The position numbers and the translations under genes were made by a program. Positions 1-64,000 of a stretch of 64,000 bases of DNA are shown piece after piece (within the stretch, counting starts at the first letter, position 1; the number at the start of each line of letters is the position of its first letter). The DNA is taken from contig CAWIIB010000009.1 in the NCBI GenBank assembly GCA_963836075.1, positions 1,984,001 through 2,048,000 of the forward strand. Reading direction: 5' to 3'. The notes beneath the pieces were generated by a model. That model saw only the letters and a list, made by a program, of their open reading frames with translations, did not search any database and had not been told where the DNA came from. The stretch comes from an uncultured Acidobacteriota bacterium (lineage in GTDB: Bacteria; Acidobacteriota; JAQAZP01).

Positions 1-534
1 GTGATGTACTGGCCGCGTTACACGTCGTTCGTTTTCCCGCATTTCATTTTCTCCAATCTCGACTATTCCCGGTTCGGCGGGGCGGGGATGCAGGGCGCGG
101 TGAGAAACGGGTTCGATTCCCTGCGCTGGCTGCTGGGCGGTATCAGCATTTTCTTTTGTCTGTGGGGATTCGGCTGGCAACTGCGGAGGATCTGGCAGCA
201 GAGGTTCAAGTGTCCCGCACCACTGGAGAACTACATCCTGGCTGGCCTGATCGCCATGGTGCTGCTGGTGGTGCTCAGCCCTGCCGAACTGAGCCACTGG
301 CATCTCTACCTGCTGTTGCCGGTGGCCAATATCGCCTTTTGCCGGTTTCTGTTCCAGCGGTTCCACTGGCTGGCGGCCGGCACGGCCCGGGCACTGTTCA
401 TTACAGTGATGATCTACTTCATCCTATTCAACGTCATGGCCAATTTCATTGCGCCGAACTACTACTCGCCCACGTTCAATATGCGAACCGAGTATGCCGC
501 CACCAAGGCGTCCTTCGGGGTGGTTGGGGACTAG
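1..534 (+). CDS. Polytopic membrane protein, 3' part (possibly GT-C/ArnT-like); 5' end outside window
   Basis: Open frame from base 1 with several hydrophobic segments; its TAG stop converges on the next gene. Confidence 0.55.
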   Translation: MMYWPRYTSFVFPHFIFSNLDYSRFGGAGMQGAVRNGFDSLRWLLGGISIFFCLWGFGWQLRRIWQQRFKCPAPLENYILAGLIAMVLLVVLSPAELSHWHLYLLLPVANIAFCRFLFQRFHWLAAGTARALFITVMIYFILFNVMANFIAPNYYSPTFNMRTEYAATKASFGVVGD

Positions 535-550
535 CCGCTGCGGTGATGTT

Positions 551-1717
551 TCAGGGTGCGATCCCGGTCACCGTGCAACTGTCCGAAGCCGTGTCGCCGG
601 CCGGCGGGTAGGGTGGCTGGTTGTATGGCTCGGGGGTGACATCTTCGGCCAGCAGCAGGAAGTGGTTGTCCCCGATCACCGAACCGAGGGCCGGGATGGT
701 GAGGCCAAAGGTGCTGGCGAAACTCTCCCCGGCCGCCACGTTGGTGTATCCGGCACGCCAGCCGGGGAACCAGGCGCCACCGGCCAGGGTGACGTCGATG
801 CGGCCGGCAATCCGGCGCCGCTGCCCCTGGTAGAGGTTGTCCAGGGTCAGGGTGATCAGGGACTGGAACGGCACCGTGCCCGATGAGGGCGAGCAGTCCA
901 GGGCGACGGAAACGGTTTCGCCGGGAACCGGGGATGTGTTGGGAACCAGGTTGTCCACGGCGGCCCGGTTGCTGCCCGAGGCTCTCAGCTGCAGCCACAT
1001 GGTGTCCCAGGTCTCCGGCCCGGCATCGGGATGCAGCCGGCCCAGCTGGAGGTTGATCCCCTGCAGTCCGCTCACCGCCTGGAACTCGGTGTCGCCGTCG
1101 GTGATGTTGAGATAGAACAGGCTCCCCGCCCCCTCTCCGCCGTTGGCGGTGAAGTCGATGCGCAGTTCCATGCGGTACCAGTCATTGCCGCTGTTTCCTG
1201 CGCCAAAGGGCGTGGATGTGGACGCGCCGAAGTTGGCCTCCCGCAGAGTGAAGTTCCTGTCGTAGTCGCCGAAGACCGGCCCCAGCTCGCCGCCGCTGCC
1301 GTTGCTGTAGGGGTCCTCTTCCAGGACGCCGTCACCGTCCAGGTCGTGGCCCAGTCCGAAGAGGGCGAGGTGCTCGCCGTTGAGCTCGAACCGGATCACC
1401 GCATCGGTGGCGGATGAGTTGAACGCCGTGAAACCGAATGCGGTATCGTTGGCCCGGGCGAGATAGACATCCTCGTCAAAGGCCACGGTGGGCAGCGGAC
1501 GGGCGACTTTTGTATCATTGCCGGTATCGTCGAGGTAGATCACACCATCGCCCTGGCCCGGTTTGTCCACCCAGTTGTCATGGCCGTCAATAAAACTGTG
1601 GATCGACAGGGATTCAAAATCGTAGACCTCGGGCGTCTGTGCCGACACCGGGGAGTTCCCGCAAAAAACAGCAATGATAAAAAGCGCGGCGGCCAATACT
1701 TTCCACGGGTGATACAT
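551..1717 (-). CDS. Secreted protein with unknown N-terminal beta-rich domain plus 120-aa CTD-A
   Basis: Signal peptide (MYHPWKVLAAALFIIAVFCGNSPVSA); GAGG upstream of ATG 1717, alternative starts up to 1759; last 120 aa homologous to three other ORFs here. Confidence 0.85.
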   Translation of the reverse strand: MYHPWKVLAAALFIIAVFCGNSPVSAQTPEVYDFESLSIHSFIDGHDNWVDKPGQGDGVIYLDDTGNDTKVARPLPTVAFDEDVYLARANDTAFGFTAFNSSATDAVIRFELNGEHLALFGLGHDLDGDGVLEEDPYSNGSGGELGPVFGDYDRNFTLREANFGASTSTPFGAGNSGNDWYRMELRIDFTANGGEGAGSLFYLNITDGDTEFQAVSGLQGINLQLGRLHPDAGPETWDTMWLQLRASGSNRAAVDNLVPNTSPVPGETVSVALDCSPSSGTVPFQSLITLTLDNLYQGQRRRIAGRIDVTLAGGAWFPGWRAGYTNVAAGESFASTFGLTIPALGSVIGDNHFLLLAEDVTPEPYNQPPYPPAGDTASDSCTVTGIAP

Positions 1718-1786
1718 CTTCATCCTCATACGTTCAACCGCAAATTCATCAATTTCCAACTCTTCCGATTATACCCCTGAATATAA

Positions 1787-1822
1787 ACAGGGAACCAGGG
1801 CTTTGGACCCCGGTTCCCTGTG
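1787..1822 (-). terminator. Probable intrinsic terminator of the fur-mauG-like operon
   Basis: ACAGGGAACC…GGTTCCCTGT hairpin followed on the minus strand by TTTATATT. Confidence 0.55.
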
Positions 1823-1856
1823 TTATGGTCACGCTGAATTACTGTCCCGGCCGTCC

Positions 1857-2270
1857 TCAGTGCTTGCCCGGGGCGATGGCCACCCCCTTGCGCTCGGTCA
1901 TCAGGTAGGCCTCGATGGCGATCATCTCGGCGCTGTCCAGGTCCAGCGGGTCCCCCTCCAGCGGGTTGCGCAGGCACCAGTTGATCATGTCGCGCAGGGC
2001 CACCACCTTGCCCAGTTGCTGCTGGAACTTGGGGTAGGTCTCGGGGTGGGTGTTGGCTCCGTTGGGGTGGCACTGGCCGCAGGCCACGCCGTTGGTCCCC
2101 AGGTCACCGCTGCCCCAGAGTTCGCGGCCGTAGGTCACCACACTCTGGTATTCCTTGTCCCAGCGCTTGAGATCCTCCTCGGTGAACTCGTCGGTGCGCA
2201 CCACCACGCTGGCCAGCGCCACCGACAGGACGAGCACCACCACTGCGACTCCGGCATATTTTTTCCACAT
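1857..2270 (-). CDS. Exported monoheme cytochrome c (TsdA/SoxA-like, probable His/Cys ligation)
   Basis: Signal peptide; CGQCH heme motif; MINWCLRNPLEG resembles the TsdA/SoxA RINxC..RxxNG axial-Cys segment. Confidence 0.8.
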   Translation of the reverse strand: MWKKYAGVAVVVLVLSVALASVVVRTDEFTEEDLKRWDKEYQSVVTYGRELWGSGDLGTNGVACGQCHPNGANTHPETYPKFQQQLGKVVALRDMINWCLRNPLEGDPLDLDSAEMIAIEAYLMTERKGVAIAPGKH

Positions 2271-2282
2271 GGCTCACTCCTA

Positions 2283-3362
2283 TCAGTAGTGTAACTGGGG
2301 CGGGATACGTGTTGATTCGTCCTGGAACGATGTGTCTTCGGGGCGTCCGGTCTTGGGGTTGAACTTCACCGTGCGAGCGGTGTTGTTGTAGAGCGTGTAG
2401 TTCATTCCGGTGCGGCCGGCCGCCAGGTCGACGGTCTGCCAGCCGGTGGCGTCCCGCTCGAAGAAGGGGTCGGCGCGGTTCATCGGCACGGTCATCACCG
2501 GCCAGTCCATCTCCACCTGAGCGTAGCTCTCGGGGTAAGGCCAGGGCCAGGCAGTGGCCATCACCGACTGGAAGGCGATGTTGCCGATCTGGTTGTACTG
2601 GATCTGGTGCACGTGGCCGTAAAGTACGGTGGCGCTGTCATAGGGCTGGAGTAGCGCCTGGATCTCCTCGGCGTCATCGGTCCAGAAATTCCAGCCCTTG
2701 AAGATCTTCTGGATCGGCGAGTGGGAGAATACCACCACCGGGGTGGTGACGGGCACCGCGGACAGGTCCTGCTTCAGCCACTCCCGCTGGGCCTCGCCCA
2801 CCATGAAGGGCGAACCGTTGGGGTTGTCCAGCCCGGCCATCTCCAGCATCCGCTGTTCGGCACTGGGCCAGCGTTCGTGGGTCCACTCGTCGAAGGTCAG
2901 GATGCTGTTCAGCACCACGAAGTGTACGCCCTTGTGGTCGAAGCTGTAGTACTGCGGGCCGAAGAGCTTGGACCAGTATTCCCCGAGGTCGAGGTAGTAG
3001 TCGTGCTCACCCATCACGCAGTGGGTCTTGTATTTAAGCTTGGACAGCATCTCGGCGCCGTGGTCCAGCTCCGGCTTTGTGCCCAGCTGGGCCAGGTCAC
3101 CGCCGAACATCACGAAATCGGGCTCGGGCACCATCAGGTTGGTCTCGGCCACCGCGCGGATCAGGCCGCGGTCCCAGTTGCGGACGAACTTCGTGCCGCT
3201 GATGTGCTGGATGTGCGAGTCGGAGATGTAGGCGAAGGTGAAGTCCTTCTTCTCATCGGCAAAGGCCAGCCGGATGCTGCTCACCGGAAGCAGGCCGGCC
3301 CCGGCCGCCAGGCCGGCCGCCTTGAGGAAACTGCGCCGGGTGATCGAGGGTCGTTTGTTCAT
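2283..3362 (-). CDS. Tat-exported calcineurin-like metallophosphoesterase
   Basis: TRRSFLK twin-arginine signal; DSH, GGD, GEHD and GHVH metal motifs; start overlaps the upstream stop (ATGA). Confidence 0.9.
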   Translation of the reverse strand: MNKRPSITRRSFLKAAGLAAGAGLLPVSSIRLAFADEKKDFTFAYISDSHIQHISGTKFVRNWDRGLIRAVAETNLMVPEPDFVMFGGDLAQLGTKPELDHGAEMLSKLKYKTHCVMGEHDYYLDLGEYWSKLFGPQYYSFDHKGVHFVVLNSILTFDEWTHERWPSAEQRMLEMAGLDNPNGSPFMVGEAQREWLKQDLSAVPVTTPVVVFSHSPIQKIFKGWNFWTDDAEEIQALLQPYDSATVLYGHVHQIQYNQIGNIAFQSVMATAWPWPYPESYAQVEMDWPVMTVPMNRADPFFERDATGWQTVDLAAGRTGMNYTLYNNTARTVKFNPKTGRPEDTSFQDESTRIPPQLHY

Positions 3363-4492
3363 GGCTTTTCCTCCCGCAGCTCGGCACTGGTCAGCGCTTC
3401 CATGAAGGCCACGAGGTCGTCGATCTGCTCGTCGCTGAGATCCAGCGGCCGGATCCCGCCGCTGAGGAAATCGTTCACCGGATCGCCCTCGTTGGTCACT
3501 CCGCCGTTGTTGTAGTGCTCCACCACCTCCTTCAGGGTCTCGATGCTGCCGTCGTGCATGTAGGGGGCGGTGAGGTCGATGTTGCGCAGGGTGGGCGTCT
3601 TGAAGGCGCCCAGGTCGTTGAACTTGCGGTCCACGGCAAAGCGGCCCAGCTCGGAGGTCCGGGCATCGCCCAGCACCTGCACGTCCACCTCGGCCAGGGT
3701 GTAGTCGGCCTCGAGGAAGGCGTGGGCCAGCTGGGGCACGTCGGCCTGGATGTCGTTGATCCCCACTCCGATGTTGTGGAAGCGGTTGTCGGTGAACAGC
3801 GCCTGGGTCTGCTCGATGAGGTGGCAGGAGACGCAGCGGCCCTGGTTGATGAAGATGTCCAGGCCGCGCACCTGCTGTTCGGTGAGCGCCCTGGGATCAT
3901 TGAGATAGTAATAGCGGTCGAAGGGTGAGTTGCCGAAGACCTGGGTCCGCTCGAAAGCGGCGATGGCCTTGGTCACATGATCCATCGTGGTCTCGTTGCC
4001 CTTGATGCCGAAGACGGATTCGAAGGCCGCGACATATTCGGGGTCGCTGCGCACGATGTCGATGATCGGCTGGTGGTTGGCCAGCCCCATCTCCACCGGG
4101 TTGGTGGGGGGGTGCAGGGCCTGGTCCTCGAGGCTGGGGGAGCGGCCGTCCCAGAACTGGGTCGTCATGTAGGCTGCGTTGAGCACGGTGGGTGCGTTGC
4201 GTGTGCCGGTGAGCTTGTTGATCCCCTCGGAGGTCTTGAGCGGGCTGTCGGTGAACGCCTTCTCCTTGTCGTGGCAGGTGGCGCAACTCACCTCGCCGGT
4301 GGTACTGAACCGTTCATCGTGGAACAGCTTGTCACCCAGGGCGATTTTCTCAGGTGTCTGCGGATTGTCTTCGGGGATGGGGACCGGCGGCAGGCCCAGC
4401 GGCGGCCCGTCTCCCGCAACGGCCTGGAGCGCCGGGCCGGTTAGAACAAGCATTCCCGCGAACAGGAATGCCAGCAGGAACTGTTTCCTCAT
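3359..4492 (-). CDS. Diheme cytochrome c peroxidase superfamily protein, MauG/MbnH type
   Basis: Signal peptide; CATCH and CVSCH; RNAPT, QFWDGR and FKTPTLRN…APYMHDG motifs; VVEHY places Tyr at the MauG-type distal ligand position. Confidence 0.9.
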   Translation of the reverse strand: MRKQFLLAFLFAGMLVLTGPALQAVAGDGPPLGLPPVPIPEDNPQTPEKIALGDKLFHDERFSTTGEVSCATCHDKEKAFTDSPLKTSEGINKLTGTRNAPTVLNAAYMTTQFWDGRSPSLEDQALHPPTNPVEMGLANHQPIIDIVRSDPEYVAAFESVFGIKGNETTMDHVTKAIAAFERTQVFGNSPFDRYYYLNDPRALTEQQVRGLDIFINQGRCVSCHLIEQTQALFTDNRFHNIGVGINDIQADVPQLAHAFLEADYTLAEVDVQVLGDARTSELGRFAVDRKFNDLGAFKTPTLRNIDLTAPYMHDGSIETLKEVVEHYNNGGVTNEGDPVNDFLSGGIRPLDLSDEQIDDLVAFMEALTSAELREEKP

Positions 4493-4585
4493 GGTGTCAC
4501 CTCGTCGATGGCGGCGGCGGAAGACCCTGGATTGTCCTTCCGCCGACGGGGTTTAAAAGAAAGGGATGAACAGAAAGCATTATGG

Positions 4586-5044
4586 TTATCGAGTGTCTTT
4601 CCCGGTCTCTTCGCGGCACTCCCTGCAGATGCCCCGAAGCTGGACCCGGTAATCGGTAACTTCAAAACCGGCGGACGACGTGTCCGGTATCTCGAGCTCA
4701 CCCAGCTGCTCGTTCTCGAAATCGATCATCCGGTCGCAGTGCATGCAGACCAGGTGGTGGTGGCTGTCGGTGGTGACGTCGTAGCGTGCCACCCGGCCCG
4801 GGTGACAGGCTTTGCTGATCACCCCGAGACCGACCATAAAATCGAGGGTACGGTGGACCGTGGCCCGGGAGATGCCGGGGCCGTTGTCACGCACCGCCTC
4901 GAAGACCTGGTCGGCGGAAGGGTGGTCCAGACGGTCCAGGACCGCTTCGAGAACAATCCGCCGCTGCAGGGTGCAGGGGATGCCCCGCTCCCTGCAGAGG
5001 GCTTCCAGTTCTCTCAGCCGTTCCTGTTTCTGCCGGCTGTTCAT
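4586..5044 (-). CDS. Fur/PerR family transcriptional repressor
   Basis: HPSA, ISRATVHRTL helix-turn-helix, HHHLVCMHC and GICREC Zn motifs. Confidence 0.92.
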   Translation of the reverse strand: MNSRQKQERLRELEALCRERGIPCTLQRRIVLEAVLDRLDHPSADQVFEAVRDNGPGISRATVHRTLDFMVGLGVISKACHPGRVARYDVTTDSHHHLVCMHCDRMIDFENEQLGELEIPDTSSAGFEVTDYRVQLRGICRECREETGKDTR

Positions 5045-5073
5045 CCGCGGGTGTCAGACTCCAGTGGTTTGCA

Positions 5074-5108
5074 GATGAGAATTTATCTCAAATGATATTT
5101 GTAGTCAA
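5074..5108 (-). promoter_or_regulatory. Sigma70 promoter (TTGACT-17-TAAATT) overlapped by a Fur/Per-box-like inverted repeat
   Basis: -35 at 5108-5103, -10 at 5085-5080; GATGAGAATTTATCTCAAA (TGAGA-N5-TCTCA) at 5074-5092. Confidence 0.7.
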
Positions 5109-5266
5109 TAGCCCATTAAGCGGCTGTGTTATAGCAGCTTACAAATTGAAGCAATGATTCGAGTGCTATTTTGTTGTGAATTTGGTGCCTGAAAGCTGGC
5201 GCAGTGATAATTATGCGTTCCGGGATGGAATTCGTCAACCACTGATTACCGAAATCTTGGTCGGAA

Positions 5267-7556
5267 TCAAGGTGTATCGAAAATACCCCCCGCCACCGTC
5301 CCTCCGCAGAGCAGCCCTTGGTCGGCGTAGGCGTCGAACTCGACCACACTCATCGCTTCGGTGTACAGATTGGTGACCCGCCAGGCCGCAACCATGGCCG
5401 GCTCCCGGCTGTCCGGCCCCGGGACGGTGATGATATCGACGATCCCGTCGCCGTGGACGTCGGCGGCGGCCACGCGGACACCGCAGCGGGTGTCGTCATA
5501 CTCGTAGGCGAAGTAGTTCACCTCCGGCATCGCGGTGACCCCGGCGCCGTCATAGTGCCAGCCGCGCACCTGGGCGCCGAAAACGGGGGAGGGGCCCGGG
5601 CCGGTGAGGATCTCATCCCGGCCGTCACCGTCGATGTCGCCGCAGGCCACGTTGACCCCGTATCTCAGGGTGCCGTAGGCGAAGTAGCTGATCCCGGTGA
5701 TCGGCTGTGCCGCTGTACCGTCGATGTTCCAACCACGGACGTGGGGCCCGAACACCGGGCCGGGGCCGGCACCGGTGACGATCTCGTCGATACCGTCGCC
5801 GTCGATGTCGCCGCAGGCTGTGTTGACGCCCCACTTGAGGGTGCCGTAGGCGAAAAAGCTGACCCCGGGGACCGGCTGAACTGCAGCGCCGTCCACGTTC
5901 CAGCCGCGGACGTGGGGCCCGAACACCGCACCGGGCCCGGCGCCGGTGACGATCTCGTCGAACCCGTCACCGTCGATGTCCCCGCAGGCCACGTTCACCC
6001 CGTACCTGTTCGTGCCGTAGGCCAGGTAGCTGACCCCGGGCACCGGCTGGCCAGATGGGCTGAAGCCCCGGACGTGGGGGCCGAAGATGGCGCCCGGGCC
6101 CGGACCGGTGACGATTTCGTCCAGGCCGTTGCCGTCCAGGTCGCCGCAGGCCACGTTGGCTCCCCAGGCCTGGGCCCCGTACGCCGCCCACGATTCGAGC
6201 GGGATCTCGTCGCCCAGCGGATCGAAGCACCTGACCAGCGGCGGATTGATCGCCGCCGGCCCCGGGCCGGTGACCAGGGTCAGCACCGGGTAGTCCAACT
6301 CATCGTAATACGCGTGGAGAAATTCGTCCCAGGCCGTGTCGGCGGGGAAGTCGAGCTCTACCGCTTCGGTACTGCGGGTCGTACAGCCGCCCGCTCCGGG
6401 GAAAGGAAATGCTCAGGCCGCGGGCGTTTTCCTCGATCGACCCATGGCATTCGGCCACCACCGCGGTTTCCATGGCGGTGCGCACCGCCTGGAGGTCGTC
6501 GAGGATCACCGGGTCGTCGGTCAGTCCGGCCAGCTGTTCGGCGAAGTGGTGGACGTCGATCAGGCCGTAACGTTCGGCGCCCCAGAGGCAGAACTCCTGG
6601 GAGCGGTGGCGGGCCAGACGAATCGGATCGACCAGCGTATCGAGGCGGGGGATCAGGTCGGTGGCCAGCTGGTCGATGGCCGCGGCGGCCCCGGCCATTG
6701 CCGAGGTGTCGGTGGCGCTCATGGTCAGGTAGGTGTAGTCCTGATAGTAGTTGTTCTCCCCCACCAGCCGGATGAGCTCCGCCCCCAGCTCCGCGGACGG
6801 AGTGTCCGGCGCGGCAATGAGCGTGTCGCAGAAGCCGTCGAAAATCCCGTTCCAGCGGGCATATCCGCTCAGTTCCTCGCTGCCCACGTAGACCCCCACG
6901 CTCTCCCGCAGTTCGTAGACCGACTCGAAGCAGCCCATCAGGCAGGGGGCGGTGAAACAGAGCAGGTCCACCGGCCCCGCCTCGCCCAGCGCCAGCTGGA
7001 AATCGTTCATGGTCAGGATGTCGTCGCCGTCGGTTTCGTCAACGCAGGCGCCCCGCCAGGCGCCACCATGGTCGTAGCAGGCCAGCAGGTAGCGGTCTGC
7101 CGGGTAGTTTGCCTTCGCGTAGAGCAGGAAATCCCGCAGCGTGTCGGGGTGGCCCATGTTCAACTCGCCGAGGTCGTCCAGCCTGGTCATCTCGTGGTTC
7201 TCACCGATGTGCCAGATGTCGGCTTCCCTGTAATCCCCGTCCCTGAGAACGAGGACGTTGAGATTCGGTCCCGAGTGGGCGTCCCGGGCGAAATCGTTCA
7301 GCGGGTCGTAGGCGTAGTAGAAGTCGGCGTCGTCGTAGAGGAGGATGGTCCAGGTGGTGGCCCCGGGGGAAGGGTTGGGCCGTTCAGGCACTTCCACTGA
7401 CGGGCGGAGTCGGTGGACCGGCCGGTCCTTTGCCTCGAGGACGCGCAGGGAATCGTTCGGCGAGGGGTAGAACCCGCTTCCCCGGATCTCATCCCCCTTG
7501 GCGGTCGGAGGGAGAAGGACGATGGCCAGCAGCAGGACAAAGAGGGTGCGGATCAT
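5267..7556 (-). pseudogene. Clostripain (C11)-like cysteine peptidase plus CTD-B, split by a +1 frameshift at about 6368 (pseudogene or assembly error)
   Basis: Signal peptide; DHGGAW and FTAPCLMG catalytic motifs; removing one base gives YDPQYEAVELDFPADTAWDEFLHAYYDELDY, colinear with the upstream paralog. Confidence 0.85.
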
Positions 7557-9748
7557 TGGAGTGTACCTCCGGCAATGGTTCCCCCGTGATTCAGCCCCAG
7601 GTCGACGTAGGCATCGATCTCGGCCCGGTTGACCGCAATCACGGTACCATTGGACATGCGCCAGGTGAGAACCAGGGCCGGTTCGTCGGGGTCTGGTCCC
7701 GGGACGGTGAGTATCTCGTCGATGCCGTCGCCGTGGATGTCGGCGGAGGCCAGCTGGACACCGTAGCGGGTAAAAGCGAAATAGTAGGCGAGGAAGTTCA
7801 CTTCGGGCATGGGTGAGACCGAGACGCCGTCATAGCGCCAGCCGCGCACGTGGGCGCCGAACCGATTTGACGGCCCCGGTCCGGTGAGGATCTCGTCCCT
7901 GCCGTCTCCATCCAGGTCGCCGCAGGCCACGTTGACTCCCCACCTGTTGGTTCCGTAGGCGAAATAGCTGACGCCGGGGAGCGGTTGGGCCGCAGCACCG
8001 TCCACGTTCCAGCCGCGCACGTGGGGCCCGAACACCGTGCCGGGGCCGGCGCCGGTGACGATCTCGTCAAAGCCGTCGCCGTCCAGGTCGCCGCAGGCCA
8101 CGTTGACCCCCCACTTGAGGGTGCCGTAGGCGAAGTAGCTGACACCGGGGATGGACTGAACTGTCGTGCCATCCACGTTCCAGCCGCGGACGTGGGGGCC
8201 GAAGACCGCGCCGGGTCCGGGTCCGGTGACGATTTCATCGTATCCGTCCCCGTCCAGGTCACCGCAGGCCACGTTGGCGCCATATTTGTTTGTGCCGTAG
8301 GCCAGGTAACTCACCCCCGGGACCGGTTCGCCGGTGGGGCTGAACCCGCGGACGTGGGGGCCGAAGATGGCTCCGGGGCCCGGTCCGGTGACGATCTCGT
8401 CAAAGCCGTCGCCGTCCAGGTCGCCGCAGGCCACGTTGACCCCCCAGGCCTGGACACCATACGCATGAAAATGACCCTGCATGTCGCCGAATTCCACCGG
8501 GTCGAAGGTCCGGACCAGGGGCGGGTTCTCCGCCCCGGGACCGGGTCCGGTGACGATCATCTCCGCCGGCAGGCCCAGGGCGTCGTAGTAGGCGCCCAGG
8601 AACTCGTCCCAGGCGGTGTCGTCGGCAAAATCGAGCTGCACCGATTCATAGGCCGGGTCGTAGAGCGGCCCGCCACGGTGATAATAGACAGAGAGCCCAT
8701 GGGCCCGCGCATGGATTGGCCCGTGGCACTCGGCCACCACGGCGTCGTCGATGGCCGCTTGAACGCTCTCCAGGTCCTGGAGGATCACCGGGTCGCTGGT
8801 CAGGCCGGCGAGCTGATCGCAGTAATCGTGGAGATCCACCATGCCGAGGTGGTCCGCATACTCCTCCCCCATTTCGTGCGACTGGTTGCGGGCCAGCCGG
8901 AGCTCATCGGTGAGTGAACCGAGGCGGGGGATCAGGTCCTGCCCCAGTCTGTCCACGGCCGTGGCAGCCACGGTGGTGGCGCTGGTGTTGACGGCGCTCA
9001 TGGTCAGGCGACGGTGGTCCTCCCAGTAGTCGTTTTCATCCACCAGCCGAATGATGTCCGCCCCGATGCTTGCTGACGAGTCATCCGGGGAGGAAATGAG
9101 CCGGTCACAGATATCGCCCATGATCTCCAGCCAGTAGATGTAGCCGCTCAACTCTTCGCTGCCCACGTAGATGTCGACGCAGTCCCGCAGCTCGTACGCC
9201 GATTCGATGGCGCCCATGTTGCACGGCGCGGTGAAGCAGATCAGGTCCACCCCCCCGGCCGCGGTGAGTGCCAGCTTGAAGTCGTTCATCGAAAGTTTGT
9301 CGTCGCCGTCGGTGTGGTCGCGGCACGCCCCGGACCAGCCTCCGCCGTGACCGTAGGCGGCCAGCAGATGGCGGTCGGCAGGATAGTGTGTCTTGCCCCA
9401 TTCGAGGAAGGAGAGCAGGGTGTCGGGGTGGCCCATGTTCACCTCGCCCCAGTCCTCGAGGTGGGTCAGTTCGTGATTCTGGCCGACGTGCCACAGGTCA
9501 GCCGGTCCCGCATCCCGGTCCCGCAGGACGATCACGTTGAGGTTCGGCCCTGAGTGGGCGTCCAGGGCAAAGGGCTCCAGCGGATCGAAGGCGCTCTCAA
9601 AATCGGCGTTGTCGTAGAAAAAGAGTGTCCAGGTGGTGCCGCCGGGGGATGGTTCAGACGCCGCAGCGGGAGCGCAGACAAGCAGGGCCAGAACCAGGAC
9701 GGCGGTGAGATTCATCCGGCTCAGAAAGCGCGGGGTAAAACGTAGCAT
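7553..9748 (-). CDS. Clostripain (C11)-like cysteine peptidase plus CTD-B (six GPGP/FG-GAP-like repeats)
   Basis: Signal peptide; WTLFFYDNAD, EVNMG, GHGGGW (His) and FTAPCNMG (Cys); DxDGDGxDEI repeats at the C-terminus. Confidence 0.9.
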   Translation of the reverse strand: MLRFTPRFLSRMNLTAVLVLALLVCAPAAASEPSPGGTTWTLFFYDNADFESAFDPLEPFALDAHSGPNLNVIVLRDRDAGPADLWHVGQNHELTHLEDWGEVNMGHPDTLLSFLEWGKTHYPADRHLLAAYGHGGGWSGACRDHTDGDDKLSMNDFKLALTAAGGVDLICFTAPCNMGAIESAYELRDCVDIYVGSEELSGYIYWLEIMGDICDRLISSPDDSSASIGADIIRLVDENDYWEDHRRLTMSAVNTSATTVAATAVDRLGQDLIPRLGSLTDELRLARNQSHEMGEEYADHLGMVDLHDYCDQLAGLTSDPVILQDLESVQAAIDDAVVAECHGPIHARAHGLSVYYHRGGPLYDPAYESVQLDFADDTAWDEFLGAYYDALGLPAEMIVTGPGPGAENPPLVRTFDPVEFGDMQGHFHAYGVQAWGVNVACGDLDGDGFDEIVTGPGPGAIFGPHVRGFSPTGEPVPGVSYLAYGTNKYGANVACGDLDGDGYDEIVTGPGPGAVFGPHVRGWNVDGTTVQSIPGVSYFAYGTLKWGVNVACGDLDGDGFDEIVTGAGPGTVFGPHVRGWNVDGAAAQPLPGVSYFAYGTNRWGVNVACGDLDGDGRDEILTGPGPSNRFGAHVRGWRYDGVSVSPMPEVNFLAYYFAFTRYGVQLASADIHGDGIDEILTVPGPDPDEPALVLTWRMSNGTVIAVNRAEIDAYVDLGLNHGGTIAGGTLQ

Positions 9749-9823
9749 GGCGATTCCCCCATCATTTTGTACGTTCTACCACAGGGAAACGGCTGCTGCT
9801 GGAAAAAGATCATAAAAAAGTGA

Positions 9824-10828
9824 TTAAACGCGCGGATCGAGGGACGAACCGGGATCGATGCCCAGGGCATCGGCAATGTCCTTCCAGGAGGTGACCAGCA
9901 CTGGGCAGCGCTTGACCTCACCCTCCGCGCCCACGGCATGACAGGTGAACAGGCCGTTGGGGAAGCGGTGGTCGAGGCCCACGCCGCTGACAGCGATGCC
10001 GTCGGTGTGCACTGCCCCTTCGATGGCGAATGCACCGATAAACTCGAACCCATCCCCAAAGCGGTAGACGTGGAAGTTGTCCACCCCCTGGTTGGAGACC
10101 AGCAGGTAGCCCTCACGGTCCGAGAGTGGCAGCACGGCCATCCCCTCCACGTCGGCGGCCAGGCCGTTTTCGCCCACCCGGGCCACCAGCTCCCCCGGTG
10201 CCGGGTCTTGCGGTTCACCGCTCAGGGCCCAGACCCCGAGCTTTTCCTCGGCGACGAAGAGGGTGGCTGAGGCATCGTGGGCCGCCACCCCCTCGCACTG
10301 GCCGATCTGCCAGCGGCGGGCCGGTTCTCCCTGAATGGTGCCGTCGCCGCCGTCATACAGTTCCAGCTGCTCAACCACACCGTCGTCCTTGAAGGTTTTG
10401 ACATAATAGAGTCGGCCGTCCTTTGGGCTCCTGAACAGGCCGCCGCCATACCCCGGCTCGGTGACGATGGAGCCATCGTCCACCCGGCGCAGGGAGCTGT
10501 CTGCCGGGTCCACCACGTAGACCCTGATCAAGCTTCCGTCCCGCCGCTGGTTGAAGACCACCAGGTCCACGGTCTTCCCGCCCAGCAGGACGTTGTATCG
10601 GAGATCGATATTGCCCGGTTTGGGCGTGGCCACCGACTGCACCGTTTCACCGTGGAGGTCATAGACAAAGAGTTGTCCCGCTTTCTTGTCCGAGGCGATG
10701 ATCCGGCTCAGGGAACGATCCGCGGGGTGGATCCAGATGCACATGTCGTCCTGGTCCCGGGCCTGGTCGTCCAGCAGACGGAGCACCGGTTTTATTCTGG
10801 GGATGGCTTCAGCGGCGTTTTCGTTCAT
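9824..10828 (-). CDS. Beta-propeller phytase-like protein
   Basis: DDMCIWIHP, DKK, NIDLR, EGV, ADVEG, LLVSNQG and TDG motifs of Bacillus-type phytases; GAGG upstream of ATG 10828. Confidence 0.85.
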   Translation of the reverse strand: MNENAAEAIPRIKPVLRLLDDQARDQDDMCIWIHPADRSLSRIIASDKKAGQLFVYDLHGETVQSVATPKPGNIDLRYNVLLGGKTVDLVVFNQRRDGSLIRVYVVDPADSSLRRVDDGSIVTEPGYGGGLFRSPKDGRLYYVKTFKDDGVVEQLELYDGGDGTIQGEPARRWQIGQCEGVAAHDASATLFVAEEKLGVWALSGEPQDPAPGELVARVGENGLAADVEGMAVLPLSDREGYLLVSNQGVDNFHVYRFGDGFEFIGAFAIEGAVHTDGIAVSGVGLDHRFPNGLFTCHAVGAEGEVKRCPVLVTSWKDIADALGIDPGSSLDPRV

Positions 10829-10916
10829 TTTCTGACCTCGGTGAATGCCTGATCCTTGCGGTGGCCGATATTTGCTTTTACCATAGCTTTGAACAGCCGC
10901 AAAGCAGGAGCAGCGC

Positions 10917-11606
10917 ATGCCGGAACAGCTTGTGGGAATCATCAGCGACAGCGGGTTCGTGCTCTACGACGACTCGCCGGGCAAACTGGCCAACCATGAA
11001 GCGGTATGCCGGCAGTACGAGATCGACTACGATGACTTCGTCCGGCGTCTCGGTCCGTACCGCCGCCGGGCCCAGCGTGATCCGGCCTATTCCGGCGAGG
11101 ACGCCCTGCGCGACCTCTCGCGGGAGCTGGGCATCGATGCCGAGGAGGTGCTTGCCGTCCGCCGCTCCCTCAAGTCCCCGCGGGTGCTGCGGGACGGGGT
11201 GCGGGAGACCCTGGCCGAACTGAAGCGGCGCGAGATCCCGTTCGTCATCCTCTCCGACACCTACCGTACCGCCGACCAGTTGCGAAAGAAATATGAAATC
11301 GACCTCGGCCTGGTCGACATGGTCACCGGGTTCATCACTTCCAAGGACCTGGAACTGCGCAAACCCGACCCCGGTATGTACGAGGCGGCGTACCGCGAGG
11401 TGGTTGCCGCGCTGCCCGGCCCGGCCCCCGGCCCCGGCAAGGTGGCCTTCCTCGGCCATGATCTCGACGAACTGGAGGGAGCCCACCGCTATGGCCTCCG
11501 ACCCCTGGCGGTCTACTTTCTCGGTGCGCGGGAAGAGATTTCATTCATCCCCGATCAGGACATCCTGCCCGGTTTCTCGGCGTTGCCGGGGTTGGTCAGC
11601 GAATAA
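10917..11606 (+). CDS. HAD superfamily hydrolase
   Basis: DSGFVLYD motif I variant, ILSD, KPDP and GHDLDEL motifs. Confidence 0.75.
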   Translation: MPEQLVGIISDSGFVLYDDSPGKLANHEAVCRQYEIDYDDFVRRLGPYRRRAQRDPAYSGEDALRDLSRELGIDAEEVLAVRRSLKSPRVLRDGVRETLAELKRREIPFVILSDTYRTADQLRKKYEIDLGLVDMVTGFITSKDLELRKPDPGMYEAAYREVVAALPGPAPGPGKVAFLGHDLDELEGAHRYGLRPLAVYFLGAREEISFIPDQDILPGFSALPGLVSE

Positions 11607-11704
11607 CCATCTTGATAGCCATCCCGGGAGAGCATATCCATGGAGTAGGCATTCCCGCCGCGGGTCGACCGTTTGGGGCCCAGACCTCACCAAAGGAGTG
11701 AACC

Positions 11705-14575
11705 GTGAAACTGCTCAGATACAGCTTGCTGGCTCCTGCTCTGTTGATCGTGGCCCTGCTGGCCGGACCGGGTGATCTCCTTCAGGAGATGGCCGCCGGC
11801 GAGCACCGGCTGACCGAAGTCCAGCGGGAAGCGACCCTCCTGGCGCTGGAAGAAAAGCGGGCCCGGCTGGAAGCGCGGAAACTGAAACCGATGGACCAGC
11901 CGCAGGAAGCGGCGGAGTTCTTCCTCCAGCAGCGGTTGGAGCCGGGGCAGGACAAACTGCCGGTGGGGCGGATGCGGGCGGAGCTGGAGGGGATCAAAGC
12001 TCGTGAAGCGGCACTGGCTGGTGAGGACCGGGAAAGGGGACCGGGCGGCATCTCCAGCTGGCAGTCCATCGGGCCGGGCAACATCGGCGGCCGCACCCGC
12101 TCCATCGTCATCGACCCGGACACCCCCGACACGATGTACGCGGGCGGGGTGGCCGGCGGGATCTGGAAGTCCACCGATGCCGGGGCCAGCTGGAACGCGG
12201 CCGACGACCTGATGCTCAACCTCAGGGTCTGCGCCCTGGCCATCGACCCCACCAATACCAGTGTGCTCTATGCCGGCACCGGTGAGGGTGTGTTCAGCGG
12301 CAGTGGCACCGGAGGCCTGGGCATCTTCAAGTCCACGGATGCCGGGGCCAGCTGGAACCAGTTGGCCGGGACGGTGAGCGGCGTGCCCGAGGGTGCGTTC
12401 AATTTTGTCAACGAGATCGTGATCAGTCCCAATGACTCCAGCCGCCTCTACGCCGCCACCCGCACCGGGGTCTGGCGCAGCACCGATGCCGGGGAGAACT
12501 GGTCCCACCTGCTGGGCAACCCGCGGCATCTCTCGGGCCCGTACAACTCCAACGGGTGTGTGGTGGGCTGCAGCGACCTGGCCGTGCGCAGCGACCGCAA
12601 CCCGGACACGCTCTTTTCCGCCTTCGGCATCTACGAGTCGGACGGGCTCTACCTCTCCGAGGACGGCGGCGACTCCTGGATCGGTTACACCACCGGGCCG
12701 GAGCAGGGCCGGATGGAGATCGCCATCGCGCCGAGCAACAACGACGTGATCTACCTCACCATGGCCGACAACGGCACCGCTGTCCAACTGGGGCGGCTGA
12801 TCAGTGTCTTCCGCGCCGACGACGGCCTGAACTTCAGCGCGGTACTCGACCTGGAACACCCCTTCAGCCCCTGGCTGTTCAGTTACCTGGCCATCGCCAC
12901 CGGCTGCTACGAGCACCCGACAATTTACTCCCAGGGATGGCACGACAATGTCATTGCGGTGGATCCGATCAACCCGGAGATCGTCTGGGTGGGCGGTATC
13001 GACCTGTTCCGTTCAGATGACGGCGGCCAGACCTTTGGCCTGGCCAGCTACTGGTTCTACTTCCTCTGGGATCCCCAGCCCGCCACCTATGTGCACGTGG
13101 ACCAGCACGAGATCGTCTTCCATCCCGGATACAACGGCCTCAGCAACCAGATCATGTATGTGGGCAACGACGGCGGCGTGTGGCGCACGGCCAACGCCCG
13201 GGCCGCCACCACCGAGGAGGAGTGCCCCATCGGTCCGGACCCCGGCCCGCCGCCGGAGATCGTCTGGGAGAACATGAACAACGGCTACGGGGTGACCCAG
13301 TTCTACCACGGCGATGCCGCCCTGACAGCCGACCGCTTTGTGGGTGGTGCCCAGGACAATGGTTCGGCCCAGGTGCTGTCTGCCGGGACCCCGGACAGCT
13401 GGGAATACGTGTACAGCGGCGATGGCGGGTACGTGGCCATCGACCCGCGGGACGACCGGCACTACTTCGTCGAGATCCAGGGCTTTCCCACAATCGCCGA
13501 AACCAACAACGGCGGTATCTCATTCAGTCCAGCGGTAAACGGTATCACCGACACCGACGGCATCTTCATCAACCCCTTTGCCATGGACCAGTCCAATCCC
13601 GACGTCATCTGGACCGGCGGCCGCCGCCCCTGGCGCACCATCGATGGCGCCGGCCTGTGGGAGCTGGCCGGGCCCAATTTCAGCGGTGCGGACAGACTTA
13701 CGGCCATCAATATTTCCCCGGCGGACAGCAACGTGGTCTGGTTCGGCTTCAACAACGGTTATGTGGCCCGGACCACCAACGGTCTGGCCGAGAAGCCGGA
13801 CTTCGAGGTCTTTGCCAACGGCCTGCCGGGCGGGTGGATCAGCAGCGTGGCCGCCGACCCGGTGGACACCGAAACGGCTTACTGCACGATCTCCTCATAT
13901 GGCGTGCCCCACGTGATGAAGACCACTGACGGAGGCAGCAACTGGGCCTCCATCGACGGCATCTCGGTCACCGGCGTGCCCGACATCCCGGTGCACTGGA
14001 TCGCCGTCCGTCCCGGCAACCCGCAACAGCTCTACGTGGGCACCGAGTTCGGCGTCTTTGCCAGCGACGATGGCGGGGGAACCTGGTTCCCGGCCAACAC
14101 AGGGCTGGCCCACACCATCGTGGAATCTCTCGACTGGAAGGATCCGGACACTCTGGTGGCCTTCACCCATGGCCGCGGGGCCTACGTCACCCACCTGGAT
14201 AGCATCGCCACCATCGATGCGGCCCTGGTCTGTGAGCCCTCCACCGGCACCCTGCCCTTTGTCACCCAGCTGTGGGTCACCCTGGGCAATCTCTACGCCG
14301 GGCAGACCCGGCGGGTGGCCGCCCGTCTGGATGTGCAACTGGCCGCGGGTGCCTACTTTCCGGGATGGCGCGCGGGATACACCAACATCGGTCCCGGGGG
14401 CAGCTATTTCACCTCCTGGAACCAGAACCTCCCGGCCCTGGGTACACTGGTGGGAGAGAACGTCTTCACCCTGGCTGCCGAGGACGTGACGCCGTCACCC
14501 TACAATCAGCCGCCCTATCCGCCGGCCGGGGATACCTGCACTTCGCAGCAGATTTTCACTGCTCTGGCGCCCTAA
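11705..14575 (+). CDS. Secreted BNR/Asp-box (VPS10/GH74-like) double propeller protein plus CTD-A
   Basis: Signal-like N-terminus; many SxDxGxxW Asp-boxes; GPGNIGGR, HVDQH, GAQDNG and THGRG motifs; terminal 120-aa CTD-A. Confidence 0.88.
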   Translation: MKLLRYSLLAPALLIVALLAGPGDLLQEMAAGEHRLTEVQREATLLALEEKRARLEARKLKPMDQPQEAAEFFLQQRLEPGQDKLPVGRMRAELEGIKAREAALAGEDRERGPGGISSWQSIGPGNIGGRTRSIVIDPDTPDTMYAGGVAGGIWKSTDAGASWNAADDLMLNLRVCALAIDPTNTSVLYAGTGEGVFSGSGTGGLGIFKSTDAGASWNQLAGTVSGVPEGAFNFVNEIVISPNDSSRLYAATRTGVWRSTDAGENWSHLLGNPRHLSGPYNSNGCVVGCSDLAVRSDRNPDTLFSAFGIYESDGLYLSEDGGDSWIGYTTGPEQGRMEIAIAPSNNDVIYLTMADNGTAVQLGRLISVFRADDGLNFSAVLDLEHPFSPWLFSYLAIATGCYEHPTIYSQGWHDNVIAVDPINPEIVWVGGIDLFRSDDGGQTFGLASYWFYFLWDPQPATYVHVDQHEIVFHPGYNGLSNQIMYVGNDGGVWRTANARAATTEEECPIGPDPGPPPEIVWENMNNGYGVTQFYHGDAALTADRFVGGAQDNGSAQVLSAGTPDSWEYVYSGDGGYVAIDPRDDRHYFVEIQGFPTIAETNNGGISFSPAVNGITDTDGIFINPFAMDQSNPDVIWTGGRRPWRTIDGAGLWELAGPNFSGADRLTAINISPADSNVVWFGFNNGYVARTTNGLAEKPDFEVFANGLPGGWISSVAADPVDTETAYCTISSYGVPHVMKTTDGGSNWASIDGISVTGVPDIPVHWIAVRPGNPQQLYVGTEFGVFASDDGGGTWFPANTGLAHTIVESLDWKDPDTLVAFTHGRGAYVTHLDSIATIDAALVCEPSTGTLPFVTQLWVTLGNLYAGQTRRVAARLDVQLAAGAYFPGWRAGYTNIGPGGSYFTSWNQNLPALGTLVGENVFTLAAEDVTPSPYNQPPYPPAGDTCTSQQIFTALAP

Positions 14576-14616
14576 CAGCCAGCGCAGAGCCATGCCGCCG
14601 GGGGGTTCGGATACTC

Positions 14617-14645
14617 TTGACAGCGCCCGGAGGCCGCAGTATATT
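14617..14645 (+). promoter_or_regulatory. Sigma70 promoter for the TrmB-family gene
   Basis: TTGACA (14617-14622), 17-nt spacer, TATATT (14640-14645). Confidence 0.7.
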
Positions 14646-14709
14646 GGCACTTCCCCCGGAGGGGGGGTAGTATCATCGACTTGCTCAAGGGACCATATCA
14701 CCAGGAAAC

Positions 14710-15540
14710 ATGGCTGAAAACGACCTCCTCGGAAGATTGGTGAGCAGCGTCATGAGCGAGCGCCAGGCCAAGGTGTACCTGGCGCTGCTTCAGCGTGGCC
14801 GTGCCACGTCCGCCGAACTCCAGCGCGACTCCGGTATATCCCAAACCAAAATCTACGAAACCGTCCGTTTCCTGGTCAGCCGCGGATTCTGCCGCGAGCA
14901 GAAGATCGGCAACCGGCGGGTCTACGAAGCGGTGGACCCCGGGGCTGCCCTGAAGACTGAAGAGGGCCAGCTCCAGGAGCGGATCAAGGAAATCAGCCTG
15001 CTGGCCGGTGACCTCTCGCACCTCTACTCAGCCGCGGACAAGGCGGCCACCCCCATCGAGTTTATCGAGCTTCTCAACGGCACGGAGAGCATCCACCGCC
15101 ACTACTGTGACCTGGTGCGCGGCTCCAGCGGGGAGCTGCTCGGTTTCGGGCGGCCGCCCTACGCCTGCAACACCAACTCCAAGGTCAAGGAACAGCTGCG
15201 GGCCTACAAACGGTTCATCAACGGCAAGGGCAGCTCGCGCTGGGTCTTTGAAATCGACATTCCGGAGAACAAGGTGGCGGTGTCCGCGGTGCAGCAGATG
15301 CACGACCTGGGCATCGACATCTGCGTTTCCGCGTCCCTGCCGTTAAAGATGATGGTCTTCGACAGCAGCACGGTGCTCTTTGCCCAGGAGGGTTCGCTGA
15401 TGAAGCCGGGCGAGCTGACCATGGCCAGCATCCGCAACGGCGCCATCGCCAACGCCTTTTCGGCACTGTTCGAGTATTTCTGGCAAACCTCCATTCCCTA
15501 CGAGGAGTGGTTGAAGAGGGCGCCCCAGGAGGGGCATTAG
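14710..15540 (+). CDS. TrmB family transcriptional regulator
   Basis: AKVYLALL…SGISQTKIYETV..LVSRG winged HTH, coiled coil, and PLD-like effector domain (KMMVFD). Confidence 0.88.
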   Translation: MAENDLLGRLVSSVMSERQAKVYLALLQRGRATSAELQRDSGISQTKIYETVRFLVSRGFCREQKIGNRRVYEAVDPGAALKTEEGQLQERIKEISLLAGDLSHLYSAADKAATPIEFIELLNGTESIHRHYCDLVRGSSGELLGFGRPPYACNTNSKVKEQLRAYKRFINGKGSSRWVFEIDIPENKVAVSAVQQMHDLGIDICVSASLPLKMMVFDSSTVLFAQEGSLMKPGELTMASIRNGAIANAFSALFEYFWQTSIPYEEWLKRAPQEGH

Positions 15541-15661
15541 AGGCGAAAATCGTGACACCTGATCTCCTGCGGTGGGGGACCGGTGAGTAAATGGTTCCGC
15601 CGCGAGTTTCTTAACCTGCGACACCGCGAGAGTGCGGTGCGCGAAAAGAGGAGGGAATCGA

Positions 15662-17410
15662 ATGGCAAGGTGGCTGTGCATCAAGCTGCCGTCGGTGATT
15701 CTCCTGTCCCTGCTGCTGGTGGTTGCCTCGGTGTTTTCCGGGGCAGCATTTGCGGCGGAGGATCTGGAGATCATCCAGGCGGTGAAGAACGGTACCCCCG
15801 TTTCGGGGGGCAATCGGGTGGTCATGGGCGAGGTGTTCGCCCGCGACGGCTGAGCGTACTGTCCCTCTGCGGAGCAGGGGATGATAGACCTCTTGGCCAA
15901 CTTCGGTGACGACGAATTCGTCTGTGTCATGTACTACTCCACCAGCGGCTGGTCCTGCCCGGAGCACGGCGACCGTGCCGGTCTCTACGGTGTGAGCGGT
16001 GTGCCCGACGCTTATTTCAGCGGTTATCTTAACTCTCTCGGCGGGCTGCCCAGTGGCTCGATGTATGACTACTACCTGCCCCTGGTGAACCAGGTCATGG
16101 CCAATCCCGGTATGTTGGCAATGTCACTGGACATGACCATCGATGCCGGTACCATCACCGTCAACGGCACCATCGAGGCCCTGGAAAACGCCCCCGATGC
16201 CCTCGTCTACGTCGTGGTCTACGAAGAGGACTCGGGCCGTGAGCCGAACCTGGCCCGTGGCTTCCCGGTGTGGGAGACCATGCTCACCGCCACCACCACC
16301 GGCGCGACCCAGGACATCAGCGGCACCCTGGCCGTGGGCACCGGCTGGAACGAGGCCAACCTCCACGCCATCATGTTTGTCCAGGCCCTGCAGGACTTCA
16401 CGGCCACCCGGATCGTCACCGGTCCCGGCCCCGGCCCGGACAACGTCTGCCGCCTGGCCGCCTGGGTCCCGGAGAATCCAGGCACTGCCGACGTGACCAT
16501 CAACGCATACGGCGTGGACAAATACGGCGTCAACGTGGCCGTGGGCGACCTCACCGGCGATGGCTTTGACGAATTCCTCACCGGTCCCGGACCGGGCGCG
16601 GTCTTCGGCCCGCAGGTGCGCGGTTTCAACTACGAAGGCGACCAGCTCCCCGGCCTCAGCTATTTTGCCTATGGCACCCTGAAATACGGGGTCAACGTGG
16701 CTGCCGGCGACTTGGACAATGACGGTGTGGCCGAGATCCTCACCGGCGCCGGACCGGGCGCGGTCTTCGGCCCCCACGTTCGCGCCTGGAAGTACAACGG
16801 CAGTGAGGTGAGTTCCATGCCGGGGATCAGTTACTTCGCCTACGGCACACCAAAGTATGGTGTAAACGTGGTCTGCGGTGACATCGACGGCGACGGTTTT
16901 GACGAGATCATCACCGGTGCCGGACCGGGCGCGGTCTACGGCCCGCACGTGCGCGGCTGGAACTACGACAATGACACCCTCACCTCGATTCCCAGTGTGA
17001 GCTTCCTGGCTTACAACACCAACAAGTTCGGCGTAAACGTGGCCTGCGGTGACATCGACGGTGACGGGATGGACGAGTTGATCACCGGTGCCGGCCCCGG
17101 CGCGGTCTTCGGGCCGCACCTCCGTGGCTGGAACATCGACGGCGGTACGGTCACGGCCATTTCCGGAATCAACACCATGGCCTTCGACTACACCGAGTGG
17201 GGTATCAATGTTGGTTGTGGAGACGTGGACCGTGACGGCATGGACGAGATCTTTGTCGGTGCCGGTCCCGGCGAGGCCCACGACGCCTGGGTCCGCGGCT
17301 TCAACTATGACGGCGGCACGCTGGAGATGGTGTATGACTTCACCGCCTACGGCGCCCCGGTCATCACCCACGGTGTCAACGTGACCTGTGGCTACTTCTT
17401 CGCCCCGTAA
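15662..17410 (+). CDS. Secreted Omp28/thioredoxin-like selenoprotein (UxxC) plus CTD-B
   Basis: ORFs 15632-15853 and 15881-17410 share a frame; TGA 15851-15853 reads VVMGEVFARDG-U-AYCP; signal peptide in the first half; YGVSGVP cis-Pro loop; SECIS-like hairpin follows the TGA. Confidence 0.85.
15862..15881 (+). promoter_or_regulatory. Candidate bacterial SECIS element
   Basis: TCCC(T)CTGC-GGA-GCAGGGGA hairpin with a bulged U and a G-first apical loop 17 nt after the UGA. Confidence 0.7.
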
Positions 17411-17445
17411 CGTAAACGTCGTCGGTACTGCTACCGGCTAACCAG

Positions 17446-17483
17446 CGGCGGGTGGGCCCCTTCGGGTCCACCCGCCGTTTTTT
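17446..17483 (+). terminator. Intrinsic terminator
   Basis: CGGCGGGTGGGCCC-loop-GGGTCCACCCGCCG followed by T6. Confidence 0.85.
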
Positions 17484-17519
17484 CTGAAGGCAATCGCTGC
17501 CTGTCGCCATTTTCTGCAC

Positions 17520-17624
17520 TGTCATCGCGAGGCGTCGGTGTAGCCGACGACGCGGCGATCTCCTCGGATGTCTTTCCAATTCAATGAGATTGCTTCGTCG
17601 CCGTCTTCGACGGCTCCAATGACA
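17520..17624. repeat. GTCAT…ATGAC-type palindromic REP-like element
   Basis: TGTCATCGCGAG…GCGATCTC…GAGATTGCTTCG…CAATGACA nested inverted repeats; related ends at 47490-47600. Confidence 0.65.
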
Positions 17625-17631
17625 GAGGGGA

Positions 17632-18987
17632 TTACTCGCTGTCCTCTTCGATGTAGCCCAGGGAGCGGAGCCGTTCGAGGGTCTCCTCGTCGTGCTCCTC
17701 TTCCTCCAGCACCTTGCCGCCGGTGAGGTCCTTGATCCGCTGCAGCAGTTCCCGGGCCAGGGGTTCTTCCTCGCCGGCCAGGTCGAGGTCCTCCCCCTCA
17801 GCCAGGCGGTGCAGTCGGATGACTTCCCCCTGGTCGCTCTCGATGGCCATCAGTTTCCAGCCGTCGGCCACGATGCTCTTGGAGAGTACGGTCCGCCCCT
17901 GGACCCGCTTGCGCATCTCGGAGAAGGCGAAGCTGTCCGGCCGCTCCTCCCCATGGATCAGCGGCAGCATTGAGCCACCGTCCACGGTGCGTTCATTCTC
18001 GATCCCCAGCAACTGGAGCAGGGTGGGTAGCAGGTCCACCGACTGGGTCACCGACTCCACCCTCCGGCTGCCTGCCATACCGGGCACCCGCAGCAGCAGA
18101 GGCACCCGGGTTTCGGTGTCGAAAAGCCCCTTGTAGTGGCCGGTGTAGAAGGCGCTTTTTTCCTGCAGCAGGAAGTCCCGGCCGTCGTGATCGCCAAAGG
18201 CTTCGCCGTGGTCCGAGGTGATCACCACGATGGTCTCGTCAGCCAGGTCCAGTTCCTCCAGTTTGTCCAGCAGCATCCGCACCTTGCTGTCCACGAAACG
18301 GATCTCACCGTCGTAGAGCGCGGCCTGCCGCTCATTGCCCTTCAGCCCCTCGCTCCATAGGTCGTATTCATCGATGGGATTGTACTCCGCGTGGGGGTCC
18401 CAGTAGTGGACAAAGAGGAAGAACGGCTCCCTGGTGTTGCTGTCCAGCCACTGCAGGGCCGCGTTGGTGGTCTGGTAGAAGCCGGTGTCGTGCTTGTTGC
18501 GATACTGCCGTTCGTTGAACCGCTCGAAGTGCCCGAACACGGTTCCGAGGAATTTGACCATGTCGTTGCTGATAAAGGCCGCCGTGCGGTAACCCGCCTC
18601 CCGCAGCACCAGGGTCATCACCGGCGCGTCGGTCATCTCCCCCTCGGCGGCCAGGGAGATGGATTCGCCAAAGTTGTGGGGGTAGCGGCCGGTGAAGTTG
18701 GACCAGTGGGACCCGGGGGTGAAGGGGATCGAACAGTAGTGGTTCTCGAAGAGGACGCTTTCCGCAGCAAAGGCGTCGATGTTCGGCGAGGTCTCCCGCT
18801 CGTGCCCGTAACAGGATAGGTGATCGGCCCGCAGCGTGTCGATCATGATGAAGAGCAGGTTGGGCCGGGCCGGTTCCGGTTCGGCCTGACGGCAGGCTGT
18901 GGTGGCCAGGATTGTCCCGCTGAGGAAGAGGACGACCAGGGAGATGGCGAATGCGAGATGGCGGATATTGTGGAGTCTTGCACGCAT
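17632..18987 (-). CDS. Sulfatase-like (alkaline phosphatase superfamily) probable lipoprotein, Thr-type
   Basis: IDTLRADH, PFTPGSH, HYWDPH, TSDHGE and terminal LRSLGY; possible lipobox TTAC. Confidence 0.85.
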   Translation of the reverse strand: MRARLHNIRHLAFAISLVVLFLSGTILATTACRQAEPEPARPNLLFIMIDTLRADHLSCYGHERETSPNIDAFAAESVLFENHYCSIPFTPGSHWSNFTGRYPHNFGESISLAAEGEMTDAPVMTLVLREAGYRTAAFISNDMVKFLGTVFGHFERFNERQYRNKHDTGFYQTTNAALQWLDSNTREPFFLFVHYWDPHAEYNPIDEYDLWSEGLKGNERQAALYDGEIRFVDSKVRMLLDKLEELDLADETIVVITSDHGEAFGDHDGRDFLLQEKSAFYTGHYKGLFDTETRVPLLLRVPGMAGSRRVESVTQSVDLLPTLLQLLGIENERTVDGGSMLPLIHGEERPDSFAFSEMRKRVQGRTVLSKSIVADGWKLMAIESDQGEVIRLHRLAEGEDLDLAGEEEPLARELLQRIKDLTGGKVLEEEEHDEETLERLRSLGYIEEDSE

Positions 18988-19270
18988 TTTCTTTTTCGCT
19001 GGTGGCTCAGTGTTGTGGTCTGATTGGTCACAGCGTGGAACGGCATCTATTCTGGCAGGGCCCTGGCTTCTTGTCGAGGGTACTGTTTGGAGCTTCGACT
19101 GACCATTGCCCCGGTGGTGAAAAATCCATTCATCCGGTAGAATATCGGCATCAATCCGACTATACGTTGCCGTGTCTGATTCAACTGCTGGCGGTCATCT
19201 TTGTACCAAACGCCGTAACGGCGTTGATCTTTAGATCCGTGATGACCAGATCACACAAGGAGGGACGGAT

Positions 19271-19966
19271 ATGACCATGTCAAGGAAACTGACCGCCGAG
19301 TTCATCGGCACCTTCTGGCTCGTGCTGGGCGGGTGCGGCAGCGCCGTGCTGGCGGCGGCCTACCCTGAACTGGGAATCGGCTTTCTGGGGGTGGCGCTGG
19401 CCTTCGGGCTGACCGTGCTCACCATGGCCTTCGCCATCGGCCACATCTCCGGCTGCCACCTCAACCCTGCTGTCTCCATCGGCCTCTGGTCCGGCGGCCG
19501 GTTTGCGGCAAAGGATCTGGTGCCCTACATCATCGCCCAGGTGGCTGGCGGCATCGCCGGCGGCGCGGTGCTCTACATCATCGCTTCGGGAAGCGGCGCT
19601 TTCGACCTGGCCGGCGGTTTTGCCTCCAACGGCTATGGCGCCCACTCGCCCGGCGGGTACAGCCTGCTGTCGTGCCTGGTGGCCGAAGTGGTGCTGACCT
19701 TCATGTTCCTGCTGATCATCCTCGGCTCCACCGACGAACGGGCGCCGGCCGGCCTGGCCCCCGTTGCCATCGGCCTGGGGCTGACCCTGATCCACCTGAT
19801 CAGCATCCCGGTGACCAACACATCGGTGAACCCGGCCCGCAGCACCGGTGTGGCCGTCTTTGTCGGCGGCTGGGCCACGTCCCAGCTGTGGCTCTTCTGG
19901 GTGGCCCCGATTATCGGCGGTATCCTGGGCGGGATCGTCTACCGCTGGATGGGCAGCAACAAGTAG
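19271..19966 (+). CDS. aqpZ: Aquaporin Z
   Basis: [26 protein letters not shown] and TSVNPARS (two NPA motifs). Confidence 0.95.
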
Positions 19967-20010
19967 CCGGCCGAGTTCCACGAACGAATCGACTGGAGTT
20001 TTTCACAACC

Positions 20011-21123
20011 ATGTTCAAAAACAATTACGGTGTCAATCACCACCGAACCCTGATCTGTTTGGCGTTCCTTGTTGTGGCACTCTGTTGCGCCGCCAACCCG
20101 GCCCTGGCCGCCGAGGAAGGCTGGCAGCCGCCGCCGCCCGAACCGGTCGCTTTTGACTGGGTCCAGCTGGTGTCCGGTGAGTGGCTCAAGGGAGAGATCA
20201 AATCCTTTGAAGACGATGTCCTTGAGTTCAAGAGCGACAAGCTTGGAGACCAGTCGCTGTCCTGGGACGACGTGGCCCAGGTGCGTTCCATGCGCGTCGT
20301 ACAGGTACTGCTTGCGGACGACCGCAGTTACGTGGGCCGGATCATTGTCGCAGATGGAGCCGTCCAGGTGCTCGGTGACCAGGGGCAGGAATTCGAACGA
20401 GCGGATTTGGTGAGGTTCATCGTCGGTGAGCCGAAGGAGATCAATTTCTGGTCCAGCACGATCAACCTGGGCGCCAATTTCCGCAAGGGCAACACCGATG
20501 CGGTTGATATCAACACCCAGATCAAGGTCCAACGGCGCTCGATCAAAAACCGCCTGATTTTCGACTACATCGGGAATTACAACGAGCTGGAGGGAGTCGA
20601 ATCGGGCGACAACCAGCGCCTGGCCGTCACGTGGCACCGGTTTCTCACTGCCCGGCTCTTCCTGATGCCCGTCTTTGGCGAATACTACCGGGACCCGTTC
20701 CAGAACATCGCTTTCCGTGGTTCCATCGGTACCGGCGTGGGGTATACGCTGGTGGACACGGCCAAAGTTGACTGGGATGTGTCGGGTGGTCCGGCATACC
20801 TGCGGACGGATTACGATGAGGTTGAGGAAGGCACCAGCGACTCGGAGAGCACAGCGGCCTTTGTGGGTAACACAGTGCTGACCGTGGAACTGGTCAAGTG
20901 GCTCGATTTCAACTACGACTACCGCTTTCAGATCGTCAACGAGGAAAACGGGACTTACAACCATCACATGGAGGCCGGCTTCAATACCGACCTGACCGGG
21001 CCGCTGAGCTTGAACACTTCCATAGTCTGGGACCGGATCCAGGATCCCCGCGCCAATGCTGACGGTGACGTTCCCGAGCAGGACGATTTCAAGCTGATCG
21101 TCGGCCTGGCCTTCGATTTCTAG
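20011..21123 (+). CDS. DUF481-like outer-membrane beta-barrel protein
   Basis: Signal-like segment; DWVQLVSGEWLKGEI N-domain; amphipathic beta strands; terminal Phe (GLAFDF). Confidence 0.8.
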   Translation: MFKNNYGVNHHRTLICLAFLVVALCCAANPALAAEEGWQPPPPEPVAFDWVQLVSGEWLKGEIKSFEDDVLEFKSDKLGDQSLSWDDVAQVRSMRVVQVLLADDRSYVGRIIVADGAVQVLGDQGQEFERADLVRFIVGEPKEINFWSSTINLGANFRKGNTDAVDINTQIKVQRRSIKNRLIFDYIGNYNELEGVESGDNQRLAVTWHRFLTARLFLMPVFGEYYRDPFQNIAFRGSIGTGVGYTLVDTAKVDWDVSGGPAYLRTDYDEVEEGTSDSESTAAFVGNTVLTVELVKWLDFNYDYRFQIVNEENGTYNHHMEAGFNTDLTGPLSLNTSIVWDRIQDPRANADGDVPEQDDFKLIVGLAFDF

Positions 21124-21144
21124 CGGTTCCCTCGGCAATTCCTG

Positions 21145-21178
21145 AAGCCCGTGGCAAGATCCCCTGTCACGGGCTTTT
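21145..21178 (+). terminator. Intrinsic terminator
   Basis: AAGCCCGTGGCA…TGTCACGGGCTTTT. Confidence 0.7.
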
Positions 21179-21368
21179 CCGTGGGATAGTCTATTGCTAC
21201 GGGTCGGCGTACCGAATCACTGCCGTTTACCAAGCCCACAGCATGGGCGGCCTGATCTCCCGTTCCACCGGGTTGCGGTCCGCCGGCAGAAAACCTATAT
21301 TGAACGTGATCAAAGCGGTTCCCGCCTGTGGTTTTATTAATCCTGGTTACGAGTCGGGGGTATCGGTC

Positions 21369-23249
21369 ATGAAACGGGATTCGGGTAATAGTGTTTTTTT
21401 CTTGGCCGTGGTCCTGTCAATTGTTGCGCTGCTCGGGCTTTCCACTGTTGCGACGGCCCTGGACACCATTGGCAGCGCCGGGGGCGGGCCGCTGGACGGC
21501 ATGCTCCAGGTGCAGGTGCTGCACGCCGGCACGGGCGCACCCTTTGCCGGGGCCTTCGTTATGGTGGGTGATGCCCCCGGATCCCCTTTTGCCGGCAACT
21601 GGGGCGTCACCTCGGCTTCCGGTGACATCACCTTTACCGACCCTGCCCTCCAGGGGCCGCTCACGGTGACCGCCGGGGCCGCGGGGCACCGCTATGTCAC
21701 CATGGTCCTCGCCGACGCCAGCCAGCTGGTGCTGGCCCTCGAGCCGGTGGCCTCCCTGACCTTCCTCTCCGAAGTGGGGGACTATGTGTCGGGGGTGGAC
21801 GTGGACAACGGGACCTTCAACTTCGGCGACGGAAACGTCGATGTGGCCTTTGTGCTGCGGGCCATGACCCTCGACGACATGATGTCCTTTGACATGGAGA
21901 ACATGTTCGGGCCGGAGGAGTTCATCGATATCCTGGGCCAGCCGTTCCCGGTGCCCTCCAACGTCTTCATCCCCCTGCAATACGAAACCTTCATCCCCAT
22001 CGTCAAGGACCACTACTACCTGTACCTGACCCCCGGGGACGCCACTCTGGCCGCGCTCTCCGGCCGGATGCCGCTGGCTGAGCTGGCGGCCGGCGGCGAG
22101 ATGGTCGACCTGCTGCCCCACATCCAGTGGCGGGAGATGGACGTGCTGGACATCACGGTGGCCGGCGACACCTCCGACGCCGACCTCACCGTCGACCCGG
22201 ACCTCAGCGCAACCGTGACCCTCAACCTGGACAACATTCCTGATGGTTGCACCGGGTTCGGGCTCTCCATCGGCGACCTGGATGGCCTGAACGGCCTGGG
22301 CCGCCTGGTCCCCCTGGGCATGAGTTCCATCGGCTGCCCTGACGGCAGCGGTCCCTGTTCGGGCACCCTGACCCTGACCACCGCCGCCGCCACCGGCGAG
22401 CTGGCCGGCATGGGCTATTTCCCGGCCGCCGCCGTGCAGGGTGACCTGACCAACGATGCGCTCTTTGTCATGGACCGCTCTTCCCACAGCCAGACCTACA
22501 CGGCCACCATCGATTCCTTTTACAACCGTCTCGACCTGGCCTACGGGGCGGGCGGGTTCGCCTGGAACGATGCGGAAAACGCCGCCACCGGCAGCCCGGT
22601 TGTGGACCTCCAGCTGGCCCTGATCTCCAACCCGTTGAACGACGAGGTCTACTGGGAGTTTTTGCTTCCCGGGGGAGCACTCTCCCTGACAATACCCCAG
22701 CTGCCGCCCGAGGCCCCGGCCGGCCTGGTACCGGGCACCGGCTACAACTGGGCTCACACCGCCCTGGGACTGGCCTACGACCTGGCGGTCTTCGACTACG
22801 GGGATTTCGCCTTCTCGGCCATCATTGCCCATGTCAGCCATCTGGCAACCAACAGCCTGGACATCACCTGGGACGCGGCCGGCACGGTCTCCGCGTCCCT
22901 GAGCTGCCTGCCGTCCTCCGGCACCGTTCCCTTTGCCACCGGCATGCAGGTCATGCTGACCAACCTGTACAGCGGCCAGAGCCGCCGGGTGGCCGGCCGC
23001 CTCGATGTCCTGCTGGCCGGCGGCGCCAATTACGGCAACTGGAGGGCCGGCTACACCAATCTCGGTCCGGGGGAAAGCTGGAGCGCTTCCTGGAACACCA
23101 CCATCCCGGCCCTGGGCAGCGTGATCGGTGAGAACAGTTTCACCCTGGTGGCGGTGGATGTGACGCCGTCCCCGTTCAACCAGCCGCCCTACCCGCCGGA
23201 CGGCGATTCGGACCAGGCGGTCTGTCTGGTCACCGGGGTTGCGCCCTGA
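21369..23249 (+). CDS. Secreted protein (carboxypeptidase-regulatory-like N-domain, unknown core) plus CTD-A
   Basis: Signal peptide after MKRDSG; VQV…TGAPFAGAFV…GVTSASG beta-sandwich pattern; terminal 120-aa CTD-A. Confidence 0.82.
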   Translation: MKRDSGNSVFFLAVVLSIVALLGLSTVATALDTIGSAGGGPLDGMLQVQVLHAGTGAPFAGAFVMVGDAPGSPFAGNWGVTSASGDITFTDPALQGPLTVTAGAAGHRYVTMVLADASQLVLALEPVASLTFLSEVGDYVSGVDVDNGTFNFGDGNVDVAFVLRAMTLDDMMSFDMENMFGPEEFIDILGQPFPVPSNVFIPLQYETFIPIVKDHYYLYLTPGDATLAALSGRMPLAELAAGGEMVDLLPHIQWREMDVLDITVAGDTSDADLTVDPDLSATVTLNLDNIPDGCTGFGLSIGDLDGLNGLGRLVPLGMSSIGCPDGSGPCSGTLTLTTAAATGELAGMGYFPAAAVQGDLTNDALFVMDRSSHSQTYTATIDSFYNRLDLAYGAGGFAWNDAENAATGSPVVDLQLALISNPLNDEVYWEFLLPGGALSLTIPQLPPEAPAGLVPGTGYNWAHTALGLAYDLAVFDYGDFAFSAIIAHVSHLATNSLDITWDAAGTVSASLSCLPSSGTVPFATGMQVMLTNLYSGQSRRVAGRLDVLLAGGANYGNWRAGYTNLGPGESWSASWNTTIPALGSVIGENSFTLVAVDVTPSPFNQPPYPPDGDSDQAVCLVTGVAP

Positions 23250-23464
23250 GGTGCAAGAATGGCCTGATCGCGCCATTCTGGCGTCGGAAAATATCCCGCC
23301 GGGCTCGCTATCGGCTGGTCCGTCAAGCCTTGTCAAATGGCACAGGTATTGCAATCTTCTTTAAACGTCGTGACCGGCGCGACCAGCGCCGGCGCGGGCT
23401 GCGCCGTAGCTGGCGGAAGGAGTCCCTCCCGCGAACGAGGGCGTCTTCAAAAAAGGAGATGGCC

Positions 23465-23929
23465 ATGTCATTCACCACAAAAATTGTCTTTCACAATGCA
23501 TCCCGGTCCCGGTCCGTCGAACGTTTCGTGCGCGACCGGGTGGAGAAACTGCCTCGTATTTATCGCAACATCCTCGGTTGCCAGGTCGTCATCGACGCGC
23601 CGCACCACCACCACCAGAAGGGAAACCACTACCGGGTCAGGCTTGCTCTCTACGTACCCGGCAGGGATCTGGTGGTGGGGCATGGCCACAAGGGCAGTGC
23701 AGCCCACGAGGACATCTATGCCGCCATCATCGATGCTTTTGCCGCACTGGAGTCGCAATTGACTACCTTTGTGGGCAAGCAGAGAGTTTCGACAACCCCG
23801 CATCGGCGGCATGGTTCCAGGGAATTGAGGCCAACACCTCTCGAATCAGATTCAGGGCAAGACTGGTATGGGTTCGAGTATGAGAATTTGATGGAGGTGA
23901 ACGATGCCGGCGAGTCGGCCATCGGCTAA
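23465..23929 (+). CDS. HPF/RaiA family ribosome-associated protein
   Basis: GCQVVIDAPHHHHQKGNHYRVRL..VPG and HEDIYAAIIDAF pattern; AAGGAG ribosome-binding site. Confidence 0.8.
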   Translation: MSFTTKIVFHNASRSRSVERFVRDRVEKLPRIYRNILGCQVVIDAPHHHHQKGNHYRVRLALYVPGRDLVVGHGHKGSAAHEDIYAAIIDAFAALESQLTTFVGKQRVSTTPHRRHGSRELRPTPLESDSGQDWYGFEYENLMEVNDAGESAIG

Positions 23930-23994
23930 GTTGGAAATCGACGGTCCTGCAATCGGGCTCCGGCACAGACGTGCCGGATCCCGGCGCCTTCCTC

Positions 23995-24399
23995 TCAACT
24001 TCCGAAGTAGACGATCTCGTGCGTGTGCTCCTTTGGTGTCCCGAGCACCAGGTAGCCGTCTTCACCATCGAGCCAGACCTCGGAGAGGAAGGTAATGCCG
24101 CCCACCCGGTCAAAGACCATCCGTGCAGCTGACTCGCCATGCGAGTGGGGGGCCAGCCGGGTGAGCACTGGCAGCCGGGCACATGTCGAACCGGCGGTGT
24201 CGTGCAGGTGGAGCTCCGACGGTTCTCCCGGCGAGCAGGAGACGGAGTAGCGCCCGGCAGGCAATGACTGCTCGCCGACGGTGAACTCGTGGGGAACCTT
24301 GACCATCATCCGCTCCTGATCGTCAGAGACGGCGGGCGAGGAGAGCATGAGAACAGGCAGACAGCACAGAATGATGAGCGCGAAGCCTTTTGTATTCAT
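23995..24399 (-). CDS. Small secreted hypothetical protein
   Basis: Signal peptide; VPHEFTVGEQSLPAGRY…FLSEVW pattern. Confidence 0.7.
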   Translation of the reverse strand: MNTKGFALIILCCLPVLMLSSPAVSDDQERMMVKVPHEFTVGEQSLPAGRYSVSCSPGEPSELHLHDTAGSTCARLPVLTRLAPHSHGESAARMVFDRVGGITFLSEVWLDGEDGYLVLGTPKEHTHEIVYFGS

Positions 24400-24566
24400 T
24401 GGTTGATCCTCCAACCCGACTATTGTTCGACTGTTCGACCGAAATTTGATCCACTGAGTATTATAGCATATAATCGATTAAATAAATAGATCATTGGCTC
24501 GGAAGGCGATCAGGCCAAACGATACGAAGAGATACGACCAGAGTTGCATCCCCCGGCTGACTCCGC

Positions 24567-26294
<1,728 letters not shown>

Positions 26295-26298
26295 CGCT

Positions 26299-28365
26299 CT
26301 ACTCGAACCAGCCGGCAGCCACGGTGGCCCCGTGGGTCCACCCGGCAGGGAAGGCCTCGAGGCTGAACCACTGGCTCACCGTCTCGGTGGCCGGGTCATA
26401 GGTGTAGACCTTCACCGGCGACCCCATGGAGGGGTCGGGGCCGCCGCCCACCACCAGCTCGTCGCCGCCGATGCCGTCGAGGTTGGCGTCGGCGTAGATC
26501 CGGGCGCCGTAGCGTGCTTCGCTGGCCGGCCAGGCAAAGAAGCTGTAGCCGGGAAGTTCCACCAGCTCGTCCCCGTCATAGTTCCAGCCCCGGACATGGG
26601 CGCCGAAAGCGGGGGAGGGGCCGGGCGAGGTGAGGATCTCGTCGATACCGTCGGCGTCCACATCGCCGGAGCCCACCATCACGCCGTAGCGCGGTGTTTC
26701 ATAGGCGAAGAAGCTGATCGCCGGGATGGCCGCCGCCGTCCCGCCGTCCACGTTCCAGCCGCGGACGTGGGGCCCGAATACGGCGCCCGGTCCGGCACCG
26801 GTGACGATCTCGTCGTAGCCATCGCCGTCGTAGTCGCCCGAGGTGACGTTGGTCCCCCATTTCAGCGTGCCGTAGGCGAAGTAGCTGACCCCGGGCACCG
26901 GGCTGATGCCGGGGCCGCCGTCGTAGTTGAAGGCCCGCACGTGGGGCCCGAAGACGGCGCCCGGTCCGGCGCCGGTGATGATCTCGTCGAAGCCGTCACC
27001 GTCCAGGTCGCCGCAGGCCACGTTGACCCCGTATTTCAGAGTGCCATAGGCGAAGTAACTCAGGCCGGGCAGCGGTGTGCCGTCGATCTCGAAGCCGCGC
27101 ACGTGGGGGCCGTACACGTCGCCGGGACCGGCGCCGGTGATCACCACGTCGTGGGTGCCGCCGTTGACCCGGCCGCAGGTGACGTTGACCCCGTAGTAGT
27201 CAGCGCCGTAGGCCGTGAACTCCTCCTCGAAGGCCGCCCCCTGCTCACAGGGGAAGGCCCGCACCACCGGCGGGTTGCTGTAGGCCGGTCCGGGGCCGGC
27301 CAGCACCAGACGGTTGGTGCTGGAGGCCGAGCGCTGGCGATACTCGATCAGCTGGGTCTGCATGACGTAGAACGGCGCCTGGCGGCTGCCCCACGCGCAT
27401 TCCGTGCAGGTCACTCCGTCCACGCAGTCGGGGTGGTCCGGATCGCAGATATTCTCGTAGGGCTCGAGGTTGTAGTCGAGGATTTCCGTTTCCCCGGGGA
27501 CTATGGACGGGGTGATGTCCACGATCCAGGGAAAGGCCTTGTCCCCCGGGCACCAGCCGTTGCGGCTGTAGGACCAGGTGCCGCCCTGGGGGCTGCAGGG
27601 GTTGTTGCGGCAGTCGTTGCGCCAGACATATTCCTGGTAGGCGTCCATATCGGCCACCACCTCGTGCCACTTCCAGGAGAACTCGGCCGCGTTGTCGGTG
27701 TTGCCGAAACCGTGACCGGTGATGTAGGTCCGCACGTGGGCCTCCACCGTTTCGGCGTCGATATCCGCGGCGATGGGCACCAGGTAATTTTCGGAGGGGT
27801 TGTCGAATTTGCCGTAGAGCAGGTGGTCATAGTTCCAGAGGTTGGTGATCTTGTACGGTTCCAGCTCGGTGATCCCGGGCATGAAGGCGAAGTCGCAGGT
27901 GATCAGCCAGCCCTGGCCGCCTCCGACCCAGGTATCGATGAAGAGCTGCAGTGTCACTTCGTCGTGGAGCAGGGTCTCGTAGTCGGAAAGGTCATACACC
28001 CAGGAGCAGGTGCCCGGCCGGGTGGCGCCGGTGATGTCGTAGGGGGTGACGAAACGCATGATCTCGAATTTTTCGTCGGTATCGGTCACCACCCGGATGT
28101 GAGCCAGCCGGTCCCAGGGGTCGCAGTCCCCCGGGGATTCGGGGCAGGCAATGGTCATGTAGCAGAGGATCTCGCCCCACTGGCCGCCTTCCGGAGGGAA
28201 GGTGAAGTCGGCGGTCACCGTCCGCGAGTCGATATCGACCAACTGCTGGTTGAAGGTGTTCACCCACACCGTGTCGCTGCGACTCTTCTCCTCCGCAGTT
28301 GCACCGGGCGCCGGAAACAGGATCGAGAGCACGGCCGCGGCCGCAAACCAATAACGGAGATTCAT
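26299..28365 (-). CDS. Peptide-N-glycosidase F-like protein plus CTD-B (paralog 2)
   Basis: Signal peptide; CDPWDR, RFVTPY, ITGHG, AEF and QGGTWSYSRNGWCPG motifs; GPGP/FG-GAP repeats. Confidence 0.85.
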   Translation of the reverse strand: MNLRYWFAAAAVLSILFPAPGATAEEKSRSDTVWVNTFNQQLVDIDSRTVTADFTFPPEGGQWGEILCYMTIACPESPGDCDPWDRLAHIRVVTDTDEKFEIMRFVTPYDITGATRPGTCSWVYDLSDYETLLHDEVTLQLFIDTWVGGGQGWLITCDFAFMPGITELEPYKITNLWNYDHLLYGKFDNPSENYLVPIAADIDAETVEAHVRTYITGHGFGNTDNAAEFSWKWHEVVADMDAYQEYVWRNDCRNNPCSPQGGTWSYSRNGWCPGDKAFPWIVDITPSIVPGETEILDYNLEPYENICDPDHPDCVDGVTCTECAWGSRQAPFYVMQTQLIEYRQRSASSTNRLVLAGPGPAYSNPPVVRAFPCEQGAAFEEEFTAYGADYYGVNVTCGRVNGGTHDVVITGAGPGDVYGPHVRGFEIDGTPLPGLSYFAYGTLKYGVNVACGDLDGDGFDEIITGAGPGAVFGPHVRAFNYDGGPGISPVPGVSYFAYGTLKWGTNVTSGDYDGDGYDEIVTGAGPGAVFGPHVRGWNVDGGTAAAIPAISFFAYETPRYGVMVGSGDVDADGIDEILTSPGPSPAFGAHVRGWNYDGDELVELPGYSFFAWPASEARYGARIYADANLDGIGGDELVVGGGPDPSMGSPVKVYTYDPATETVSQWFSLEAFPAGWTHGATVAAGWFE

Positions 28366-29451
28366 TGCCCTTACTCCTTCATGCGTTGATTGAAAACTAC
28401 TCAAACCAGCCGGCCGCCACGGTGGCCCCGTGGGTCCACCCGGCAGGGAAGGCCTCGAGGCTGAACCACTGGCTCACCGTCTCGGTGGCCGGGTCATAGG
28501 TGTAGACCTTCACCGGCGACCCCATGGAGGGGTCGGGGCCGCCGCCCACCACCAGCTCGTCGCCGCCGATGCCGTCGAGGTTGGCGTCGGCGTAGATCCG
28601 GGCACCGTAGCGTGCTTCGCTGGCCGGCCAGGCAAAGAAGCTGTAGCCGGGAAGTTCCACCAGCTCGTCCCCGTCATAGTTCCAGCCCCGGACATGGGCG
28701 CCGAAAGCGGGGGAGGGGCCGGGCGAGGTGAGGATCTCGTCGATACCGTCGGCGTCCACATCGCCGGAGCCCACCATCACGCCGTAGCGCGGTGTTTCAT
28801 AGGCGAAGAAGCTGATCGCCGGGATGGCCGCCGCCGTCCCGCCGTCCACGTTCCAGCCGCGGACGTGGGGCCCGAATACGGCGCCCGGTCCGGCACCGGT
28901 GACGATCTCGTCGTAGCCATCGCCGTCGTAGTCGCCCGAGGTGACGTTGGTCCCCCATTTCAGCGTGCCGTAGGCGAAGTAGCTGACCCCGGGCACCGGG
29001 TTGATGCCGGGGCCGCCGTCGTAGTTGAAGGCCCGCACGTGGGGCCCGAAGACGGCGCCCGGTCCGGCGCCGGTGATGATCTCGTCGAAGCCGTCACCGT
29101 CCAGGTCGCCGCAGGCCACGTTGACCCCGTATTTCAGGGTGCCGTAGGCGAAGTAACTCAGGCCGGGCAGCGGTGTGCCGTCGATCTCGAAGCCGCGCAC
29201 GTGGGGCCCGTACACGTCGCCGGGCCCTGCGCCGGTGATCACCACGTCGTGGGTGCCGCCGTTGACCCGGCCGCAGGTGACGTTGACCCCGTAGTAGTCA
29301 GCGCCGTAGGCCGTGAACTCCTCCTCGAAGGCCGCCCCCTGCTCACAGGGGAAGGCCCGCACCACCGGCGGGTTGCTGTAGGCCGGGCCGGGGCCGGCCA
29401 GCACCAGACGGTTGGTGTTGGAAGCCGAGCGCTGGCGATACTCGATCAGCT
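26299..29451. repeat. Near-identical direct repeat of about 1.05 kb (26299-27353 and 28397-29451; offset 2098)
   Basis: Line-by-line comparison shows only scattered substitutions across the CTD-B coding region. Confidence 0.9.
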
Positions 29452-30472
29452 GCGACCGCATATAGTAGTTCGGCTTGGTGCGGCTGCCCCATTCGCACTG
29501 GGCGCAGGTCACCCCGTCGACGCAGTCGGGGTTGTCCGGCCGGCAGAAGTTTTCGTACGGCTCGAGATTGTAGTCCAGGATCGCTGTTTCGCCGGGCGTC
29601 ACCGAACTGGTTATGTCCACCTCCCAGGGGATCACCTTGTCTCCCGGGCACCAGCCGTTGCGGCTGTAGGACCAGGTGCCGCCCTGGGGGCTGCAGGGGT
29701 TGTTGCGGCAGTCGTTGCGCCAGATATAGTCCTGGTAACTGTCCATCTCCGCCACGATCTCGTGCCATTTCCACGAGAATTCCGCTGCGTTGTCGGTGTT
29801 GCCGAAGGCGTGGCCGGTGATGTATGTCCGCACCTTGACTTCCACCGTCTCGGCGTCGATATCGGCCGCCAGGGGCACCAGATGGTCCTCGGAAGGATCT
29901 TCCGGGTGCCCGTACAGAAGGTTGTCGAAGGACCAGAGGTTGGTGATCTTGTAAGGCTCCAGCTCGGTAATCCCGGGCATGAAGGCGAAGTCGCAGGTGA
30001 TCAGCCAGCCCCGGTCGTCGCCAATCCAGGTCCCGATCTGGAGCTCCAGGGTTACCTCGTCGTGAAGCAGTGTCTCGTAGTCGGAGAGGTCATAGACCCA
30101 GGTGCAGGTGCCTGGCCGGTCTCCCCCGGTGATATCGTACGGAGTGACAAAGCGCATGATCTCATAGATAACTTCGTCCTTACCCTCCATGGTGACCACC
30201 CGGATTTGACCCAACCGGTCCCAGGGATCGCAGTCGGCCGGCGGGCCGGGGCAGCCCACGGTCATGTAACAGAGGATCTCACCCCACTGGCCGCCTTCGG
30301 GGGGGAACTGGAAGGTGGTATAGGTCGGCGTAATCCAGTTGATGAATTCCTGGTCAAAGGTATGGACCCACACCGTGTCACCGCGGCTCTCCTCATCAGC
30401 CGTCACGACGGGGGCCAGGATCAGGATTGACAGCACGACAGCCAGGGCCGCGCACCGGAATCGGAGGTTCAT
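28397..30472 (-). CDS. Peptide-N-glycosidase F-like protein plus CTD-B (paralog 1)
   Basis: Same motif set as the neighbour (ITGHA variant); near-identical 3' 1.05 kb. Confidence 0.85.
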   Translation of the reverse strand: MNLRFRCAALAVVLSILILAPVVTADEESRGDTVWVHTFDQEFINWITPTYTTFQFPPEGGQWGEILCYMTVGCPGPPADCDPWDRLGQIRVVTMEGKDEVIYEIMRFVTPYDITGGDRPGTCTWVYDLSDYETLLHDEVTLELQIGTWIGDDRGWLITCDFAFMPGITELEPYKITNLWSFDNLLYGHPEDPSEDHLVPLAADIDAETVEVKVRTYITGHAFGNTDNAAEFSWKWHEIVAEMDSYQDYIWRNDCRNNPCSPQGGTWSYSRNGWCPGDKVIPWEVDITSSVTPGETAILDYNLEPYENFCRPDNPDCVDGVTCAQCEWGSRTKPNYYMRSQLIEYRQRSASNTNRLVLAGPGPAYSNPPVVRAFPCEQGAAFEEEFTAYGADYYGVNVTCGRVNGGTHDVVITGAGPGDVYGPHVRGFEIDGTPLPGLSYFAYGTLKYGVNVACGDLDGDGFDEIITGAGPGAVFGPHVRAFNYDGGPGINPVPGVSYFAYGTLKWGTNVTSGDYDGDGYDEIVTGAGPGAVFGPHVRGWNVDGGTAAAIPAISFFAYETPRYGVMVGSGDVDADGIDEILTSPGPSPAFGAHVRGWNYDGDELVELPGYSFFAWPASEARYGARIYADANLDGIGGDELVVGGGPDPSMGSPVKVYTYDPATETVSQWFSLEAFPAGWTHGATVAAGWFE

Positions 30473-30621
30473 TGACCTGCTCCTTCCTGCGTGAAATTGT
30501 CATCAGATCGGAACCCCATTGTATCAGACGGAGGGAAAAAACGACGAATGAACGACTCGTTGGGTAGGTCAAAATGGAAGGACGTACATAACATTATAAA
30601 GTTCGGGTGGGCCGCCAAAGA

Positions 30622-30713
30622 ATCGGGGACGTACATGAATATATGACTATTTGGTAAACCACTGGATTAAAACGAAGTAGCCAAATAGTCATATATTCAT
30701 GTACGTCCCCGAT
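30622..30713. repeat. Perfect 33-bp inverted repeat with 26-nt spacer (MITE/REP-like)
   Basis: ATCGGGGACGTACATGAATATATGACTATTTGG at 30622-30654 and its exact reverse complement at 30681-30713. Confidence 0.92.
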
Positions 30714-30724
30714 CTCTCCTACCG

Positions 30725-32638
30725 TCATTTGAACAGCAGCATCCGGTCCGCCCGGTTTTCGTCGGCCAGCAGCAGCGCGCGCAGCTCGGGCCAGCGGGTG
30801 GCGGCGATGTGGCTGCCGGGCAACTGCAGCTCGCGGCCGAAGAGGATCCCCTCCTTTTCTTCATCACCCACCTCTGAGCTGACCTTCCAGTGGCCCACGG
30901 CGTTCCGCATCTGGACATGTTCGGGCAGGTGGACAACCTCCAGGTCGCCCGGGTCCAGCTTGAGGATCACCTGCAACGAAACTGGCGCGGGGAGGTGGAA
31001 ATCGCTCTCTCTCGTCTCCACGTGCAGGTCGACGAAGTGGTCGGCGGGAAATGATGCCACCTCGACCATCAGCCGACCCTGGGTGTCGCGCTCGCCGGCC
31101 GGGACCTCCAATGCAAACCCGATGACGACCTTGCCCGGCTCCATCCGCTCCAGGTTGCAGCTGCTGATCTTCGATGCGTTGAGAAACGAGCCCACGAATC
31201 CGGTGAGCCAGTCTTTGGCCTCGGTGCCCAGCCCGCTGATCTCGCTGTACGGACTGATCGTGCCTTCGGAGGTGAGCACACCGGTTCCGGCCCAGGACTT
31301 CTTCTCCGCGTCGAAACCGAGGTCGAAGCGGAGGAGCATGCGGTCCGGTCCATCAGCCGCTTTGAAGGCGGGCTCACCCTCTCCCGGCATCCAGACCGTG
31401 CGGCCGGTCAGGACGGTGTCTGCCACGCTGAAAGCGGCTGAACCAGGATCGAACCAGCCCTCCACCGTTTCGCCGTCGATACCGCTGATCTTCAGCATGG
31501 CGCCGTCGCTCCATGCCAGGTTGGGTGCGCCGATCTCGGCTTCGCCGTAACCCGAGCCGCGGAATCCCAGATGGACCGTGAACCCGGCAATGCGGTAGAG
31601 AATGGCGCCCAGCACCGTCCGGTCCACCCGGTGACCATACCCTGTACCCCAGGTGCGGGAAGCGGGGCGGGGCGCCGGCCACCAGCTGGACCCGTAGCGG
31701 ACAAGCCTCGTGGTCTGGTCGATGAACTCGGCTGTCAGCCGGGCCCGCTCCATGGGAGTCCGTGCCTCCTCGAGCTTCTCGTTCAGCGCATCGCGCATCT
31801 CGTCGTCGAGGACCATGCCGGCATCGAACCTTTCGTCAAGGTCTTCGGCAAGCGCATCCCAGCTGGCCCAGGTGGACCAGCAGACCCGGGGCTGGAGCAG
31901 GACCGACTCGTCCGTTTCCGGCAGTGGGCTCGCGGCAAGTTCCTCCATCTCGACGGTCCAGGTCTGGTATCCGCCGGTGGTGGCGGCCCTGACGGGCTGT
32001 GGTGCGCCGCCTGCCGCGTGGATGACCGGCTCAACACCGGCACTGGAGAAAGAGAACTGGGAAACCAGGGCCGGTTCGGTCCCCATCAAGCTGTATGTTC
32101 CGGACGCACCGGGCCGGAAGGGTTCAGTGTCCTCGACGGTCCAGATGGTCTCCAGGATGCAGGGCAGCTCCACGCCGTCGTGGAGCAGCATGGTTTCGCG
32201 CAGGTGGCAATAGTCAGGCGCCCGGTCCACCCTGAAGGGCAGGGTCTCCACCACCGCGGTGGGGCCGGCATCGATCACCGCTTCGTCGGAGAGCCGCAGG
32301 GTACGCAGCCGTTCCACGGTCAGCTCCTGACGGGCGCCGTCCCAGGGGATGCGCAGGTCGGCGAAATGGTCCAGGCCGTATTCGGTGTTTATGAGGACCG
32401 ACCGTGTCGTGGTCTGTACCAGGCGGCCGTCCGCGGTCCACTTCGTTTCGAACCGCTGGAAGAGGATCACCGCGTCCTCGTTCTCCAGGTCGAATTTCCT
32501 GTCCGCACGGTCGAGGAGGGCCTGGCTCTGAAAGCCGGGTTCTTTCTCGACGTGAACCGCCTGCGCGGTGATCGGCGACGACCCGGCGATCGTCATCAGC
32601 AGAACCAGCAGTGAGGAGGTGATCATCGCTGTTCTCAT
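30725..32638 (-). CDS. DUF3857 protein with degenerate transglutaminase-like domain
   Basis: Signal peptide; DAVIL N-domain; GYGHRVD in place of the catalytic GxCxD; ATGA overlap with partner. Confidence 0.75.
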   Translation of the reverse strand: MRTAMITSSLLVLLMTIAGSSPITAQAVHVEKEPGFQSQALLDRADRKFDLENEDAVILFQRFETKWTADGRLVQTTTRSVLINTEYGLDHFADLRIPWDGARQELTVERLRTLRLSDEAVIDAGPTAVVETLPFRVDRAPDYCHLRETMLLHDGVELPCILETIWTVEDTEPFRPGASGTYSLMGTEPALVSQFSFSSAGVEPVIHAAGGAPQPVRAATTGGYQTWTVEMEELAASPLPETDESVLLQPRVCWSTWASWDALAEDLDERFDAGMVLDDEMRDALNEKLEEARTPMERARLTAEFIDQTTRLVRYGSSWWPAPRPASRTWGTGYGHRVDRTVLGAILYRIAGFTVHLGFRGSGYGEAEIGAPNLAWSDGAMLKISGIDGETVEGWFDPGSAAFSVADTVLTGRTVWMPGEGEPAFKAADGPDRMLLRFDLGFDAEKKSWAGTGVLTSEGTISPYSEISGLGTEAKDWLTGFVGSFLNASKISSCNLERMEPGKVVIGFALEVPAGERDTQGRLMVEVASFPADHFVDLHVETRESDFHLPAPVSLQVILKLDPGDLEVVHLPEHVQMRNAVGHWKVSSEVGDEEKEGILFGRELQLPGSHIAATRWPELRALLLADENRADRMLLFK

Positions 32639-34701
32639 TGTCCATCCTCCTCTCCCTCGAGGCGGTAGAGCGCCTCACCCCATTTCCGCGCTTCCCCCAT
32701 GGCCTTGGCAAAACCGTCATACCCGTCGGGAGGAATTTGACGGCGCCGGACCTCGGCCCGCGAGCGGATGATCAGCGACCCGTCCTTCGTCTCGGCGCTG
32801 CCCTGGAAGGCTCCGAAAGTCTCGTCAATTTCTTCCGACGTGGGCAGCTCGCTGGCCGCGAACCCGGAGGGGATGCGGATGGTCTCCTCCACGTCCAGAA
32901 GCTGCGTGTAGTAAAGGAACACATCGGTCTCCCGTTTTTCGGCCCAGGTTGCCGATCCGGCACGAAAAAGGGTGCCCTCATGGATCAGTGCGGCCATCAT
33001 CGGGCTGTTGAACTCCAACCCGCCGGCTACCGGTGCGGCAAAGCCGGGGGCGCGGTACTCCACCTCGACCCACATGTCGCCCGAGAAATCGGTGGTGGCG
33101 CGGTGGCGCACCTTCACCCCTTCCACGCCGGGACAGGCCGGCGCCAGCAGCCGGGCGAACCGCTCGCCCATGCGGTCGATCGGTGTGTTGTGGACGATAC
33201 GGCGCAGGCGGCCGTCCAGGGCACCGGTGCCGTCGAAACGGATGGTTCCGGTCAGGGTGCCGTCGCCGGAGAGCGCCGCCCGGTGGCGGACCTTGAGCGG
33301 CGACTCCTCCGGCGGGCTGTACGCGATCTGCGCCAGAGGCTCCCCGTCGGGGGTGCCGACCAGGTAGTGCTGCTCGGTCTCCAGCTTGGACCAGATGTCG
33401 TTGTTGTACGGCACCCAGGTGGGGTCATACATGATGAAGCCGTCGCCCACCTTGCGGGCCACCACACAGTGGTTGAACTGGTCAGCCGGTACTTCTTCGA
33501 TGCGGCTGCCGGCCATGGTCATGGCACCGTACGTCGGGATGCCGGCGGCGCGCATCATGGTGATCAGCATGCCGGCGATATCCTTGCAGACCCCGCTGCG
33601 CTGCTCGTAGATCATGTCCCCGGGGTGCAGGGTGAAGCCTTCGCCCTTGCCCATGGTCTGGCCGCTGTAGCGGATGTTCTGGGCTACCCAGTGCAGCAAC
33701 GCCTCCGCTTTGTCGTCGTCGCTGCCGCCGGCCACCCCGGCCTCCTCGAGGATTTCGGCCACCGCAGCATCGATCTCGGCATTGGAGTCGAACTGGCTGT
33801 CATTGACCCCGAAGAACCAGCGGCTCTTCTTCTCCCAGCTCTCCACGGTGGCGATCACCACCTTGGCCAGGTAGTCGCTGCCGTCCGGCCCCCGCGGTTC
33901 GTGAATGGCGGGGGAGAGATCGAGCCCCCACCAACTGTAGACGTTTTCGTCCTCGGTGTAGCTGATGCTGGAGTAGAGCGCGCCGTTGTAAACCTCGGAG
34001 TGCAGGCGCTTGTCTGCGGGCAGGTGCAGCTCGTATCGTTTCTCCAGTGTCGGCACGTCGGACTGGAAGATGACGATGTCGAAATACTCGCCGGGCATGG
34101 GCGGGATGAACCGGTCGTCGTCGGGCTCGCCGCCGGCACCCCCGGCAGCGCCCCCCTCGCCGTCCAGCAGGGCATAGGTGAAGCCCTTGCGAAAGGTGTT
34201 GACCACGATGCCGTCACCGACCTTGAGCCGGGGCAATTGCAGCTGTTTGACCCGGTCGCTCCAGTAGATTGCCGCCTGGGGCGCGGGCAGATCGAGCACG
34301 GTGTCCACCGCCACCGCGATCCGCTCGCCGTCCCGTACCAGCTCCACCGAGCGCACGTCGACCCAGCTGCTCTGCGGGTCGTAGCCCCAGCGCAGGGCGG
34401 CGAGGTCCACACAGCCCCGGGGGGTCAACACCTTGTAGACCACGGTCGCCTCGGTTTCGGTGACCCCGCGCGAATCCACCCGGTTCACCGTCTCGTCGAA
34501 GACGATCAGGTGGTCGAAGCCGGGATGGTCGTCGGCGCCGCCGGCGGCTTCCAGCCGCGATTCGATGGTGGCCGGCGGCTTGTCGCCGGGAGCCTGTCCC
34601 TGGATCGCCGGTGCGAAGAGCAGAAGGAGAAGGACCGGGAGCAGCAGCCGGACCATCGTCGGGGCTGTGGATGAGAAAATCAATCGACTGAACGGAATCA
34701 T
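32635..34701 (-). CDS. DUF3857 plus transglutaminase-like protein (intact Cys-His-Asp triad)
   Basis: WVAQNIRY, GVCKD, FNHCV and YDPT motifs; signal peptide; GGAG upstream of ATG 34701 (start uncertain). Confidence 0.85.
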   Translation of the reverse strand: MIPFSRLIFSSTAPTMVRLLLPVLLLLLFAPAIQGQAPGDKPPATIESRLEAAGGADDHPGFDHLIVFDETVNRVDSRGVTETEATVVYKVLTPRGCVDLAALRWGYDPQSSWVDVRSVELVRDGERIAVAVDTVLDLPAPQAAIYWSDRVKQLQLPRLKVGDGIVVNTFRKGFTYALLDGEGGAAGGAGGEPDDDRFIPPMPGEYFDIVIFQSDVPTLEKRYELHLPADKRLHSEVYNGALYSSISYTEDENVYSWWGLDLSPAIHEPRGPDGSDYLAKVVIATVESWEKKSRWFFGVNDSQFDSNAEIDAAVAEILEEAGVAGGSDDDKAEALLHWVAQNIRYSGQTMGKGEGFTLHPGDMIYEQRSGVCKDIAGMLITMMRAAGIPTYGAMTMAGSRIEEVPADQFNHCVVARKVGDGFIMYDPTWVPYNNDIWSKLETEQHYLVGTPDGEPLAQIAYSPPEESPLKVRHRAALSGDGTLTGTIRFDGTGALDGRLRRIVHNTPIDRMGERFARLLAPACPGVEGVKVRHRATTDFSGDMWVEVEYRAPGFAAPVAGGLEFNSPMMAALIHEGTLFRAGSATWAEKRETDVFLYYTQLLDVEETIRIPSGFAASELPTSEEIDETFGAFQGSAETKDGSLIIRSRAEVRRRQIPPDGYDGFAKAMGEARKWGEALYRLEGEEDGQ

Positions 34702-34956
34702 GCGGATACTCCATTCTGGTGATTCGGAAACGAAATTGGACAACGGATATGGAACCATTATAGTCCGTGACGGCATGGTTCGTCGATTCTGGTGCGGGGT
34801 GGCTGGGTCCGGGCAGGAATATGGAGAGGTGTAACTTCCTGTGATAAACTGTCATCACCATTAGCGTTTTATTATCAATGTTTACAGCTGATTCTGAAGA
34901 TGATTCTCGGAATCGGGGGTTCAGGTGGCCACGGCCGGCCTGGAGGGGAGTGTGAC

Positions 34957-37014
34957 GTGACTAATCGTTCCGCGAGTGTTTCCCCGCGATTGTCCGCAGT
35001 GGTTCTGCTGATTGCAGCCTTATCCTGTTCAATGCCGGCATTGTCCGCATCCGGCCCGGTCTATGACGGACCCGAGCTGGACTACCAGCCGTCGATCATC
35101 CGCACGCTGGACGGCATGCGGCTGATGATGATTTTCGAGAGACTGGATACCGGTGATTTTTTTGGCGACCTGCTGGTGACCTGGTCCGATGACAACGGCG
35201 CGACCTGGGATACGCCCGCACCGGCCGTGGCGACGATCTTTAACGAGCGGCACCCGGCCCTGCTCCAGCTGGGTGCCGACGAATACGTGCTGTTCTACCT
35301 GCTGGACGAGACCAGTTCCAACGACTTTCGCATCTACCGGGCCACCAGCTCCAACGGCACATTCTGGACGGAACAGGGTGCCGTGGACCTGGGATGGGAC
35401 ACACCGGGCGAAATCAATCCCAGTGTGATCTCGGAGGGCGGCGGCGTGCTGACCATGACCTACCACCGCCTCTCCGGCCCGGCCTATATCGCCCGTTCCA
35501 CCGACAGCGGTGTCACCTGGGACCAGTTGCAGACCCGGGTCAGCGACGGCCAGGGTGCCCTGCCCCGGCTGGCCCGGCGGGAGAGCGACGGCCGGTACCT
35601 GGTGACCTGGCAGGTGGGGGGCAGCGACCTCGACCTCTTCGCCCGCTGCAGTAATGATATATACGACTGGAGCAGCGAGGCCATCCCGCTCTCCACCGAG
35701 ATCAACACCCACGATTCCCAGCCCATCGTGCTGGAGGACGGTTCCTTTTTCGTGGCCTATGCCCGGCAGGCCGGTTCGGTGTTCGACCTCTATTACCAGA
35801 CCAGCGCCAATTGTCTGATCTGGTCCGAGCCGCTGCGGGTGACCAGCGACACCCAGCACTACGATACCCAGCCCCACCCGCTGCTCCAGGGCACTCCCGG
35901 TCGGGTGATCCTCGCCTGGTCCCACCAGCAGAGCTCGAGCGCCTATGTCGATCATGATGTCTGGGTGAACAACGACCTGGAGGTTGAACTGCCGACGCAG
36001 TTCCAGCCCTTGCTGGTCACCGGCCCGGGGCCGGGCCAGGCCAACCCGACGCTGGTGCGGCTCTACATCCCCGACAATCCGGGAATCGTTCTCAGGGAGT
36101 GGGAGGCCTACGGCGTTTCCATGTATGGCGTGAACGTGGCCTGCGGCAACCTGGTGTCGACGGAGTCGGACGAGATCATCACCGGCGCCGGGCCGGGCGA
36201 GGTTTTTGGCCCCCACGTCCGCTCCTTCTGCGTGTCCGGCGCTCCCACTGCCGGCGTCAGCTTCCTCGCTTACGGAACGAACAAGTTCGGGGTGAACGTG
36301 GCCGCCGGCGACCTGGACAACGACGGGTGGGACGAGATCGTCAGCGGAGCCGGCCCGGGGGCGGTGTTCGGGCCCCACGTGCGCGGCTGGAACGTGGATA
36401 ACGGCACGGCAACGGCGATTTCCGGGGTCAGCTACTTTGCCTACGGCACGCTCAAGTGGGGAGTGAACGTGTCCTGCGGTGACATCGACGGTGACGGTTA
36501 CGATGAGATCGTCAGCGGCGCCGGCCCGGGGGCGGTGTTCGGGCCCCATGTCCGCGGCTGGAACGTGGACGGCGGGGCAGCCGCGGCGATCCCCGGTGTC
36601 AGCTACTTCGCTTACGGCACGCTGAAATACGGGGTCAACGTGGCTTGTGGTGATGTGGACGGCGACGGCATGGACGAGATCGTCACCGGTGCCGGACCGG
36701 GGGTCGTCTTTTCGGCCCACGTTCGCGGCTGGAACTACGACGGCGCATCGCTGACCGAGCTGTCCGGCATCAACATGCTGGCCTACCCCGCGGACTGGCG
36801 CTACGGTGTCCGGGTGGCCGTCGTCGACCTGGACGAGGACGGTGACTGCGACATCCTCACCGTGCCCGGCCCGTCACCCGAGCTGCCGGCGAACATTCGC
36901 GGCTGGCGGGTGGAGAACGGGGCCATCGAGGACGCCATCAGCGGTCTGGACTTCAATGCATACGAGGATCTGGGCCTGCTCCATGGCGGGTCGGTAACGG
37001 CAGGGCTGTTCTGA
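34957..37014 (+). CDS. Secreted BNR/Asp-box (sialidase-like) propeller plus CTD-B
   Basis: GGAGGGGAG ribosome-binding site before GTG 34957; signal peptide; SDDNGATW and STDSGVTW Asp-boxes; six GPGP repeats. Confidence 0.85.
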   Translation: MTNRSASVSPRLSAVVLLIAALSCSMPALSASGPVYDGPELDYQPSIIRTLDGMRLMMIFERLDTGDFFGDLLVTWSDDNGATWDTPAPAVATIFNERHPALLQLGADEYVLFYLLDETSSNDFRIYRATSSNGTFWTEQGAVDLGWDTPGEINPSVISEGGGVLTMTYHRLSGPAYIARSTDSGVTWDQLQTRVSDGQGALPRLARRESDGRYLVTWQVGGSDLDLFARCSNDIYDWSSEAIPLSTEINTHDSQPIVLEDGSFFVAYARQAGSVFDLYYQTSANCLIWSEPLRVTSDTQHYDTQPHPLLQGTPGRVILAWSHQQSSSAYVDHDVWVNNDLEVELPTQFQPLLVTGPGPGQANPTLVRLYIPDNPGIVLREWEAYGVSMYGVNVACGNLVSTESDEIITGAGPGEVFGPHVRSFCVSGAPTAGVSFLAYGTNKFGVNVAAGDLDNDGWDEIVSGAGPGAVFGPHVRGWNVDNGTATAISGVSYFAYGTLKWGVNVSCGDIDGDGYDEIVSGAGPGAVFGPHVRGWNVDGGAAAAIPGVSYFAYGTLKYGVNVACGDVDGDGMDEIVTGAGPGVVFSAHVRGWNYDGASLTELSGINMLAYPADWRYGVRVAVVDLDEDGDCDILTVPGPSPELPANIRGWRVENGAIEDAISGLDFNAYEDLGLLHGGSVTAGLF

Positions 37015-37032
37015 GTTCAAAGCAATTTGGTG

Positions 37033-37389
37033 TCAACCCGCACCAGCGGCCTGTTCGTTGATATGTCCGATCACCTTGCGCACGAACCCGCACTCGCATG
37101 CGGCGGGGCAGGCCCGCCCGCTGGCTGCGGAAAGGCATTCCGGGGCAGCCGCCTCGTAATCGTCGCGGCTCTCGTAGATCCTGTCACCGTGCAGGTCGGT
37201 GAACAGCTTGGCCGAGAGGGCCAGTGTGGTGCCGCAGGGATGGTGGTTGAAGAGGAAGAGGCCCAGCACTCCATCGTGGACAAAGGACTGGTAGCCGATG
37301 AACTCCAGGTTCGGGTCGGCGAGAAACTCGCCCCGATTGGACCAGGGGTGGTCGCAGAATTTACAGATCTTGATCGGGCTTTCGGCCAT
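37033..37389 (-). CDS. Small Cys-rich hypothetical protein (possible metal binding)
   Basis: GGAGG ribosome-binding site; CKFC, HPCGTTL and CPAACEC. Confidence 0.65.
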   Translation of the reverse strand: MAESPIKICKFCDHPWSNRGEFLADPNLEFIGYQSFVHDGVLGLFLFNHHPCGTTLALSAKLFTDLHGDRIYESRDDYEAAAPECLSAASGRACPAACECGFVRKVIGHINEQAAGAG

Positions 37390-37481
37390 GGGACCTCCAA
37401 CGAAAATGTCCATCCTCAGTCCATCCCATTGTATACCGGTTCACTGTCCTGAAGTCGAGAGCGGCGGCGCCACGGCGGGTA

Positions 37482-38312
37482 TTACGACCGGCGGCAGGTG
37501 AGGATCACATTGTAGCCCAGCCGGGTGCCCAGGCTGCCGCGGTAGTAACGGATCACCGGCCGCAGAATCCGGCCCAGCTGGTCGGGGAAGAGGGTGGAGC
37601 GGATCTCCTGTACCGGCAGCCCGGCGGCGGCCAGTTTTTTCTTCAGCCGCCTGATACTGCTCACATCGCGGTTGCGGTAAAACGTGTGGGCCCTGCGCGG
37701 AGCCATCCTGCCCCGGCGCCAGTAGCCGAAGCGCCAGATGAAACCTGTCAGGTGGTAGTTCCAGAGGGTGAAGGTGAATGTGCCGCCGGGGCGCAGCACC
37801 CGGGCCACCTCGGGGAAGGAGCGGTCCTGGTCGGTGTAGCGCATGCTGGCCCAGCCGCTGATCACCTGGTCAAAACTCTGGTCGCCAAAGGGGAGATCCT
37901 CGCCGGCAGCAGTCAGTGCGGCAAAACCGGCCTCCCGGGCCGCGGCGGTCATGGCCGGTGCGGGATCGATGCCCACAAGGGAACGGCAGTGGTTGCTGAC
38001 CAGCTGCATCAGCCGTCCGTTTCCGCAGCCCACCTCCAGCACGTCGCCGTGGCAGCTTTCGATCAGCGGATTGTCGATCAGGGGGAACCCGCAGGCCGGC
38101 GCGAACGTGGCATAGGTGGTGGCAACATCGTCCCATTCGGCAGCGGCCGGAAGTTCCTCGCGCAGGAAAAGTGGCCAGCCGTTGTGCAGCGGGAACGTAG
38201 CGCCGCATTCTCCGCAGCCGGCTGCTGCCCGGTCGGGCCAGTCCAGCGCGTCTGCCTTGCACAGGGGGCAGGCCAGGATTTCCGGGCGCTGGGATTGCTC
38301 CCGCAGGGACAT
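37482..38312 (-). CDS. Class I SAM-dependent methyltransferase with N-terminal Trm112-like zinc ribbon
   Basis: LACPLC…CGECG; VLEVGCGNG; LPFGDQSFD; RVLRPGG. Confidence 0.88.
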   Translation of the reverse strand: MSLREQSQRPEILACPLCKADALDWPDRAAAGCGECGATFPLHNGWPLFLREELPAAAEWDDVATTYATFAPACGFPLIDNPLIESCHGDVLEVGCGNGRLMQLVSNHCRSLVGIDPAPAMTAAAREAGFAALTAAGEDLPFGDQSFDQVISGWASMRYTDQDRSFPEVARVLRPGGTFTFTLWNYHLTGFIWRFGYWRRGRMAPRRAHTFYRNRDVSSIRRLKKKLAAAGLPVQEIRSTLFPDQLGRILRPVIRYYRGSLGTRLGYNVILTCRRS

Positions 38313-38315
38313 GGT

Positions 38316-40154
38316 CTACTTTTTCCGGGAAGCCCGCTTCCTCTCGATCTCGGTGAGCAGGATCTTCCGCATGCGGATGTTCTTCGGGGTGATCTCCACC
38401 AGCTCGTCGTCGGCGATGTGCTCCAGGGCGTACTCCAGGGTCATCTCCCGTGGTGGTACGAGCTGGATCGCCTCGTCCGAACCGGCGGCGCGGATGTTGG
38501 TCAGCTTCTTGCCCTTGATGCAGTTGACCGTCAGGTCCATGCCCTTGTTGTTCACCCCGATGATCATCCCTTCGTAGAGCTCGTCTCCCGGACGGATGTA
38601 TATTTCGCCCCGGGCCTGCAGCCCCCAGATGGCGAAGCCCACCGCCTTCCCCGGGGTCATGGAGATCATCACCCCGGTCTGGCGCCTGGGCAGGTCGCCC
38701 TTGTGCTTCTGGTACTGGAAGAAGTTGTGATACATGATCGCCGTGCCGTGGGTCATGGTCAGCAGCTCGTTGCGGAATCCGATCAGTGCCCGCGAGGCAA
38801 TGGTAAACTCCAGACGGATGGTGCCCACCGCACTCATGATGATGTTCCCCATTTCGCCCTTACGCTCGCCGATGGCCTGCATCACCGGCCCCTGGTACTC
38901 GGGGTCGACCTCGATCACCACCTCTTCCACCGGCTCCAGCAGGCCGTGGTCAACCTCCTTGAGGATCACCTCGGGGCGGGAGACCTCCAGCTCGTAGCCC
39001 TCGCGGCGCATGGTTTCGATGAGGATCGAGAGGTGCAGCTCGCCGCGGCCCGACACCTTGAACCGGTCACCGCTCTCGGTCTCCTCCACCCGCACCCCGA
39101 CATTGATCATCGCCTCGTGCATCAGCCGCTCGCGGATGTGGCGCGAGGTGAGGAAGCGGCCGCCGTCCTGGCCGGCCAGCGGGCTGGTGCTGTGGGAGAA
39201 GTTCATCGAGATTGTCGGTTCGTCGATCTTGACCATCGGCAGCAGCTCGGGGTTCTCCGGTGCGGCCAGGGTTGAACCCACCTTGGCGTTCTCGAACCCG
39301 GCGAATGAGACGATCTCACCGGCCATGGCCGAATCCGCCTCCACCCGCACCAGGCCTTTGTACTTGAGGATCTTGGTCAGCCGTCCCCGCTCGTGGTGCC
39401 CGTCCCGCCGGACCAGAACCAGCGATTCGCCCGTTTTGACCCTGCCGTGAACGATCCGCCCCACGGCGATACGGCCGATGTAGTTGTCGTACTCCAGCAT
39501 GGTCACCAGCATCTGGAACGGCTTCTCCGGATCGCCCACCGGCGGCAGTACCCGGCGCAGCATGGTATTGAGCAAGGGGGCCATATCGTCGCTCTGGCCG
39601 TCGCTCTCCAGCATGGCGTAGCCGTCCTTGGCCGAGGCGAAGACGATGGGGAAGTCCAGTTGCTCGTCGGTGGCGTTCAGTTCGCAGAAGAGGTCGAAGG
39701 TCATGTCGGCCACTTCGTCGGGCCGGGCGCCGGGCCGGTCGATCTTGTTGATCACCACGATCGGCTTGAGGTGCAGTTCCAGCGATTTTTTGAGCACGAA
39801 CTTGGTTTGCGGCATCGGCCCTTCAAAGGCGTCCACCAGCAGCAGCACGCCGTCCACCATCTTCAGTATCCGCTCCACCTCGCTGCCGAAGTCGGCGTGG
39901 CCCGGGGTGTCGACGATATTGAACAGGGTGTCCTTCCATTTGAAGGAGGCGTTCTTGGAGAAGATGGTGATCCCCCGTTCCTTCTCCAGGGGGTTGGAGT
40001 CCATGATCGCGATTTCGCCCTTGCGGAAGTCGTGAGCGCCGGTCTGGCGGAGCAAGGCGTCCACCAGGGTGGTCTTGCCGTGATCGACGTGGGCGATGAT
40101 CGCCACGTTGCGAATTTCCCTGATCCGCTTTTGTCTTTCCTGCTGGCCGGACAT
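38316..40154 (-). CDS. typA: Translational GTPase TypA/BipA
   Basis: RNVAIIAHVDHGKTTLVD, ERGITI, DTPGHADF, GRGELHL and KKLTNIRAAGSD. Confidence 0.97.
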   Translation of the reverse strand: MSGQQERQKRIREIRNVAIIAHVDHGKTTLVDALLRQTGAHDFRKGEIAIMDSNPLEKERGITIFSKNASFKWKDTLFNIVDTPGHADFGSEVERILKMVDGVLLLVDAFEGPMPQTKFVLKKSLELHLKPIVVINKIDRPGARPDEVADMTFDLFCELNATDEQLDFPIVFASAKDGYAMLESDGQSDDMAPLLNTMLRRVLPPVGDPEKPFQMLVTMLEYDNYIGRIAVGRIVHGRVKTGESLVLVRRDGHHERGRLTKILKYKGLVRVEADSAMAGEIVSFAGFENAKVGSTLAAPENPELLPMVKIDEPTISMNFSHSTSPLAGQDGGRFLTSRHIRERLMHEAMINVGVRVEETESGDRFKVSGRGELHLSILIETMRREGYELEVSRPEVILKEVDHGLLEPVEEVVIEVDPEYQGPVMQAIGERKGEMGNIIMSAVGTIRLEFTIASRALIGFRNELLTMTHGTAIMYHNFFQYQKHKGDLPRRQTGVMISMTPGKAVGFAIWGLQARGEIYIRPGDELYEGMIIGVNNKGMDLTVNCIKGKKLTNIRAAGSDEAIQLVPPREMTLEYALEHIADDELVEITPKNIRMRKILLTEIERKRASRKK

Positions 40155-40272
40155 GCTGTCCCCTTTGTTGCTCGTTAATTGACCGCCGGGCGGCTGGCGC
40201 GAGCCGAGAGACTACACCCTGGGGGCTGGTGAAGCAACAGCAAAATTTCGGGAGATCAACTGGCCACCAGGG

Positions 40273-40551
40273 TTATTCGCCCCCGAATACCACCACCCAG
40301 GGGCGCACCTGCCACCTGGCGATCAACCCGTTACGCACATAGGGGTCGTTCTCGGCAAAGGCCTCGGCCGTTTCCGGGCCCGCACCGCGAAAGACGAGCA
40401 GGGCGCTGTCCGCCGGCTCGTCCAGGGCCCCGGCCATCACCAGCTCGCCCCGCTCGTATGCCTCGGTGGCGTAAGCCAGGTGCTGGTCCCGGTAGGGCGC
40501 CCGTTTTTCCACGTAGTTTTCAACCGTGTCGTAGAACAGGACGTAGTGCAT
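40273..40551 (-). CDS. YciI family protein
   Basis: RAPYRDQHL, MAGAL and DPYVRNGL. Confidence 0.88.
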   Translation of the reverse strand: MHYVLFYDTVENYVEKRAPYRDQHLAYATEAYERGELVMAGALDEPADSALLVFRGAGPETAEAFAENDPYVRNGLIARWQVRPWVVVFGGE

Positions 40552-40562
40552 GCGTTCCTCCG

Positions 40563-41426
40563 CTACTTCCGAATAAAGCTGCCGTCGCGCAGGTCCCGGA
40601 GCGCCTGCTCGATCTCCTCCCGGGTGTTCATCACGAAGGGTCCGTGCCGGGCCACCGGTTCGCCAAGCGGCTTTCCGGCAAGCAGCAGGAGGCGGGCGCC
40701 TTGATCCCCCGCGATGATCCGTACCCGCTCACCATCGGTAAACGAGACAAACCCCCTGCTGTTCAGCGCTGTTCCGCCGCCATCCTCATTCACGCCGCAA
40801 GCGGCCCGGCCTTCGAAAACATAGGCCAGCACGGTGTGCCCCAACGGTGTGGGGTGAGTGAAATCGATCCCCCCGGGCAGGGTCACATCGAGGTAGACTG
40901 GTTGGGCGGCGATCCCGGTAACCGGGCCGGCGGTGCCCTGCACGTCTCCGGCGATCACCCGGACCTCGATACCACCGCTCCCGCGCACCACAGGGATTTC
41001 TCCGGCGGTGATGTCCTGGTAGCGGGGCGGAGACATTTTCTGTCTGGCCGGGAGGTTGACCCAGAGCTGGAAGCCGGTCATCCCGCCCTCCACCGCCTGG
41101 GGCATTTCCTCGTGCATGATTCCGCTGCCCGACGTCATCCACTGGGCGTCCCCTGGACCGATGGTGCCCTTGTTGCCGATGGAATCGCCGTGTCTGATCT
41201 TGCCTTTGAGCAGGTAGGTCACCGTCTCGATCCCGCGGTGCGGATGCCAGGGAAAGCCGCGGACGAAGTCTTCGGGCTCATCGCCGCTGAAATCGTCGAA
41301 AAGGAGGAAGGGATCGAGGTAGTCCACCTCGCCCCAGGGGAAGCTGCGGTGCAGCCGGACCCCGGCGCCCTCCATCACCTCCGCCGGCGTGATCACTCTC
41401 GACACAGCGCGCCAGGTGTTACTCAT
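40563..41426 (-). CDS. Pirin family protein
   Basis: DPFLLFD, HPHRGIETVTY, GIMHEE, QLWVNLP and GPFVMN. Confidence 0.95.
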   Translation of the reverse strand: MSNTWRAVSRVITPAEVMEGAGVRLHRSFPWGEVDYLDPFLLFDDFSGDEPEDFVRGFPWHPHRGIETVTYLLKGKIRHGDSIGNKGTIGPGDAQWMTSGSGIMHEEMPQAVEGGMTGFQLWVNLPARQKMSPPRYQDITAGEIPVVRGSGGIEVRVIAGDVQGTAGPVTGIAAQPVYLDVTLPGGIDFTHPTPLGHTVLAYVFEGRAACGVNEDGGGTALNSRGFVSFTDGERVRIIAGDQGARLLLLAGKPLGEPVARHGPFVMNTREEIEQALRDLRDGSFIRK

Positions 41427-41808
41427 CGGTTTTCTCCATTGCCTTCTGGTAGAGCGCGGAGCACGACCCGGAAGGGTCCCGGATCACGCAGTAGAGGTCC
41501 CGGCCCATTGCTTTTGGCGGGACCACCAGTTCGCCCCCCAGTTCGAGACAGCGCGCCACACTCTGGTCGAGATCCTCCACGGTGATATAGATCAGCCAGC
41601 CCGGAGGGAATGTTGCGTTGCCCCCCTCCCTGTGGCAGATGCCGGCCACCGGTCCGTCGCCGTCCGGCGGGCTCATGCAGTAGTCCTGATAACCGCCGTC
41701 CATTTCCACATCTTCCGCCACCCAGCCGGCGACCGAGCGGTAGAAGTCGCGGATCTCCCCGGCGTTCTCCACGGTGAGGTCGATCCAGCCGATACTGCCG
41801 ATTTTCAT
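41419..41808 (-). CDS. VOC/glyoxalase family protein
   Basis: WIDLTV…FYRSVAGW, AGICH, WLIYITV and IRDPSG. Confidence 0.88.
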   Translation of the reverse strand: MKIGSIGWIDLTVENAGEIRDFYRSVAGWVAEDVEMDGGYQDYCMSPPDGDGPVAGICHREGGNATFPPGWLIYITVEDLDQSVARCLELGGELVVPPKAMGRDLYCVIRDPSGSCSALYQKAMEKTDE

Positions 41809-41838
41809 GCGTTACCGCCTTTCCCGGTGGCTGCGCCG

Positions 41839-42402
41839 TCAGGCAGGCCAGAGCCAGCCGAAGGTGCCGGCGGTGAAGGCCGCGTAGATCAGGCCGTCGA
41901 ACATCGATTTCAGGGTGGTGCCCCAGGAGCGCTTGTACCAGATGGAGTTCTGCATCAGGGCCAGGCTGTAGCCGGCAAAGGCCGCGGCGCCCACAAAGCG
42001 AAAGATGCTCAAGTACTGGTGAGCTCCGGGCCCCAGGGCCCGGCTGGCGATATAGGCGGCAAAGAAGCTCACCACGATGCTGTAGCAGAACCAGAGCACC
42101 ATGCTGGCCGCCATTTTGGGCGGTCCGTTCTCCAGCACCGTCATCAACACCACCGGGCCCTTCTCGAACCGTTCCTTCCACTCCGGTTTTTCCAGGTCCT
42201 TGAAGTTCTTGCAGTGCGGCAGGAAATAGTCCCCGGTCGGGATCTTGAACGGGCGCAGGGCCTCCTGAACGTCATCCTGGTTCTCCACCCCGCGGAAGTC
42301 CGATTTGTGGTAGGGCAGCAGCATGTGGATGACGGTGCTGATCACGAAGACGATCACTGCCGAGAGCAGGATCGGAAGCCAGAGGGAAAGCAGGGGTACC
42401 AT
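41839..42402 (-). CDS. Hypothetical membrane protein
   Basis: Four hydrophobic segments; GGAGG ribosome-binding site; operon context. Confidence 0.75.
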   Translation of the reverse strand: MVPLLSLWLPILLSAVIVFVISTVIHMLLPYHKSDFRGVENQDDVQEALRPFKIPTGDYFLPHCKNFKDLEKPEWKERFEKGPVVLMTVLENGPPKMAASMVLWFCYSIVVSFFAAYIASRALGPGAHQYLSIFRFVGAAAFAGYSLALMQNSIWYKRSWGTTLKSMFDGLIYAAFTAGTFGWLWPA

Positions 42403-42480
42403 GTTTTCCTCCTTTTCGGAAATTGTCGTTTCGTCTCCGACCCGGTTGTGGGACGGGAGACCCCAGGCGGTGAAGGATGG

Positions 42481-42684
42481 TCACCCGCCCCGCCGCATTT
42501 CATAGAGGCCGGCCAGCGCCAGGGCGACACCCATGCCGCAGGCGATACCAATGAAGAAGCCGATTATGAAATCCCACCACGACTGCTCGGGGGATGCCAG
42601 GCCCAGACCGATCACCAGCACCATGCCCAGACCGCCGAGGATCGCCAGCACCGAGCCGACCCCCATTTTTGTGCGTGCTTCCAT
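42481..42684 (-). CDS. Small two-TM membrane protein
   Basis: ATG 42684 follows the RidA-family stop; two hydrophobic helices. Confidence 0.6.
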   Translation of the reverse strand: MEARTKMGVGSVLAILGGLGMVLVIGLGLASPEQSWWDFIIGFFIGIACGMGVALALAGLYEMRRGG

Positions 42685-42686
42685 CT

Positions 42687-43100
42687 TCACTCCCCTTTGC
42701 TGAGCGGACCCTCGTCTCCCAGCCAGGCATCCGCCTCGATTTCCACCAGCATGTCCGGGGAGACCAGGCGGCTCACTTCCACCAGGGTGGCGGCCGGCTT
42801 CACCGTGCTGAAGAATTCGCCGTGGGCCCGTCCCACCGACTCCCAGCGGTTGATGTCGGTGACGTAGATCCGGGTGCGGGTCACGTCGGCCAGCGAAGCG
42901 CCGGCCCGGACCAGCACCGCCTCGATGTTGCGGATGCACTGCACCGCCTGGGCATAGGGGTCGTCCCGGCCGACTATGGTTCCGGAATCGTCGGTGGCCG
43001 TGGTACCGGCCACCTGGATCAGGGGCCCGGTCTTCACCGCGCGGGAATAGCCCACGATCTCTTCCCAGGGCGCCCCGGAAGCATAGCGTTCCTTTTTCAT
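42687..43100 (-). CDS. RidA/YjgF family protein
   Basis: WEEIVGYSRAV, VAGTTA, DVTRTRIYV and LVEIEADA. Confidence 0.9.
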   Translation of the reverse strand: MKKERYASGAPWEEIVGYSRAVKTGPLIQVAGTTATDDSGTIVGRDDPYAQAVQCIRNIEAVLVRAGASLADVTRTRIYVTDINRWESVGRAHGEFFSTVKPAATLVEVSRLVSPDMLVEIEADAWLGDEGPLSKGE

Positions 43101-43208
43101 GGTCCCATAACTCCTGTGGGTTGATTTCCGGGTCAGTATGACATCAAATATATAGTTCCGGACAGATTTTTTCTAATATTGCCGGCCGGTTTCCTGGTGC
43201 CGCAGTCC

Positions 43209-44660
43209 ATGAATATCCCTGACATCACCGTATCGCGAGCCTATTGCGCCATGCTGGCCATGGCCCTGCTCGTTGCCGCCGGGGCCTGCTCCGACGGGAA
43301 ACCGGCCCGGTCGAATCTGCTGATCATCGTCTCCGATGCCCTGCGGGCCGATGTTCTCGGCTGTTACGGCGGGGCGGCCCGCACGCCGAACATCGACCGG
43401 TTGGCCGGTAACGGTGTCCTTTTCCAGCGCTGCTACAGCACCGCCCCCTGGACCTGGCCCGCGGCGGTGAGCATGTTCACCGGCAACTATCCCGCCGCGT
43501 ACCACCCCACCGTGGAACAGCTATTTCCGCAAAAACGGCCGGAGGCGGCGCCGGTGACCGTCTGCTATGTTCCTGAGGAGGAGCTGTTGATTGGCGAGGC
43601 TTTTGACGCGGCGGGATACGAGGTACGGATGGCCCTGCAGAATCCGCTGCCCCGGCGGTCGAACTGCCTTCAGGGTTTCCATGAACTGGATCCCGCGGCC
43701 GTCACTGCCGAGCGGAAGACCGCGGTGGAACGGGTGACCGGACCGAATGTTCGCCAGTCGGACCAGCTCATGGCCCTGCTGGACTACCTGCTGGAAGTAC
43801 CGGCCGGGCGGCCGTTCTGTTTGCTGGGCTGGGTCCTCGACCCCCACGGGGAATACGACCCGCCATTGCGCTTCAAACCGCGGGTTGCCCCGGGGGATGA
43901 ACCCCTGCCCCGGGAGCACCGCTTTTACGCCGACCTCAACTCGCGGCAGCTGAAAGAGCTGACGGCGGAGCTGGACCAGGGGGAGAGGGCGTATATCAAG
44001 GCGCTCTATGTGGCCGAAGTGGAATATGTGGATCAGCGGGTGGGACGCATCCTCGCCGCGCTGGAGCACCGTGGCCTGCTGGAGAACACCTTCATCGTCT
44101 TCACATCGGATCACGGCGAAGCCTTCTGGGAACACGGCTTCCCCTCCCACGGCAATACCTATTTCGAGGAGATGGTCCGTGTCCCGCTGATTTTCAGCGG
44201 CCCGGGGATCACTCCCGGGCAACGGCTGGAGGCTCCGGTGTCGCACCTCGGGCTGGCGTCCACCCTGGCCGAACTGCTGGGGGTCGGCGTGCCGGGCCAG
44301 GTGCAGGGGAGCAGTTACGCCGCTCTTCTCTCCGGTGCGCCGGCCTTCCCGGACCCGGTCTACTTCAGCGGGGCCCACCAGCAACTCCAGCAGGACTCGA
44401 TCATCGACGTGCCCTTTAAGCTGATCACCGGCCTGGATGGAGACAGGGCGCTCTTCAATCTGGTCACTGACCCTGAAGAGCTGCACGATCTGGCTGAGAA
44501 ACTGCCCGGGGTGGCGGCCGGTCTGGAAGCCGGGTTGATCCAGATCAGAGAGAAGAACCTGCAGCTGAGGGAAGGCAGGCCGGAGCCCGGCGATCCGGGT
44601 GCCGCGGCGCCGGACGACGACCTCCTGCGGCAGATGAAGGCCCTGGGCTACATCGAGTAG
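43209..44660 (+). CDS. Sulfatase-like lipoprotein, Thr-type
   Basis: Lipobox-like AAGAC; SDALRAD, APWTWPA, DPHGEY, TSDHGE and MKALGY; start uncertain. Confidence 0.82.
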   Translation: MNIPDITVSRAYCAMLAMALLVAAGACSDGKPARSNLLIIVSDALRADVLGCYGGAARTPNIDRLAGNGVLFQRCYSTAPWTWPAAVSMFTGNYPAAYHPTVEQLFPQKRPEAAPVTVCYVPEEELLIGEAFDAAGYEVRMALQNPLPRRSNCLQGFHELDPAAVTAERKTAVERVTGPNVRQSDQLMALLDYLLEVPAGRPFCLLGWVLDPHGEYDPPLRFKPRVAPGDEPLPREHRFYADLNSRQLKELTAELDQGERAYIKALYVAEVEYVDQRVGRILAALEHRGLLENTFIVFTSDHGEAFWEHGFPSHGNTYFEEMVRVPLIFSGPGITPGQRLEAPVSHLGLASTLAELLGVGVPGQVQGSSYAALLSGAPAFPDPVYFSGAHQQLQQDSIIDVPFKLITGLDGDRALFNLVTDPEELHDLAEKLPGVAAGLEAGLIQIREKNLQLREGRPEPGDPGAAAPDDDLLRQMKALGYIE

Positions 44661-44774
44661 CGTCGGTTGCCGTACCTCTTGATTACGCGCCGGCCTATCC
44701 ACTACTCTTGTCAACAGAAGCCCCGCCGCCGGCAGCGGCCCCTGGACCCGTACCGCCCTGGAAAGGAACCGACC

Positions 44775-45983
44775 ATGACCGAAGCGTACCCAGCCGACCA
44801 GCCGCTCAGCGGAATCCGAGTTCTGGACCTCTCGAGGATCCTCGCCGGCCCCACCTGCACCATGATGCTGGGGGACCTGGGCGCCGAGGTGATCAAGGTG
44901 GAGCGGCCGGGCATGGGGGACGACACCCGCACCTGGGGCCCGCCCTTTGCCGGCGGGGAAGCGGCCTACTACCTCTGCTGCAACCGCAACAAGAAGTCGA
45001 TCACCATCGACCTGAAGAACCCCAGGGGCATCGAGCTGATCAAGGAACTGGCTGAGATTTCAGACGTGGTGGTGGAGAACTTCACCCCCGGGCTGCCGAA
45101 GAAGCTGGGTGTGGACTACGAGACGCTGAAGGCGATCAACCCGCGGCTGATCTACCTTTCGATCACTGCCTACGGTCAGGATGGCCCCTACGTCGACCGG
45201 CCGGGCTACGACATGGTGCTCTCCGCGGTGGGCGGCCTGATGTGGATCACCGGCGAGGCCGACGGCCCGCCCTGCAAGGTGGGGGTGGCGATCACCGACG
45301 TGCACACCGGCACCCATGCCGCCGGGGCGATCATGGCCGCGCTTTACTGGCGCGAGCGTTCGGGCAGGGGCCAGTACATCGACTGCAGCCTGCTGGACAT
45401 CCAGGCCTCGGCGTTGGCCAACATCGCCAGCAACTGGCTGGTGGCCGGCAAGGAGGCCGTTCGCTGGGGCACGGCCCACGAGTCGATCGTGCCCTACCAG
45501 GTCTTCGAAACCGCCGACGTGCCCATCGCCATCGCCGCGGCCAACCAGAAGCTCTGGATTCGTTTTGCCATCGCGCTGTCGCGGCAGGAGTGGCTGGAGG
45601 ACCCGCGCTTCGAAACCAACCCCAAGCGGGTGGAACACCGGGACATCCTGCTGCCGCTGATCGAGGAGCGGCTAATGGAACAGACTTGCGACCAGTGGAT
45701 GAAGCTGCTGGTAATCGCCGCCGTGCCCTGCGGCCCGGTGAACAACATGGAGCGGCTGTGGAGCGACCCGCAGTTGCTGCACCGCAACATGGTCACCGCG
45801 GTGGAGCACCCCACCATCGGCACGCTGAAGCTGGCCGGTGTGCCGGTGAAGTACTCCGAGACCCCGGCGGAGATCAAGACCGCCCCGCCCCTGGTGGGCC
45901 AGCACACCGACGAGATCCTCACCGAGGTGCTGGGCCGCACACCGGAGCAGATCAAGGCGCTGCGGGAGGACGGGGCGATCTAG
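44775..45983 (+). CDS. CaiB/BaiF (family III) CoA transferase
   Basis: PLSGIRVLDLSRILAGP, LGAEVIKVE, NRNKKS, ENF and PGYD. Confidence 0.93.
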   Translation: MTEAYPADQPLSGIRVLDLSRILAGPTCTMMLGDLGAEVIKVERPGMGDDTRTWGPPFAGGEAAYYLCCNRNKKSITIDLKNPRGIELIKELAEISDVVVENFTPGLPKKLGVDYETLKAINPRLIYLSITAYGQDGPYVDRPGYDMVLSAVGGLMWITGEADGPPCKVGVAITDVHTGTHAAGAIMAALYWRERSGRGQYIDCSLLDIQASALANIASNWLVAGKEAVRWGTAHESIVPYQVFETADVPIAIAAANQKLWIRFAIALSRQEWLEDPRFETNPKRVEHRDILLPLIEERLMEQTCDQWMKLLVIAAVPCGPVNNMERLWSDPQLLHRNMVTAVEHPTIGTLKLAGVPVKYSETPAEIKTAPPLVGQHTDEILTEVLGRTPEQIKALREDGAI

Positions 45984-46133
45984 GGCGCGAAGGAAAAGAC
46001 CTTGAGAAGAAGCTGGAGTCCGACCCGGCAGGATCGCGTCACGGTAAGCCGTCAGGGGAATAGGATAGGTAACTGTCCCTGGCCAAGGCAAGGCATTGAA
46101 TCGTGACGAATTACTGAAAGAGGTAGCTGTCCC

Positions 46134-47471
46134 CTAATTCGTGCCGGCGGCATCCGGTCCCAGCAGGGACTGGAGCTGCTCGATCTGCTCGCTGTTCAGC
46201 CGCGCTTCCGCCCGGTCCACCATGCCCGAACTGCCGTACTGCTCCCGCCACTGGGTCAATCGGTCATCGTACGGACGAACCGCTTCAGGGTAGTAGTAGA
46301 CCAGGTTGTCCTGCTCTCCCGGGTCCTGGTAAAGGTCGTAGAGCTCCCGCCGGCCCGCCGCCGGGTAGGTGATCAGCTTGCGCCATCGGGTGCGCACCGA
46401 ATAGCAGTCACTGCCGTGCTGCACGACCAGGGCCGAGTTGGCGGTGGAGCGGCTGGTGCCGAAGAGGTCCCGGCCCTTCATCAGCTCTGGTATGGGCACC
46501 CCGGCCTGCATCAGCAGGGTGGGGGGGATGTCGGCACTGCCGATCAAATCGTTGACCACGTTGCCTGCCGGGATGTTGTTCCCCCAGAGCAGTAGCGGCA
46601 CATGGATCAGTTCCTCGTAGAGCTTGTCCCGGGCCAGCAGTGCACCGTGCTCGCCAAAGGTTTCCCCGTGAGCGGCGCTGATCACCACGATACAGGTGTC
46701 GAGGAACCCGGTGTGCCGCAATTCGGCGAAGAGCGTGCGCAGGGCCAGGTCGGTGCGGTGGATCCCCGCATCGTAACGGTGCTTGACCAGCTGGAGGTCT
46801 TCGGGTGCCAGCTTGCCGCCGCTGGCCAGCAGGTTGGCGGTGGTCGGTTCGAAGCTGCTGTCCGATGTGCCGAACAGCCCTTCATACTCCCCGCCGTCCG
46901 GCCAGGGCGGGTGGATTTCGTACGTCTGGAACCAGGCGAACACCGGGCGGCCGCGCTTCGACCCGCTATCGATCATCCGGGCCAGCATGCGGGCGCCGGA
47001 CAGGGCTCCGCCCCCCTCGTCTTCGAAGTCGTCAAAAGCACCCTTGAAGCCGAAGGCTCGCGAGGCGTTGCCGCCGTCGGTCACCGCCACCGTGCGGTAG
47101 CCGTGCTGCTTCAGGGTGCCGGGGAGCAGCAGCAGGCCCCAGGGGACCTCGGTGCGTGTTTTTCGTTCCAATTGCGAGTCAAGGGCCACGCGGTGGGTCT
47201 CCTGGTAGAGACCGCTGAGCAGGGTGGCATGGGAGGCGGTGGTGCCGGCGGTGCTGGTGTAGGCCTTGGTCCAGACCGTGCCCTCCCGGGCCAGCTTGTC
47301 GATGAAGGACGAGGTGGGCCGGTCATACCCGTAGATCCCCAGGTGGTCAGGCCGGCAGCTGTCGAGGGTGATCAGCAAAATGTGGGGGCGTCCGGATGTG
47401 TTGGGCGGGTGGCCCCCGCAGCCGGCCAGGATGGCGAGGGCGAGGATGATGATGAGGATGCGGATCGGCAC
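46134..47471 (-). CDS. Sulfatase-like lipoprotein, Thr-type, with a degenerate metal site
   Basis: Lipobox LAGC; LDSCRPDH, AGTTASH; SAAHG in place of TSDHG. Confidence 0.8.
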   Translation of the reverse strand: MPIRILIIILALAILAGCGGHPPNTSGRPHILLITLDSCRPDHLGIYGYDRPTSSFIDKLAREGTVWTKAYTSTAGTTASHATLLSGLYQETHRVALDSQLERKTRTEVPWGLLLLPGTLKQHGYRTVAVTDGGNASRAFGFKGAFDDFEDEGGGALSGARMLARMIDSGSKRGRPVFAWFQTYEIHPPWPDGGEYEGLFGTSDSSFEPTTANLLASGGKLAPEDLQLVKHRYDAGIHRTDLALRTLFAELRHTGFLDTCIVVISAAHGETFGEHGALLARDKLYEELIHVPLLLWGNNIPAGNVVNDLIGSADIPPTLLMQAGVPIPELMKGRDLFGTSRSTANSALVVQHGSDCYSVRTRWRKLITYPAAGRRELYDLYQDPGEQDNLVYYYPEAVRPYDDRLTQWREQYGSSGMVDRAEARLNSEQIEQLQSLLGPDAAGTN

Positions 47472-47489
47472 GCCGGTTTACCTTTACAT

Positions 47490-47630
47490 TGTCATTGCGA
47501 GCCCCCGACCCGCGGGGGCCACGGGAGGTCTACTGAAGGAACAAATGAAAAAGAATGGTGCCTGTCACTATTATTTTCAGCTGCGAATCATTGCAATGAC
47601 GGCTGGAAAATAGGTGGCTGTCACCATTTT
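47490..47630. repeat. Composite palindromic element (GTCATTGCGAG…GCAATGAC ends plus two GGTGNCTGTCAC motifs)
   Basis: Ends at 47491 and 47600; motifs at about 47557 and 47613. Confidence 0.55.
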
Positions 47631-47645
47631 CTCCATTATCTACAG

Positions 47646-47677
47646 AAAAAGGGGACAGGCCGTTGGCCTGTCCCCCC
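47646..47677 (-). terminator. Intrinsic terminator of the Mo-oxidoreductase operon
   Basis: GGGGACAGGCC…GGCCTGTCCCC hairpin with T5 on the minus strand. Confidence 0.75.
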
Positions 47678-47706
47678 AAGCATACAATAATTTACGACTG
47701 GCCGTC

Positions 47707-48672
47707 CTACTGCGGCGGCAGGGTGCCGATGCCGGCCTTGGGGTCCTTGGGCCGGGCGATGCGGCGGAACTCGAACCCGCCGATGTTCAGTGTCGGCATG
47801 GTGCCCACCACCAGCACGCTCTGGCGCAGCAGCAGGCCGCCGATCAGGCCCAGCACTGCCGAAACGACTGCGATGCCCTTCACCGTCTGGGCCGCGTCGC
47901 CGGCCATGCCGTAAAGCAGGGCCAGCGAAAGGACCAGCGGGAGGGCCAGGCCGATAACGAAATAGCCCACCACGAAGGAGGTCCGCTTGAGGATGCGCCC
48001 GGCAGACTCCGCGGCATCGGGGGTCTTGTACGACGCGTGGAGGAAGAAGAAGATGGCCAGCACCTCCAGCACCACCAGGATCGCCGCTTCCTTGGCCATC
48101 ACGCCGGTGAGGCCGGTGACCAGCCCTTCCGCCCCGCCGAAGAAAAAGATCATGCCCAGGATAACGGTGAAGTGGCCGGTGACCAGGGCCGAGATGACAA
48201 AGACCACCGGGACCACGCCGGTGCGCCAGAAGGGGATGCCCTTGGAGGCGCTGAGCAGGATGCCGGTGTAGGCCATGGTGCCGATGGCGAAGATGATGCC
48301 GAAAACGCCGACCATGTTCTTGGTGCTGTCCGGCGTGTCGGTGAACTGGTGCAGCATCAGGTGGATGAAGGAAAAGACCATGAACAGGGAAATGATGATG
48401 GTACCCCGGGCGATCCAGGAACTGCCCGGTTTCATTGCGGCCAGGACGGCCTTGGACGGCGTGCCCAGGTCTAGGATCAGGAAGATGGTGCCGATGAGCA
48501 GGGCCGGGAAGCCGATCCACAGGCCCACCGAGACCGACTCGGGACTCTTGCCGATGAAGCTGTTGATGGCGGCGATGACGTAGGCGCCGCCGCCCACCCC
48601 GCCGAGGAACAGGTAGATCGCAATCAGCCAGCCCCACTCGTGCTGCAGCTGACCGTTGGCTTTTGGATCCAT
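47707..48672 (-). CDS. NrfD/PsrC family membrane anchor subunit
   Basis: WGWLIAIYLFLGG, DLGTP, SSWIARG, YTGILL..IPFW; about 8 TM segments. Confidence 0.92.
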   Translation of the reverse strand: MDPKANGQLQHEWGWLIAIYLFLGGVGGGAYVIAAINSFIGKSPESVSVGLWIGFPALLIGTIFLILDLGTPSKAVLAAMKPGSSWIARGTIIISLFMVFSFIHLMLHQFTDTPDSTKNMVGVFGIIFAIGTMAYTGILLSASKGIPFWRTGVVPVVFVISALVTGHFTVILGMIFFFGGAEGLVTGLTGVMAKEAAILVVLEVLAIFFFLHASYKTPDAAESAGRILKRTSFVVGYFVIGLALPLVLSLALLYGMAGDAAQTVKGIAVVSAVLGLIGGLLLRQSVLVVGTMPTLNIGGFEFRRIARPKDPKAGIGTLPPQ

Positions 48673-48766
48673 TTTGTCTCCCTCACTATTTACGAAGTAT
48701 GAATCTTGTATACCGTGAATCCATGTCAGCAATCGCGGGGCGGGCCGTGACCCGCCCCGCGGCGAT

Positions 48767-49393
48767 TTACCTCGGGGCCAGGTAGTAGACCTTGGGCTTG
48801 TTGCCCAGTTCGGGGTTGAGCACCTCACCGCGGTGCAGGCGGATCAGCGTCGACGCCTCGCTGTCCGGGTCGTCCAGGTCGCCGAAGGTCCGGGCGTTGG
48901 CCGAGCAGGCCTCGACGCAGGCCGGCAGCTTGCCCTCGTCCAGCAGGTCGCGGCAGAAGTCGCACTTGGTGGCCACGCCCACGCCGAACTTCTCTTCCCA
49001 GTTCTTCTTGGCCCACTCCTCGTACTCGGAGAGCGGCAGCCCGTCAGGGAAGTAGCTCTCCCACTCCTCGACGGAGTAGCGCGCGCCGTAGGGGCAGCCC
49101 ATCATGCAGTACTTGCAGCCCATGCACTTGTCCTTCTCCACGATCACGATGCCGTTGTCCAGCTTGACCGTGGCCCCGGTGGGACAGACTTCGAGGCACG
49201 AGGGTTCGTCGCAGTGCATGCAGAGCACCGGCAGGGCCTGGCGCACCGCGTTGGGGAACTTGCCCTGCTCGCCCTTCAGCACGCGGGCCCAGAAGACCTT
49301 GGGCGGGGTGTGGTTCTTCACCTTGCAGGCCATGACGCAAGCGTAACAGCCGTAGCACCGTTTGAGGTCGATGACCATTCCGTATTGTGGCAT
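48767..49393 (-). CDS. Four-cluster 4Fe-4S subunit (NrfC/PsrB/DmsB family)
   Basis: CYGCYAC, CMHCDEPSC..VCP, CMGCKYC..GCPY and KCDFC…PACVEAC. Confidence 0.95.
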   Translation of the reverse strand: MPQYGMVIDLKRCYGCYACVMACKVKNHTPPKVFWARVLKGEQGKFPNAVRQALPVLCMHCDEPSCLEVCPTGATVKLDNGIVIVEKDKCMGCKYCMMGCPYGARYSVEEWESYFPDGLPLSEYEEWAKKNWEEKFGVGVATKCDFCRDLLDEGKLPACVEACSANARTFGDLDDPDSEASTLIRLHRGEVLNPELGNKPKVYYLAPR

Positions 49394-49414
49394 GTCGTTA
49401 TCTCCTGACGCTTG

Positions 49415-52105
49415 CTAATCAGCCTTGTAGACCTTGACCCGACAGCAGATGTCCTGGTTGAAGGTCAGCGGATCGGTGTGTCCGAGGTCCATTTCAACAA
49501 GGTCGTTGAAAAAGACCCCCTTGCCCTCGGCCACCGGCAGGTGCTTGCCCCAGTGGCCGGCCACCGCGGCGATGGCCAGGTGGTGCGGTTCGATCCCCTC
49601 GGAGAGGGAGACGTAACCCTTGACCCGGTGTCCCTCGGGGTTCTCCAGCCAGATGTAGTCGCCGTCCGCGATGCCCTTCTTCTTCGCCGTGCCCACGTGC
49701 ATCTGCACCGAGTAGGTGGTCGGGTCCTCCTGGGCGACCTCGTCGAGGTAGGGGTTGCACTGGGTCAGCGAGTTGCTGTGGATCACCGACCGCCAGTAGA
49801 AGGTGTGCATGTCGAATTCGGGATCTTCCTCGGTGTGCGTCGGGCAGGGGTACCAGTCGGCCAGCGCCTTGAACCTCGACCAGTCGAAGTCGAAGAAGTC
49901 CTTGCCGCCGTAGTGGTCCCACAGCTTGGAGATCTTCTCTCCGGATTCGATGAAGTACTCGAAGTAGACCGGCACTCGGGAGGGGTTGAACCACTTCCAG
50001 TAGACGTCCTCCTTCCGCTTGGGCCAGGTGATCAGGCCCCGCTTCTTGAAGTATTCCAGGTCGAATTCGTCACCGAAGCGGTCGCGCACCAGCCGGTCGC
50101 AGACGTCGGGCCAGGTGTGGACCACGCTGCCGTCCTCGATCAGCTTGTTCTTCTCCAGCATCTCGCCGCCGTAGCGCATGGGTACCGTGTCGTTGAGACC
50201 CTTGAAATACTTGCCGTGGATGCCCAGGCGTTCGGAGATGTCGATCATCACCTGGTTGAAGTCCCGGCGCTCGTAGAGCGGCTCCACCACCGGCTGGCGA
50301 ATGGTCCAGCCCCAGTCGTCCTCACCCTGGGGGTGGGAGAAGGTGGAGGGGAAACTCACCGCCGGTGTAAACCGTTCGAGGAAGCAGGTGTCGGGCAGGA
50401 TGATGTCGGCCACCGCCTCCTCGAACTCGGTGACGTAGAGCTGGAAGGAGAAGATGAACTTGAACTTCTTGAGGAAGTTCTCGGTCACCGTTTCGGCGTT
50501 GCCCATGGTCATCACCGAGTTGGAACCGAAGTTGATCATCACGTCCGGGCGGTAGGGGACCTCGAACCGCTCGAGGATGTCGAACCACTCCGGGCTGCAG
50601 ATGGTGAAGGCGTTGTAGATCGAGGTGGGGAACATGTCGTGCAGGTCGAGCCGGGTTGGCGGCTTGGGCTCGCGCAGCGGGTAGGGCACGTGGTCGTAGA
50701 CCCAGGCCTTGGCCGTCAGCAGGCCGTCGGGGCAGGGGTAGGGGATCTGGAAGGGCTTGCCGGTGGTCAGTTCGCCGGTCTCGGGGTGGGTGAAACCGTT
50801 CATCACCGTGCCGCCCAGCCCCAGGGCGCTGCCGTAGGTGTCGGCCGCGCCGACGATGTGGTTGACCATGTCGATGGAGAGGCAGGTCCAGCCGGAGTTG
50901 GTGTGCCCCTGGGCCCCGCGGAAGAAGTGGGTGGCCACCGGGCGCCGCGGAACCTTTCTCGGTCCCTCGTCAGTCTCGATGGTCACCGTGGAGCCGATTT
51001 CCGCCGCCTCGCCGAACTCTTTGGCAATGCGGCTGATGGTCTTGGCCGGCACGTAGGTGATCTTCTCGACATACTCCGGCGTGTATTTCTTGACATGTTC
51101 CTTGAGCAGTTCGAAGGCTGGGGTGCACTCCACGCCGCCCACGGTGTATCTGCCTTCCAGGGCCACATCGTGGGCCTCGTCTTCGTACTGCACCCGGGTC
51201 ACCGACGGGTCATTGTGTGCCTTGGGCGCGTTGTCCACCAGGTCCCAGACCAGCGGCAGGTTGGTCTCCGGGTCGCGCATGTACTTCCCGTCATCGGGCT
51301 TGATCAGATACGGGGAGTTGGTCTTGTAACTCAGATACTCGGCATCGTAGATCCCGTGCTCATTGATCAGCGAGTTGACCAGGCCCAGGGCCAGGGCGCC
51401 ATCGGTGCCCACCCGGATGGGGATCCACTCGTGGCCCTTGGAGGCCTGGTTGCTCTGGAACGGGTCGAAGACGATGTTCTTGAAGCCGCGGTAGCGAGCG
51501 TCGGCCACCTGGGTGGCGTTCTGCACCGCGGTGTGGCCCGCGCCGTGGCCCTTGGAGCAGCCGAAGTTCAGCGCGTAGTTGCAGTGGGCGAAGTCGGGGA
51601 TGATCGACCACGACACGTGCATGATGCCGTTCATGAAGTGCGCGCCGTTGCCGCAGTGCAGGCCGCCGCCGGAGACCCAGTAGTTGGGGGTGCCGAAGCC
51701 GCGCATGAAGCCGATGACGCCGAAGCGGATCTCCGAGGCCTGAGTGGTGGTGGCCTGGAAGAAGAGGCCCCGGGGGTCGCGTTCCTGGCACTCCTTCAGT
51801 TTCTCGTTGATCGTGTCCAGCGCTTCCTCCCAGGAGATGCGCACGAACTTGGGATCCTCGCCAAGACCCTTCTTGGGGTTGGTCCGCTTCATCGGGTAGT
51901 TGACCCGGTACGGGTCATACAGCAGGTGCGGTGCGGCGAGACCCTTGACACAGATCGAGCCTCTCCCGGTGGGCGCATCGGGGTTCCCCTCCACCTGGGT
52001 CACGATGCCGTCCTGCACGCGGGCCTTGATGCCACACATGCAATAGCATTGACCACAGCAAGTGGGGACCCACTTATCCTGTTTCTGACTAGCGGCTGTT
52101 CCCAT
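49415..52105 (-). CDS. Mo/W-bisPGD oxidoreductase catalytic subunit without a Tat signal
   Basis: CGQCYCMC…CVKG FS0 motif; MKRTNPKKG..EDP.FV.ISWEEALD; GLHCG candidate Mo ligand; ADIILPD; AGGAG before ATG 52105. Confidence 0.92.
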   Translation of the reverse strand: MGTAASQKQDKWVPTCCGQCYCMCGIKARVQDGIVTQVEGNPDAPTGRGSICVKGLAAPHLLYDPYRVNYPMKRTNPKKGLGEDPKFVRISWEEALDTINEKLKECQERDPRGLFFQATTTQASEIRFGVIGFMRGFGTPNYWVSGGGLHCGNGAHFMNGIMHVSWSIIPDFAHCNYALNFGCSKGHGAGHTAVQNATQVADARYRGFKNIVFDPFQSNQASKGHEWIPIRVGTDGALALGLVNSLINEHGIYDAEYLSYKTNSPYLIKPDDGKYMRDPETNLPLVWDLVDNAPKAHNDPSVTRVQYEDEAHDVALEGRYTVGGVECTPAFELLKEHVKKYTPEYVEKITYVPAKTISRIAKEFGEAAEIGSTVTIETDEGPRKVPRRPVATHFFRGAQGHTNSGWTCLSIDMVNHIVGAADTYGSALGLGGTVMNGFTHPETGELTTGKPFQIPYPCPDGLLTAKAWVYDHVPYPLREPKPPTRLDLHDMFPTSIYNAFTICSPEWFDILERFEVPYRPDVMINFGSNSVMTMGNAETVTENFLKKFKFIFSFQLYVTEFEEAVADIILPDTCFLERFTPAVSFPSTFSHPQGEDDWGWTIRQPVVEPLYERRDFNQVMIDISERLGIHGKYFKGLNDTVPMRYGGEMLEKNKLIEDGSVVHTWPDVCDRLVRDRFGDEFDLEYFKKRGLITWPKRKEDVYWKWFNPSRVPVYFEYFIESGEKISKLWDHYGGKDFFDFDWSRFKALADWYPCPTHTEEDPEFDMHTFYWRSVIHSNSLTQCNPYLDEVAQEDPTTYSVQMHVGTAKKKGIADGDYIWLENPEGHRVKGYVSLSEGIEPHHLAIAAVAGHWGKHLPVAEGKGVFFNDLVEMDLGHTDPLTFNQDICCRVKVYKAD

Positions 52106-52364
52106 GTTTGACTCCTGCTCCCCTGGATTGTTGGTACACAACTGCGGAAAAAATAAAAGGAGGGACTGGTCCCGAGGGCAAGGATCACCCCTCAAACCAT
52201 ACTGTATGACGAGGTCGCGGAGTCCCGGCCAGTCGGTCTGGGTGGAGCATCCGTCAGTCACGCCGGAACCCTGGATCGAACGGCTGGCCGCCATCGGCCA
52301 GAATCGCTTCGGATGTGCATCCGGGATACGCTCAGCAGTACATCCACGACCGAACATCTGTTGA

Positions 52365-52393
52365 AAGATAAAGGTTTACATGGGGAATGTCAA
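52365..52393 (-). promoter_or_regulatory. Sigma70 promoter for the Mo-oxidoreductase operon
   Basis: TTGACA (52393-52388), 17-nt spacer, TATCTT (52370-52365). Confidence 0.65.
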
Positions 52394-52577
52394 CGCGGGT
52401 CAGGGGCATGATCGACCCCTGCGGGGGGCCATTGTGGGCACCGTTTGCGGCGGCCAGGTATTTGCGATGGTCAACTATCGGCGCTACCCCTATTGAATAG
52501 GGAGGATAGGGGTTTCCCTATGGGAAACGGCAGGTGTCGGTGGCCGGATCCCCGGCATACGTCAGGTCCGGCCGGAC

Positions 52578-52629
52578 AAAAAAACCTGCCGGGGCCGCGG
52601 GATTTTCAGCACTACCGCCCGTGGCAGGT
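52578..52629 (-). terminator. Probable terminator just downstream of the megL-like 3' relic
   Basis: ACCTGCC…GGCAGGT stem followed by a T tract on the minus strand. Confidence 0.55.
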
Positions 52630-52647
52630 CGTGTTGCGTCGTCCGTT

Positions 52648-52716
52648 TCAGATCGCGTTGAGCCCCTGTTCGATGCCCCAGAACAGGTCGTCGTAGTCGT
52701 CCAAACTGACAGATAG
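52648..52716 (-). pseudogene. Relic 3' end of the methionine gamma-lyase-like gene
   Basis: Encodes LSVSLDDYDDLFWGIEQGLNAI-stop versus LSVGVEDYDDLLWGIEQGLNAI-stop at 54474-54542; 58/69 nt identical. Confidence 0.85.
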
Positions 52717-52997
52717 GTGGCCAGGGCCCCCGCGGCGGGTTTCGCCCGGGTCAGGCGCGGAACCTGGGGCCACGAACAGCTGGTGGGCTTCTCCTGTCAG
52801 CAGAAGCGGGCCGAGATCCTTACGCAGCAGGAGTGTGTCCTGGTGCAGGGTCGGTCCTGCCCCGCACGAACATGATGAGATGGGTGAGCTCCAATACACC
52901 ATGAGTGATATTCGCAGCAGGGGGAATTCCTGAAGCTGGTTTCTTGACGTTGGAAAAGGAAATGCCTATCCTGCGGCAGGATCTCTACGGAGGACTC

Positions 52998-54416
52998 ATG
53001 CAACGAAGAAAGACAAAGATCATCTGCACTCTCGGGCCGGCCACGGAATCGGCGGAGGGCATCGCCGAGTTACTCGAAGCAGGGACCGACGTCTTCCGCC
53101 TCAACTTCTCCCACGGGGACCGTGAGGATCACCGCCAGAAGATCCGTCGGATCCGCGGGGTCTCGAAATCTCTCGGCCGCGAGGTCGGCATACTGCAGGA
53201 CCTCGGAGGGCCCAAGATCCGGCTCGGCGAGCTCCCCGAGAATGGTGTTCACCTCGAGGTGGGGTCGACGATTGATCTCGGCATCGATGGAAAGGTCGAA
53301 TTCGGGGTCCTCCCGGTCGGCTATCCGCACCTTCTCGAAGACGTCGGTGTGGGGGAGCCCATTCTCCTCGCGGATGGCCTTGCCGAGCTTGAGGTGCTCG
53401 AAGTGCTGCACGACCGCCTGCGCTGCCGTGTAGTGATCGGCGGTACAGTGACGTCCCGCAAGGGGGTCAACCTTCCGCAGGCCGTACTACGTGTTTCCTC
53501 GTTTACCGAGAAGGACCGCGCCGATCTCGAAATCGGGCTCGACGAACGCGTCGACTTTGTCGCCCTCTCGTTTGTCCGTCACGAGGATGATCTCGTTCCG
53601 GTAAGGGAACGCATCTCACGGCTGGACCACCCACCGATGTTGATCGCCAAGATCGAAAAACCGCAGGCGGTGGAACGCCTGCATCCGATCCTCGATGCGG
53701 TCGACGGTGTGATGGTCGCCCGCGGCGATCTCGGAGTCGAGATGCCGCCCGAAAAAGTACCGATGATCCAGAAGGAGATCATCGCAGCCGCTCGTCGCGC
53801 CGGGAGGCCGGTCATCACTGCAACTCAGATGTTGCGATCAATGGTCGACAGCCCGCGCCCCCTCCGCGCCGAAGCATCGGATGTCGCCAATGCTGTCCTC
53901 GACGGCACCGACGCCATGATGTTGTCCGAGGAAACCGCCATCGGAAATTTTCCGGTCGAGGCAGTCCGTGTTCTCCACCGGGTGGCGATGGAGGCCGAAC
54001 CCAAGATCGATCATGAAAAGATGCTCGAGGATTCTCGCTCGCCGGCCGTTCCGGAGGTGACCGGCGCCATCAGCCGTGCGGCGTGCGAGCTTTCGACCGA
54101 CGTCGGAGCGGCCGCGATCGTTACGACGACGGCGTCCGGTGATACCGCCCGATTGGTGGCACGGCTCCGGTCGGTCACCCCGATTCTCGCTTTGACGACG
54201 TCGGAGGAGGTGGCCCGCCAGCTCAGGTTGTCCTGGGGAGTGCTTACGTCAGTTGTGGGGCAAACGGAGAACTCCGATGAGCTCGGTCAGGCGATTCGTA
54301 CGGAGCTTACACGGCACGGGCTCGGCGTGAAGGGAGCCCGGGTCGTGATCACCGCCGGACTCCCCCTCGGCTCCTCCGGATCGACCAACGTCATCCGGGT
54401 CGAAGAACTCGACTGA
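52998..54416 (+). CDS. pyk: Pyruvate kinase
   Basis: KTKIICTLGPA, RLNFSHG, DLGGPKIR, AKIEK, MVARGDLGVE and TATQML; GGAGG ribosome-binding site. Confidence 0.96.
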   Translation: MQRRKTKIICTLGPATESAEGIAELLEAGTDVFRLNFSHGDREDHRQKIRRIRGVSKSLGREVGILQDLGGPKIRLGELPENGVHLEVGSTIDLGIDGKVEFGVLPVGYPHLLEDVGVGEPILLADGLAELEVLEVLHDRLRCRVVIGGTVTSRKGVNLPQAVLRVSSFTEKDRADLEIGLDERVDFVALSFVRHEDDLVPVRERISRLDHPPMLIAKIEKPQAVERLHPILDAVDGVMVARGDLGVEMPPEKVPMIQKEIIAAARRAGRPVITATQMLRSMVDSPRPLRAEASDVANAVLDGTDAMMLSEETAIGNFPVEAVRVLHRVAMEAEPKIDHEKMLEDSRSPAVPEVTGAISRAACELSTDVGAAAIVTTTASGDTARLVARLRSVTPILALTTSEEVARQLRLSWGVLTSVVGQTENSDELGQAIRTELTRHGLGVKGARVVITAGLPLGSSGSTNVIRVEELD

Positions 54417-54473
54417 ATCTTTATTCAAACCGGTTGCTCTACGTGTCATGGAAGGCCTCGTTCAGCGGTGGCC

Positions 54474-55649
54474 TCAGATCGCATTCAGCCCCTGCTCGAT
54501 GCCCCAGAGCAGGTCATCGTAGTCTTCCACACCCACCGAGAGGCGGACCAGCCCGTCGGTGATCCCGCCGGCCAGGCGCTCTTCGGGACTCATGCAGGCG
54601 TGGGTCATGGAGGCCGGGTGCTGGATCAGGGTGTCGATGGAACCGAGGCTCACTGCCAGGGTCGCCACCTTCACGCCTTCCATCATCCGTTTGCCGCCGT
54701 CGTAACCGCCCTCCACATCGAAGGCCATCAGGCTGGAGAAGCCGTCCATCTGCCGCTTGGCGATCTCGTGCCCCGGGTGGCCGGGCAGACCGGGGTAGAA
54801 GACATGGTTGACCTTGGGGTGACCGTTGAGGAACTCGGCCATCTTCATCGCGTTCTCCTGGTGCCGGTCCATGCGCAGGGAGAGCGTCTTCAGTCCACGC
54901 AGGATCAGAAAGGCGTCCTGGGGGCCGAGGATGGCGCCGGTGGAGGTGCGGTACTTGTAGAGCTTCTGCAGCAGCTCTTTGTCCTTCACCACCACGAAGC
55001 CGGCCACCACGTCACCGTGGCCGTTGAGGAACTTGGTGGCCGAGTGGATGACGATGTCCATGCCCATGGTCAGCGGGCGCTGGCAGTAGGGCGTGGCAAA
55101 GGTGTTGTCGATGATGGTCAGCAGGCCGTGCTTTTTGGCGATGGCCACCACCGCCTCGATGTCGATGACCTTCAGCGTGGGGTTGGACGGCGTCTCGAAG
55201 TAGAACGCCTTTGTCTCCGGCCGGATGGCCGCTTCCAGCTGCTCCAGGTGGCTCATGTCCACGAAGGTCGACTCGATACCGAACCGCTTGAGGCTGGTGC
55301 CGATCAGCGGCACCGTGGGGCCATAGAGTGTCGGGTCGGAGACCAGGTGGTCGCCCTTGTCGAACAGGGCGAGGAAGGTGGAGTTGATGGCCGCCATGCC
55401 GGCGCCGTAGGCCAGGGCGCCCACGCCCTCCTCCAGTGAGGCCACGGTGGCCTCCACCCGCTGCACGGTGGGGTTGCCGATGCGGGAGTAGATGTTGCCC
55501 TTCTCGGTTCCGGCGAAGAAACGGGCGCCCTCGTCGGCATCCTTGAAGTAGAAGGTTGCCGTCTGGACGATGGGCATGCAGTGGGCCTGCTCCGGCTTGT
55601 GGTGTCCGTCGGCGTGGATTTGACGCGTGGTGAATCCGAATTTTTTCAT
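54474..55649 (-). CDS. PLP-dependent trans-sulfuration enzyme, methionine gamma-lyase-like
   Basis: YSRIGNPT, DNTF, HSATKFLNGHGD and AVSLG…HPASMTH; LYGPT instead of the MGL-typical LYGCT, so exact activity is uncertain. Confidence 0.88.
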   Translation of the reverse strand: MKKFGFTTRQIHADGHHKPEQAHCMPIVQTATFYFKDADEGARFFAGTEKGNIYSRIGNPTVQRVEATVASLEEGVGALAYGAGMAAINSTFLALFDKGDHLVSDPTLYGPTVPLIGTSLKRFGIESTFVDMSHLEQLEAAIRPETKAFYFETPSNPTLKVIDIEAVVAIAKKHGLLTIIDNTFATPYCQRPLTMGMDIVIHSATKFLNGHGDVVAGFVVVKDKELLQKLYKYRTSTGAILGPQDAFLILRGLKTLSLRMDRHQENAMKMAEFLNGHPKVNHVFYPGLPGHPGHEIAKRQMDGFSSLMAFDVEGGYDGGKRMMEGVKVATLAVSLGSIDTLIQHPASMTHACMSPEERLAGGITDGLVRLSVGVEDYDDLLWGIEQGLNAI

Positions 55650-55789
55650 CGTAGTATCTTCTCTTGAATGTTGTTAAAGCAGAATTATATTTTGTTAATA
55701 ACCTGTTTTATGTGAAGGATTAACCCTCCGAACGCATATTATCAGATATATCCTCTTCTTCCAAGTTGATTGGGGGGATTTTGTCTGGA

Positions 55790-57064
55790 TCAGGGTGTGG
55801 CGGAACGGGAGAGCCGCCAGAGCAGGATGGTCACCGTCAGGCCGGAGGCCACAGCGGCCGCGGCAGCCCCCATGCCGCCGTAAAGCGGTACGAGGACCAG
55901 GTTGGCCGCCAGGTTTACCAGCAGGGCCGCCGCCGTGCGCCAGGCCACCTGGCGCTCCCGCCCCTGGCTGTAGAGGCGGATGGCCAGGAAGTGGGCGAAC
56001 ATCATCAGCGGCAGCACCCAGGCCCGCAGGGCCAGCGGTCCCCAGGCCGGTGCGTATTCGCTACCCAGGGCAAGAACGATCAGCGGGCGGCCCACGACCA
56101 GCGCGGCCAGTGCGGCGGCCGTGCCATAGATCACCGCCGCCCATCGAAGTCGGCGGAAGGTGGTGGGGTCGCGGTCCGGGCGGCGGGAGAGATAGGGGTA
56201 GAGCGCGGCCACCATGGCGCCGGGCAGGATGGAGAGCCAGGCGGTGAAGCGGGAGGCGATGCCGTAGTAGCCGGCCTCCTCGGCCCCGCTGATCAGGGAG
56301 ACCAGTACGATGTCCAGCCGGTCGTGGAGGGTGAAGACCACCGAGGTGAGGAAGAAGACCGCCGCGGCCGGGGCCAGCGTGCGGATCTCACCGGTGAGCG
56401 GTTGCTGGCGGGCCGTGGCCGGAGGCGCTTCGGTGGACCGGCGAAAGGAAAACCAGCCGCAGAGGACCCGCAGGGTGGCCGAAGCGGCCAGGGCCGCGGC
56501 AGCGGCGGCCAGCGGCCAGGGGACGACGAACACGCTGAGGGCCACCGCCGTCTGAATCGCCGCGCCGGCCACGTTGATCCGGGCCACCGGCGCCATCCGT
56601 TCCAGGCCTTTCAGCGAGGCGGAGAAGACGCTCCAAACCCCTTCCAGGGCCAGCACCAGGAGGCCCAGCGCAAAGGCGAGCCTGGTCTGGGTCTCGTCGT
56701 AGCCCTGGAACAGCGGGAAGAGGACCAGGACGAGCGCGGCGGGCCAGAAAGTGAAGAGCGTCTTGGCCAGGCCGGCGGCCGCGGCCAGCCGCCGCACCCG
56801 CAGCCGGTCCCGGGCCGCCTGGCGGGTCAGGGTCATGTCGGTGCCGAAGTCCACCAGGATGGCCAGGATGCCGGTGAGGGCGGTGAGGGTGGCGTAGATC
56901 CCGAGCAGCCGCGGGCCGAGGCCCCTGGCGAGGATGATGGTCACCGCCACGCCAAAGGCCAGGGTCAGGGCGGAGTTCACCGCCATGTAGCCGGTGTTGC
57001 GGTAGACCAACTGCGAGGCCTCCCGCTCGTTCCCCGATGCTTCGGTATGTGTCGGTTCTGCCAT
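55790..57064 (-). CDS. Oligosaccharide flippase (Wzx/MOP family)
   Basis: ILARGLGP..LGIY, DFG, RLDIVLV…AGYY and LVPLYGGMGAAAA; about 12 TM segments. Confidence 0.85.
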   Translation of the reverse strand: MAEPTHTEASGNEREASQLVYRNTGYMAVNSALTLAFGVAVTIILARGLGPRLLGIYATLTALTGILAILVDFGTDMTLTRQAARDRLRVRRLAAAAGLAKTLFTFWPAALVLVLFPLFQGYDETQTRLAFALGLLVLALEGVWSVFSASLKGLERMAPVARINVAGAAIQTAVALSVFVVPWPLAAAAAALAASATLRVLCGWFSFRRSTEAPPATARQQPLTGEIRTLAPAAAVFFLTSVVFTLHDRLDIVLVSLISGAEEAGYYGIASRFTAWLSILPGAMVAALYPYLSRRPDRDPTTFRRLRWAAVIYGTAAALAALVVGRPLIVLALGSEYAPAWGPLALRAWVLPLMMFAHFLAIRLYSQGRERQVAWRTAAALLVNLAANLVLVPLYGGMGAAAAAVASGLTVTILLWRLSRSATP

Positions 57065-57447
57065 GGCGGAGCAAGGATATCACAGCAGGCTGGAGGGCCT
57101 GCGTCGGATAAAAAAAGCCGCGGCCCCGGCCCGAAAGCCCTGGGGTGAGCTTCGGTTCAATCGCCGGGCGCGGCGAGCAGCAAGGTTGGAGGCAGTGTCT
57201 GCTTCCACCTGATCAGTCACCGGTTCTCGCGTAAATCTCACACACTTTATTTGAAATTTCCTGGAGGCGTTACCGCTGGTATGCCGCCGGAGGGTGACAG
57301 GTTGGAAACCGGCGGTCACAGGCCTCCGGGCGGCGGACGGCCCTTCCTGCTGCCGGAACCTGTGCTGCCGGGCCTGGCAGGCAATTTGCAATCCGGCAGG
57401 GGTGGCAGGAGATCCAATGCGTGTCGCTATTTTAAGGGAGGATCGGG

Positions 57448-57891
57448 ATGAGCTGTGTGAACAAGGTGATTCTGGTGGGCAACCTGGGCGCCGACCCCAT
57501 GTTGCGGGTGACCAGCGCCGGGCGGCATCTGGCCACCTTCTCGGTGGCCACCAGCCGCAACTGGCAGGACGACAAGGGCGAGTGGCAGCAGCAGACCAAC
57601 TGGCACCGGGTGGTGGTCTGGGGCGAGCGGGCCCAGACGGTGACGGACCGGATGGCCAAGGGGCACCGGGTCTATGTGGAGGGCCGTTTGCAGAGCCGCT
57701 CCTGGGAAGACGAACGGGGTCAGCGCCGTTACCTCACCGAGGTCCACGCCCGCCGGGTCTTCCAGCTCAGCGCCCCGCTGTCCGGTGACGCGGCAGGCGC
57801 AGAGGACGCGGCAGGTGAAGAGAGTGTTGTCCCGGGCAACGGCGCAGCGCCGGAGAACAGTGGAGAAGCGATGAACGACATGCCGTTCTGA
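57448..57891 (+). CDS. ssb: Single-stranded DNA-binding protein
   Basis: VNKVILVGNLGADP, WHRVVVW, VYVEGRL and acidic C-terminus ending DMPF. Confidence 0.95.
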   Translation: MSCVNKVILVGNLGADPMLRVTSAGRHLATFSVATSRNWQDDKGEWQQQTNWHRVVVWGERAQTVTDRMAKGHRVYVEGRLQSRSWEDERGQRRYLTEVHARRVFQLSAPLSGDAAGAEDAAGEESVVPGNGAAPENSGEAMNDMPF

Positions 57892-57966
57892 GACGCCGGT
57901 TTGCTCCGCAGTCGCTCAAGGGCCTACAATAGAATTCATTGTGGGCAGCGACATACGGAGCAGACC

Positions 57967-58668
57967 ATGGACACGTGCATTCTGTTTGATGTGGACGGCA
58001 CCCTGATCGATGCCGGGCGGGCCGGCTCGAGGGCCATGGCCGCTGCGTTTCTCGAGTTGTATGGCGTCGAGGACGCATTCGAGGGTGTGGTCTTCGACGG
58101 GATGACCGACGTCTGGATCATCGAACGGGCGGCGGAGCTCCGCGGCCTGCCGCCATTCGGTGAAAACGGCGAGGAGCGGCAGCGCTTCTTTGCCCTCTAC
58201 CTCGAGAAGCTGCACCAGCAGGTCCATGGGCCGGCCGAAAGCCTGGTGCATCCGGGGGTTCGTCAACTGCTCGATCTGCTGCTGGAGGCCGGGGCGGCAC
58301 TGGGGCTGGCCACCGGCAACATCGCCGCCGGGGCCCGGGAGAAGCTGTCGCCCCACGGTCTCAACGACTACTTCCCGGTGGGCGGGTTCGGGGACGACCA
58401 CCGCCAGCGGGCCAGGCTGACCCGGCTGGCGCTGGACCGGGCTGCGGAGCACTACCAGCAGTCGTTCGACCCCGGACGGGTGGTGGTGATCGGCGATTCG
58501 ATCCGCGATATCATGGCGGCCCGGGACAACGGCTACAAGAGCGTGGCCGTCTGCACCGGCTGGACCGAACGGGAGCGACTGCTGGAGATGGGCCCCGACC
58601 TGATCTTCGAGGACTTCTCCGAAGCGGGTCCGGCGGCGGTCTCGATTTTGGGGTGCTGCGATGAATAG
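57967..58668 (+). CDS. HAD family hydrolase (phosphoglycolate phosphatase-like)
   Basis: LFDVDGTL, LATGN, GGFGDD and VIGDS..D. Confidence 0.9.
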   Translation: MDTCILFDVDGTLIDAGRAGSRAMAAAFLELYGVEDAFEGVVFDGMTDVWIIERAAELRGLPPFGENGEERQRFFALYLEKLHQQVHGPAESLVHPGVRQLLDLLLEAGAALGLATGNIAAGAREKLSPHGLNDYFPVGGFGDDHRQRARLTRLALDRAAEHYQQSFDPGRVVVIGDSIRDIMAARDNGYKSVAVCTGWTERERLLEMGPDLIFEDFSEAGPAAVSILGCCDE

Positions 58669-60247
58669 GTGGCCGGGTCTGGCAGCGGCGCTGATCGGGC
58701 TGGCCATGCTGGCGGCACCGGCGGGAGCATCCGGCGGCCCGGCCACTAAACGGCCCACGGTTCTGCTGGTCACCATCGACACCATCCGTGCCGACCGGGT
58801 GGGCTGTTACGGCCACGACCGGCGCACCACACCAGTGATCGACCGGCTGGCCGGCCAGGGGCTGCTCTTCCGCGAAGCGGTGGCCACCGTGCCGCTCACC
58901 ACTCCGTCCCATACATCGATCTTCACCGGGCTGCACCCCCGTTCCCATGCCGTGCTGGGTAACTCCTGGCGGCTGGGCGACTCCTTCACGACCCTGGCCG
59001 AGCGGTTCCGTGAATCGGGGTACCGCACCGCGGCCTTTGTCAGCGCCGTGGTCCTCGACCCCCGCTGCGGCCTTGATCGTGGTTTCGGGCACTACAGCGC
59101 GTTGCCGCGCCCCGGGCCGGACGATGCCATGAGCATCCCGAGGCCCGGCGGCCCACCAGCGGAAGGCAGTGCCCCTGGCCGGACCCGCCGGATGACCGGA
59201 CGGCAGCGTCCGGGCAATGAGACTGTGGACGCGGCGCTGGCCTGGATGGATAGCCAGCAGGGCAAGGCGCCGCTCTTTGTCTGGGTCCACCTCTACGACC
59301 CCCACCAGCCCTATGATCCGCCCCAGCCCTATCTTGAGCTGTTCGGCCCGGAACGGGGGGAGCGCAGCCTGTCCACCATACTGCGGCCGGGGTTCGATGA
59401 GCCCGAGTTCGAGCATCGGGAGGAGCGGGTCCAGCGGGACATGGCGCGGCGGCGCGAACGGGTTCCTCCTTCGCACCGGGATCCCCGGTCGATGATCACG
59501 GCCACGTCGCTCACCGACTCCGAGCGGCAGCGGATCGACGAGCTGTATGACGGCGAGGTGGCCTTTGCCGACTTCCAGGTGGGGCGCCTGCTGGCCTGGC
59601 TCAAGGGCCGCGGGCTGTATGACGGCACCGTAGTGGCGGTGATGGGCGATCATGGGGAAACCCTGGGCGAGCACCACGACTACTACGGCCACCACCACGT
59701 GCTCTACGACACCTCCCTGCGCATCCCCATGGCCCTCCGGCTGCCCGGGGGCGCCGACGGGCAGATCCGGTCAGCCGCCGCCAGCACGGTCGATCTGTTT
59801 CCCACCCTGCTGCATGCTGCCGGTCTGGCCAAACATGCGGGTCTGGACGGCCGCGACCTGCTCAGGGTCACGGCGGGACGGCCGCTTTACTGCGAGACCT
59901 ACCTCGGTATCCGGCCGCGGCACATGCCCGACGATTTCGAGCGGCGGCCCCTGACCGGCCGTTTCGCTACGGGGATCCACCAGCACGCGGTGCGGGATGG
60001 CCGCTGGAAGCTGATGCTGGCTAACGGCGGGGACACATCGCCGCAACTCTACGACCTCGAGGCCGACCCGGGTGAGCAGACCGATGTGGCCGGCTCCCAC
60101 CAGGACCTGACCAGGGCGCTGCTGCGGCACTGGCAGCGCTGGTGCGAGACTCACGCACTGCCCCAGCGGGACCGCAGCCACCGCCCGGACCCTGTAGTGG
60201 ACGAGGAGATGCGGGAGAAGCTGCGGCAGTTGGGCTACGTGGAATAG
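58661..60247 (+). CDS. Secreted sulfatase-like protein, Thr-type
   Basis: IDTIRADR, VPLTTPSH, HLYDPH, GDHGE and LRQLGY. Confidence 0.85.
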   Translation: MNRWPGLAAALIGLAMLAAPAGASGGPATKRPTVLLVTIDTIRADRVGCYGHDRRTTPVIDRLAGQGLLFREAVATVPLTTPSHTSIFTGLHPRSHAVLGNSWRLGDSFTTLAERFRESGYRTAAFVSAVVLDPRCGLDRGFGHYSALPRPGPDDAMSIPRPGGPPAEGSAPGRTRRMTGRQRPGNETVDAALAWMDSQQGKAPLFVWVHLYDPHQPYDPPQPYLELFGPERGERSLSTILRPGFDEPEFEHREERVQRDMARRRERVPPSHRDPRSMITATSLTDSERQRIDELYDGEVAFADFQVGRLLAWLKGRGLYDGTVVAVMGDHGETLGEHHDYYGHHHVLYDTSLRIPMALRLPGGADGQIRSAAASTVDLFPTLLHAAGLAKHAGLDGRDLLRVTAGRPLYCETYLGIRPRHMPDDFERRPLTGRFATGIHQHAVRDGRWKLMLANGGDTSPQLYDLEADPGEQTDVAGSHQDLTRALLRHWQRWCETHALPQRDRSHRPDPVVDEEMREKLRQLGYVE

Positions 60248-60350
60248 AAGCGGTCCCAAAGCCTCGCCTGAGGCTCCCGGGCGGCGTTGATCGCCTTGCC
60301 CGGAAACCACAGTCAAGGCTTTTGAACCACTTTCTTTATTCTAGAGGGCA

Positions 60351-60400
60351 AAAAAAGGGGACCGGCCCCCGCCTTTTGGTGCCGGTCCCTTTCTTGTTTT
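60351..60400. terminator. Bidirectional terminator-like hairpin between convergent genes
   Basis: A-tract, GGGACCGGC…GCCGGTCCC stem, then T-rich tract. Confidence 0.65.
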
Positions 60401-60418
60401 CGTAGCCTGTTTATCCGC

Positions 60419-63400
60419 CTAGGGTGCGATACCTTCCACCGTGCAACTGGCCGTGTCGGTGTCTCCGGAGGCGGGGTAGGGCGGCTGGTTGAACGGCGCC
60501 GGGGTCACGTCCTCGGCCACCAGGGTGAAGCTGTTCACTCCCACCAGTGATGGGATGGCCGGCATATTCTGGGTCCAGGTGGTGTAGTAGCTCGCTCCGG
60601 CCTGGATAATCGTGTTGCCGGCGCGCCAGTTGGGATAGAACTGGCCGTTGGCCAGCGTCACGTCGAGGTGTGCGGCCAACCGGCGGCGGTCACCGGAGTA
60701 GAGATTTTCCAGCAGCACCGAGAACCGGGTGGTGAAGGGCACCGTGCCGGAGGACGGGTTGCAGTTCATGCTGACGTCCAGTGTGCCGACGGAGCCGCTC
60801 CAGGGCTGACACTCTGCACCGGTGACGGTCACGTCGTCGATATACCAGCCGTCGTCATCCACCGACGAGTCGCAGCCGATGCGGAAGCGGATCAGCGCCT
60901 CGGTCCCGGCATACGCCGCCAGGTCGGCGGTGACCCGGGTCATGGTGGCGCCGCTGTCCCCGGACCAGGCGGCCTGTCCGCCGATGGGGTTGCTGCAGCA
61001 GGTGGAAATGGTGTCGTTGTACTCGCCCTCGATGATCATCGGGCCGAGGTCCTCCCAGCCGGCGCCGCCGTCGGTGGAGATCTCGATCACACCGCCGTCG
61101 TAGCCGGTCTCCATGTTGTAGCGGTGCCAGAAAGTCAATTCGGAGAGCGGGGTAAGGGTCACCGTCCGCGAGACGAGGAACTTGTCCGTCACAATGCTCG
61201 GGTCCGAAGCGAACCAGACGTTGTCCGGGCTGTGGGCATAGGAACTGGTGATGATCCCCCAGTCGTCTGCGCCCTGGTCCGCGGAGTGGGTCCACTCGCC
61301 GGGGCCGGCCTCGATGTCGTCTTCGAGGAAGACCGAGGTGCCGCCCACCTGGACGTAGAGCGTGTCGCTGGCGCTGCCCTGGTCGGTGGAGATGTCCACG
61401 TTGAAGCTCAGCATCTGGCCACAGGCCGCCGTGAGGTTGATGGCGAAGCGGGGGTTGGGGCTGAGGCTCGTCCCGGTGGCGCCGGAGATGATGTCGTCGA
61501 AAGTCGCGGTGTCGTCGAGCAGCACCACGAAGGCCGGATCATTGCTGGTGATGGTGGCGCTGACGCCGGTTGTGTTCACCGCGCCGACGTTCTCCAGGGT
61601 CAGTTCCACAAAGACCGTCTCGCCCATGTCGGCGTTGCCGTCCCCGTTGCCATCGGGGAAGTCGGTGATCGCTGAGGAGTGCAGCGTCATCTGCCCCGCT
61701 TCCACCACGATGAAGAACGTGGAATACCAGGTGTCTCCGCTGCTGGCGATCTCCACGTCGAACTGGATGATCTCACCGTGGGGGCAGGAGGAGAGCACGT
61801 CGAAGACGATGGGGTCGGGGTTGATCAACGACTCGTCGGGGTTGAAACTGCCGTAGGTGGAGCTGTTGTCGAGGAACGAGATGTGACCGCTGGGGCTGCT
61901 CACCGTGGCCACCACGCCGTTGGCGGTCTCCACGCCATAGTTCTTCAGGCCCAGTTCCAGCTCGATGGTCTCGCCCGGAGTGGCGATGCCGTCGCCGTTG
62001 CCGTTGGAGTAACCGCTGGCGTCGTCATCGAGGGCATGACTCTCGTAGACCACGTACGGCCCCGAGGGCGGAATCACCGGGATCGCTTCCTGGTAGGTCA
62101 GCATGTTGTGGGCCGTGACCGTGATGGTCAGTGAACCGGGGACCACCGGCGGCGTGCCGAAGGTCAGGGTCACCGCACCGGAGGCGTCGGTGTAGCCCAC
62201 TTCGTAGACTTCGTCGTTCTGGGCGCAGACCATGGCGCCCTCGATACCGGTGGAGACCTGCAGCGTGCCGGTGCCGATGATCATCGCCCCGGGGTGGGCC
62301 ACCGTGGGCATGGCCATGGTGTCGGTCCAGGGATCGATGCAGGAGTCACCCAGCCAGAGGTAGGTGCGGATGTTCGACTCGCCCAGATAACCGTGGTCAT
62401 TGTAGACCGTGACATTGGCGAAGTTGGAGGCGTAGCCGAGGTTCCTGATCCCCAGGTCGAAGATCGCCTTGTAGAACTCCTTGTCGTAGTCGTGATTGGG
62501 GATGGTGTAGGAGGGGATGATTGCCCCGTTGATCGCCACCGCGCCGGCGGTGGTCTTCATCATCGTCTCGGCGAAGCAGTCCCCGCTGTGGGCCGGGAAG
62601 TCCATGTTGTCGCAACAGACGTCGAAGTGCACGAAGTAGCGGTCGACATTGGTGAACTGGTTGACGTGGGAGGCGTTGAAGTCGCCGCTGGTGCCCCACT
62701 CCCACCAGGCTTCCGTGGAGCCGTGGCCGCGGTAGTTGAGAATCCCGGAGCTGTAAGTGTTGATGTAGTCGATCACATCCTGGTTGCTGGCCCCGGCGCC
62801 GCCGTAAGCGGTGTCGAAGTCCGGCGTCTCCAGCGAGTAGGCGTAGGTCCGGATCTCCTCACTGCACTGGGTGTACTTGCCGGGTACTCCTCCGAGTGGG
62901 CCACCAGCAGGCTGTGCTTGGCCCAGTCCGAAACCTCAGGCGCGGTGAGGTAGTCCATGGTCTTGTTGATCTGGTGTTCGAGCTCTGCCGCGGTGTCGTA
63001 CAGAATGCGACCGATGGCCATGTCGGCCAGGTAGTCGCCGGAGCCGTCCATCATCGTATACCAGGAGTCGGAATAGGAGTCGGACCAGTAGTACATCGGC
63101 ACATCGACGCCGCCGGCGCCGCTGTAATAGGCGTCGCCCACCAGCAGCACGTATTCCAGGCCGCTGTCGTTGTAGAGCTGGGTGATGTAGGCCTTGATCT
63201 CCTCCGCGGTTTCAAAGCCGGGCTCGAGGGTCCGCACCTCCACCGGGTAGCCCTGGGCGTGGCGGAAGTCCACCAGCGGCTGGATGTAGGGGATGCAGGC
63301 CGGGGTGGTCACCACCAGGTACCTGGTCCCCGGGGTCACCGAGCCGCGTCCGGCCGTCGGGTAGCCCAGCCGGTCATAGTTGATCACCGCCGAACGGTAG

Positions 63401-64000
63401 AGGTTCTGGAACGGGGCGCTGATCGGACTGCGCTGGCGGGTGAACGCGCGGAGCGGGTTGATGCCGGTGTAGTTGACGGTGACCCGCATCCGGGTGGCCA
63501 CGGTGATCTCGTTTCGTGCCGGGTTGCAGGTGATCGGCCGCATCTCCAGCCGGGTCAACCGGACGTCCCGCCAGATCTGCGGGTCGCCGGCCACCGCCAC
63601 GCTGGCGGGATACGTCTTGTCCAGGCCGTAGGTCGCGCGGTCCACGGTGAAGGCCGTTGCCGGTTCGCTGTCCTTCAGCGGCTGCTGGGCCGGCCAGACG
63701 GTATACCCGGTCAGGGTTACGGAGTCGAGGATTTCAGAGCTGACGATGTAGCCGGCCCGATCGGGAATGCCCACCAGCTGGGCCACCACCGGCAGCTGGG
63801 GCAGGCCCACCCGCCGGAGGGCCGCATCGCTGCCCAGGCTCAGCCGCTGGTAGAGCGTGCCGTCCGCGGTGATCTGTTCCGCATCGAAACCGCTGACCGA
63901 AACCTCGATCACGGTGGCGGCGGAATCATGGGCGACCAGGTCCACCCGGGGGGCAGTGGGTGCGGCACCGTCCAGGGTGATCCACTCCGCGCTGGCCGGG
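60419..64000 (-). CDS. Gingipain (peptidase C25)-like protease with propeptide, Ig-like domains and CTD-A; -1 frameshift at about 62882; 5' end just outside window
   Basis: GLPQLP propeptide; YVLLVGD, SDSWY and IGRI; NYRGHG (His) and DVCC (Cys); adding one base joins the two ORFs (EEYPGKYTQCSEEI); terminal 120-aa CTD-A. Confidence 0.88.

Follow-up and report, generated by a model that had tools for sequence, protein, structure and literature searches.

The locus analyzed here raises the question of why exported proteins with different cargos should end in one of two recurrent C-terminal modules (CTD-A and CTD-B), and what these modules may do. A first-pass annotation had proposed a sorting, anchoring or docking role for them; its interpretation as a whole was partly supported, the role itself staying putative. 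In the window (the whole stretch of DNA analyzed, 64 kb) and in the surrounding genome, we delimited two modules that are terminal, mutually exclusive, swapped between paralogues and lineage-restricted. Our tentative reading is that they are two alternative, independently folding C-terminal units, carried by a large share of the exported proteins of this lineage, which may retain their cargo by binding a ligand.

Two C-terminal modules in the window

A BLASTP search with the C-terminal 130 residues of 47 candidate window ORFs, run against the same 47, revealed exactly two groups, which confirmed the ten proteins originally reported: four with CTD-A, six with CTD-B and, as had been claimed, none with both. 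CTD-A was found as a single match of 121-139 residues (55-62% identity) at the extreme end of four proteins. It forms the last 125 residues (554..928, − strand) of gene 551-1759 (−), whose cargo is of no known family and whose signal peptide is MYHPWKVLAAALFIIAV... (BLASTP; no Pfam/NCBIfam match). In gene 11705-14575 (+) it follows a BNR/Sortilin-Vps10-like propeller (14198..14572, +; BLASTP, Pfam), and in gene 21243-23249 (+) an unassigned cargo with a weak, sub-cut-off CarboxypepD_reg match (22872..23246, +); the likely start of the latter gene lies near 21369, at the MKRDSG signal peptide. The fourth copy (60422..60796, −; BLASTP, Pfam) belongs to ORF 60419-62776 (−), part of a C25 peptidase gene (60419..64000, −) that encodes a propeptide, C25, C25_C and a MAM-like domain, followed by CTD-A. 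One frameshift, near 62878-62884, splits this gene, whose N-terminus runs past the window end; an orthologue of 1212 residues (P0007) aligns with it in two frames at 85-87% identity.

CTD-B had been taken for one short module. Offset matches and alignment revealed instead tandem repeats of approx. 57 residues, in total approx. 335 residues, and each of the six copies was assigned by BLASTP and Pfam. Two are carried by C11 peptidases: one at 5270..6277 (−), in a single gene (5267-7556) composed of ORFs 6300-7556 (C11 peptidase) and 5267-6298 (−; CTD-B) with a frameshift near 6363-6367, and one at 7556..8569 (−) of the clostripain-like gene 7553-9748 (−), for which an AlphaFold model was also obtained. 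The Omp28-like gene (ORF 15881-17410, +; CTD-B at 16397..17407, +) reads from a start at 15662, with a signal-peptide-like N-terminus, if decoding continues through an in-frame TGA at 15851. Two tandem PNGase F-like paralogues, 26299-28365 (ORF 26299-28404, −; CTD-B at 26302..27312, −) and 28397-30472 (−; CTD-B at 28400..29410, −), are 100% identical over their last 130 residues. The sixth copy (36001..37011, +) ends a BNR_2 (sialidase-like) gene (ORF 34792-37014, +), whose start is probably at 34900-34963, upstream of the signal peptide.

Nine signal peptides had been reported as visible; after the gene-model corrections, all ten N-termini appeared signal-peptide-like by eye, and the cleavage-like site described for the C25 protein could be read as PASAEW at the window edge.

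Abundance, cargo and distribution of the modules

The phenomenon extends over the whole genome and is about threefold denser in the window, which holds 10 copies against approx. 3 expected per 64 kb (314 C-terminal copies in 6.23 Mb). Genome-wide, the stop codon lies no more than 8 residues behind 187 of the 191 full-length CTD-A copies and no more than 40 residues behind 127 of the 136 CTD-B arrays; exactly five units were detected in 117 of the arrays. Both modules together were found in none of the 154 CTD-B ORFs. When C-terminal 90-mers were clustered, CTD-A and CTD-B were the two commonest C-termini of the proteome (134 members, 132 of them CTD-A, and 112 members, 111 of them CTD-B; the third cluster had 45), and 252 of 3659 gene proxies carry either module.

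The cargo families are of the exoenzyme/adhesin type (C25, M28, S8 and C1 peptidases, beta-helix, GH5, BNR, PA14, LamG and CBM96). By a crude heuristic with high background, signal-peptide-like N-termini occur in 110/129 CTD-A and 80/104 CTD-B proteins versus 1101/2170 other ORFs. Of the public Met-start CTD-A proteins, 99/132 have such N-termini. The suggestion that the modules are strictly C-terminal, on proteins with signal-peptide-like N-termini, was upheld. They are also interchangeable, as had been proposed, in that close paralogues swap them: a homologous CTD-B cargo (E<=1e-10) exists for 109 of 175 CTD-A cargos, the top pairs sharing 50-94% identity, and in one tandem pair cargos with different modules are 71% identical.

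In the whole class of the window organism, represented by 41 related genomes, only 3 contain both modules, in agreement with the lineage specificity previously claimed. The public records containing CTD-A are titled Acidobacteriota, and the Bacteroidota/type IX secretion system (T9SS) framing of the first-pass annotation does not fit. The lineage is poorly sampled and known from a few metagenome genomes alone.

Sequence and predicted folds

CTD-A (approx. 122 residues) had no Pfam, NCBIfam or PDB sequence match. No T9SS tail was matched on the four CTD-A proteins (Pfam E<=0.01, NCBIfam E<=1), or with CTD-A alone at E<=10. Two of its cysteines are conserved, the loop NQPPYP is invariant, and most copies (111/187) finish in Ala-Pro; the terminus, ...TG(I/V)AP, stands directly behind a beta-strand. 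Paralogous copies on unrelated cargos share a median identity of 46%, from which a common partner was argued. Between orthologues (36 pairs), the conservation of CTD-A does not exceed that of its cargo (mean identity 76.8% vs 81.0%), and so there is no sign of exceptional constraint on it.

The CTD-A model (pLDDT 84.3) predicts an immunoglobulin-like beta-sandwich of 8 strands; this fold, like the blade number of CTD-B given below, comes from models built from alignments of only 4-5 sequences. The nearest solved folds are immunoglobulin-like domains of the adhesion/matrix type, such as RbmA (Z 11.7) and CARDB (3idu; Z 9.9, rmsd 3.0, 103 residues aligned), the latter, also listed by Foldseek, being one among many immunoglobulin-like folds that match at Z 9-11.7. 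In a language-model search of the ESM Atlas, the nearest named clusters were those of the CARDB/NPCBM_assoc clan, with a borderline score (0.90). NPCBM_assoc (PF10633) gave a weak edge match on one of four copies (16 bits, cut-off 24.4; E 0.015), and CARDB (PF07705) was absent from the family-model matches of CTD-A.

CTD-B is a uniform module whose repeats Pfam assigns to FG-GAP/VCBS: FG-GAP (PF01839) scored above its curated cut-off on 6/6 proteins (39.4-56.3 bits vs 22.1) and FG-GAP_3 on 5/6, and FG-GAP/VCBS clusters were nearest in the ESM Atlas (0.96). CTD-A belongs to no known family. CTD-B belongs to a characterised one, an outcome that the first-pass annotation had named among those that would refute its proposal and that counts against it for this module. 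The AlphaFold model of CTD-B (pLDDT 79.8, pTM 0.85) contains 24 strands and a closing strand, a pattern that we read as a predicted six-bladed propeller, and the calcium-loop motif D-x-D-x-D-G recurs in five blades at a spacing of approx. 57 residues. Among its nearest folds (TMq 0.45-0.59) are propellers that bind glycans (UmbA4 in complex with teichuronic acid and the fungal lectins PVL, PAL and AAL2), and likewise Kelch and integrin alpha propellers. The fold matches of both modules are generic (immunoglobulin-like and propeller, respectively) and carry no functional specificity.

Neither CTD-A nor CTD-B, the latter of which ends in ...AAG(W/L)F-type strands, has a hydrophobic tail. A tail of the PEP-CTERM/LPXTG/sortase type was rejected, as neither module ends in a hydrophobic helix plus basic tail or had an NCBIfam match to one. 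The modules were rightly said to differ from PEP-CTERM, LPXTG and SLH (none in Pfam and NCBIfam scans) and from the T9SS C-terminal domain (no TIGR04183 match in the genome).

Possible roles and relation to known systems

According to the retention reading, the cargo would leave by Sec-dependent export and presumably cross the outer membrane, after which each module would hold it on one of two shared partners at the cell surface or in the matrix; for the lectin-like propeller of CTD-B, a glycan would be the likelier partner. Paralogues would then deliver the same enzyme, with a different module, to two different places. Counted for this reading were position, copy number, interchange, export signals, exoenzyme cargo and fold matches. 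Against it, no ligand, receptor or scaffold emerged from the searches, and a surface location is something that we infer; the strict terminal position and conserved chain end are more typical of sorting signals, whereas binding modules usually tolerate internal positions. The conservation of CTD-A, no better than that of its cargo, the generic fold matches and the shallow alignments (4-5 sequences) behind the models also count against retention.

The same strict position and chain end would suit secretion or sorting signals of a so far undescribed pathway for export or attachment at the outer membrane, comparable to T9SS and its domains of types A and B, in which a translocon or sortase recognises and perhaps cleaves the modules. 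Exoenzyme-type cargo that has signal peptides and carries one or other of two tag classes, in numbers similar to those of T9SS cargo sets, points in this direction, as do approx. 20 matches to the PorU/C25 model in the genome; the best of these, a protein of 914 residues, adjoins an archaeal-type signal peptidase I-like gene. However, this protein scored 201.9 bits against the PorU model NF033707, below the 420-bit cut-off; its homologues occur in 12 genomes of 11 other families, none of which has CTD-A, and the search did not recover it from one of the two sister species. In the genome, rated 94.7% complete, there were no matches to the T9SS tail (TIGR04183; 6 candidates scored), PorV (NF033710), SprA (TIGR04189, PF14349) or GldM (TIGR03517), but the tail, SprA and GldM searches rang in none of 14 control genomes. 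Absence of a T9SS is thus not proven, because four of five component searches were silent in the controls too. Neighbourhood enrichment around module genes gave no machinery candidate, and the co-occurring machinery looked for at the suggestion of the first-pass annotation was found by none of the component, profile or neighbourhood searches. A propeller of 335 residues would also be very large for a signal. We regard such a pathway as doubtful. Rather unlikely, in our estimate, is the proposal of a sorting/surface-display pathway not described before, at work in a class-level lineage where no type IX system was detected, in which >300 exoproteins (approx. 7% of gene proxies) are addressed by two interchangeable folded tags, the orphan CTD-A (NQPPYP loop, terminal Ala-Pro) or CTD-B (six-bladed FG-GAP propeller), read by lineage-specific envelope machinery.

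It is unlikely that the modules act like carbohydrate-binding modules, binding an environmental polymer, and not the cell's own surface, and so concentrating many hydrolases on a composite substrate. Hydrolases and polymer-binding domains do dominate the cargo, CTD-B resembles lectin propellers, and CTD-A is similar both to adhesins and to the accessory immunoglobulin-like domains found in glycoside hydrolases; but the same two modules occur on approx. 250-310 proteins (252 gene proxies, 314 copies), including peptidases, one Omp28-like protein and unknowns, far beyond the usual use of carbohydrate-binding modules, which are not limited to the extreme C-terminus, and a duplicate enzyme with each module is not obviously useful on a single substrate. 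Gene duplication could have multiplied two ordinary extracellular domains with no shared function, given that many cargos are paralogous and CTD-A evolves at about the rate of its cargo. We consider this very improbable, as numerous unrelated cargo families carry the modules, which are also exchanged between near-identical paralogues; duplication alone is insufficient because the extreme C-terminus was kept in such a large majority of copies. Dockerin-like handles, binding CTD-A to CTD-B or to a scaffold protein in a surface multi-enzyme complex, seem the remotest prospect. Many cargos do have conserved handles in common, and the invariant proline-rich loop of CTD-A could be a docking peptide, yet approx. 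190 and 130 proteins bear the two modules, too many for either to resemble a rare component of a scaffold; none of 13 repeat-rich non-CTD ORFs scanned (cytochromes, HEAT, LVIVD, sensor kinases, TPR-CHAT, UvrA, S8 peptidase) has a cohesin-like repeat, and no recurrent neighbour family is scaffold-like.

Shared C-terminal modules organise secreted proteins in several bacterial groups (T9SS tails, dockerins, sortase signals). The T9SS C-terminal domains of Bacteroidota and allies, type A (TIGR04183/PF18962) and type B (TIGR04131), are likewise extreme C-terminal and of two classes, and are folded beta-sandwiches on many Sec-exported hydrolases and adhesins, dozens to hundreds per genome; C25, Omp28-like, PNGase F-like and BNR cargos carry such tails elsewhere. 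In contrast, the modules described here match no tail model, in a genome where PorV, SprA and GldM were not found; CTD-A is longer, with 8 predicted strands, and its public records are titled Acidobacteriota; CTD-B is a propeller and not a sandwich. Dockerins and SLH/wall-binding anchors are also conserved terminal modules that fix many exoenzymes to a common partner, but fold and size differ, no scaffold was found and no Dockerin (PF00404), SLH (PF00395) or Cohesin match occurs on the ten window proteins (Pfam). The predicted fold of CTD-A may be that of the CARDB, NPCBM-associated (NEW3) and DUF11 immunoglobulin-like domains of cell-surface proteins, although no family model reaches threshold on it and CTD-A alone has the NQPPYP loop, a WRAG motif, the cysteine pair and the terminal AP; CARDB domains also occur beyond the C-terminus. 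With the FG-GAP/VCBS propellers (PF01839, PF13517; integrin alpha head, PVL, CRTAC1, UmbA) CTD-B shares the repeat match, the D-x-D-x-D-G loop and the predicted fold, with six predicted blades versus seven in integrins and PVL.

CTD-B itself is no new tag. Of the two parts, CTD-A has no known family, and CTD-B is a whole propeller used as a cassette. In the literature we found no description of an FG-GAP propeller as a near-invariant C-terminal cassette on >120 unrelated cargos of one genome. Close paralogues that differ in the module alone offer a clean natural experiment on the role of each. A dedicated pathway or anchor, should one exist, would constitute a new route of surface display, and a simple sequence rule would predict the exoproteome of the lineage. 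The logic of the C-terminal module in the known systems recurs here, built from different parts, in a lineage known from few metagenome genomes.

C-terminal modules in the window and throughout the genome

In order to group the C-termini encoded in the window (G+C content 64%), the last 130 residues of each of 47 ORFs, chosen as likely genes by codon-position G+C, were compared by BLASTP with all 47. Two groups emerged, and nothing else of note. CTD-A (approx. 122 residues) gave a single match per pair (121-139 residues, 55-62% identity) and was found at the ends of four ORFs: 551-1759 (− strand), 11705-14575 (+), 21243-23249 (+) and the C25 gene at 60419-62776 (−). CTD-B (approx. 335 residues) terminates six others, i.e. 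5267-6298 (−; C11 gene), 7553-9748 (−), 15881-17410 (+; Omp28-like), 26299-28404 and 28397-30472 (both −; PNGase F-like) and 34792-37014 (+). The remaining genes, among them those for BipA, pyruvate kinase, SSB, a molybdopterin oxidoreductase operon and sulfatases, are those of an ordinary chromosome, and the window is not a dedicated locus for the modules.

Two of the module genes contain a single frameshift each. A 1212-residue orthologue of the C25 + CTD-A protein aligns with this gene (− strand) in two frames (85-87% identity), the switch lying at approx. 62878-62884, and the first 20 residues of the orthologue fall past the window end. ORFs 6300-7556 (Peptidase_C11) and 5267-6298 (CTD-B), both on the − strand, form one gene with a frame switch at approx. 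6363-6367. Both frameshifts may be sequence errors or signs of gene decay. Numerous short CTD-A ORFs and split fragments of cargo (the protein part preceding the module) elsewhere in the genome suggest that frameshifts are frequent in this genome record. With the gene models corrected, signal-peptide-like N-termini were recognized by eye in all ten module proteins, in agreement with the first-pass annotation, which had described them as exported.

The tandem PNGase F-like paralogues are 100% identical over their last 130 residues and differ in their N-terminal parts, which suggests, at the sequence level, that the CTD-B end was recently duplicated or homogenized by gene conversion. The Omp28-like gene has a good signal peptide when read from position 15662 (15662-17410, +), upstream of an in-frame TGA codon (15851-15853). 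The context of this codon is x-TGA-A-Y-C (U-x-x-C if decoded), and a stable hairpin (−22 kcal/mol over 70 nt) is predicted directly downstream. Readthrough raises the score against the NCBIfam model NF045500 ("Omp28-related selenoprotein") from 25.7 to 41.4 bits, still short of the cut-off of 200, and the product is a candidate exported selenoprotein.

The 6.23 Mb genome was then represented by six-frame stop-to-stop ORFs of at least 60 residues. A CTD-A model built from the four window copies matched 218 ORFs, and 187 of 191 full-length domain matches end within 8 residues of the stop codon. The CTD-B repeat-unit model matched 154 ORFs (136 with at least three units, 117 with exactly five), and of these 136 arrays 127 finish no more than 40 residues before the stop. 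None of the 154 CTD-B ORFs carries CTD-A. The strictly C-terminal position and the absence of proteins with both modules, proposed from the window, therefore extend to the whole genome. When the last 90 residues of gene proxies of at least 200 residues (3659 in all) were clustered, the two largest clusters comprised 134 (132 with CTD-A) and 112 members (111 with CTD-B), the next having 45; altogether, 252 of the 3659 proxies bear a module. A crude signal-peptide test was positive for 110/129 CTD-A and 80/104 CTD-B ORFs, versus 1101/2170 other long ORFs, which indicates enrichment only, because the background is high; the same test was positive for 99 of 132 public CTD-A proteins starting with Met.

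Rare exceptions to the terminal rule are found at G000:C1:1527896-1531072 and G000:C9:2819387-2822476 (G000 being the genome of the window): one ORF has two CTD-A copies (residues 648-763 and 939-1058) and the other an internal copy (484-608 of 1029). These could be fused or frameshifted genes. No Pfam family was found for the four non-terminal CTD-A copies.

Identity and fold of the modules

Searches with whole CTD-A proteins gave no match to the module in Pfam (E≤0.01) or NCBIfam (E≤1), and a profile of 56 copies found nothing under E 0.48 among PDB sequences. The sole match of CTD-A alone at E≤10 was to NPCBM_assoc (16 bits, at the edge of the model, for one copy of four). By these comparisons CTD-A belongs to no known family. 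The AlphaFold model (4-row alignment; pLDDT 84.3, pTM 0.75) is an 8-strand beta-sandwich, whose structural matches are generic immunoglobulin-like domains: RbmA (Z 11.7), CARDB (Z 9.9), AlkC, transglutaminase barrels and complement MG domains. The ESM Atlas pointed to CARDB/NPCBM_assoc clusters at a borderline 0.90. T9SS tails, which may still be related to CTD-A, were absent among the listed Foldseek matches and the top 50 VIA-align matches.

In the 187 genomic copies, conservation is seen in a pair of cysteines close to the first and last strands, in a WRAG motif and in the loop DVTPxPyNQPPYPpxGD, as well as at the chain end, which is AP in 111 of the 187. Within the loop, 56 copies drawn from three species all have P-N-Q-P-P-Y-P unchanged. 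Paralogous modules have a median identity of 46%. Comparison of this genome with its sister species gave 36 putative orthologue pairs, with a mean identity of 81.0% for the cargo and 76.8% for CTD-A; CTD-A is therefore an ordinary functional domain under no exceptional constraint.

The several offset matches per pair that CTD-B gave in the BLASTP comparison identify it as a tandem array of units about 57 residues long. Its alignment comprises five well-kept units, each with the loop G-D-x-D-x-D-G-x-D-E, besides a degenerate start and a closing strand. Pfam placed FG-GAP over the cut-off in all six window proteins and FG-GAP_3 in five; CTD-B is a member of the known FG-GAP/VCBS family and not a new tag. 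The AlphaFold model (362 residues, 5-row alignment; pLDDT 79.8, pTM 0.85) has 24 strands plus a terminal strand and can be read as a six-bladed propeller with closure. Foldseek returned propellers at TMq 0.45-0.59, headed by UmbA4 with bound teichuronic acid and followed by the fungal GlcNAc lectins PVL, PAL and AAL2, then Kelch, integrin alpha heads and CRTAC1. A protein language-model cluster search of the ESM Atlas (FG-GAP/VCBS clusters at 0.96) was consistent with Pfam and the predicted structure. Full-text literature searching, at the level of listings and abstracts, returned no description of these two modules.

Cargo, exchange and distribution

Of the 150 public CTD-A proteins listed, 87 were scanned against Pfam, and a family was assigned at E≤1e-8 in 35 of these and in none of the other 52. 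The families include peptidases (Peptidase_C25, M28, S8 and C1), Beta_helix, PQQ_2, PA14, Laminin_G_3, GH5 cellulase, BNR_2, LTD, FGE-sulfatase, CBM96, DUF4465 and other FG-GAP types. FG-GAP repeats may thus precede CTD-A as cargo; the uniform CTD-B cassette never does so in this genome. When cargo parts alone were compared, 109 of 175 CTD-A cargos had a homologous CTD-B cargo (E≤1e-10), many pairs sharing 50-94% identity over most of their length, and in two adjacent genes with different modules cargo identity is 71%. One paralogue pair with different modules is C1:2067442-2069940 (CTD-B) and C1:2069946-2071844 (CTD-A). These cargo matches are direct evidence for the interchangeability of the modules suggested by the first-pass annotation.

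The CTD-A profile had only 495 matches (E≤0.001) among 1.84 billion cluster representatives, and among the matches listed nearly all end at the protein C-terminus. CTD-A occurs in three of 41 related GTDB representative genomes, all of the window's genus, which is the only genus of its class (three genomes); it was found in none of the 38 genomes from 31 other families of the phylum. The CTD-B cassette (E≤1e-60) has the same distribution (3/41). Four MAGs account for the public CTD-A records, two of them rich in copies and two poor. Of the copy-poor MAGs, one (5.1 Mb) has all three of its matches on a single 4227-base contig, with a gene 99% identical in cargo and module to one of the window's genome; this contig may be mis-binned. 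The other (1.0 Mb) has two copies, and the one retrieved is 42% identical.

Candidate partners and the role of the modules

No machinery co-occurring with the modules was recovered by T9SS models, neighbour enrichment or a scan of repeat-rich proteins. Models of the T9SS tail (TIGR04183), PorV (NF033710), SprA (TIGR04189 and PF14349) and GldM (TIGR03517) had no match in the genome (rated 94.7% complete); these negatives are weak, because all searches but that for PorV were silent in each of 14 control genomes. Stretches of the C25 family number approx. 20. The highest-scoring PorU-like protein (914 residues; 201.9 bits with NF033707, cut-off 420) lacks a C-terminal module, and its gene immediately precedes, within the locus G000:C1:1025753-1030603, an archaeal-type signal peptidase I-like/S24-like gene. 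It was rejected as a module-specific sortase or partner, being non-specific: homologues occur in 14 of the 41 genomes, 12 of which (11 other families) lack CTD-A, and none was found in one of the two sister species. The genome encodes two secretins, which makes type II secretion or type IV pili available.

Enrichment around the 252 module genes was highest for C25 relatives and for upstream ORFs that are probably halves of module genes split by frameshifts; a beta-helix cargo family came next, and no machinery candidate emerged. A dockerin-like tail suspected on the beta-helix family had no Pfam match at E≤1e-5. The 13 repeat-rich ORFs scanned (multihaem cytochrome, HEAT, LVIVD, Reg_prop sensor proteins, TPR-CHAT, UvrA and an S8 peptidase with H_lectin) included no scaffold or partner. 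A 924-residue multihaem cytochrome with MtrC/MtrF-like domains (G000:C1:1900183-1902957) hints, by its domain content, that this lineage may carry out extracellular electron transfer.

The positional rule, mutual exclusion, swapping and cargo types show that CTD-A and CTD-B are two alternative C-terminal address modules on exported proteins of this lineage. That they are true sorting signals, a reading kept alive by the strict terminal position and the conserved chain end, seems rather unlikely, and a role in targeting proteins to their substrates somewhat more so. The absence of any shared function is very improbable, and docking modules are the least probable of all; complex prediction for CTD-B with CTD-A (score 0.00; mark 0.32) speaks neither for nor against binding. 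We tentatively favour, at less than even confidence, ligand-binding modules that would retain the exported proteins, since no export machine was found, the fold of CTD-A is adhesin-like and the family of CTD-B includes lectins and adhesion receptors.

Follow-up and report, generated by a model that had tools for sequence, protein, structure and literature searches.

A C-terminal Ig-like domain on some 190 secreted proteins of one acidobacterial genus: a candidate sorting or surface-anchoring tag

Four genes with different passengers in the window analysed in this study (the whole 64,000-nucleotide stretch of DNA, from an uncultured Acidobacteriota bacterium) encode proteins that end in the same 120-residue domain, designated CTD-A. 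This raises the question of what role a single C-terminal domain plays on such different proteins. The four copies, the conserved Thr codon that directly precedes each of them (position -1) and their Pro-rich loop are located as follows (E values are from a search of the 6.2-Mb genome that is the source of the window, with a profile built from the four copies):

551..913, minus strand: CTD-A copy 1, 120 aa plus stop (stop codon at 551-553), E 6.8e-66
914-916, minus strand: Thr(-1) codon of copy 1, from the translation
593..643, minus strand: Pro-rich loop of copy 1, residues 91-107 (DVTPEPYNQPPYPPAGD), the best-conserved part of this copy
14213..14575, plus strand: CTD-A copy 2, 120 aa plus stop, E 5.8e-66
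14210-14212, plus strand: Thr(-1) codon of copy 2
14483..14533, plus strand: Pro-rich loop of copy 2, from the alignment and the model
22887..23249, plus strand: CTD-A copy 3, 120 aa plus stop, E 1.2e-65
22884-22886, plus strand: Thr(-1) codon of copy 3
23157..23207, plus strand: Pro-rich loop of copy 3, from the alignment and the model
60419..60781, minus strand: CTD-A copy 4, 120 aa plus stop, E 8.5e-67
60782-60784, minus strand: Thr(-1) codon of copy 4
60461..60511, minus strand: Pro-rich loop of copy 4, from the alignment and the model

As originally predicted, all four segments translate in the expected frames into 120 residues plus a stop and align without gaps, and each of them contains the motifs described for the group as well as the Ala-Pro end before the stop codon. 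At the protein level copies 2, 3 and 4 are 57, 62 and 55% identical to copy 1, and 49 columns of the gap-free alignment are invariant. The DNA alignment (363 columns, 0 gaps, mean column identity of 79%) contains numerous synonymous differences, which indicates that conservation acts at the protein level. Chance likeness of the copies is excluded, since their joint profile finds each of them in the genome with E values of 1e-65 to 1e-67. Thr(-1) is present in all four copies and in 159 of 186 copies from the genome, where the residues ahead of it are small; the conserved unit is thus one residue longer than first described. The tails end in ...C-T-V-T-G-I-A-P, without a hydrophobic helix.

The genes that carry these tails are:

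551..1759, minus strand: host gene 1, passenger without a Pfam or NCBIfam family
11705..14575, plus strand: host gene 2, Sortilin/BNR propeller passenger behind a signal peptide, with CTD-A at the end
21243..23249, plus strand: host gene 3, a weak CarboxypepD_reg match as the only passenger match
60419..63999, minus strand: host gene 4, gingipain-like C25 peptidase split over two frames

A Sec-type signal peptide (MRMKMYHPWKVLAAALFIIAVFCGNSPVSA) is encoded in host gene 1 from an ATG near 1729, and in host gene 3 a signal peptide follows the likely start at Met43 (about 21369). Host gene 4 changes frame at about 62,775 and so occupies two ORFs: the one at 62776-63999, which runs past the edge of the window, contains Propeptide_C25 and positions 1-167 of the C25 profile, and the ORF at 60419-62776 contains C25 positions 225-369, a C25 Ig-like domain, MAM and CTD-A.

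The domain had been thought to occur on four unrelated secreted proteins. The passengers indeed differ, but the family proved to be far bigger. The profile search of the genome revealed 228 domain hits in 221 ORFs, including 188 full-length copies that end no more than 8 residues from the stop (about 4.7% of ORFs of 200 aa or more, 188/3974), and an iterated search converged at 224 ORFs without reaching any further family. The end of the domain coincided exactly with the end of the ORF in 155 of 210 good hits; 170 of the 188 copies contained no insertion and 150 had Pro as the last residue. A C-terminal position was also observed for 80 of 82 copies in the sister genomes and for 146 of the top 150 public representatives, 9 of which carried two tandem copies. 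No flexible or disordered linker was found ahead of CTD-A in the genome copies.

Signal-peptide-like N-termini, called by a purpose-made hydrophobicity heuristic and not by a trained predictor, were detected in 121 of the 153 carriers that reach at least 400 aa, versus 171 of 600 control ORFs. Among these 121 carriers, 117 had an AxA-type site but no lipobox, and a lipobox was present in 2. The passengers of the 40 most divergent carriers were assigned to C25, S8 and M14 peptidases, PAD_porph, FG-GAP, beta-helix, BNR, MAM, BACON, cytochrome c and PETase-like families, and 11 had no Pfam family. The view that the copies reflect conservation of the protein and not recent duplication holds for the whole family: the median pairwise identity among the 188 copies is 48%, and when tails were compared across 51 orthologue-like pairs with sister genomes, the orthologue was a closer match than any paralogue in 29. 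In these 51 pairs the median identity of the tail (0.77) is lower than that of the last 300 passenger residues (0.84); the tail evolves slightly faster than the passenger, which suggests that CTD-A, apart from its motifs, is under no unusually strong constraint.

CTD-A does not correspond to any named domain, as had been supposed. None of the four tails gave a Pfam or NCBIfam match at E values up to 1, and this includes CARDB, FlgD_ig and Por_Secre_tail, the domains named beforehand as those whose match would speak against a new domain. Profiles of 4 and 74 sequences found no match in Pfam, NCBIfam or PDB sequences, and CARDB (PF07705) had no match over the tail in 40 further carriers (E up to 1e-5). 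A published description was not found in the literature searched, also with three motif strings (supplementary files and most subscription journals lay outside the scope of this search). The domain occurred in 3 of 3 genomes from the genus of the window, in none of 298 other genomes sampled from the phylum, and in 506 of 1.84 billion representative proteins. TIGRFAMs contains a "Solibacter uncharacterized C-terminal domain", a lineage-specific paralogous C-terminal domain of other Acidobacteria. CTD-A resembles it as an unexplained C-terminal domain with many copies in one acidobacterial lineage; nevertheless, it does not belong to a model of this type, since scanning the four tails and the proteins that carry them against NCBIfam gave no such match (E up to 1).

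The Ig-like fold that had been proposed for CTD-A was recovered by AlphaFold2 as an eight-strand sandwich of a generic type (pLDDT 97.6), with its best structural neighbours of the Ig, FN3, CARDB and macroglobulin types at Z 10-12. RbmA FnIII reaches Z 12.4 and a factor XIII barrel Z 12.0, but no neighbour stands out, and 73 chains match the model at Z 8 or more. No T9SS CTD was present among the matches listed for the model (Foldseek against PDB and further structure comparisons), and the ESM Atlas neighbours are CARDB clusters of weak similarity (0.90-0.91). CARDB itself (PF07705; PDB 3idu) aligns at Z 10.1-10.9 with an rmsd of 2.3-2.4 A over 97-99 residues; however, it shows no HMM match (E up to 1) and 12% identity, and it scores below RbmA and factor XIII. 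CARDB domains are, moreover, not known to be limited to the C-terminus.

The Pro-rich loop (motif DVTPxPYNQPPYPPxGD) is modelled as ordered between strands 7 and 8 (no strand residues at 92-107; pLDDT 97-99), and it is deleted in three divergent genome copies. The suggestion that two Cys residues could form a disulfide is supported by the co-occurrence of the pair in the genome copies (Cys in column 7 and in columns 109-116: both in 131, the first alone in 22, the second alone in 13, neither in 22). The position of the second Cys varies (113 in three window copies, 109 in copy 2).

Homologues of the passengers in other organisms revealed what may stand in place of CTD-A. The Sortilin/BNR passenger of host gene 2 has homologues elsewhere with 60-70% identity, and among 120 listed homologues FlgD_ig or Por_Secre_tail is present in 19, Dockerin_1 in 4 and IPTL-CTERM in 2; these tails map to the extreme C-terminus. 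The alignment with dockerin-bearing and tail-less homologues ends at residues 831-841 of the window protein, in which CTD-A begins at 837; two other homologues align further, to residues 870-882. Similarly, T9SS-type tails (43) and dockerins (5) were found among 120 listed PAD_porph homologues. In orthologues from other phyla, the slot of CTD-A is thus taken by tags already known for sorting or anchoring.

A second tail family, CTD-B, was the only recurrent gene family in a screen of the neighbours of CTD-A genes, in which regulators and kinases appeared at low counts and no dedicated partner of CTD-A emerged. CTD-B ORFs are the commonest neighbours (69 ORFs beside 67 CTD-A genes), and 127 of the 188 CTD-A genes lie within 5 kb of another CTD-A or CTD-B gene, versus 89.9 +/- 7.6 for random placement. 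The two tails were never found in one protein (0 of 148 CTD-B ORFs), and strong occurrence of either is limited, among 301 genomes of the phylum, to one shared set of three. The CTD-B model is a six-blade propeller whose top structural matches include glycan-binding lectin propellers.

The most likely role of an unnamed domain of about 120 residues that ends some 190 different secreted proteins in one genus is that of a tag for sorting or surface anchoring. The hallmarks of sorting signals, as given in part of Haft et al. 2006 (PMC1569441), are (i) a C-terminal homology domain, (ii) many copies if any, (iii) signal peptides and (iv) diverse passengers, and all four were observed for CTD-A. In our interpretation CTD-A forms a new family of modules that target or anchor proteins by their C-terminus, for which we infer a mechanism. 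The explanation that we favour as a whole, with a probability of about 45%, is that this self-folding Ig-like domain acts as a C-terminal targeting module for much of the secretome of the genus; terminal position, uniform length, Sec export, diverse passengers, slot equivalence, autonomous fold and the Cys pair all count in its favour. The precursor would leave by Sec and its type-I signal peptide would be cut off, after which CTD-A would fold in the periplasm or outside the cell and may be locked by a disulfide between Cys7 (strand 1) and the Cys at about 113 (strand 8). A lineage-specific component of the envelope would then grip the Pro-rich loop and the fixed C-terminal Ala-Pro, and this binding would set the destination of the passenger, most likely retention on the cell surface or in an envelope matrix. 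The outer membrane might be crossed by a general route, e.g. by the secretin-family channels that are encoded in all three genomes of the genus. The lack of a linker, the tandem copies, the mutual exclusivity of CTD-A and CTD-B and the lectin-like character of CTD-B point to retention rather than mere export.

In such a role CTD-A is proposed to be a functional counterpart of the T9SS CTD, the dockerin or IPTL-CTERM, without sequence kinship to any of them. It shares with the T9SS type-A CTD (PF18962/TIGR04183; FlgD_ig PF13860) a terminal Ig-like sandwich present in many copies on diverse Sec-exported proteins, a cargo of C25, S8 and M14 peptidases and peptidylarginine deiminase, and the slot in orthologues, but differs from it in having eight strands, a conserved Cys pair, a Pro-rich loop of about 16 residues and no flexible linker, in the absence of sequence or profile similarity, and in a genus without detected PorV. 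The type I dockerin (PF00404) of cellulosome-like assemblies, a small calcium-binding helical module, likewise sits singly at the C-terminus of many secreted enzymes that are unrelated to one another; it determines their place of assembly and fills the slot in homologues of two CTD-A passengers; in contrast, the CTD-A model is all-beta, with no PF00404 match, and no cohesin-like partner was found. The genomic signature of CTD-A is also that of PEP-CTERM/exosortase, GlyGly-CTERM/rhombosortase and IPTL-CTERM, as far as it is set out in parts of PMC1569441 and PMC3237569. However, the PEP-CTERM-type signals described in part of PMC1569441 comprise about 25 residues with a motif, a transmembrane helix and a basic cluster, whereas CTD-A is a globular domain of 120 residues without a hydrophobic helix.

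The terminal position and the fixed last residue are equally typical of a cleaved export signal. CTD-A could accordingly resemble the T9SS CTD in being recognized in the periplasm, threaded or shuttled over the outer membrane by an undescribed translocon and then removed; cleavage, if it occurs at all, would take place between Thr(-1) and Val, perhaps by a C25 peptidase. The uniform length, the frequent terminal Pro and the conserved Thr(-1) with small residues ahead of it fit such a signal, as do the T9SS-like cargo (including gingipain-like C25 peptidases and a Porphyromonas-type deiminase) and the T9SS CTDs in the slot of orthologues. The T9SS CTD is also an Ig-like sandwich according to part of PMC4804311, and the genome encodes a PorU-like C25 peptidase lacking a CTD (201.9 bits to NF033707, under the cut-off of 420). 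However, the distribution of this peptidase does not track CTD-A: 113 of the 301 phylum genomes contain homologues, full-length ones of 36-43% identity occur in families without CTD-A, and no orthologue was found in the sister genome G007. Its neighbourhood is of a housekeeping type, and we rejected it as a dedicated sortase.

The search for a T9SS-like machinery also argues against a cleaved signal. PorV (NF033710 and PF19572) had no match in the three genomes of the genus, with the PF19572 control positive in Bacteroides thetaiotaomicron. The SprA and GldM profiles (TIGR04189, PF14349, TIGR03517) were likewise unmatched in these genomes, though the control genomes, including five genomes of the phylum with type-A CTD hits, were equally silent, so that these searches had no positive control. 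Of 23 ORFs of at least 1400 aa, inspected for a SprA-like giant barrel, only two end in a barrel-type Phe, and both are TamB-Omp85 fusions. Furthermore, CTD-A has no counterpart of the 9-residue linker of RgpB (given in part of PMC4804311), and tandem double tails exist. We consider a cleaved signal possible but rather unlikely.

The generic fold, the weak similarity to CARDB clusters, the tandem copies and the vertical evolution of CTD-A along with its passengers would suit an accessory Ig-like module (a spacer, a stabiliser or a substrate-binding domain, in the manner of CARDB, PKD or CBM-like domains) spread by domain shuffling without any targeting role. The position and number of accessory Ig-like domains usually vary; in contrast, 188 of the 210 good hits are terminal, nearly all of them single, with a fixed length and a fixed last residue. 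No substrate or activity is common to the passengers, and bona fide sorting or anchoring tags occupy the slot in orthologues, all of which makes an accessory module improbable.

A wider reading, which we regard as tentative and rather doubtful, is that CTD-A and CTD-B constitute an undescribed genus-specific two-tag system, i.e. a new outer-membrane pathway, or mutual or glycan docking into a cellulosome-like matrix. Such a system would operate in a diderm bacterium with no detectable T9SS and would comprise about 190 CTD-A and about 100 CTD-B proteins (about 300 in total, roughly 7% of ORFs of 200 aa or more). A narrower version, in which the two tails form a cohesin-dockerin-like binding pair that cross-links these secreted proteins into a surface-bound enzyme matrix, agrees with the mutual exclusivity of the tails, the clustering of their genes, their restriction to the same three genomes and the nature of FG-GAP propellers (integrin-type, lectin-type) as ligand-binding modules. 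However, all of the evidence comes from one lineage (three genomes and a few metagenome series), so that the co-distribution amounts to a single evolutionary event. Exclusivity and shared islands equally fit two alternative anchors for one kind of cargo, and the closest propeller matches of CTD-B bind glycans, not proteins; we therefore judge a binding pair to be quite improbable.

Finally, it is highly improbable that CTD-A is a strongly diverged true T9SS type-A CTD served by a diverged T9SS missed by the profiles, since, despite the similar fold class, position and cargo, and a short stretch with a hairpin pattern like that of T9SS-type tails, to which it aligns, (i) hhalign gave a probability of 3.6% when an alignment of 74 CTD-A sequences was compared with 19 such tails from orthologues, (ii) TIGR04183, PF18962 and PF13860 all lack a match to CTD-A, (iii) the only hit of a genome-wide TIGR04183 search (19.5 bits, cut-off 23) lies off the CTD-A sites, (iv) CTD-A has 120 residues and eight strands versus seven in RgpB (as stated in part of PMC4804311), (v) PorV is absent, with a working control, and (vi) type-A CTDs exceed the cut-off in 13 of the 301 phylum genomes, none of them among the three of the genus.

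C-terminal tags determine the fate of exported bacterial proteins and, to our knowledge, each new tag family so far (LPXTG, PEP-CTERM, T9SS CTD, GlyGly-CTERM) has yielded a new sorting enzyme or secretion machine. CTD-A is nameless in Pfam and NCBIfam and occurs within a phylum largely without T9SS. Beyond the original prediction, the present analysis shows that the domain has about 190 copies, is restricted to one genus and shares its slot with known tags elsewhere. Since homologous passengers in other phyla end instead in a T9SS tail, a dockerin or IPTL-CTERM, the domain offers a clean test of how a lineage invents or replaces a secretome-wide label. With a CTD-A profile, several hundred proteins listed as "hypothetical" in public data would gain an annotation, and the extracellular degradative enzymes of these sediment bacteria would be marked.

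The four CTD-A segments, copies of a 120-aa C-terminal domain of secreted proteins, each translate into 120 residues plus a stop codon and, as originally predicted, align without gaps (copies 2–4 are 57, 62 and 55% identical to copy 1; 49 columns are invariant). Their DNA, which had been described as diverged, also aligns ungapped, with a mean column identity of 79%. Because a Thr also precedes all four copies, the conserved unit has to be extended to 121 residues. A Pfam scan bore out the claim that the N-terminal parts (passengers) of the host proteins are unrelated:

551-1759, minus strand: host ORF of copy 1; passenger without a Pfam family
11705-14575, plus strand: host ORF of copy 2; Sortilin/BNR passenger
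21243-23249, plus strand: host ORF of copy 3; passenger with a CarboxypepD_reg match below threshold
60419-62776, minus strand: host ORF of copy 4; Peptidase_C25 and MAM passenger

The hosts of copies 1–3 start with a plain Sec signal peptide. Host ORF 4 is the downstream part of a gingipain-like C25 peptidase gene (60419-63999, minus strand), split across two frames at about 62,775; the upstream part, in another frame, leaves the window (C25 profile positions 1–167 upstream, 225–369 downstream). The split reflects a frameshift in the assembly or marks the gene as a pseudogene. Directly upstream of host gene 3 lies a gene for a DUF481 protein (19672-21123, plus strand), a family which we take to be putative outer-membrane barrels. 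The window also contains four sulfatase genes (17632-18987, minus; 43179-44660, plus; 46134-47471, minus; 58661-60247, plus) adjoining secreted peptidases and glycan-related enzymes, which suggests an island for the breakdown of sulfated polymers.

The four-copy profile gave at least 150 matches in the genome of the window (E 8.5e-67 to 1.3e-38; 150 of 306 candidates scored). An hmmsearch over all stop-to-stop ORFs of this genome (6,227,877 bases, 10 contigs, 94.7% complete) detected 221 ORFs with a total of 228 domain hits; 210 hits score at least 40 bits, and 155 of these finish exactly at the stop codon. Full-length copies ending no more than 8 residues from the stop number 188, carried by 188 of the 3974 non-shadowed ORFs of at least 200 aa. 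Their median pairwise identity is 48%; 170 are free of insertions, 150 have Pro as the last residue, and Thr occupies position -1 in 159 of 186. Cys is found at column 7 in 153 copies and at column 113 in 136. The two Cys positions are both occupied in 131 copies, only the first in 22, only the second in 13 and neither in 22 (odds ratio of 10, for paralogues that are not independent). The iterated profile search converged at 224 ORFs and detected three divergent tails in which the sandwich and both Cys are retained and the Pro-rich loop is missing; these are possibly precursors or degenerate forms of CTD-A:

contig C9, 1048599-1050836, plus strand: loop-less CTD-A-like tail
contig C1, 1909419-1911146, plus strand: loop-less CTD-A-like tail
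contig C1, 2190795-2194280, minus strand: loop-less CTD-A-like tail

By our own hydrophobicity rule, a signal-peptide-like N-terminus is present in 121 of 153 carriers of at least 400 aa, versus 171 of 600 control ORFs; in 117 of the 121 the site is of the AxA type and there is no lipobox, and two contain a lipobox. A signal peptide is missing from many of the short carrier ORFs. Passengers were surveyed with Pfam in the 40 carriers (of 188) with the most divergent tails, and include Peptidase_C25, S8, M14, PAD_porph, FG-GAP, beta-helix/NosD, Chlam_PMP, BNR, MAM, BACON, multihaem cytochrome and PETase-like domains. Eleven of the 40 had no Pfam family, and none had a match over the tail. No low-complexity linker was found ahead of CTD-A in the genome copies.

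The suspected Ig-like fold is supported by an AlphaFold2 prediction (mean pLDDT 97.6, pTM 0.87) from 74 sequences (the four window copies, the 30 best-scoring and the 40 most divergent genome copies); residues 92–107 form an ordered loop in this eight-stranded model. The sandwich-type neighbours of the model are RbmA (Z 11.4–12.4), the factor XIII barrel (Z 12.0), macroglobulin domains (Z about 10.5) and CARDB 3idu (Z 10.1–10.9). These neighbours are generic Ig-like sandwiches: Z is at least 8 for 73 of 48,161 representative chains, and no family stands out. The ESM Atlas gave weak CARDB leads (0.90–0.91, 161–162 shared features); CARDB resembles CTD-A at the fold level only.

The profile was run against 301 phylum genomes from 185 genera. 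It matched three, that of the window and those of its two congeneric species, and none of the other 298. When 185,579 species genomes were scanned for the pattern, 174 stretches were confirmed, of which the 80 listed fall in two assemblies, one titled 'Acidobacteriota bacterium'; a metagenome scan yielded 353, and the 80 listed belong to a small number of contig-name series. A search of 1.84 billion representative proteins gave 506 matches at E ≤0.001; there is no twilight tail, because 470 of them reach 1e-10 or better. Public entries name these proteins 'hypothetical' or after their passengers and assign the tail no Pfam domain. Eight of the top 150 representatives (P0009-P0016) end in two full copies, separated by linkers of 5–8 residues in seven and by about 180 residues in P0014; in P0073 a complete internal copy precedes a partial one, and the arrangement is not C-terminal. 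Of the 82 tails found in sister-genome loci, 80 lie at the protein end. The median identity of 51 orthologue-like pairs is 77% for the tail versus 84% for the last 300 passenger residues. In 29 of these pairs the orthologous tail is nearer than the closest paralogue, and therefore the expansion is older than the species split, without strong concerted evolution.

Six other window proteins end in a second shared module, CTD-B (about 335 aa, FG-GAP repeats):

5267-6298, minus strand: CTD-B host 1
7553-9748, minus strand: CTD-B host 2
15881-17410, plus strand: CTD-B host 3
26299-28404, minus strand: CTD-B host 4
28397-30472, minus strand: CTD-B host 5
34792-37014, plus strand: CTD-B host 6

CTD-B is 49–73% identical across unrelated hosts (Peptidase_C11, N-glycanase_C, BNR_2) and BLAST showed 104 ORFs of the genome to end with it; none of 148 ORFs having the module also carries CTD-A. 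It is predicted to form a six-blade propeller (pLDDT 91.7), and the best structural matches of the model include UmbA4 and Psathyrella lectin propellers, kelch and integrin headpieces. Only the three genomes of the genus give strong matches; elsewhere among the 301 there is one weak match. CTD-A genes cluster moderately with each other and with CTD-B genes: another such gene lies within 5 kb of 127 of the 188 CTD-A genes, versus 89.9 ± 7.6 under random placement. Apart from CTD-B proteins, no recurrent non-tail gene family was found beside CTD-A genes.

The Sortilin/BNR passenger of copy 2 has homologues 60–70% identical in other phyla. Among the 120 listed, FlgD_ig or Por_Secre_tail is found in 19, Dockerin_1 in four and IPTL-CTERM in two, and a Pfam scan of 20 placed these domains at the extreme C-terminus. 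BLAST alignments to dockerin-bearing or tail-less homologues stop at residues 831–841 of the window protein, in which CTD-A begins at 837; those to two others run to residues 870–882. For a PAD_porph passenger, 43 of 120 listed homologues have T9SS-type tails and five have dockerins. CTD-A therefore occupies the position of the sorting or anchoring tags of other lineages.

By the criteria of PMC1569441, CTD-A has the signature of a tag for protein sorting or anchoring: it is terminal, constant in length and in its end, present in many copies, attached to diverse passengers with signal peptides, and located in the slot that such tags fill in other lineages. We lean towards a retained binding module because there is no linker, tandem copies occur occasionally (9 of the top 150), the alternative tail is lectin-like and no dedicated translocon was detected; CTD-A may instead be a cleaved export signal.

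Membership in the T9SS was rejected on profiles, PorV and the distribution of the PorU-like peptidase. Profile-profile comparison with 19 T9SS-type tails gave a probability of 3.6%. Canonical (type-A) sorting domains above the cut-off were absent from the three genomes of the genus and present in only 13 of the 301. PorV had no match in the three genomes (the search control was positive); SprA and GldM had none in the genomes searched, nor in any control genome. The best PorU-like protein is a tail-less 914-aa C25 peptidase (201.9 bits to the PorU model, cut-off 420):

contig C1, 1027244-1029985 (L035:10242-12986), minus strand: PorU-like C25 peptidase gene, among housekeeping genes

Its full-length homologues (36–43% identical) occur in families without CTD-A, no orthologue was found in the sister genome G007, and C25 homologues are common across the phylum (113 of the 301 genomes, including the unpublished G151), in which T9SS tails are rare. 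Secretin-family proteins, two per genome in all three, score below the GspD cut-off. One genome, G204, was the only one sampled in the phylum with many type-A tails (14 above the cut-off), and neither SprA_N nor PorV was detected in it; this could be a binning artefact (83% complete, 3% contamination) or a divergent system. We also observed two ORFs of about 2180 aa combining, in one frame, an AsmA/TamB-type region (DUF490 at about residues 1060–1410), three to five POTRA domains and an Omp85 barrel:

contig C9, 2267510-2274079 (L158), plus strand: TamB-TamA/BamA-like fusion
contig C9, 1011951-1018487 (L159), plus strand: TamB-TamA/BamA-like fusion

As originally predicted, CTD-A is no recognised named domain: Pfam gave nothing over the tail, PDB sequences gave no match below E 1 to the 4- or 74-sequence profiles, and CARDB is a neighbour in fold only. 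No published description was found in a literature search of article texts from mostly open-access journals. We rate CTD-A as a new family of C-terminal tags, and its partner system, if found, would also be new.

Follow-up and report, generated by a model that had tools for sequence, protein, structure and literature searches.

Positions 15662-17410 of the window, that is, of the whole 64,000-nucleotide stretch of DNA that was analyzed, most probably represent one gene encoding an exported selenoprotein (probability of about 0.87). A single reading frame runs through an in-frame UGA; Cys takes the place of the UGA-encoded residue in homologs; the genome encodes the selenocysteine (Sec) machinery; and a thioredoxin-like fold, an Omp28-like beta-sandwich and a beta-propeller follow one another in the product. 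Given these features, we infer that selenium is inserted at U64. This supports the core of the initial annotation of this locus, which had proposed a hidden selenoprotein with a signal peptide and a UxxC motif in an Omp28/thioredoxin-like domain.

Reading frame and predicted product

The TGA at 15851-15853 lies in frame with ATG 15662, 189 nt (63 codons) downstream, and the same frame continues beyond it as GCG TAC TGT CCC (A-Y-C-P-S-A-E-Q-G), reaching ATG 15881 and an open reading frame (ORF) of 509 aa. When the TGA is read as Sec (U), the product is a protein of 582 aa with the motif GEVFARDG-U-AYCP, and in this translation the context of the codon is ...RVVMGEVFARDG-U64-AYC67P. Re-reading of the sequence agrees with the initial annotation on both points that it had made here, namely, that the signal-peptide ORF halts at TGA 15851 while its frame enters the 509-aa ORF, and that the latter, taken alone, has neither a signal peptide nor the redox motif; it starts at M74, past the UxxC. 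The signal-peptide region was modeled by AF2 as an N-terminal helix (residues 11-26), with low confidence. The features of the locus are listed in Table 1.

Table 1. Features of the predicted selenoprotein gene, in window coordinates
Feature	Coordinates	Strand	Basis
Shine-Dalgarno-like AGGAGGG	15649..15655	+	6 nt upstream of ATG 15662; direct sequence reading
Predicted complete coding sequence of the selenoprotein (582 aa, U64; stop codon TAA 17408-17410)	15662..17410	+	paralogs and orthologs keep the frame before and after the TGA
Signal peptide, aa 1-31: MARWLCIK, hydrophobic core, AFA, followed by AE	15662..15754	+	direct sequence reading
In-frame UGA, predicted selenocysteine U64, position 1 of UxxC	15851..15853	+	paralog, ortholog and Cys-homolog alignments
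TGT, Cys67, second (resolving) residue of UxxC	15860..15862	+	invariant column C24 of alignment A3
SECIS-like hairpin: lower stem 15859-15863/15883-15887, upper stem 15864-15870/15874-15880, loop GGA 15871-15873	15859..15887	+	shape, position and one compensatory pair
Thioredoxin-fold domain, aa 52-146	15815..16099	+	AF2 models; PDB profile matches to 1nho and 1fo5 with CPYC aligned
Omp28-like beta-sandwich, aa 150-243	16109..16390	+	AF2 model; Foldseek matches to 2r2c (Omp28 domain) and 5y1a (HBP35)
Six-bladed FG-GAP beta-propeller ("CTD-B"), aa 247-582	16400..17407	+	Pfam FG-GAP_3 and FG-GAP; model; propeller matches
Intrinsic-terminator-like hairpin, 16 pairs, then T run	17444..17485	+	34 nt past the stop codon

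Sec and Cys at the U64 position in related proteins

Within the genome, TGA occupies the identical xLxExFxxxxUxxCP site in five of five places, in each case behind a signal peptide, and these paralogs share 26-54% identity. Among 61 related genomes, 23 loci were detected, with TGA at the U64 column in 19 and Cys in 4. A search of 301 genomes of the phylum produced 58 matches, of which 21 contain one TGA and 37 contain none; the phylum-wide set includes 24 Cys loci. A locus search with an 8-row alignment returned 7 loci, all within two assemblies already found.

A profile search of a library of 1.84 billion proteins yielded 14,613 matches at E<=1e-3. Among the 167 domains of the best 149 proteins, the motif is CxxC in 159, SxxC in 2 and CxxV in 1, and the remaining 5 start past it. 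The consensus over these 167 aligned domains is RRVVLAEIFTGTWCPYCPGAAMG, and it confirms the assignment, made from the sequence at the outset, of U-AYCP to the active-site motif of the family. Cys aligned to the UGA, which a selenoprotein would lead one to expect, was thus found both in the 4 of the 23 loci and in the 159 of the 167 library domains. The Cys homologs were recovered by this exhaustive profile search; a word-based protein search gave only shortened forms.

Contigs that span codon 15851-15853 come from independent samples (4 runs, 4 studies). No change to TGC or TGG, nor any other change at these positions, was present among the differences listed for the four runs, a result that is not airtight for 2 of the 4, where 28 differences lie beyond the listing. 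In one diverged contig, the 8 differences 3' of the TGA are all at third codon positions, which indicates purifying selection. One related copy (L057) looks degenerate: it contains a second TGA, and its similarity is lost. A contig from an RNA library also bridges the TGA, although a contig alone is no proof of transcription.

Selenocysteine machinery and the hairpin downstream of the UGA

The machinery on which the initial reading depends is present in the genome: tRNA-Sec (74.7 bits, cut-off 47; ARAGORN assigns the anticodon TCA); selA (562.8 bits) and selB (365.7 bits, C9:2152586), which share contig C9 with the window; and two selD genes, each with one in-frame TGA. Every score for tRNA-Sec, selA, selB and selD exceeds the curated cut-off.

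Bacterial SECIS elements are stem-loops located just 3' of the UGA, with a G in the apical loop, as captured by the bSECISearch consensus. Here, a 7-bp upper stem closes a GGA loop that starts 17 nt past the UGA; the 3' side bulges by 2 nt (A-U) between this stem and a lower one of 5 bp. The hairpin, the GGA loop and the 17-nt spacing claimed in the initial annotation hold up, whereas the single bulged U does not, being replaced on folding by the 2-nt A-U bulge.

The energy of the hairpin is not above background. An 81-nt fold has z = -2.1, with equally good folding in 5 of 200 shuffles, and the 45 nt past the codon rank at only 0.29-0.64 of the same-gene background across the Sec loci; some Cys homologs even fold more stably at the hairpin site than the Sec forms. 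Because stability over the 45 nt does not exceed the background of these GC-rich genes, energy was set aside as evidence for a SECIS, and shape and position were used instead. Under a criterion defined post hoc (stem of at least 6 bp, loop of 3-6 nt, G in the first two loop bases, start 14-26 nt past the codon), a hairpin was found in 16 of the 19 distinct Sec loci, with 3 lacking it, compared to 2 of 24 Cys loci and 678 of 8570 background codon positions (7.9%). The register of the stem differs by 1-8 nt among subgroups of the 19 Sec sequences; covariation was therefore counted in the 10-sequence main group only, where one of the 7 stem pairs shows a compensatory change, U-A to C-G (6:4). A single consensus structure for all 19 sequences was dropped on account of these shifted registers. 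Against Rfam (E<=10), the segment 15750-16000 showed two chance-level matches and no SECIS family.

Fold and domain architecture

The AF2 model of the domain (pLDDT 83.9, pTM 0.85) has thioredoxin topology followed by a beta-sandwich. The thioredoxin part shows the beta-alpha-beta-alpha-beta-beta-alpha order, helix 1 opens with the CxxC-type motif, and columns C21, C24 and P72 (the last in a putative cis-Pro loop) are invariant in alignment A3. A profile search of the PDB aligned the U64 site to the CPYC of the thioredoxins 1nho and 1fo5. With the domain model as the query, Foldseek retrieved 2axo (4.6e-7), HBP35 (5y1a; 6.9e-7, TMq 0.70) and Omp28 (2r2c; 2.1e-4, TMt 0.63). As modeled, the fold is a thioredoxin domain joined to an Omp28-like beta-sandwich, the nearest counterpart being HBP35 of Porphyromonas gingivalis.

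The C-terminal part, labeled "CTD-B" in the initial annotation, is no short sorting tail but a six-bladed FG-GAP propeller of about 330 aa. Its model comprises 24 strands, that is, 6 blades, the structure search matches propellers, and the Pfam scores for FG-GAP (PF13517, 58.3 bits; PF01839, 51.8 bits) both exceed the cut-off. Across the genome, 192 matches to the propeller module were counted. In two paralogs, the C-terminus is instead a lineage-specific domain of about 120 aa. Pfam and NCBIfam searches (E<=1) detected no match to the type IX secretion (T9SS) domain Por_Secre_tail at the C-terminus; this domain is present in Cys homologs elsewhere.

Relationship to known families

The best NCBIfam match is NF045500 (E 1.2e-10; residues 45-244 against profile positions 32-256), at 41.4 bits, below the curated cut-off of 200. 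In a six-frame search of the genome, the five paralogs scored 34.8-50.3 bits against this profile, and no match in the genome reached the cut-off; given these low scores, we place the selenoprotein and its paralogs in a clade apart from NF045500. This family, "Omp28-related selenoprotein", is equated with "Hypothetical protein GOS_C" in one table of PMC13188914, and the UxxC motif in a Trx-like fold given for it in the motif listing of the same source is present here. GOS_C was described by Zhang and Gladyshev in 2008, in an account that gives its function as unknown (PMC2398784). In the literature library searched, no paper joins "Omp28" and "selenoprotein" or uses the name "Omp28-related selenoprotein". 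The resemblance to NF045500 and GOS_C includes the UxxC Sec site, the succession of a Trx-like fold and an Omp28-like domain, and the abundance of Cys homologs; on the GOS_C side, the comparison draws on the family profile and the published description. In contrast to that family, the C-terminus here is the FG-GAP propeller, or the 120-aa domain in the two paralogs, and the source is metagenome-assembled genomes labeled as sediment Acidobacteriota, whereas GOS_C comes from ocean-surface reads. By sequence comparison, the protein is a distant relative of NF045500/GOS_C, that is, a new member of a kind already known.

HBP35 is likewise an exported thioredoxin with a beta-sandwich and an extra C-terminal domain, which in HBP35 serves surface attachment. 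It differs in having Cys rather than Sec and a T9SS C-terminal domain rather than a propeller, and the identity is 13%. According to PMC2907840, reduction of insulin disulfides by HBP35 requires its two active-site Cys residues, and the protein binds hemin and aids growth under hemin scarcity.

The beta-sandwich also resembles that of the Omp28 outer-membrane lipoproteins (PF11551, NF033782, 2r2c). Scores against the family profiles are low (PF11551, 12.5 bits, E 0.13, against a gathering threshold of 34.9; NF033782, 23.6 bits against a cut-off of 150). The link to Pfam Omp28 is thus indirect, through the Cys homologs, of which 7 of the 10 tested exceed the Pfam cut-off, and through the structural match to 2r2c. 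Unlike members of that family, the selenoprotein has no lipobox, and Sec replaces Cys. The small archaeal thioredoxin/glutaredoxin-like proteins 1nho and 1fo5 align residue by residue along the active-site stretch FTxxxCPYCPxA, and Atu2684/DUF1223 (2axo) has the same arrangement of thioredoxin and sandwich; these three are Cys proteins, their matched chains showed neither signal peptide nor propeller, and the matches are weakly significant (E ~1e-6).

Alternative readings of the locus and of its function

Gene callers split the locus in two, a 63-aa exported peptide ending at UGA 15851 as a true stop and a separate 509-aa FG-GAP protein from ATG 15881. All 9 of 9 database relatives, at 502-516 aa, start past the TGA accordingly, and GGAG at 15871-15874, 6 nt before ATG 15881, might serve a separate start of the short form. 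This is nevertheless very unlikely: in 19 loci the protein sequence is kept on either side of the TGA, and it can be aligned to CxxC proteins that have no interruption; a Met at position 74 is rare (2 of 22 aligned sequences); and the short form would lack not only the signal peptide but also part of the thioredoxin fold, namely, strand 1, the active site and the beginning of helix 1. That the TGA is a nonsense mutation of a former Cys codon or an assembly error seems scarcely credible, even with TGA one base away from TGC and TGT and the apparent decay of L057 as a precedent, when 5 paralogs share the TGA, as do copies in two further assemblies of the genus and in additional families of the phylum, and when contigs of independent runs carry it with downstream differences at third codon positions. 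As the residue at U64 is predicted from sequence, readthrough with another residue (near-cognate Trp or Cys) or a reassigned UGA could also account for the continuous frame. We consider this highly improbable. The paralogs end in TGA at the homologous C-terminus, where the 582-aa protein has TAA, so UGA is not reassigned; Cys is aligned in 159 of 167 domains; the Sec machinery is complete; and the hairpin goes with the TGA forms, not with the Cys forms.

If the locus encodes a selenoprotein, its activity might consist mainly in ligand binding (heme or metal, as in HBP35) or in peroxide or selenium/metalloid chemistry, rather than in general disulfide exchange. We regard this as unlikely, if worth bearing in mind: hemin binding is on record for HBP35, the closest structural match (PMC2907840), and the GOS_C description offers no function (PMC2398784). 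Against it, what is invariant is the UxxC/CxxC pair together with the cis-Pro loop, as in thioredoxin-type oxidoreductases, and the thioredoxin activity reported for HBP35 requires its two Cys (PMC2907840). The initial annotation further had the selenoprotein co-displayed with the neighboring C11 cysteine proteases, possibly keeping them reduced or opening substrate disulfides. Two of the three C11-like genes of the genome indeed lie 6-8 kb upstream, one of these proteases carries the same propeller module (57% identity), and an ortholog (in G002) has a short C11-like match about 9 kb away. What this amounts to is adjacency within a 6-7 kb neighborhood, and in 1 of 5 paralogs: for the other 4, the nearest C11 gene is over 500 kb away, the two kinds of genes are on opposite strands with phytase, BNR and TrmB genes between them, and G001 (91% complete) yielded no C11 match. 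With 192 matches in the genome, the propeller is not a specific bond between the two proteins. We therefore consider service to these proteases quite improbable. Also improbable, and speculative, is a display system of the genus's own, in which the FG-GAP propeller and the 120-aa domain ending in ...AP would tag hundreds of exoproteins. The five Sec Omp28-like oxidoreductases with these tags would then supply its redox function outside the cell, where they might, for instance, activate or protect C11 proteases and other thiol enzymes in anoxic sediment.

Proposed mechanism and implications

For the selenoprotein reading, we propose that SelB and tRNA-Sec decode UGA 15851 as Sec, aided by the small hairpin a few bases 3', and that the Sec-type signal peptide (aa 1-31) would direct the chain across the inner membrane. 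The mature protein would then expose U64-A-Y-C67 in a thioredoxin fold, with Sec replacing the attacking (first) Cys of CxxC, followed by the Omp28-like beta-sandwich and the six-bladed FG-GAP propeller. Its most likely role would be that of an extracytoplasmic thiol/disulfide (selenylsulfide) oxidoreductase; the redox direction and the substrates are part of this proposal, as is the propeller, which may be a lineage-specific module for anchoring or targeting.

Understanding of Sec decoding and of thioredoxin-fold catalysis is unchanged by this case. The selenoprotein reading would correct a systematic annotation error, in which all database copies found are fragments of 502-516 aa that lack both signal peptide and active site; the same mis-calling hits four more genes of this genome and their orthologs. 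It would add a multi-copy example of Sec in exported proteins and extend the GOS_C/Omp28-related kind of selenoprotein with a new clade, a sediment habitat label and a propeller-fusion architecture. The scale on which the two C-terminal modules occur is the more unusual feature, and a separate lead.

Reading frame and selenocysteine machinery

The gene at 15662–17410 is a real, conventional selenoprotein gene that was split by gene callers at an in-frame TGA, and we put the probability that this UGA codes for selenocysteine (Sec) at about 0.9. The single frame proposed in the initial annotation, running through the TGA into a 509-aa ORF, is borne out by the sequence and by its translation with TGA read as U, which yields 582 aa with the site GEVFARDG-U64-AYC67-P. 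As read from the sequence, the N-terminus comprises a basic n-region, a hydrophobic core and an AFA cleavage-type motif. No promoter-like or terminator-like sites were seen between TGA 15851 and ATG 15881. A TrmB-family HTH regulator gene (14710–15540, +), a possible local regulator, lies on the same strand, 121 nt 5' of the start.

Features of the selenoprotein gene, its surroundings and related genes in the source assembly (C1, C4 and C9, contigs; C9 carries the window; other coordinates are window positions)
Feature	Position	Strand	Remark
Shine-Dalgarno-like AGGAGGG	15649–15655	+	precedes ATG 15662
Start codon ATG	15662	+	opens frame coding MARWLCIKLPSVILLSLLLVVASVFSGAAFA/AEDLE...
In-frame TGA	15851–15853	+	frame runs on as A-Y-C-P-S-A-E-Q-G-M... 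through ATG 15881
Hairpin core, 7-bp stem	15864–15870 / 15874–15880		GGA loop, starts 17 nt past UGA
FG-GAP propeller module, six-bladed	16421–17407		329 aa (~330)
Stop codon TAA	17408–17410	+	ends frame opened at ATG 15662
Terminator-like hairpin			16 pairs and T run, 34 nt past stop
~120-aa C-terminal domain (...NQPPY...AP-stop)	14213–14572		C-terminus of BNR protein ORF 11705–14575
Two adjoining clostripain-family (C11) protease genes	6300–7556, 7553–9748	-	second fused to propeller module
Omp28-like UxxCP genes with in-frame TGA	C1:679365–680042	-	outside window
	C1:1061944–1062546	+	outside window
	C9:2706025–2706615	-	outside window
	C9:3141578–3142138	+	outside window
selD copies	C4:17381–18301, C9:892330–893256		one in-frame TGA each

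The Sec machinery, which the initial annotation had left to be confirmed, is present in the source assembly (GCA_963836075.1; 6.23 Mb, 10 contigs, 94.7% complete, 4.6% contaminated): tRNA-Sec (74.7 bits, cut-off 47; ARAGORN assigns it the anticodon TCA), selA (562.8 bits) and selB (365.7 bits), both on the contig of the window, and two selD genes (348.5 and 345.8 bits). SelD itself, with a TGA in either copy, appears to be a selenoprotein, in duplicate. Judged by these genes, the organism should be able to insert selenocysteine.

Conservation of the TGA

TGC or TGG at 15851, the case that the initial annotation held against its own reading, finds no support in independent samples. Contigs from four sequencing runs of four studies cover 15851–15853, with no change there among the differences listed, beyond which the comparison holds 28 more; in runs X2 and X20, the per-kind tallies place every A change among the listed sites, so that A15853 stands and TGC, TGT and TGG are excluded at the codon. 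By their labels, the runs containing the stretch are metagenomes of sediment, salt marsh and estuary. One RNA-library contig (376 nt), which is not proof of transcription, spans 15679–16045 with 27 differences. All eight differences 3' of the TGA fall at third codon positions, as do 7 of 18 on the 5' side, where the others lie in the signal peptide or a variable linker (15794–15812), a pattern compatible with purifying selection acting on a single frame both before and after the codon.

A search of the source assembly with residues 1–253 found five places (100, 54, 36, 27 and 26% identity), with exactly one TGA inside each match. In translation, the sites, all behind a signal peptide, read GEVFARDGUAYCPSA, AELFSRDGUAYCPSA, GELFSRTSUPYCPSA, GELFTATWUPNCPSA and ELGTATWUGYCPRA; gene callers presumably truncated the other four genes in the same way. 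TGA also serves as an ordinary stop in this genome, since it closes paralogs at the point where the selenoprotein has TAA.

Homologs with Cys aligned to the UGA, likewise called for in the initial annotation, were found at two depths. Among 61 related genomes, eight contain matches, at 23 places, with TGA in the site column at 19 and Cys at four (CQYCP, CGYCP and, twice, CGPCV). A profile of 22 aligned sequences, searched against 1.84 billion representative proteins, gave 14,613 matches at E<=1e-3 and 579 at E<=1e-30; the best 149 proteins contain 167 domains, comprising 159 with CxxC, two with SxxC, one with CxxV and five that start past the motif. This TGA/Cys alternation is the classic Sec/Cys signature. 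One TGA copy, L057 (G001:C267:31088–31351), retains the UxxC TGA and carries a second one, and its similarity is lost past ~75 residues. This copy, probably a decayed or frameshifted paralog, was left out of the alignments.

Across the phylum sample, 39 of 301 genomes matched (E<=1e-12), with 58 matches, 21 containing one TGA and 37 none (the latter including one in the unpublished genome G048). Other families of the phylum also have Omp28-like genes with a TGA, at L077 (G290:C79:10362–10997), where the site is FTSTN-U-PNCP and a 6-bp hairpin lies 22 nt past the UGA, and at G164:C8:126940–127482; their placement suggests several independent Sec lineages within the phylum.

The hairpin downstream of the UGA

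The hairpin described in the initial annotation has the GGA loop 17 nt after the UGA, but its bulge is A-U rather than a single bulged U, with a 5-bp lower stem behind it. The 81-nt fold has a minimum free energy of -30.5 kcal/mol (z = -2.1; 5 of 200 shuffles as stable). Folding energy was dropped as SECIS evidence: the 45 nt past the codon rank at 0.29–0.64 of the same-gene background, and two Cys homologs fold more stably at this site. One of seven pairs covaries in the 10-sequence main group (U-A in six sequences, C-G in four), through a synonymous Ser change together with a Gln-to-Arg change. In other Sec subgroups, the stem differs and its register is slightly displaced, and Rfam gave no match for the hairpin region.

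A shape criterion, patterned on the bSECIS consensus and set after the data were seen, required at least six contiguous pairs and a loop of 3–6 nt with G in its first two bases, starting 14–26 nt past the codon. In the first set, it was passed post hoc by 15 of 18 Sec loci, none of four Cys loci and 678 of 8570 background codons (7.9%); in a second set of 29 loci (30 less an unpublished one), the sole new Sec locus and 2 of 24 Cys loci passed. Overall, 16 of 19 distinct Sec loci pass versus 2 of 24 Cys loci, which is not a formal probability, as the Sec loci are mutually related. By this post hoc criterion, hairpin shape and position do appear to discriminate Sec from Cys loci.

Fold, family and C-terminal modules

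In Pfam, only FG-GAP repeats pass the cut-off (Omp28, E 0.13), and the best NCBIfam matches are NF045500, 'Omp28-related selenoprotein' (E 1.2e-10; 41.4 bits against a cut-off of 200), and an Omp28 lipoprotein subfamily (23.6 bits against 150). The AF2 model of residues 44–253 (pLDDT 83.9, pTM 0.85) runs strand, U/CxxC, helix, strand, helix, two strands, helix, a predicted thioredoxin topology, and continues into a six-strand sandwich. Foldseek matched it to Atu2684 (2axo, 4.6e-7), HBP35 (5y1a, 6.9e-7, TMq 0.70) and an Omp28 domain (2r2c, 2.1e-4), and a PDB profile search aligned the site with the CPYC of thioredoxins 1nho and 1fo5. Invariant columns of the 22-sequence alignment are E14, U/C, the second C, A27, R62, Y66, the Pro of the GxP loop and G78. 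Of ten Cys homologs from elsewhere, seven exceed the Pfam Omp28 cut-off and all match NF045500 below cut-off (at most 142 bits); their C-termini are T9SS tails, dockerins or BACON domains.

The full-length model (pLDDT 85.4) adds 24 strands forming a six-bladed propeller, which resembles FG-GAP-type and Kelch propellers. This block, named 'CTD-B' in the initial annotation, is common to the selenoprotein and the C-terminus of the second C11 protease (57% identity) but is not specific to them: it has 192 matches in the genome (E<=1e-10, 50–69% identity), in ORFs of about 350–2000 aa with varied N-terminal domains, a very large lineage-specific expansion. We found no NCBIfam name for it. Of 243 candidates in the genome for the ~120-aa domain, 150 were scored, giving a minimum of 150 matches. 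The domain, without a Pfam or NCBIfam match, resembles a sorting or anchor domain and forms the C-terminus of two among the five Sec paralogs (C1:1061944 and C9:2706025). All five carry one of these two lineage-specific tails, whereas Bacteroidota homologs have a T9SS domain at that position; by analogy, a part in anchoring or sorting is plausible for the tails.

The initial annotation also inferred co-display of the selenoprotein with the Cys proteases and a possible service to them, for which adjacency is the sole indication; a specific role with them is unlikely. Two of the three C11-like places in the genome sit 6–8 kb upstream on the opposite strand, with phytase, BNR and TrmB genes in between, and the other four Sec paralogs lie >500 kb from any C11 gene. 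In related genomes, G002 has a 36-residue C11-like match ~9 kb from the selenoprotein ortholog, and no C11 match was found in G001 (91% complete).

Relation to known selenoproteins

In a table of a 2026 review (PMC13188914), NF045500 appears under the name 'Hypothetical protein GOS_C', with the motif UxxC and with Zhang and Gladyshev 2008 as the reference. GOS_C was described from 74 Sec sequences and 312 Cys homologs as a Trx-like fold of unknown function (PMC2398784). HBP35 reduced insulin disulfides, an activity lost in the C48S/C51S mutant (PMC2907840). Our literature search found no paper naming 'Omp28' and 'selenoprotein' together, and database copies of the clade are all fragments of 502–516 aa, unnamed or labelled 'hypothetical protein'. 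With moderate confidence, we consider the selenoprotein to function as an extracytoplasmic thiol/disulfide oxidoreductase. It is a diverged, multi-copy addition to the known Omp28-related/GOS_C kind, relative to which the propeller fusion is new.
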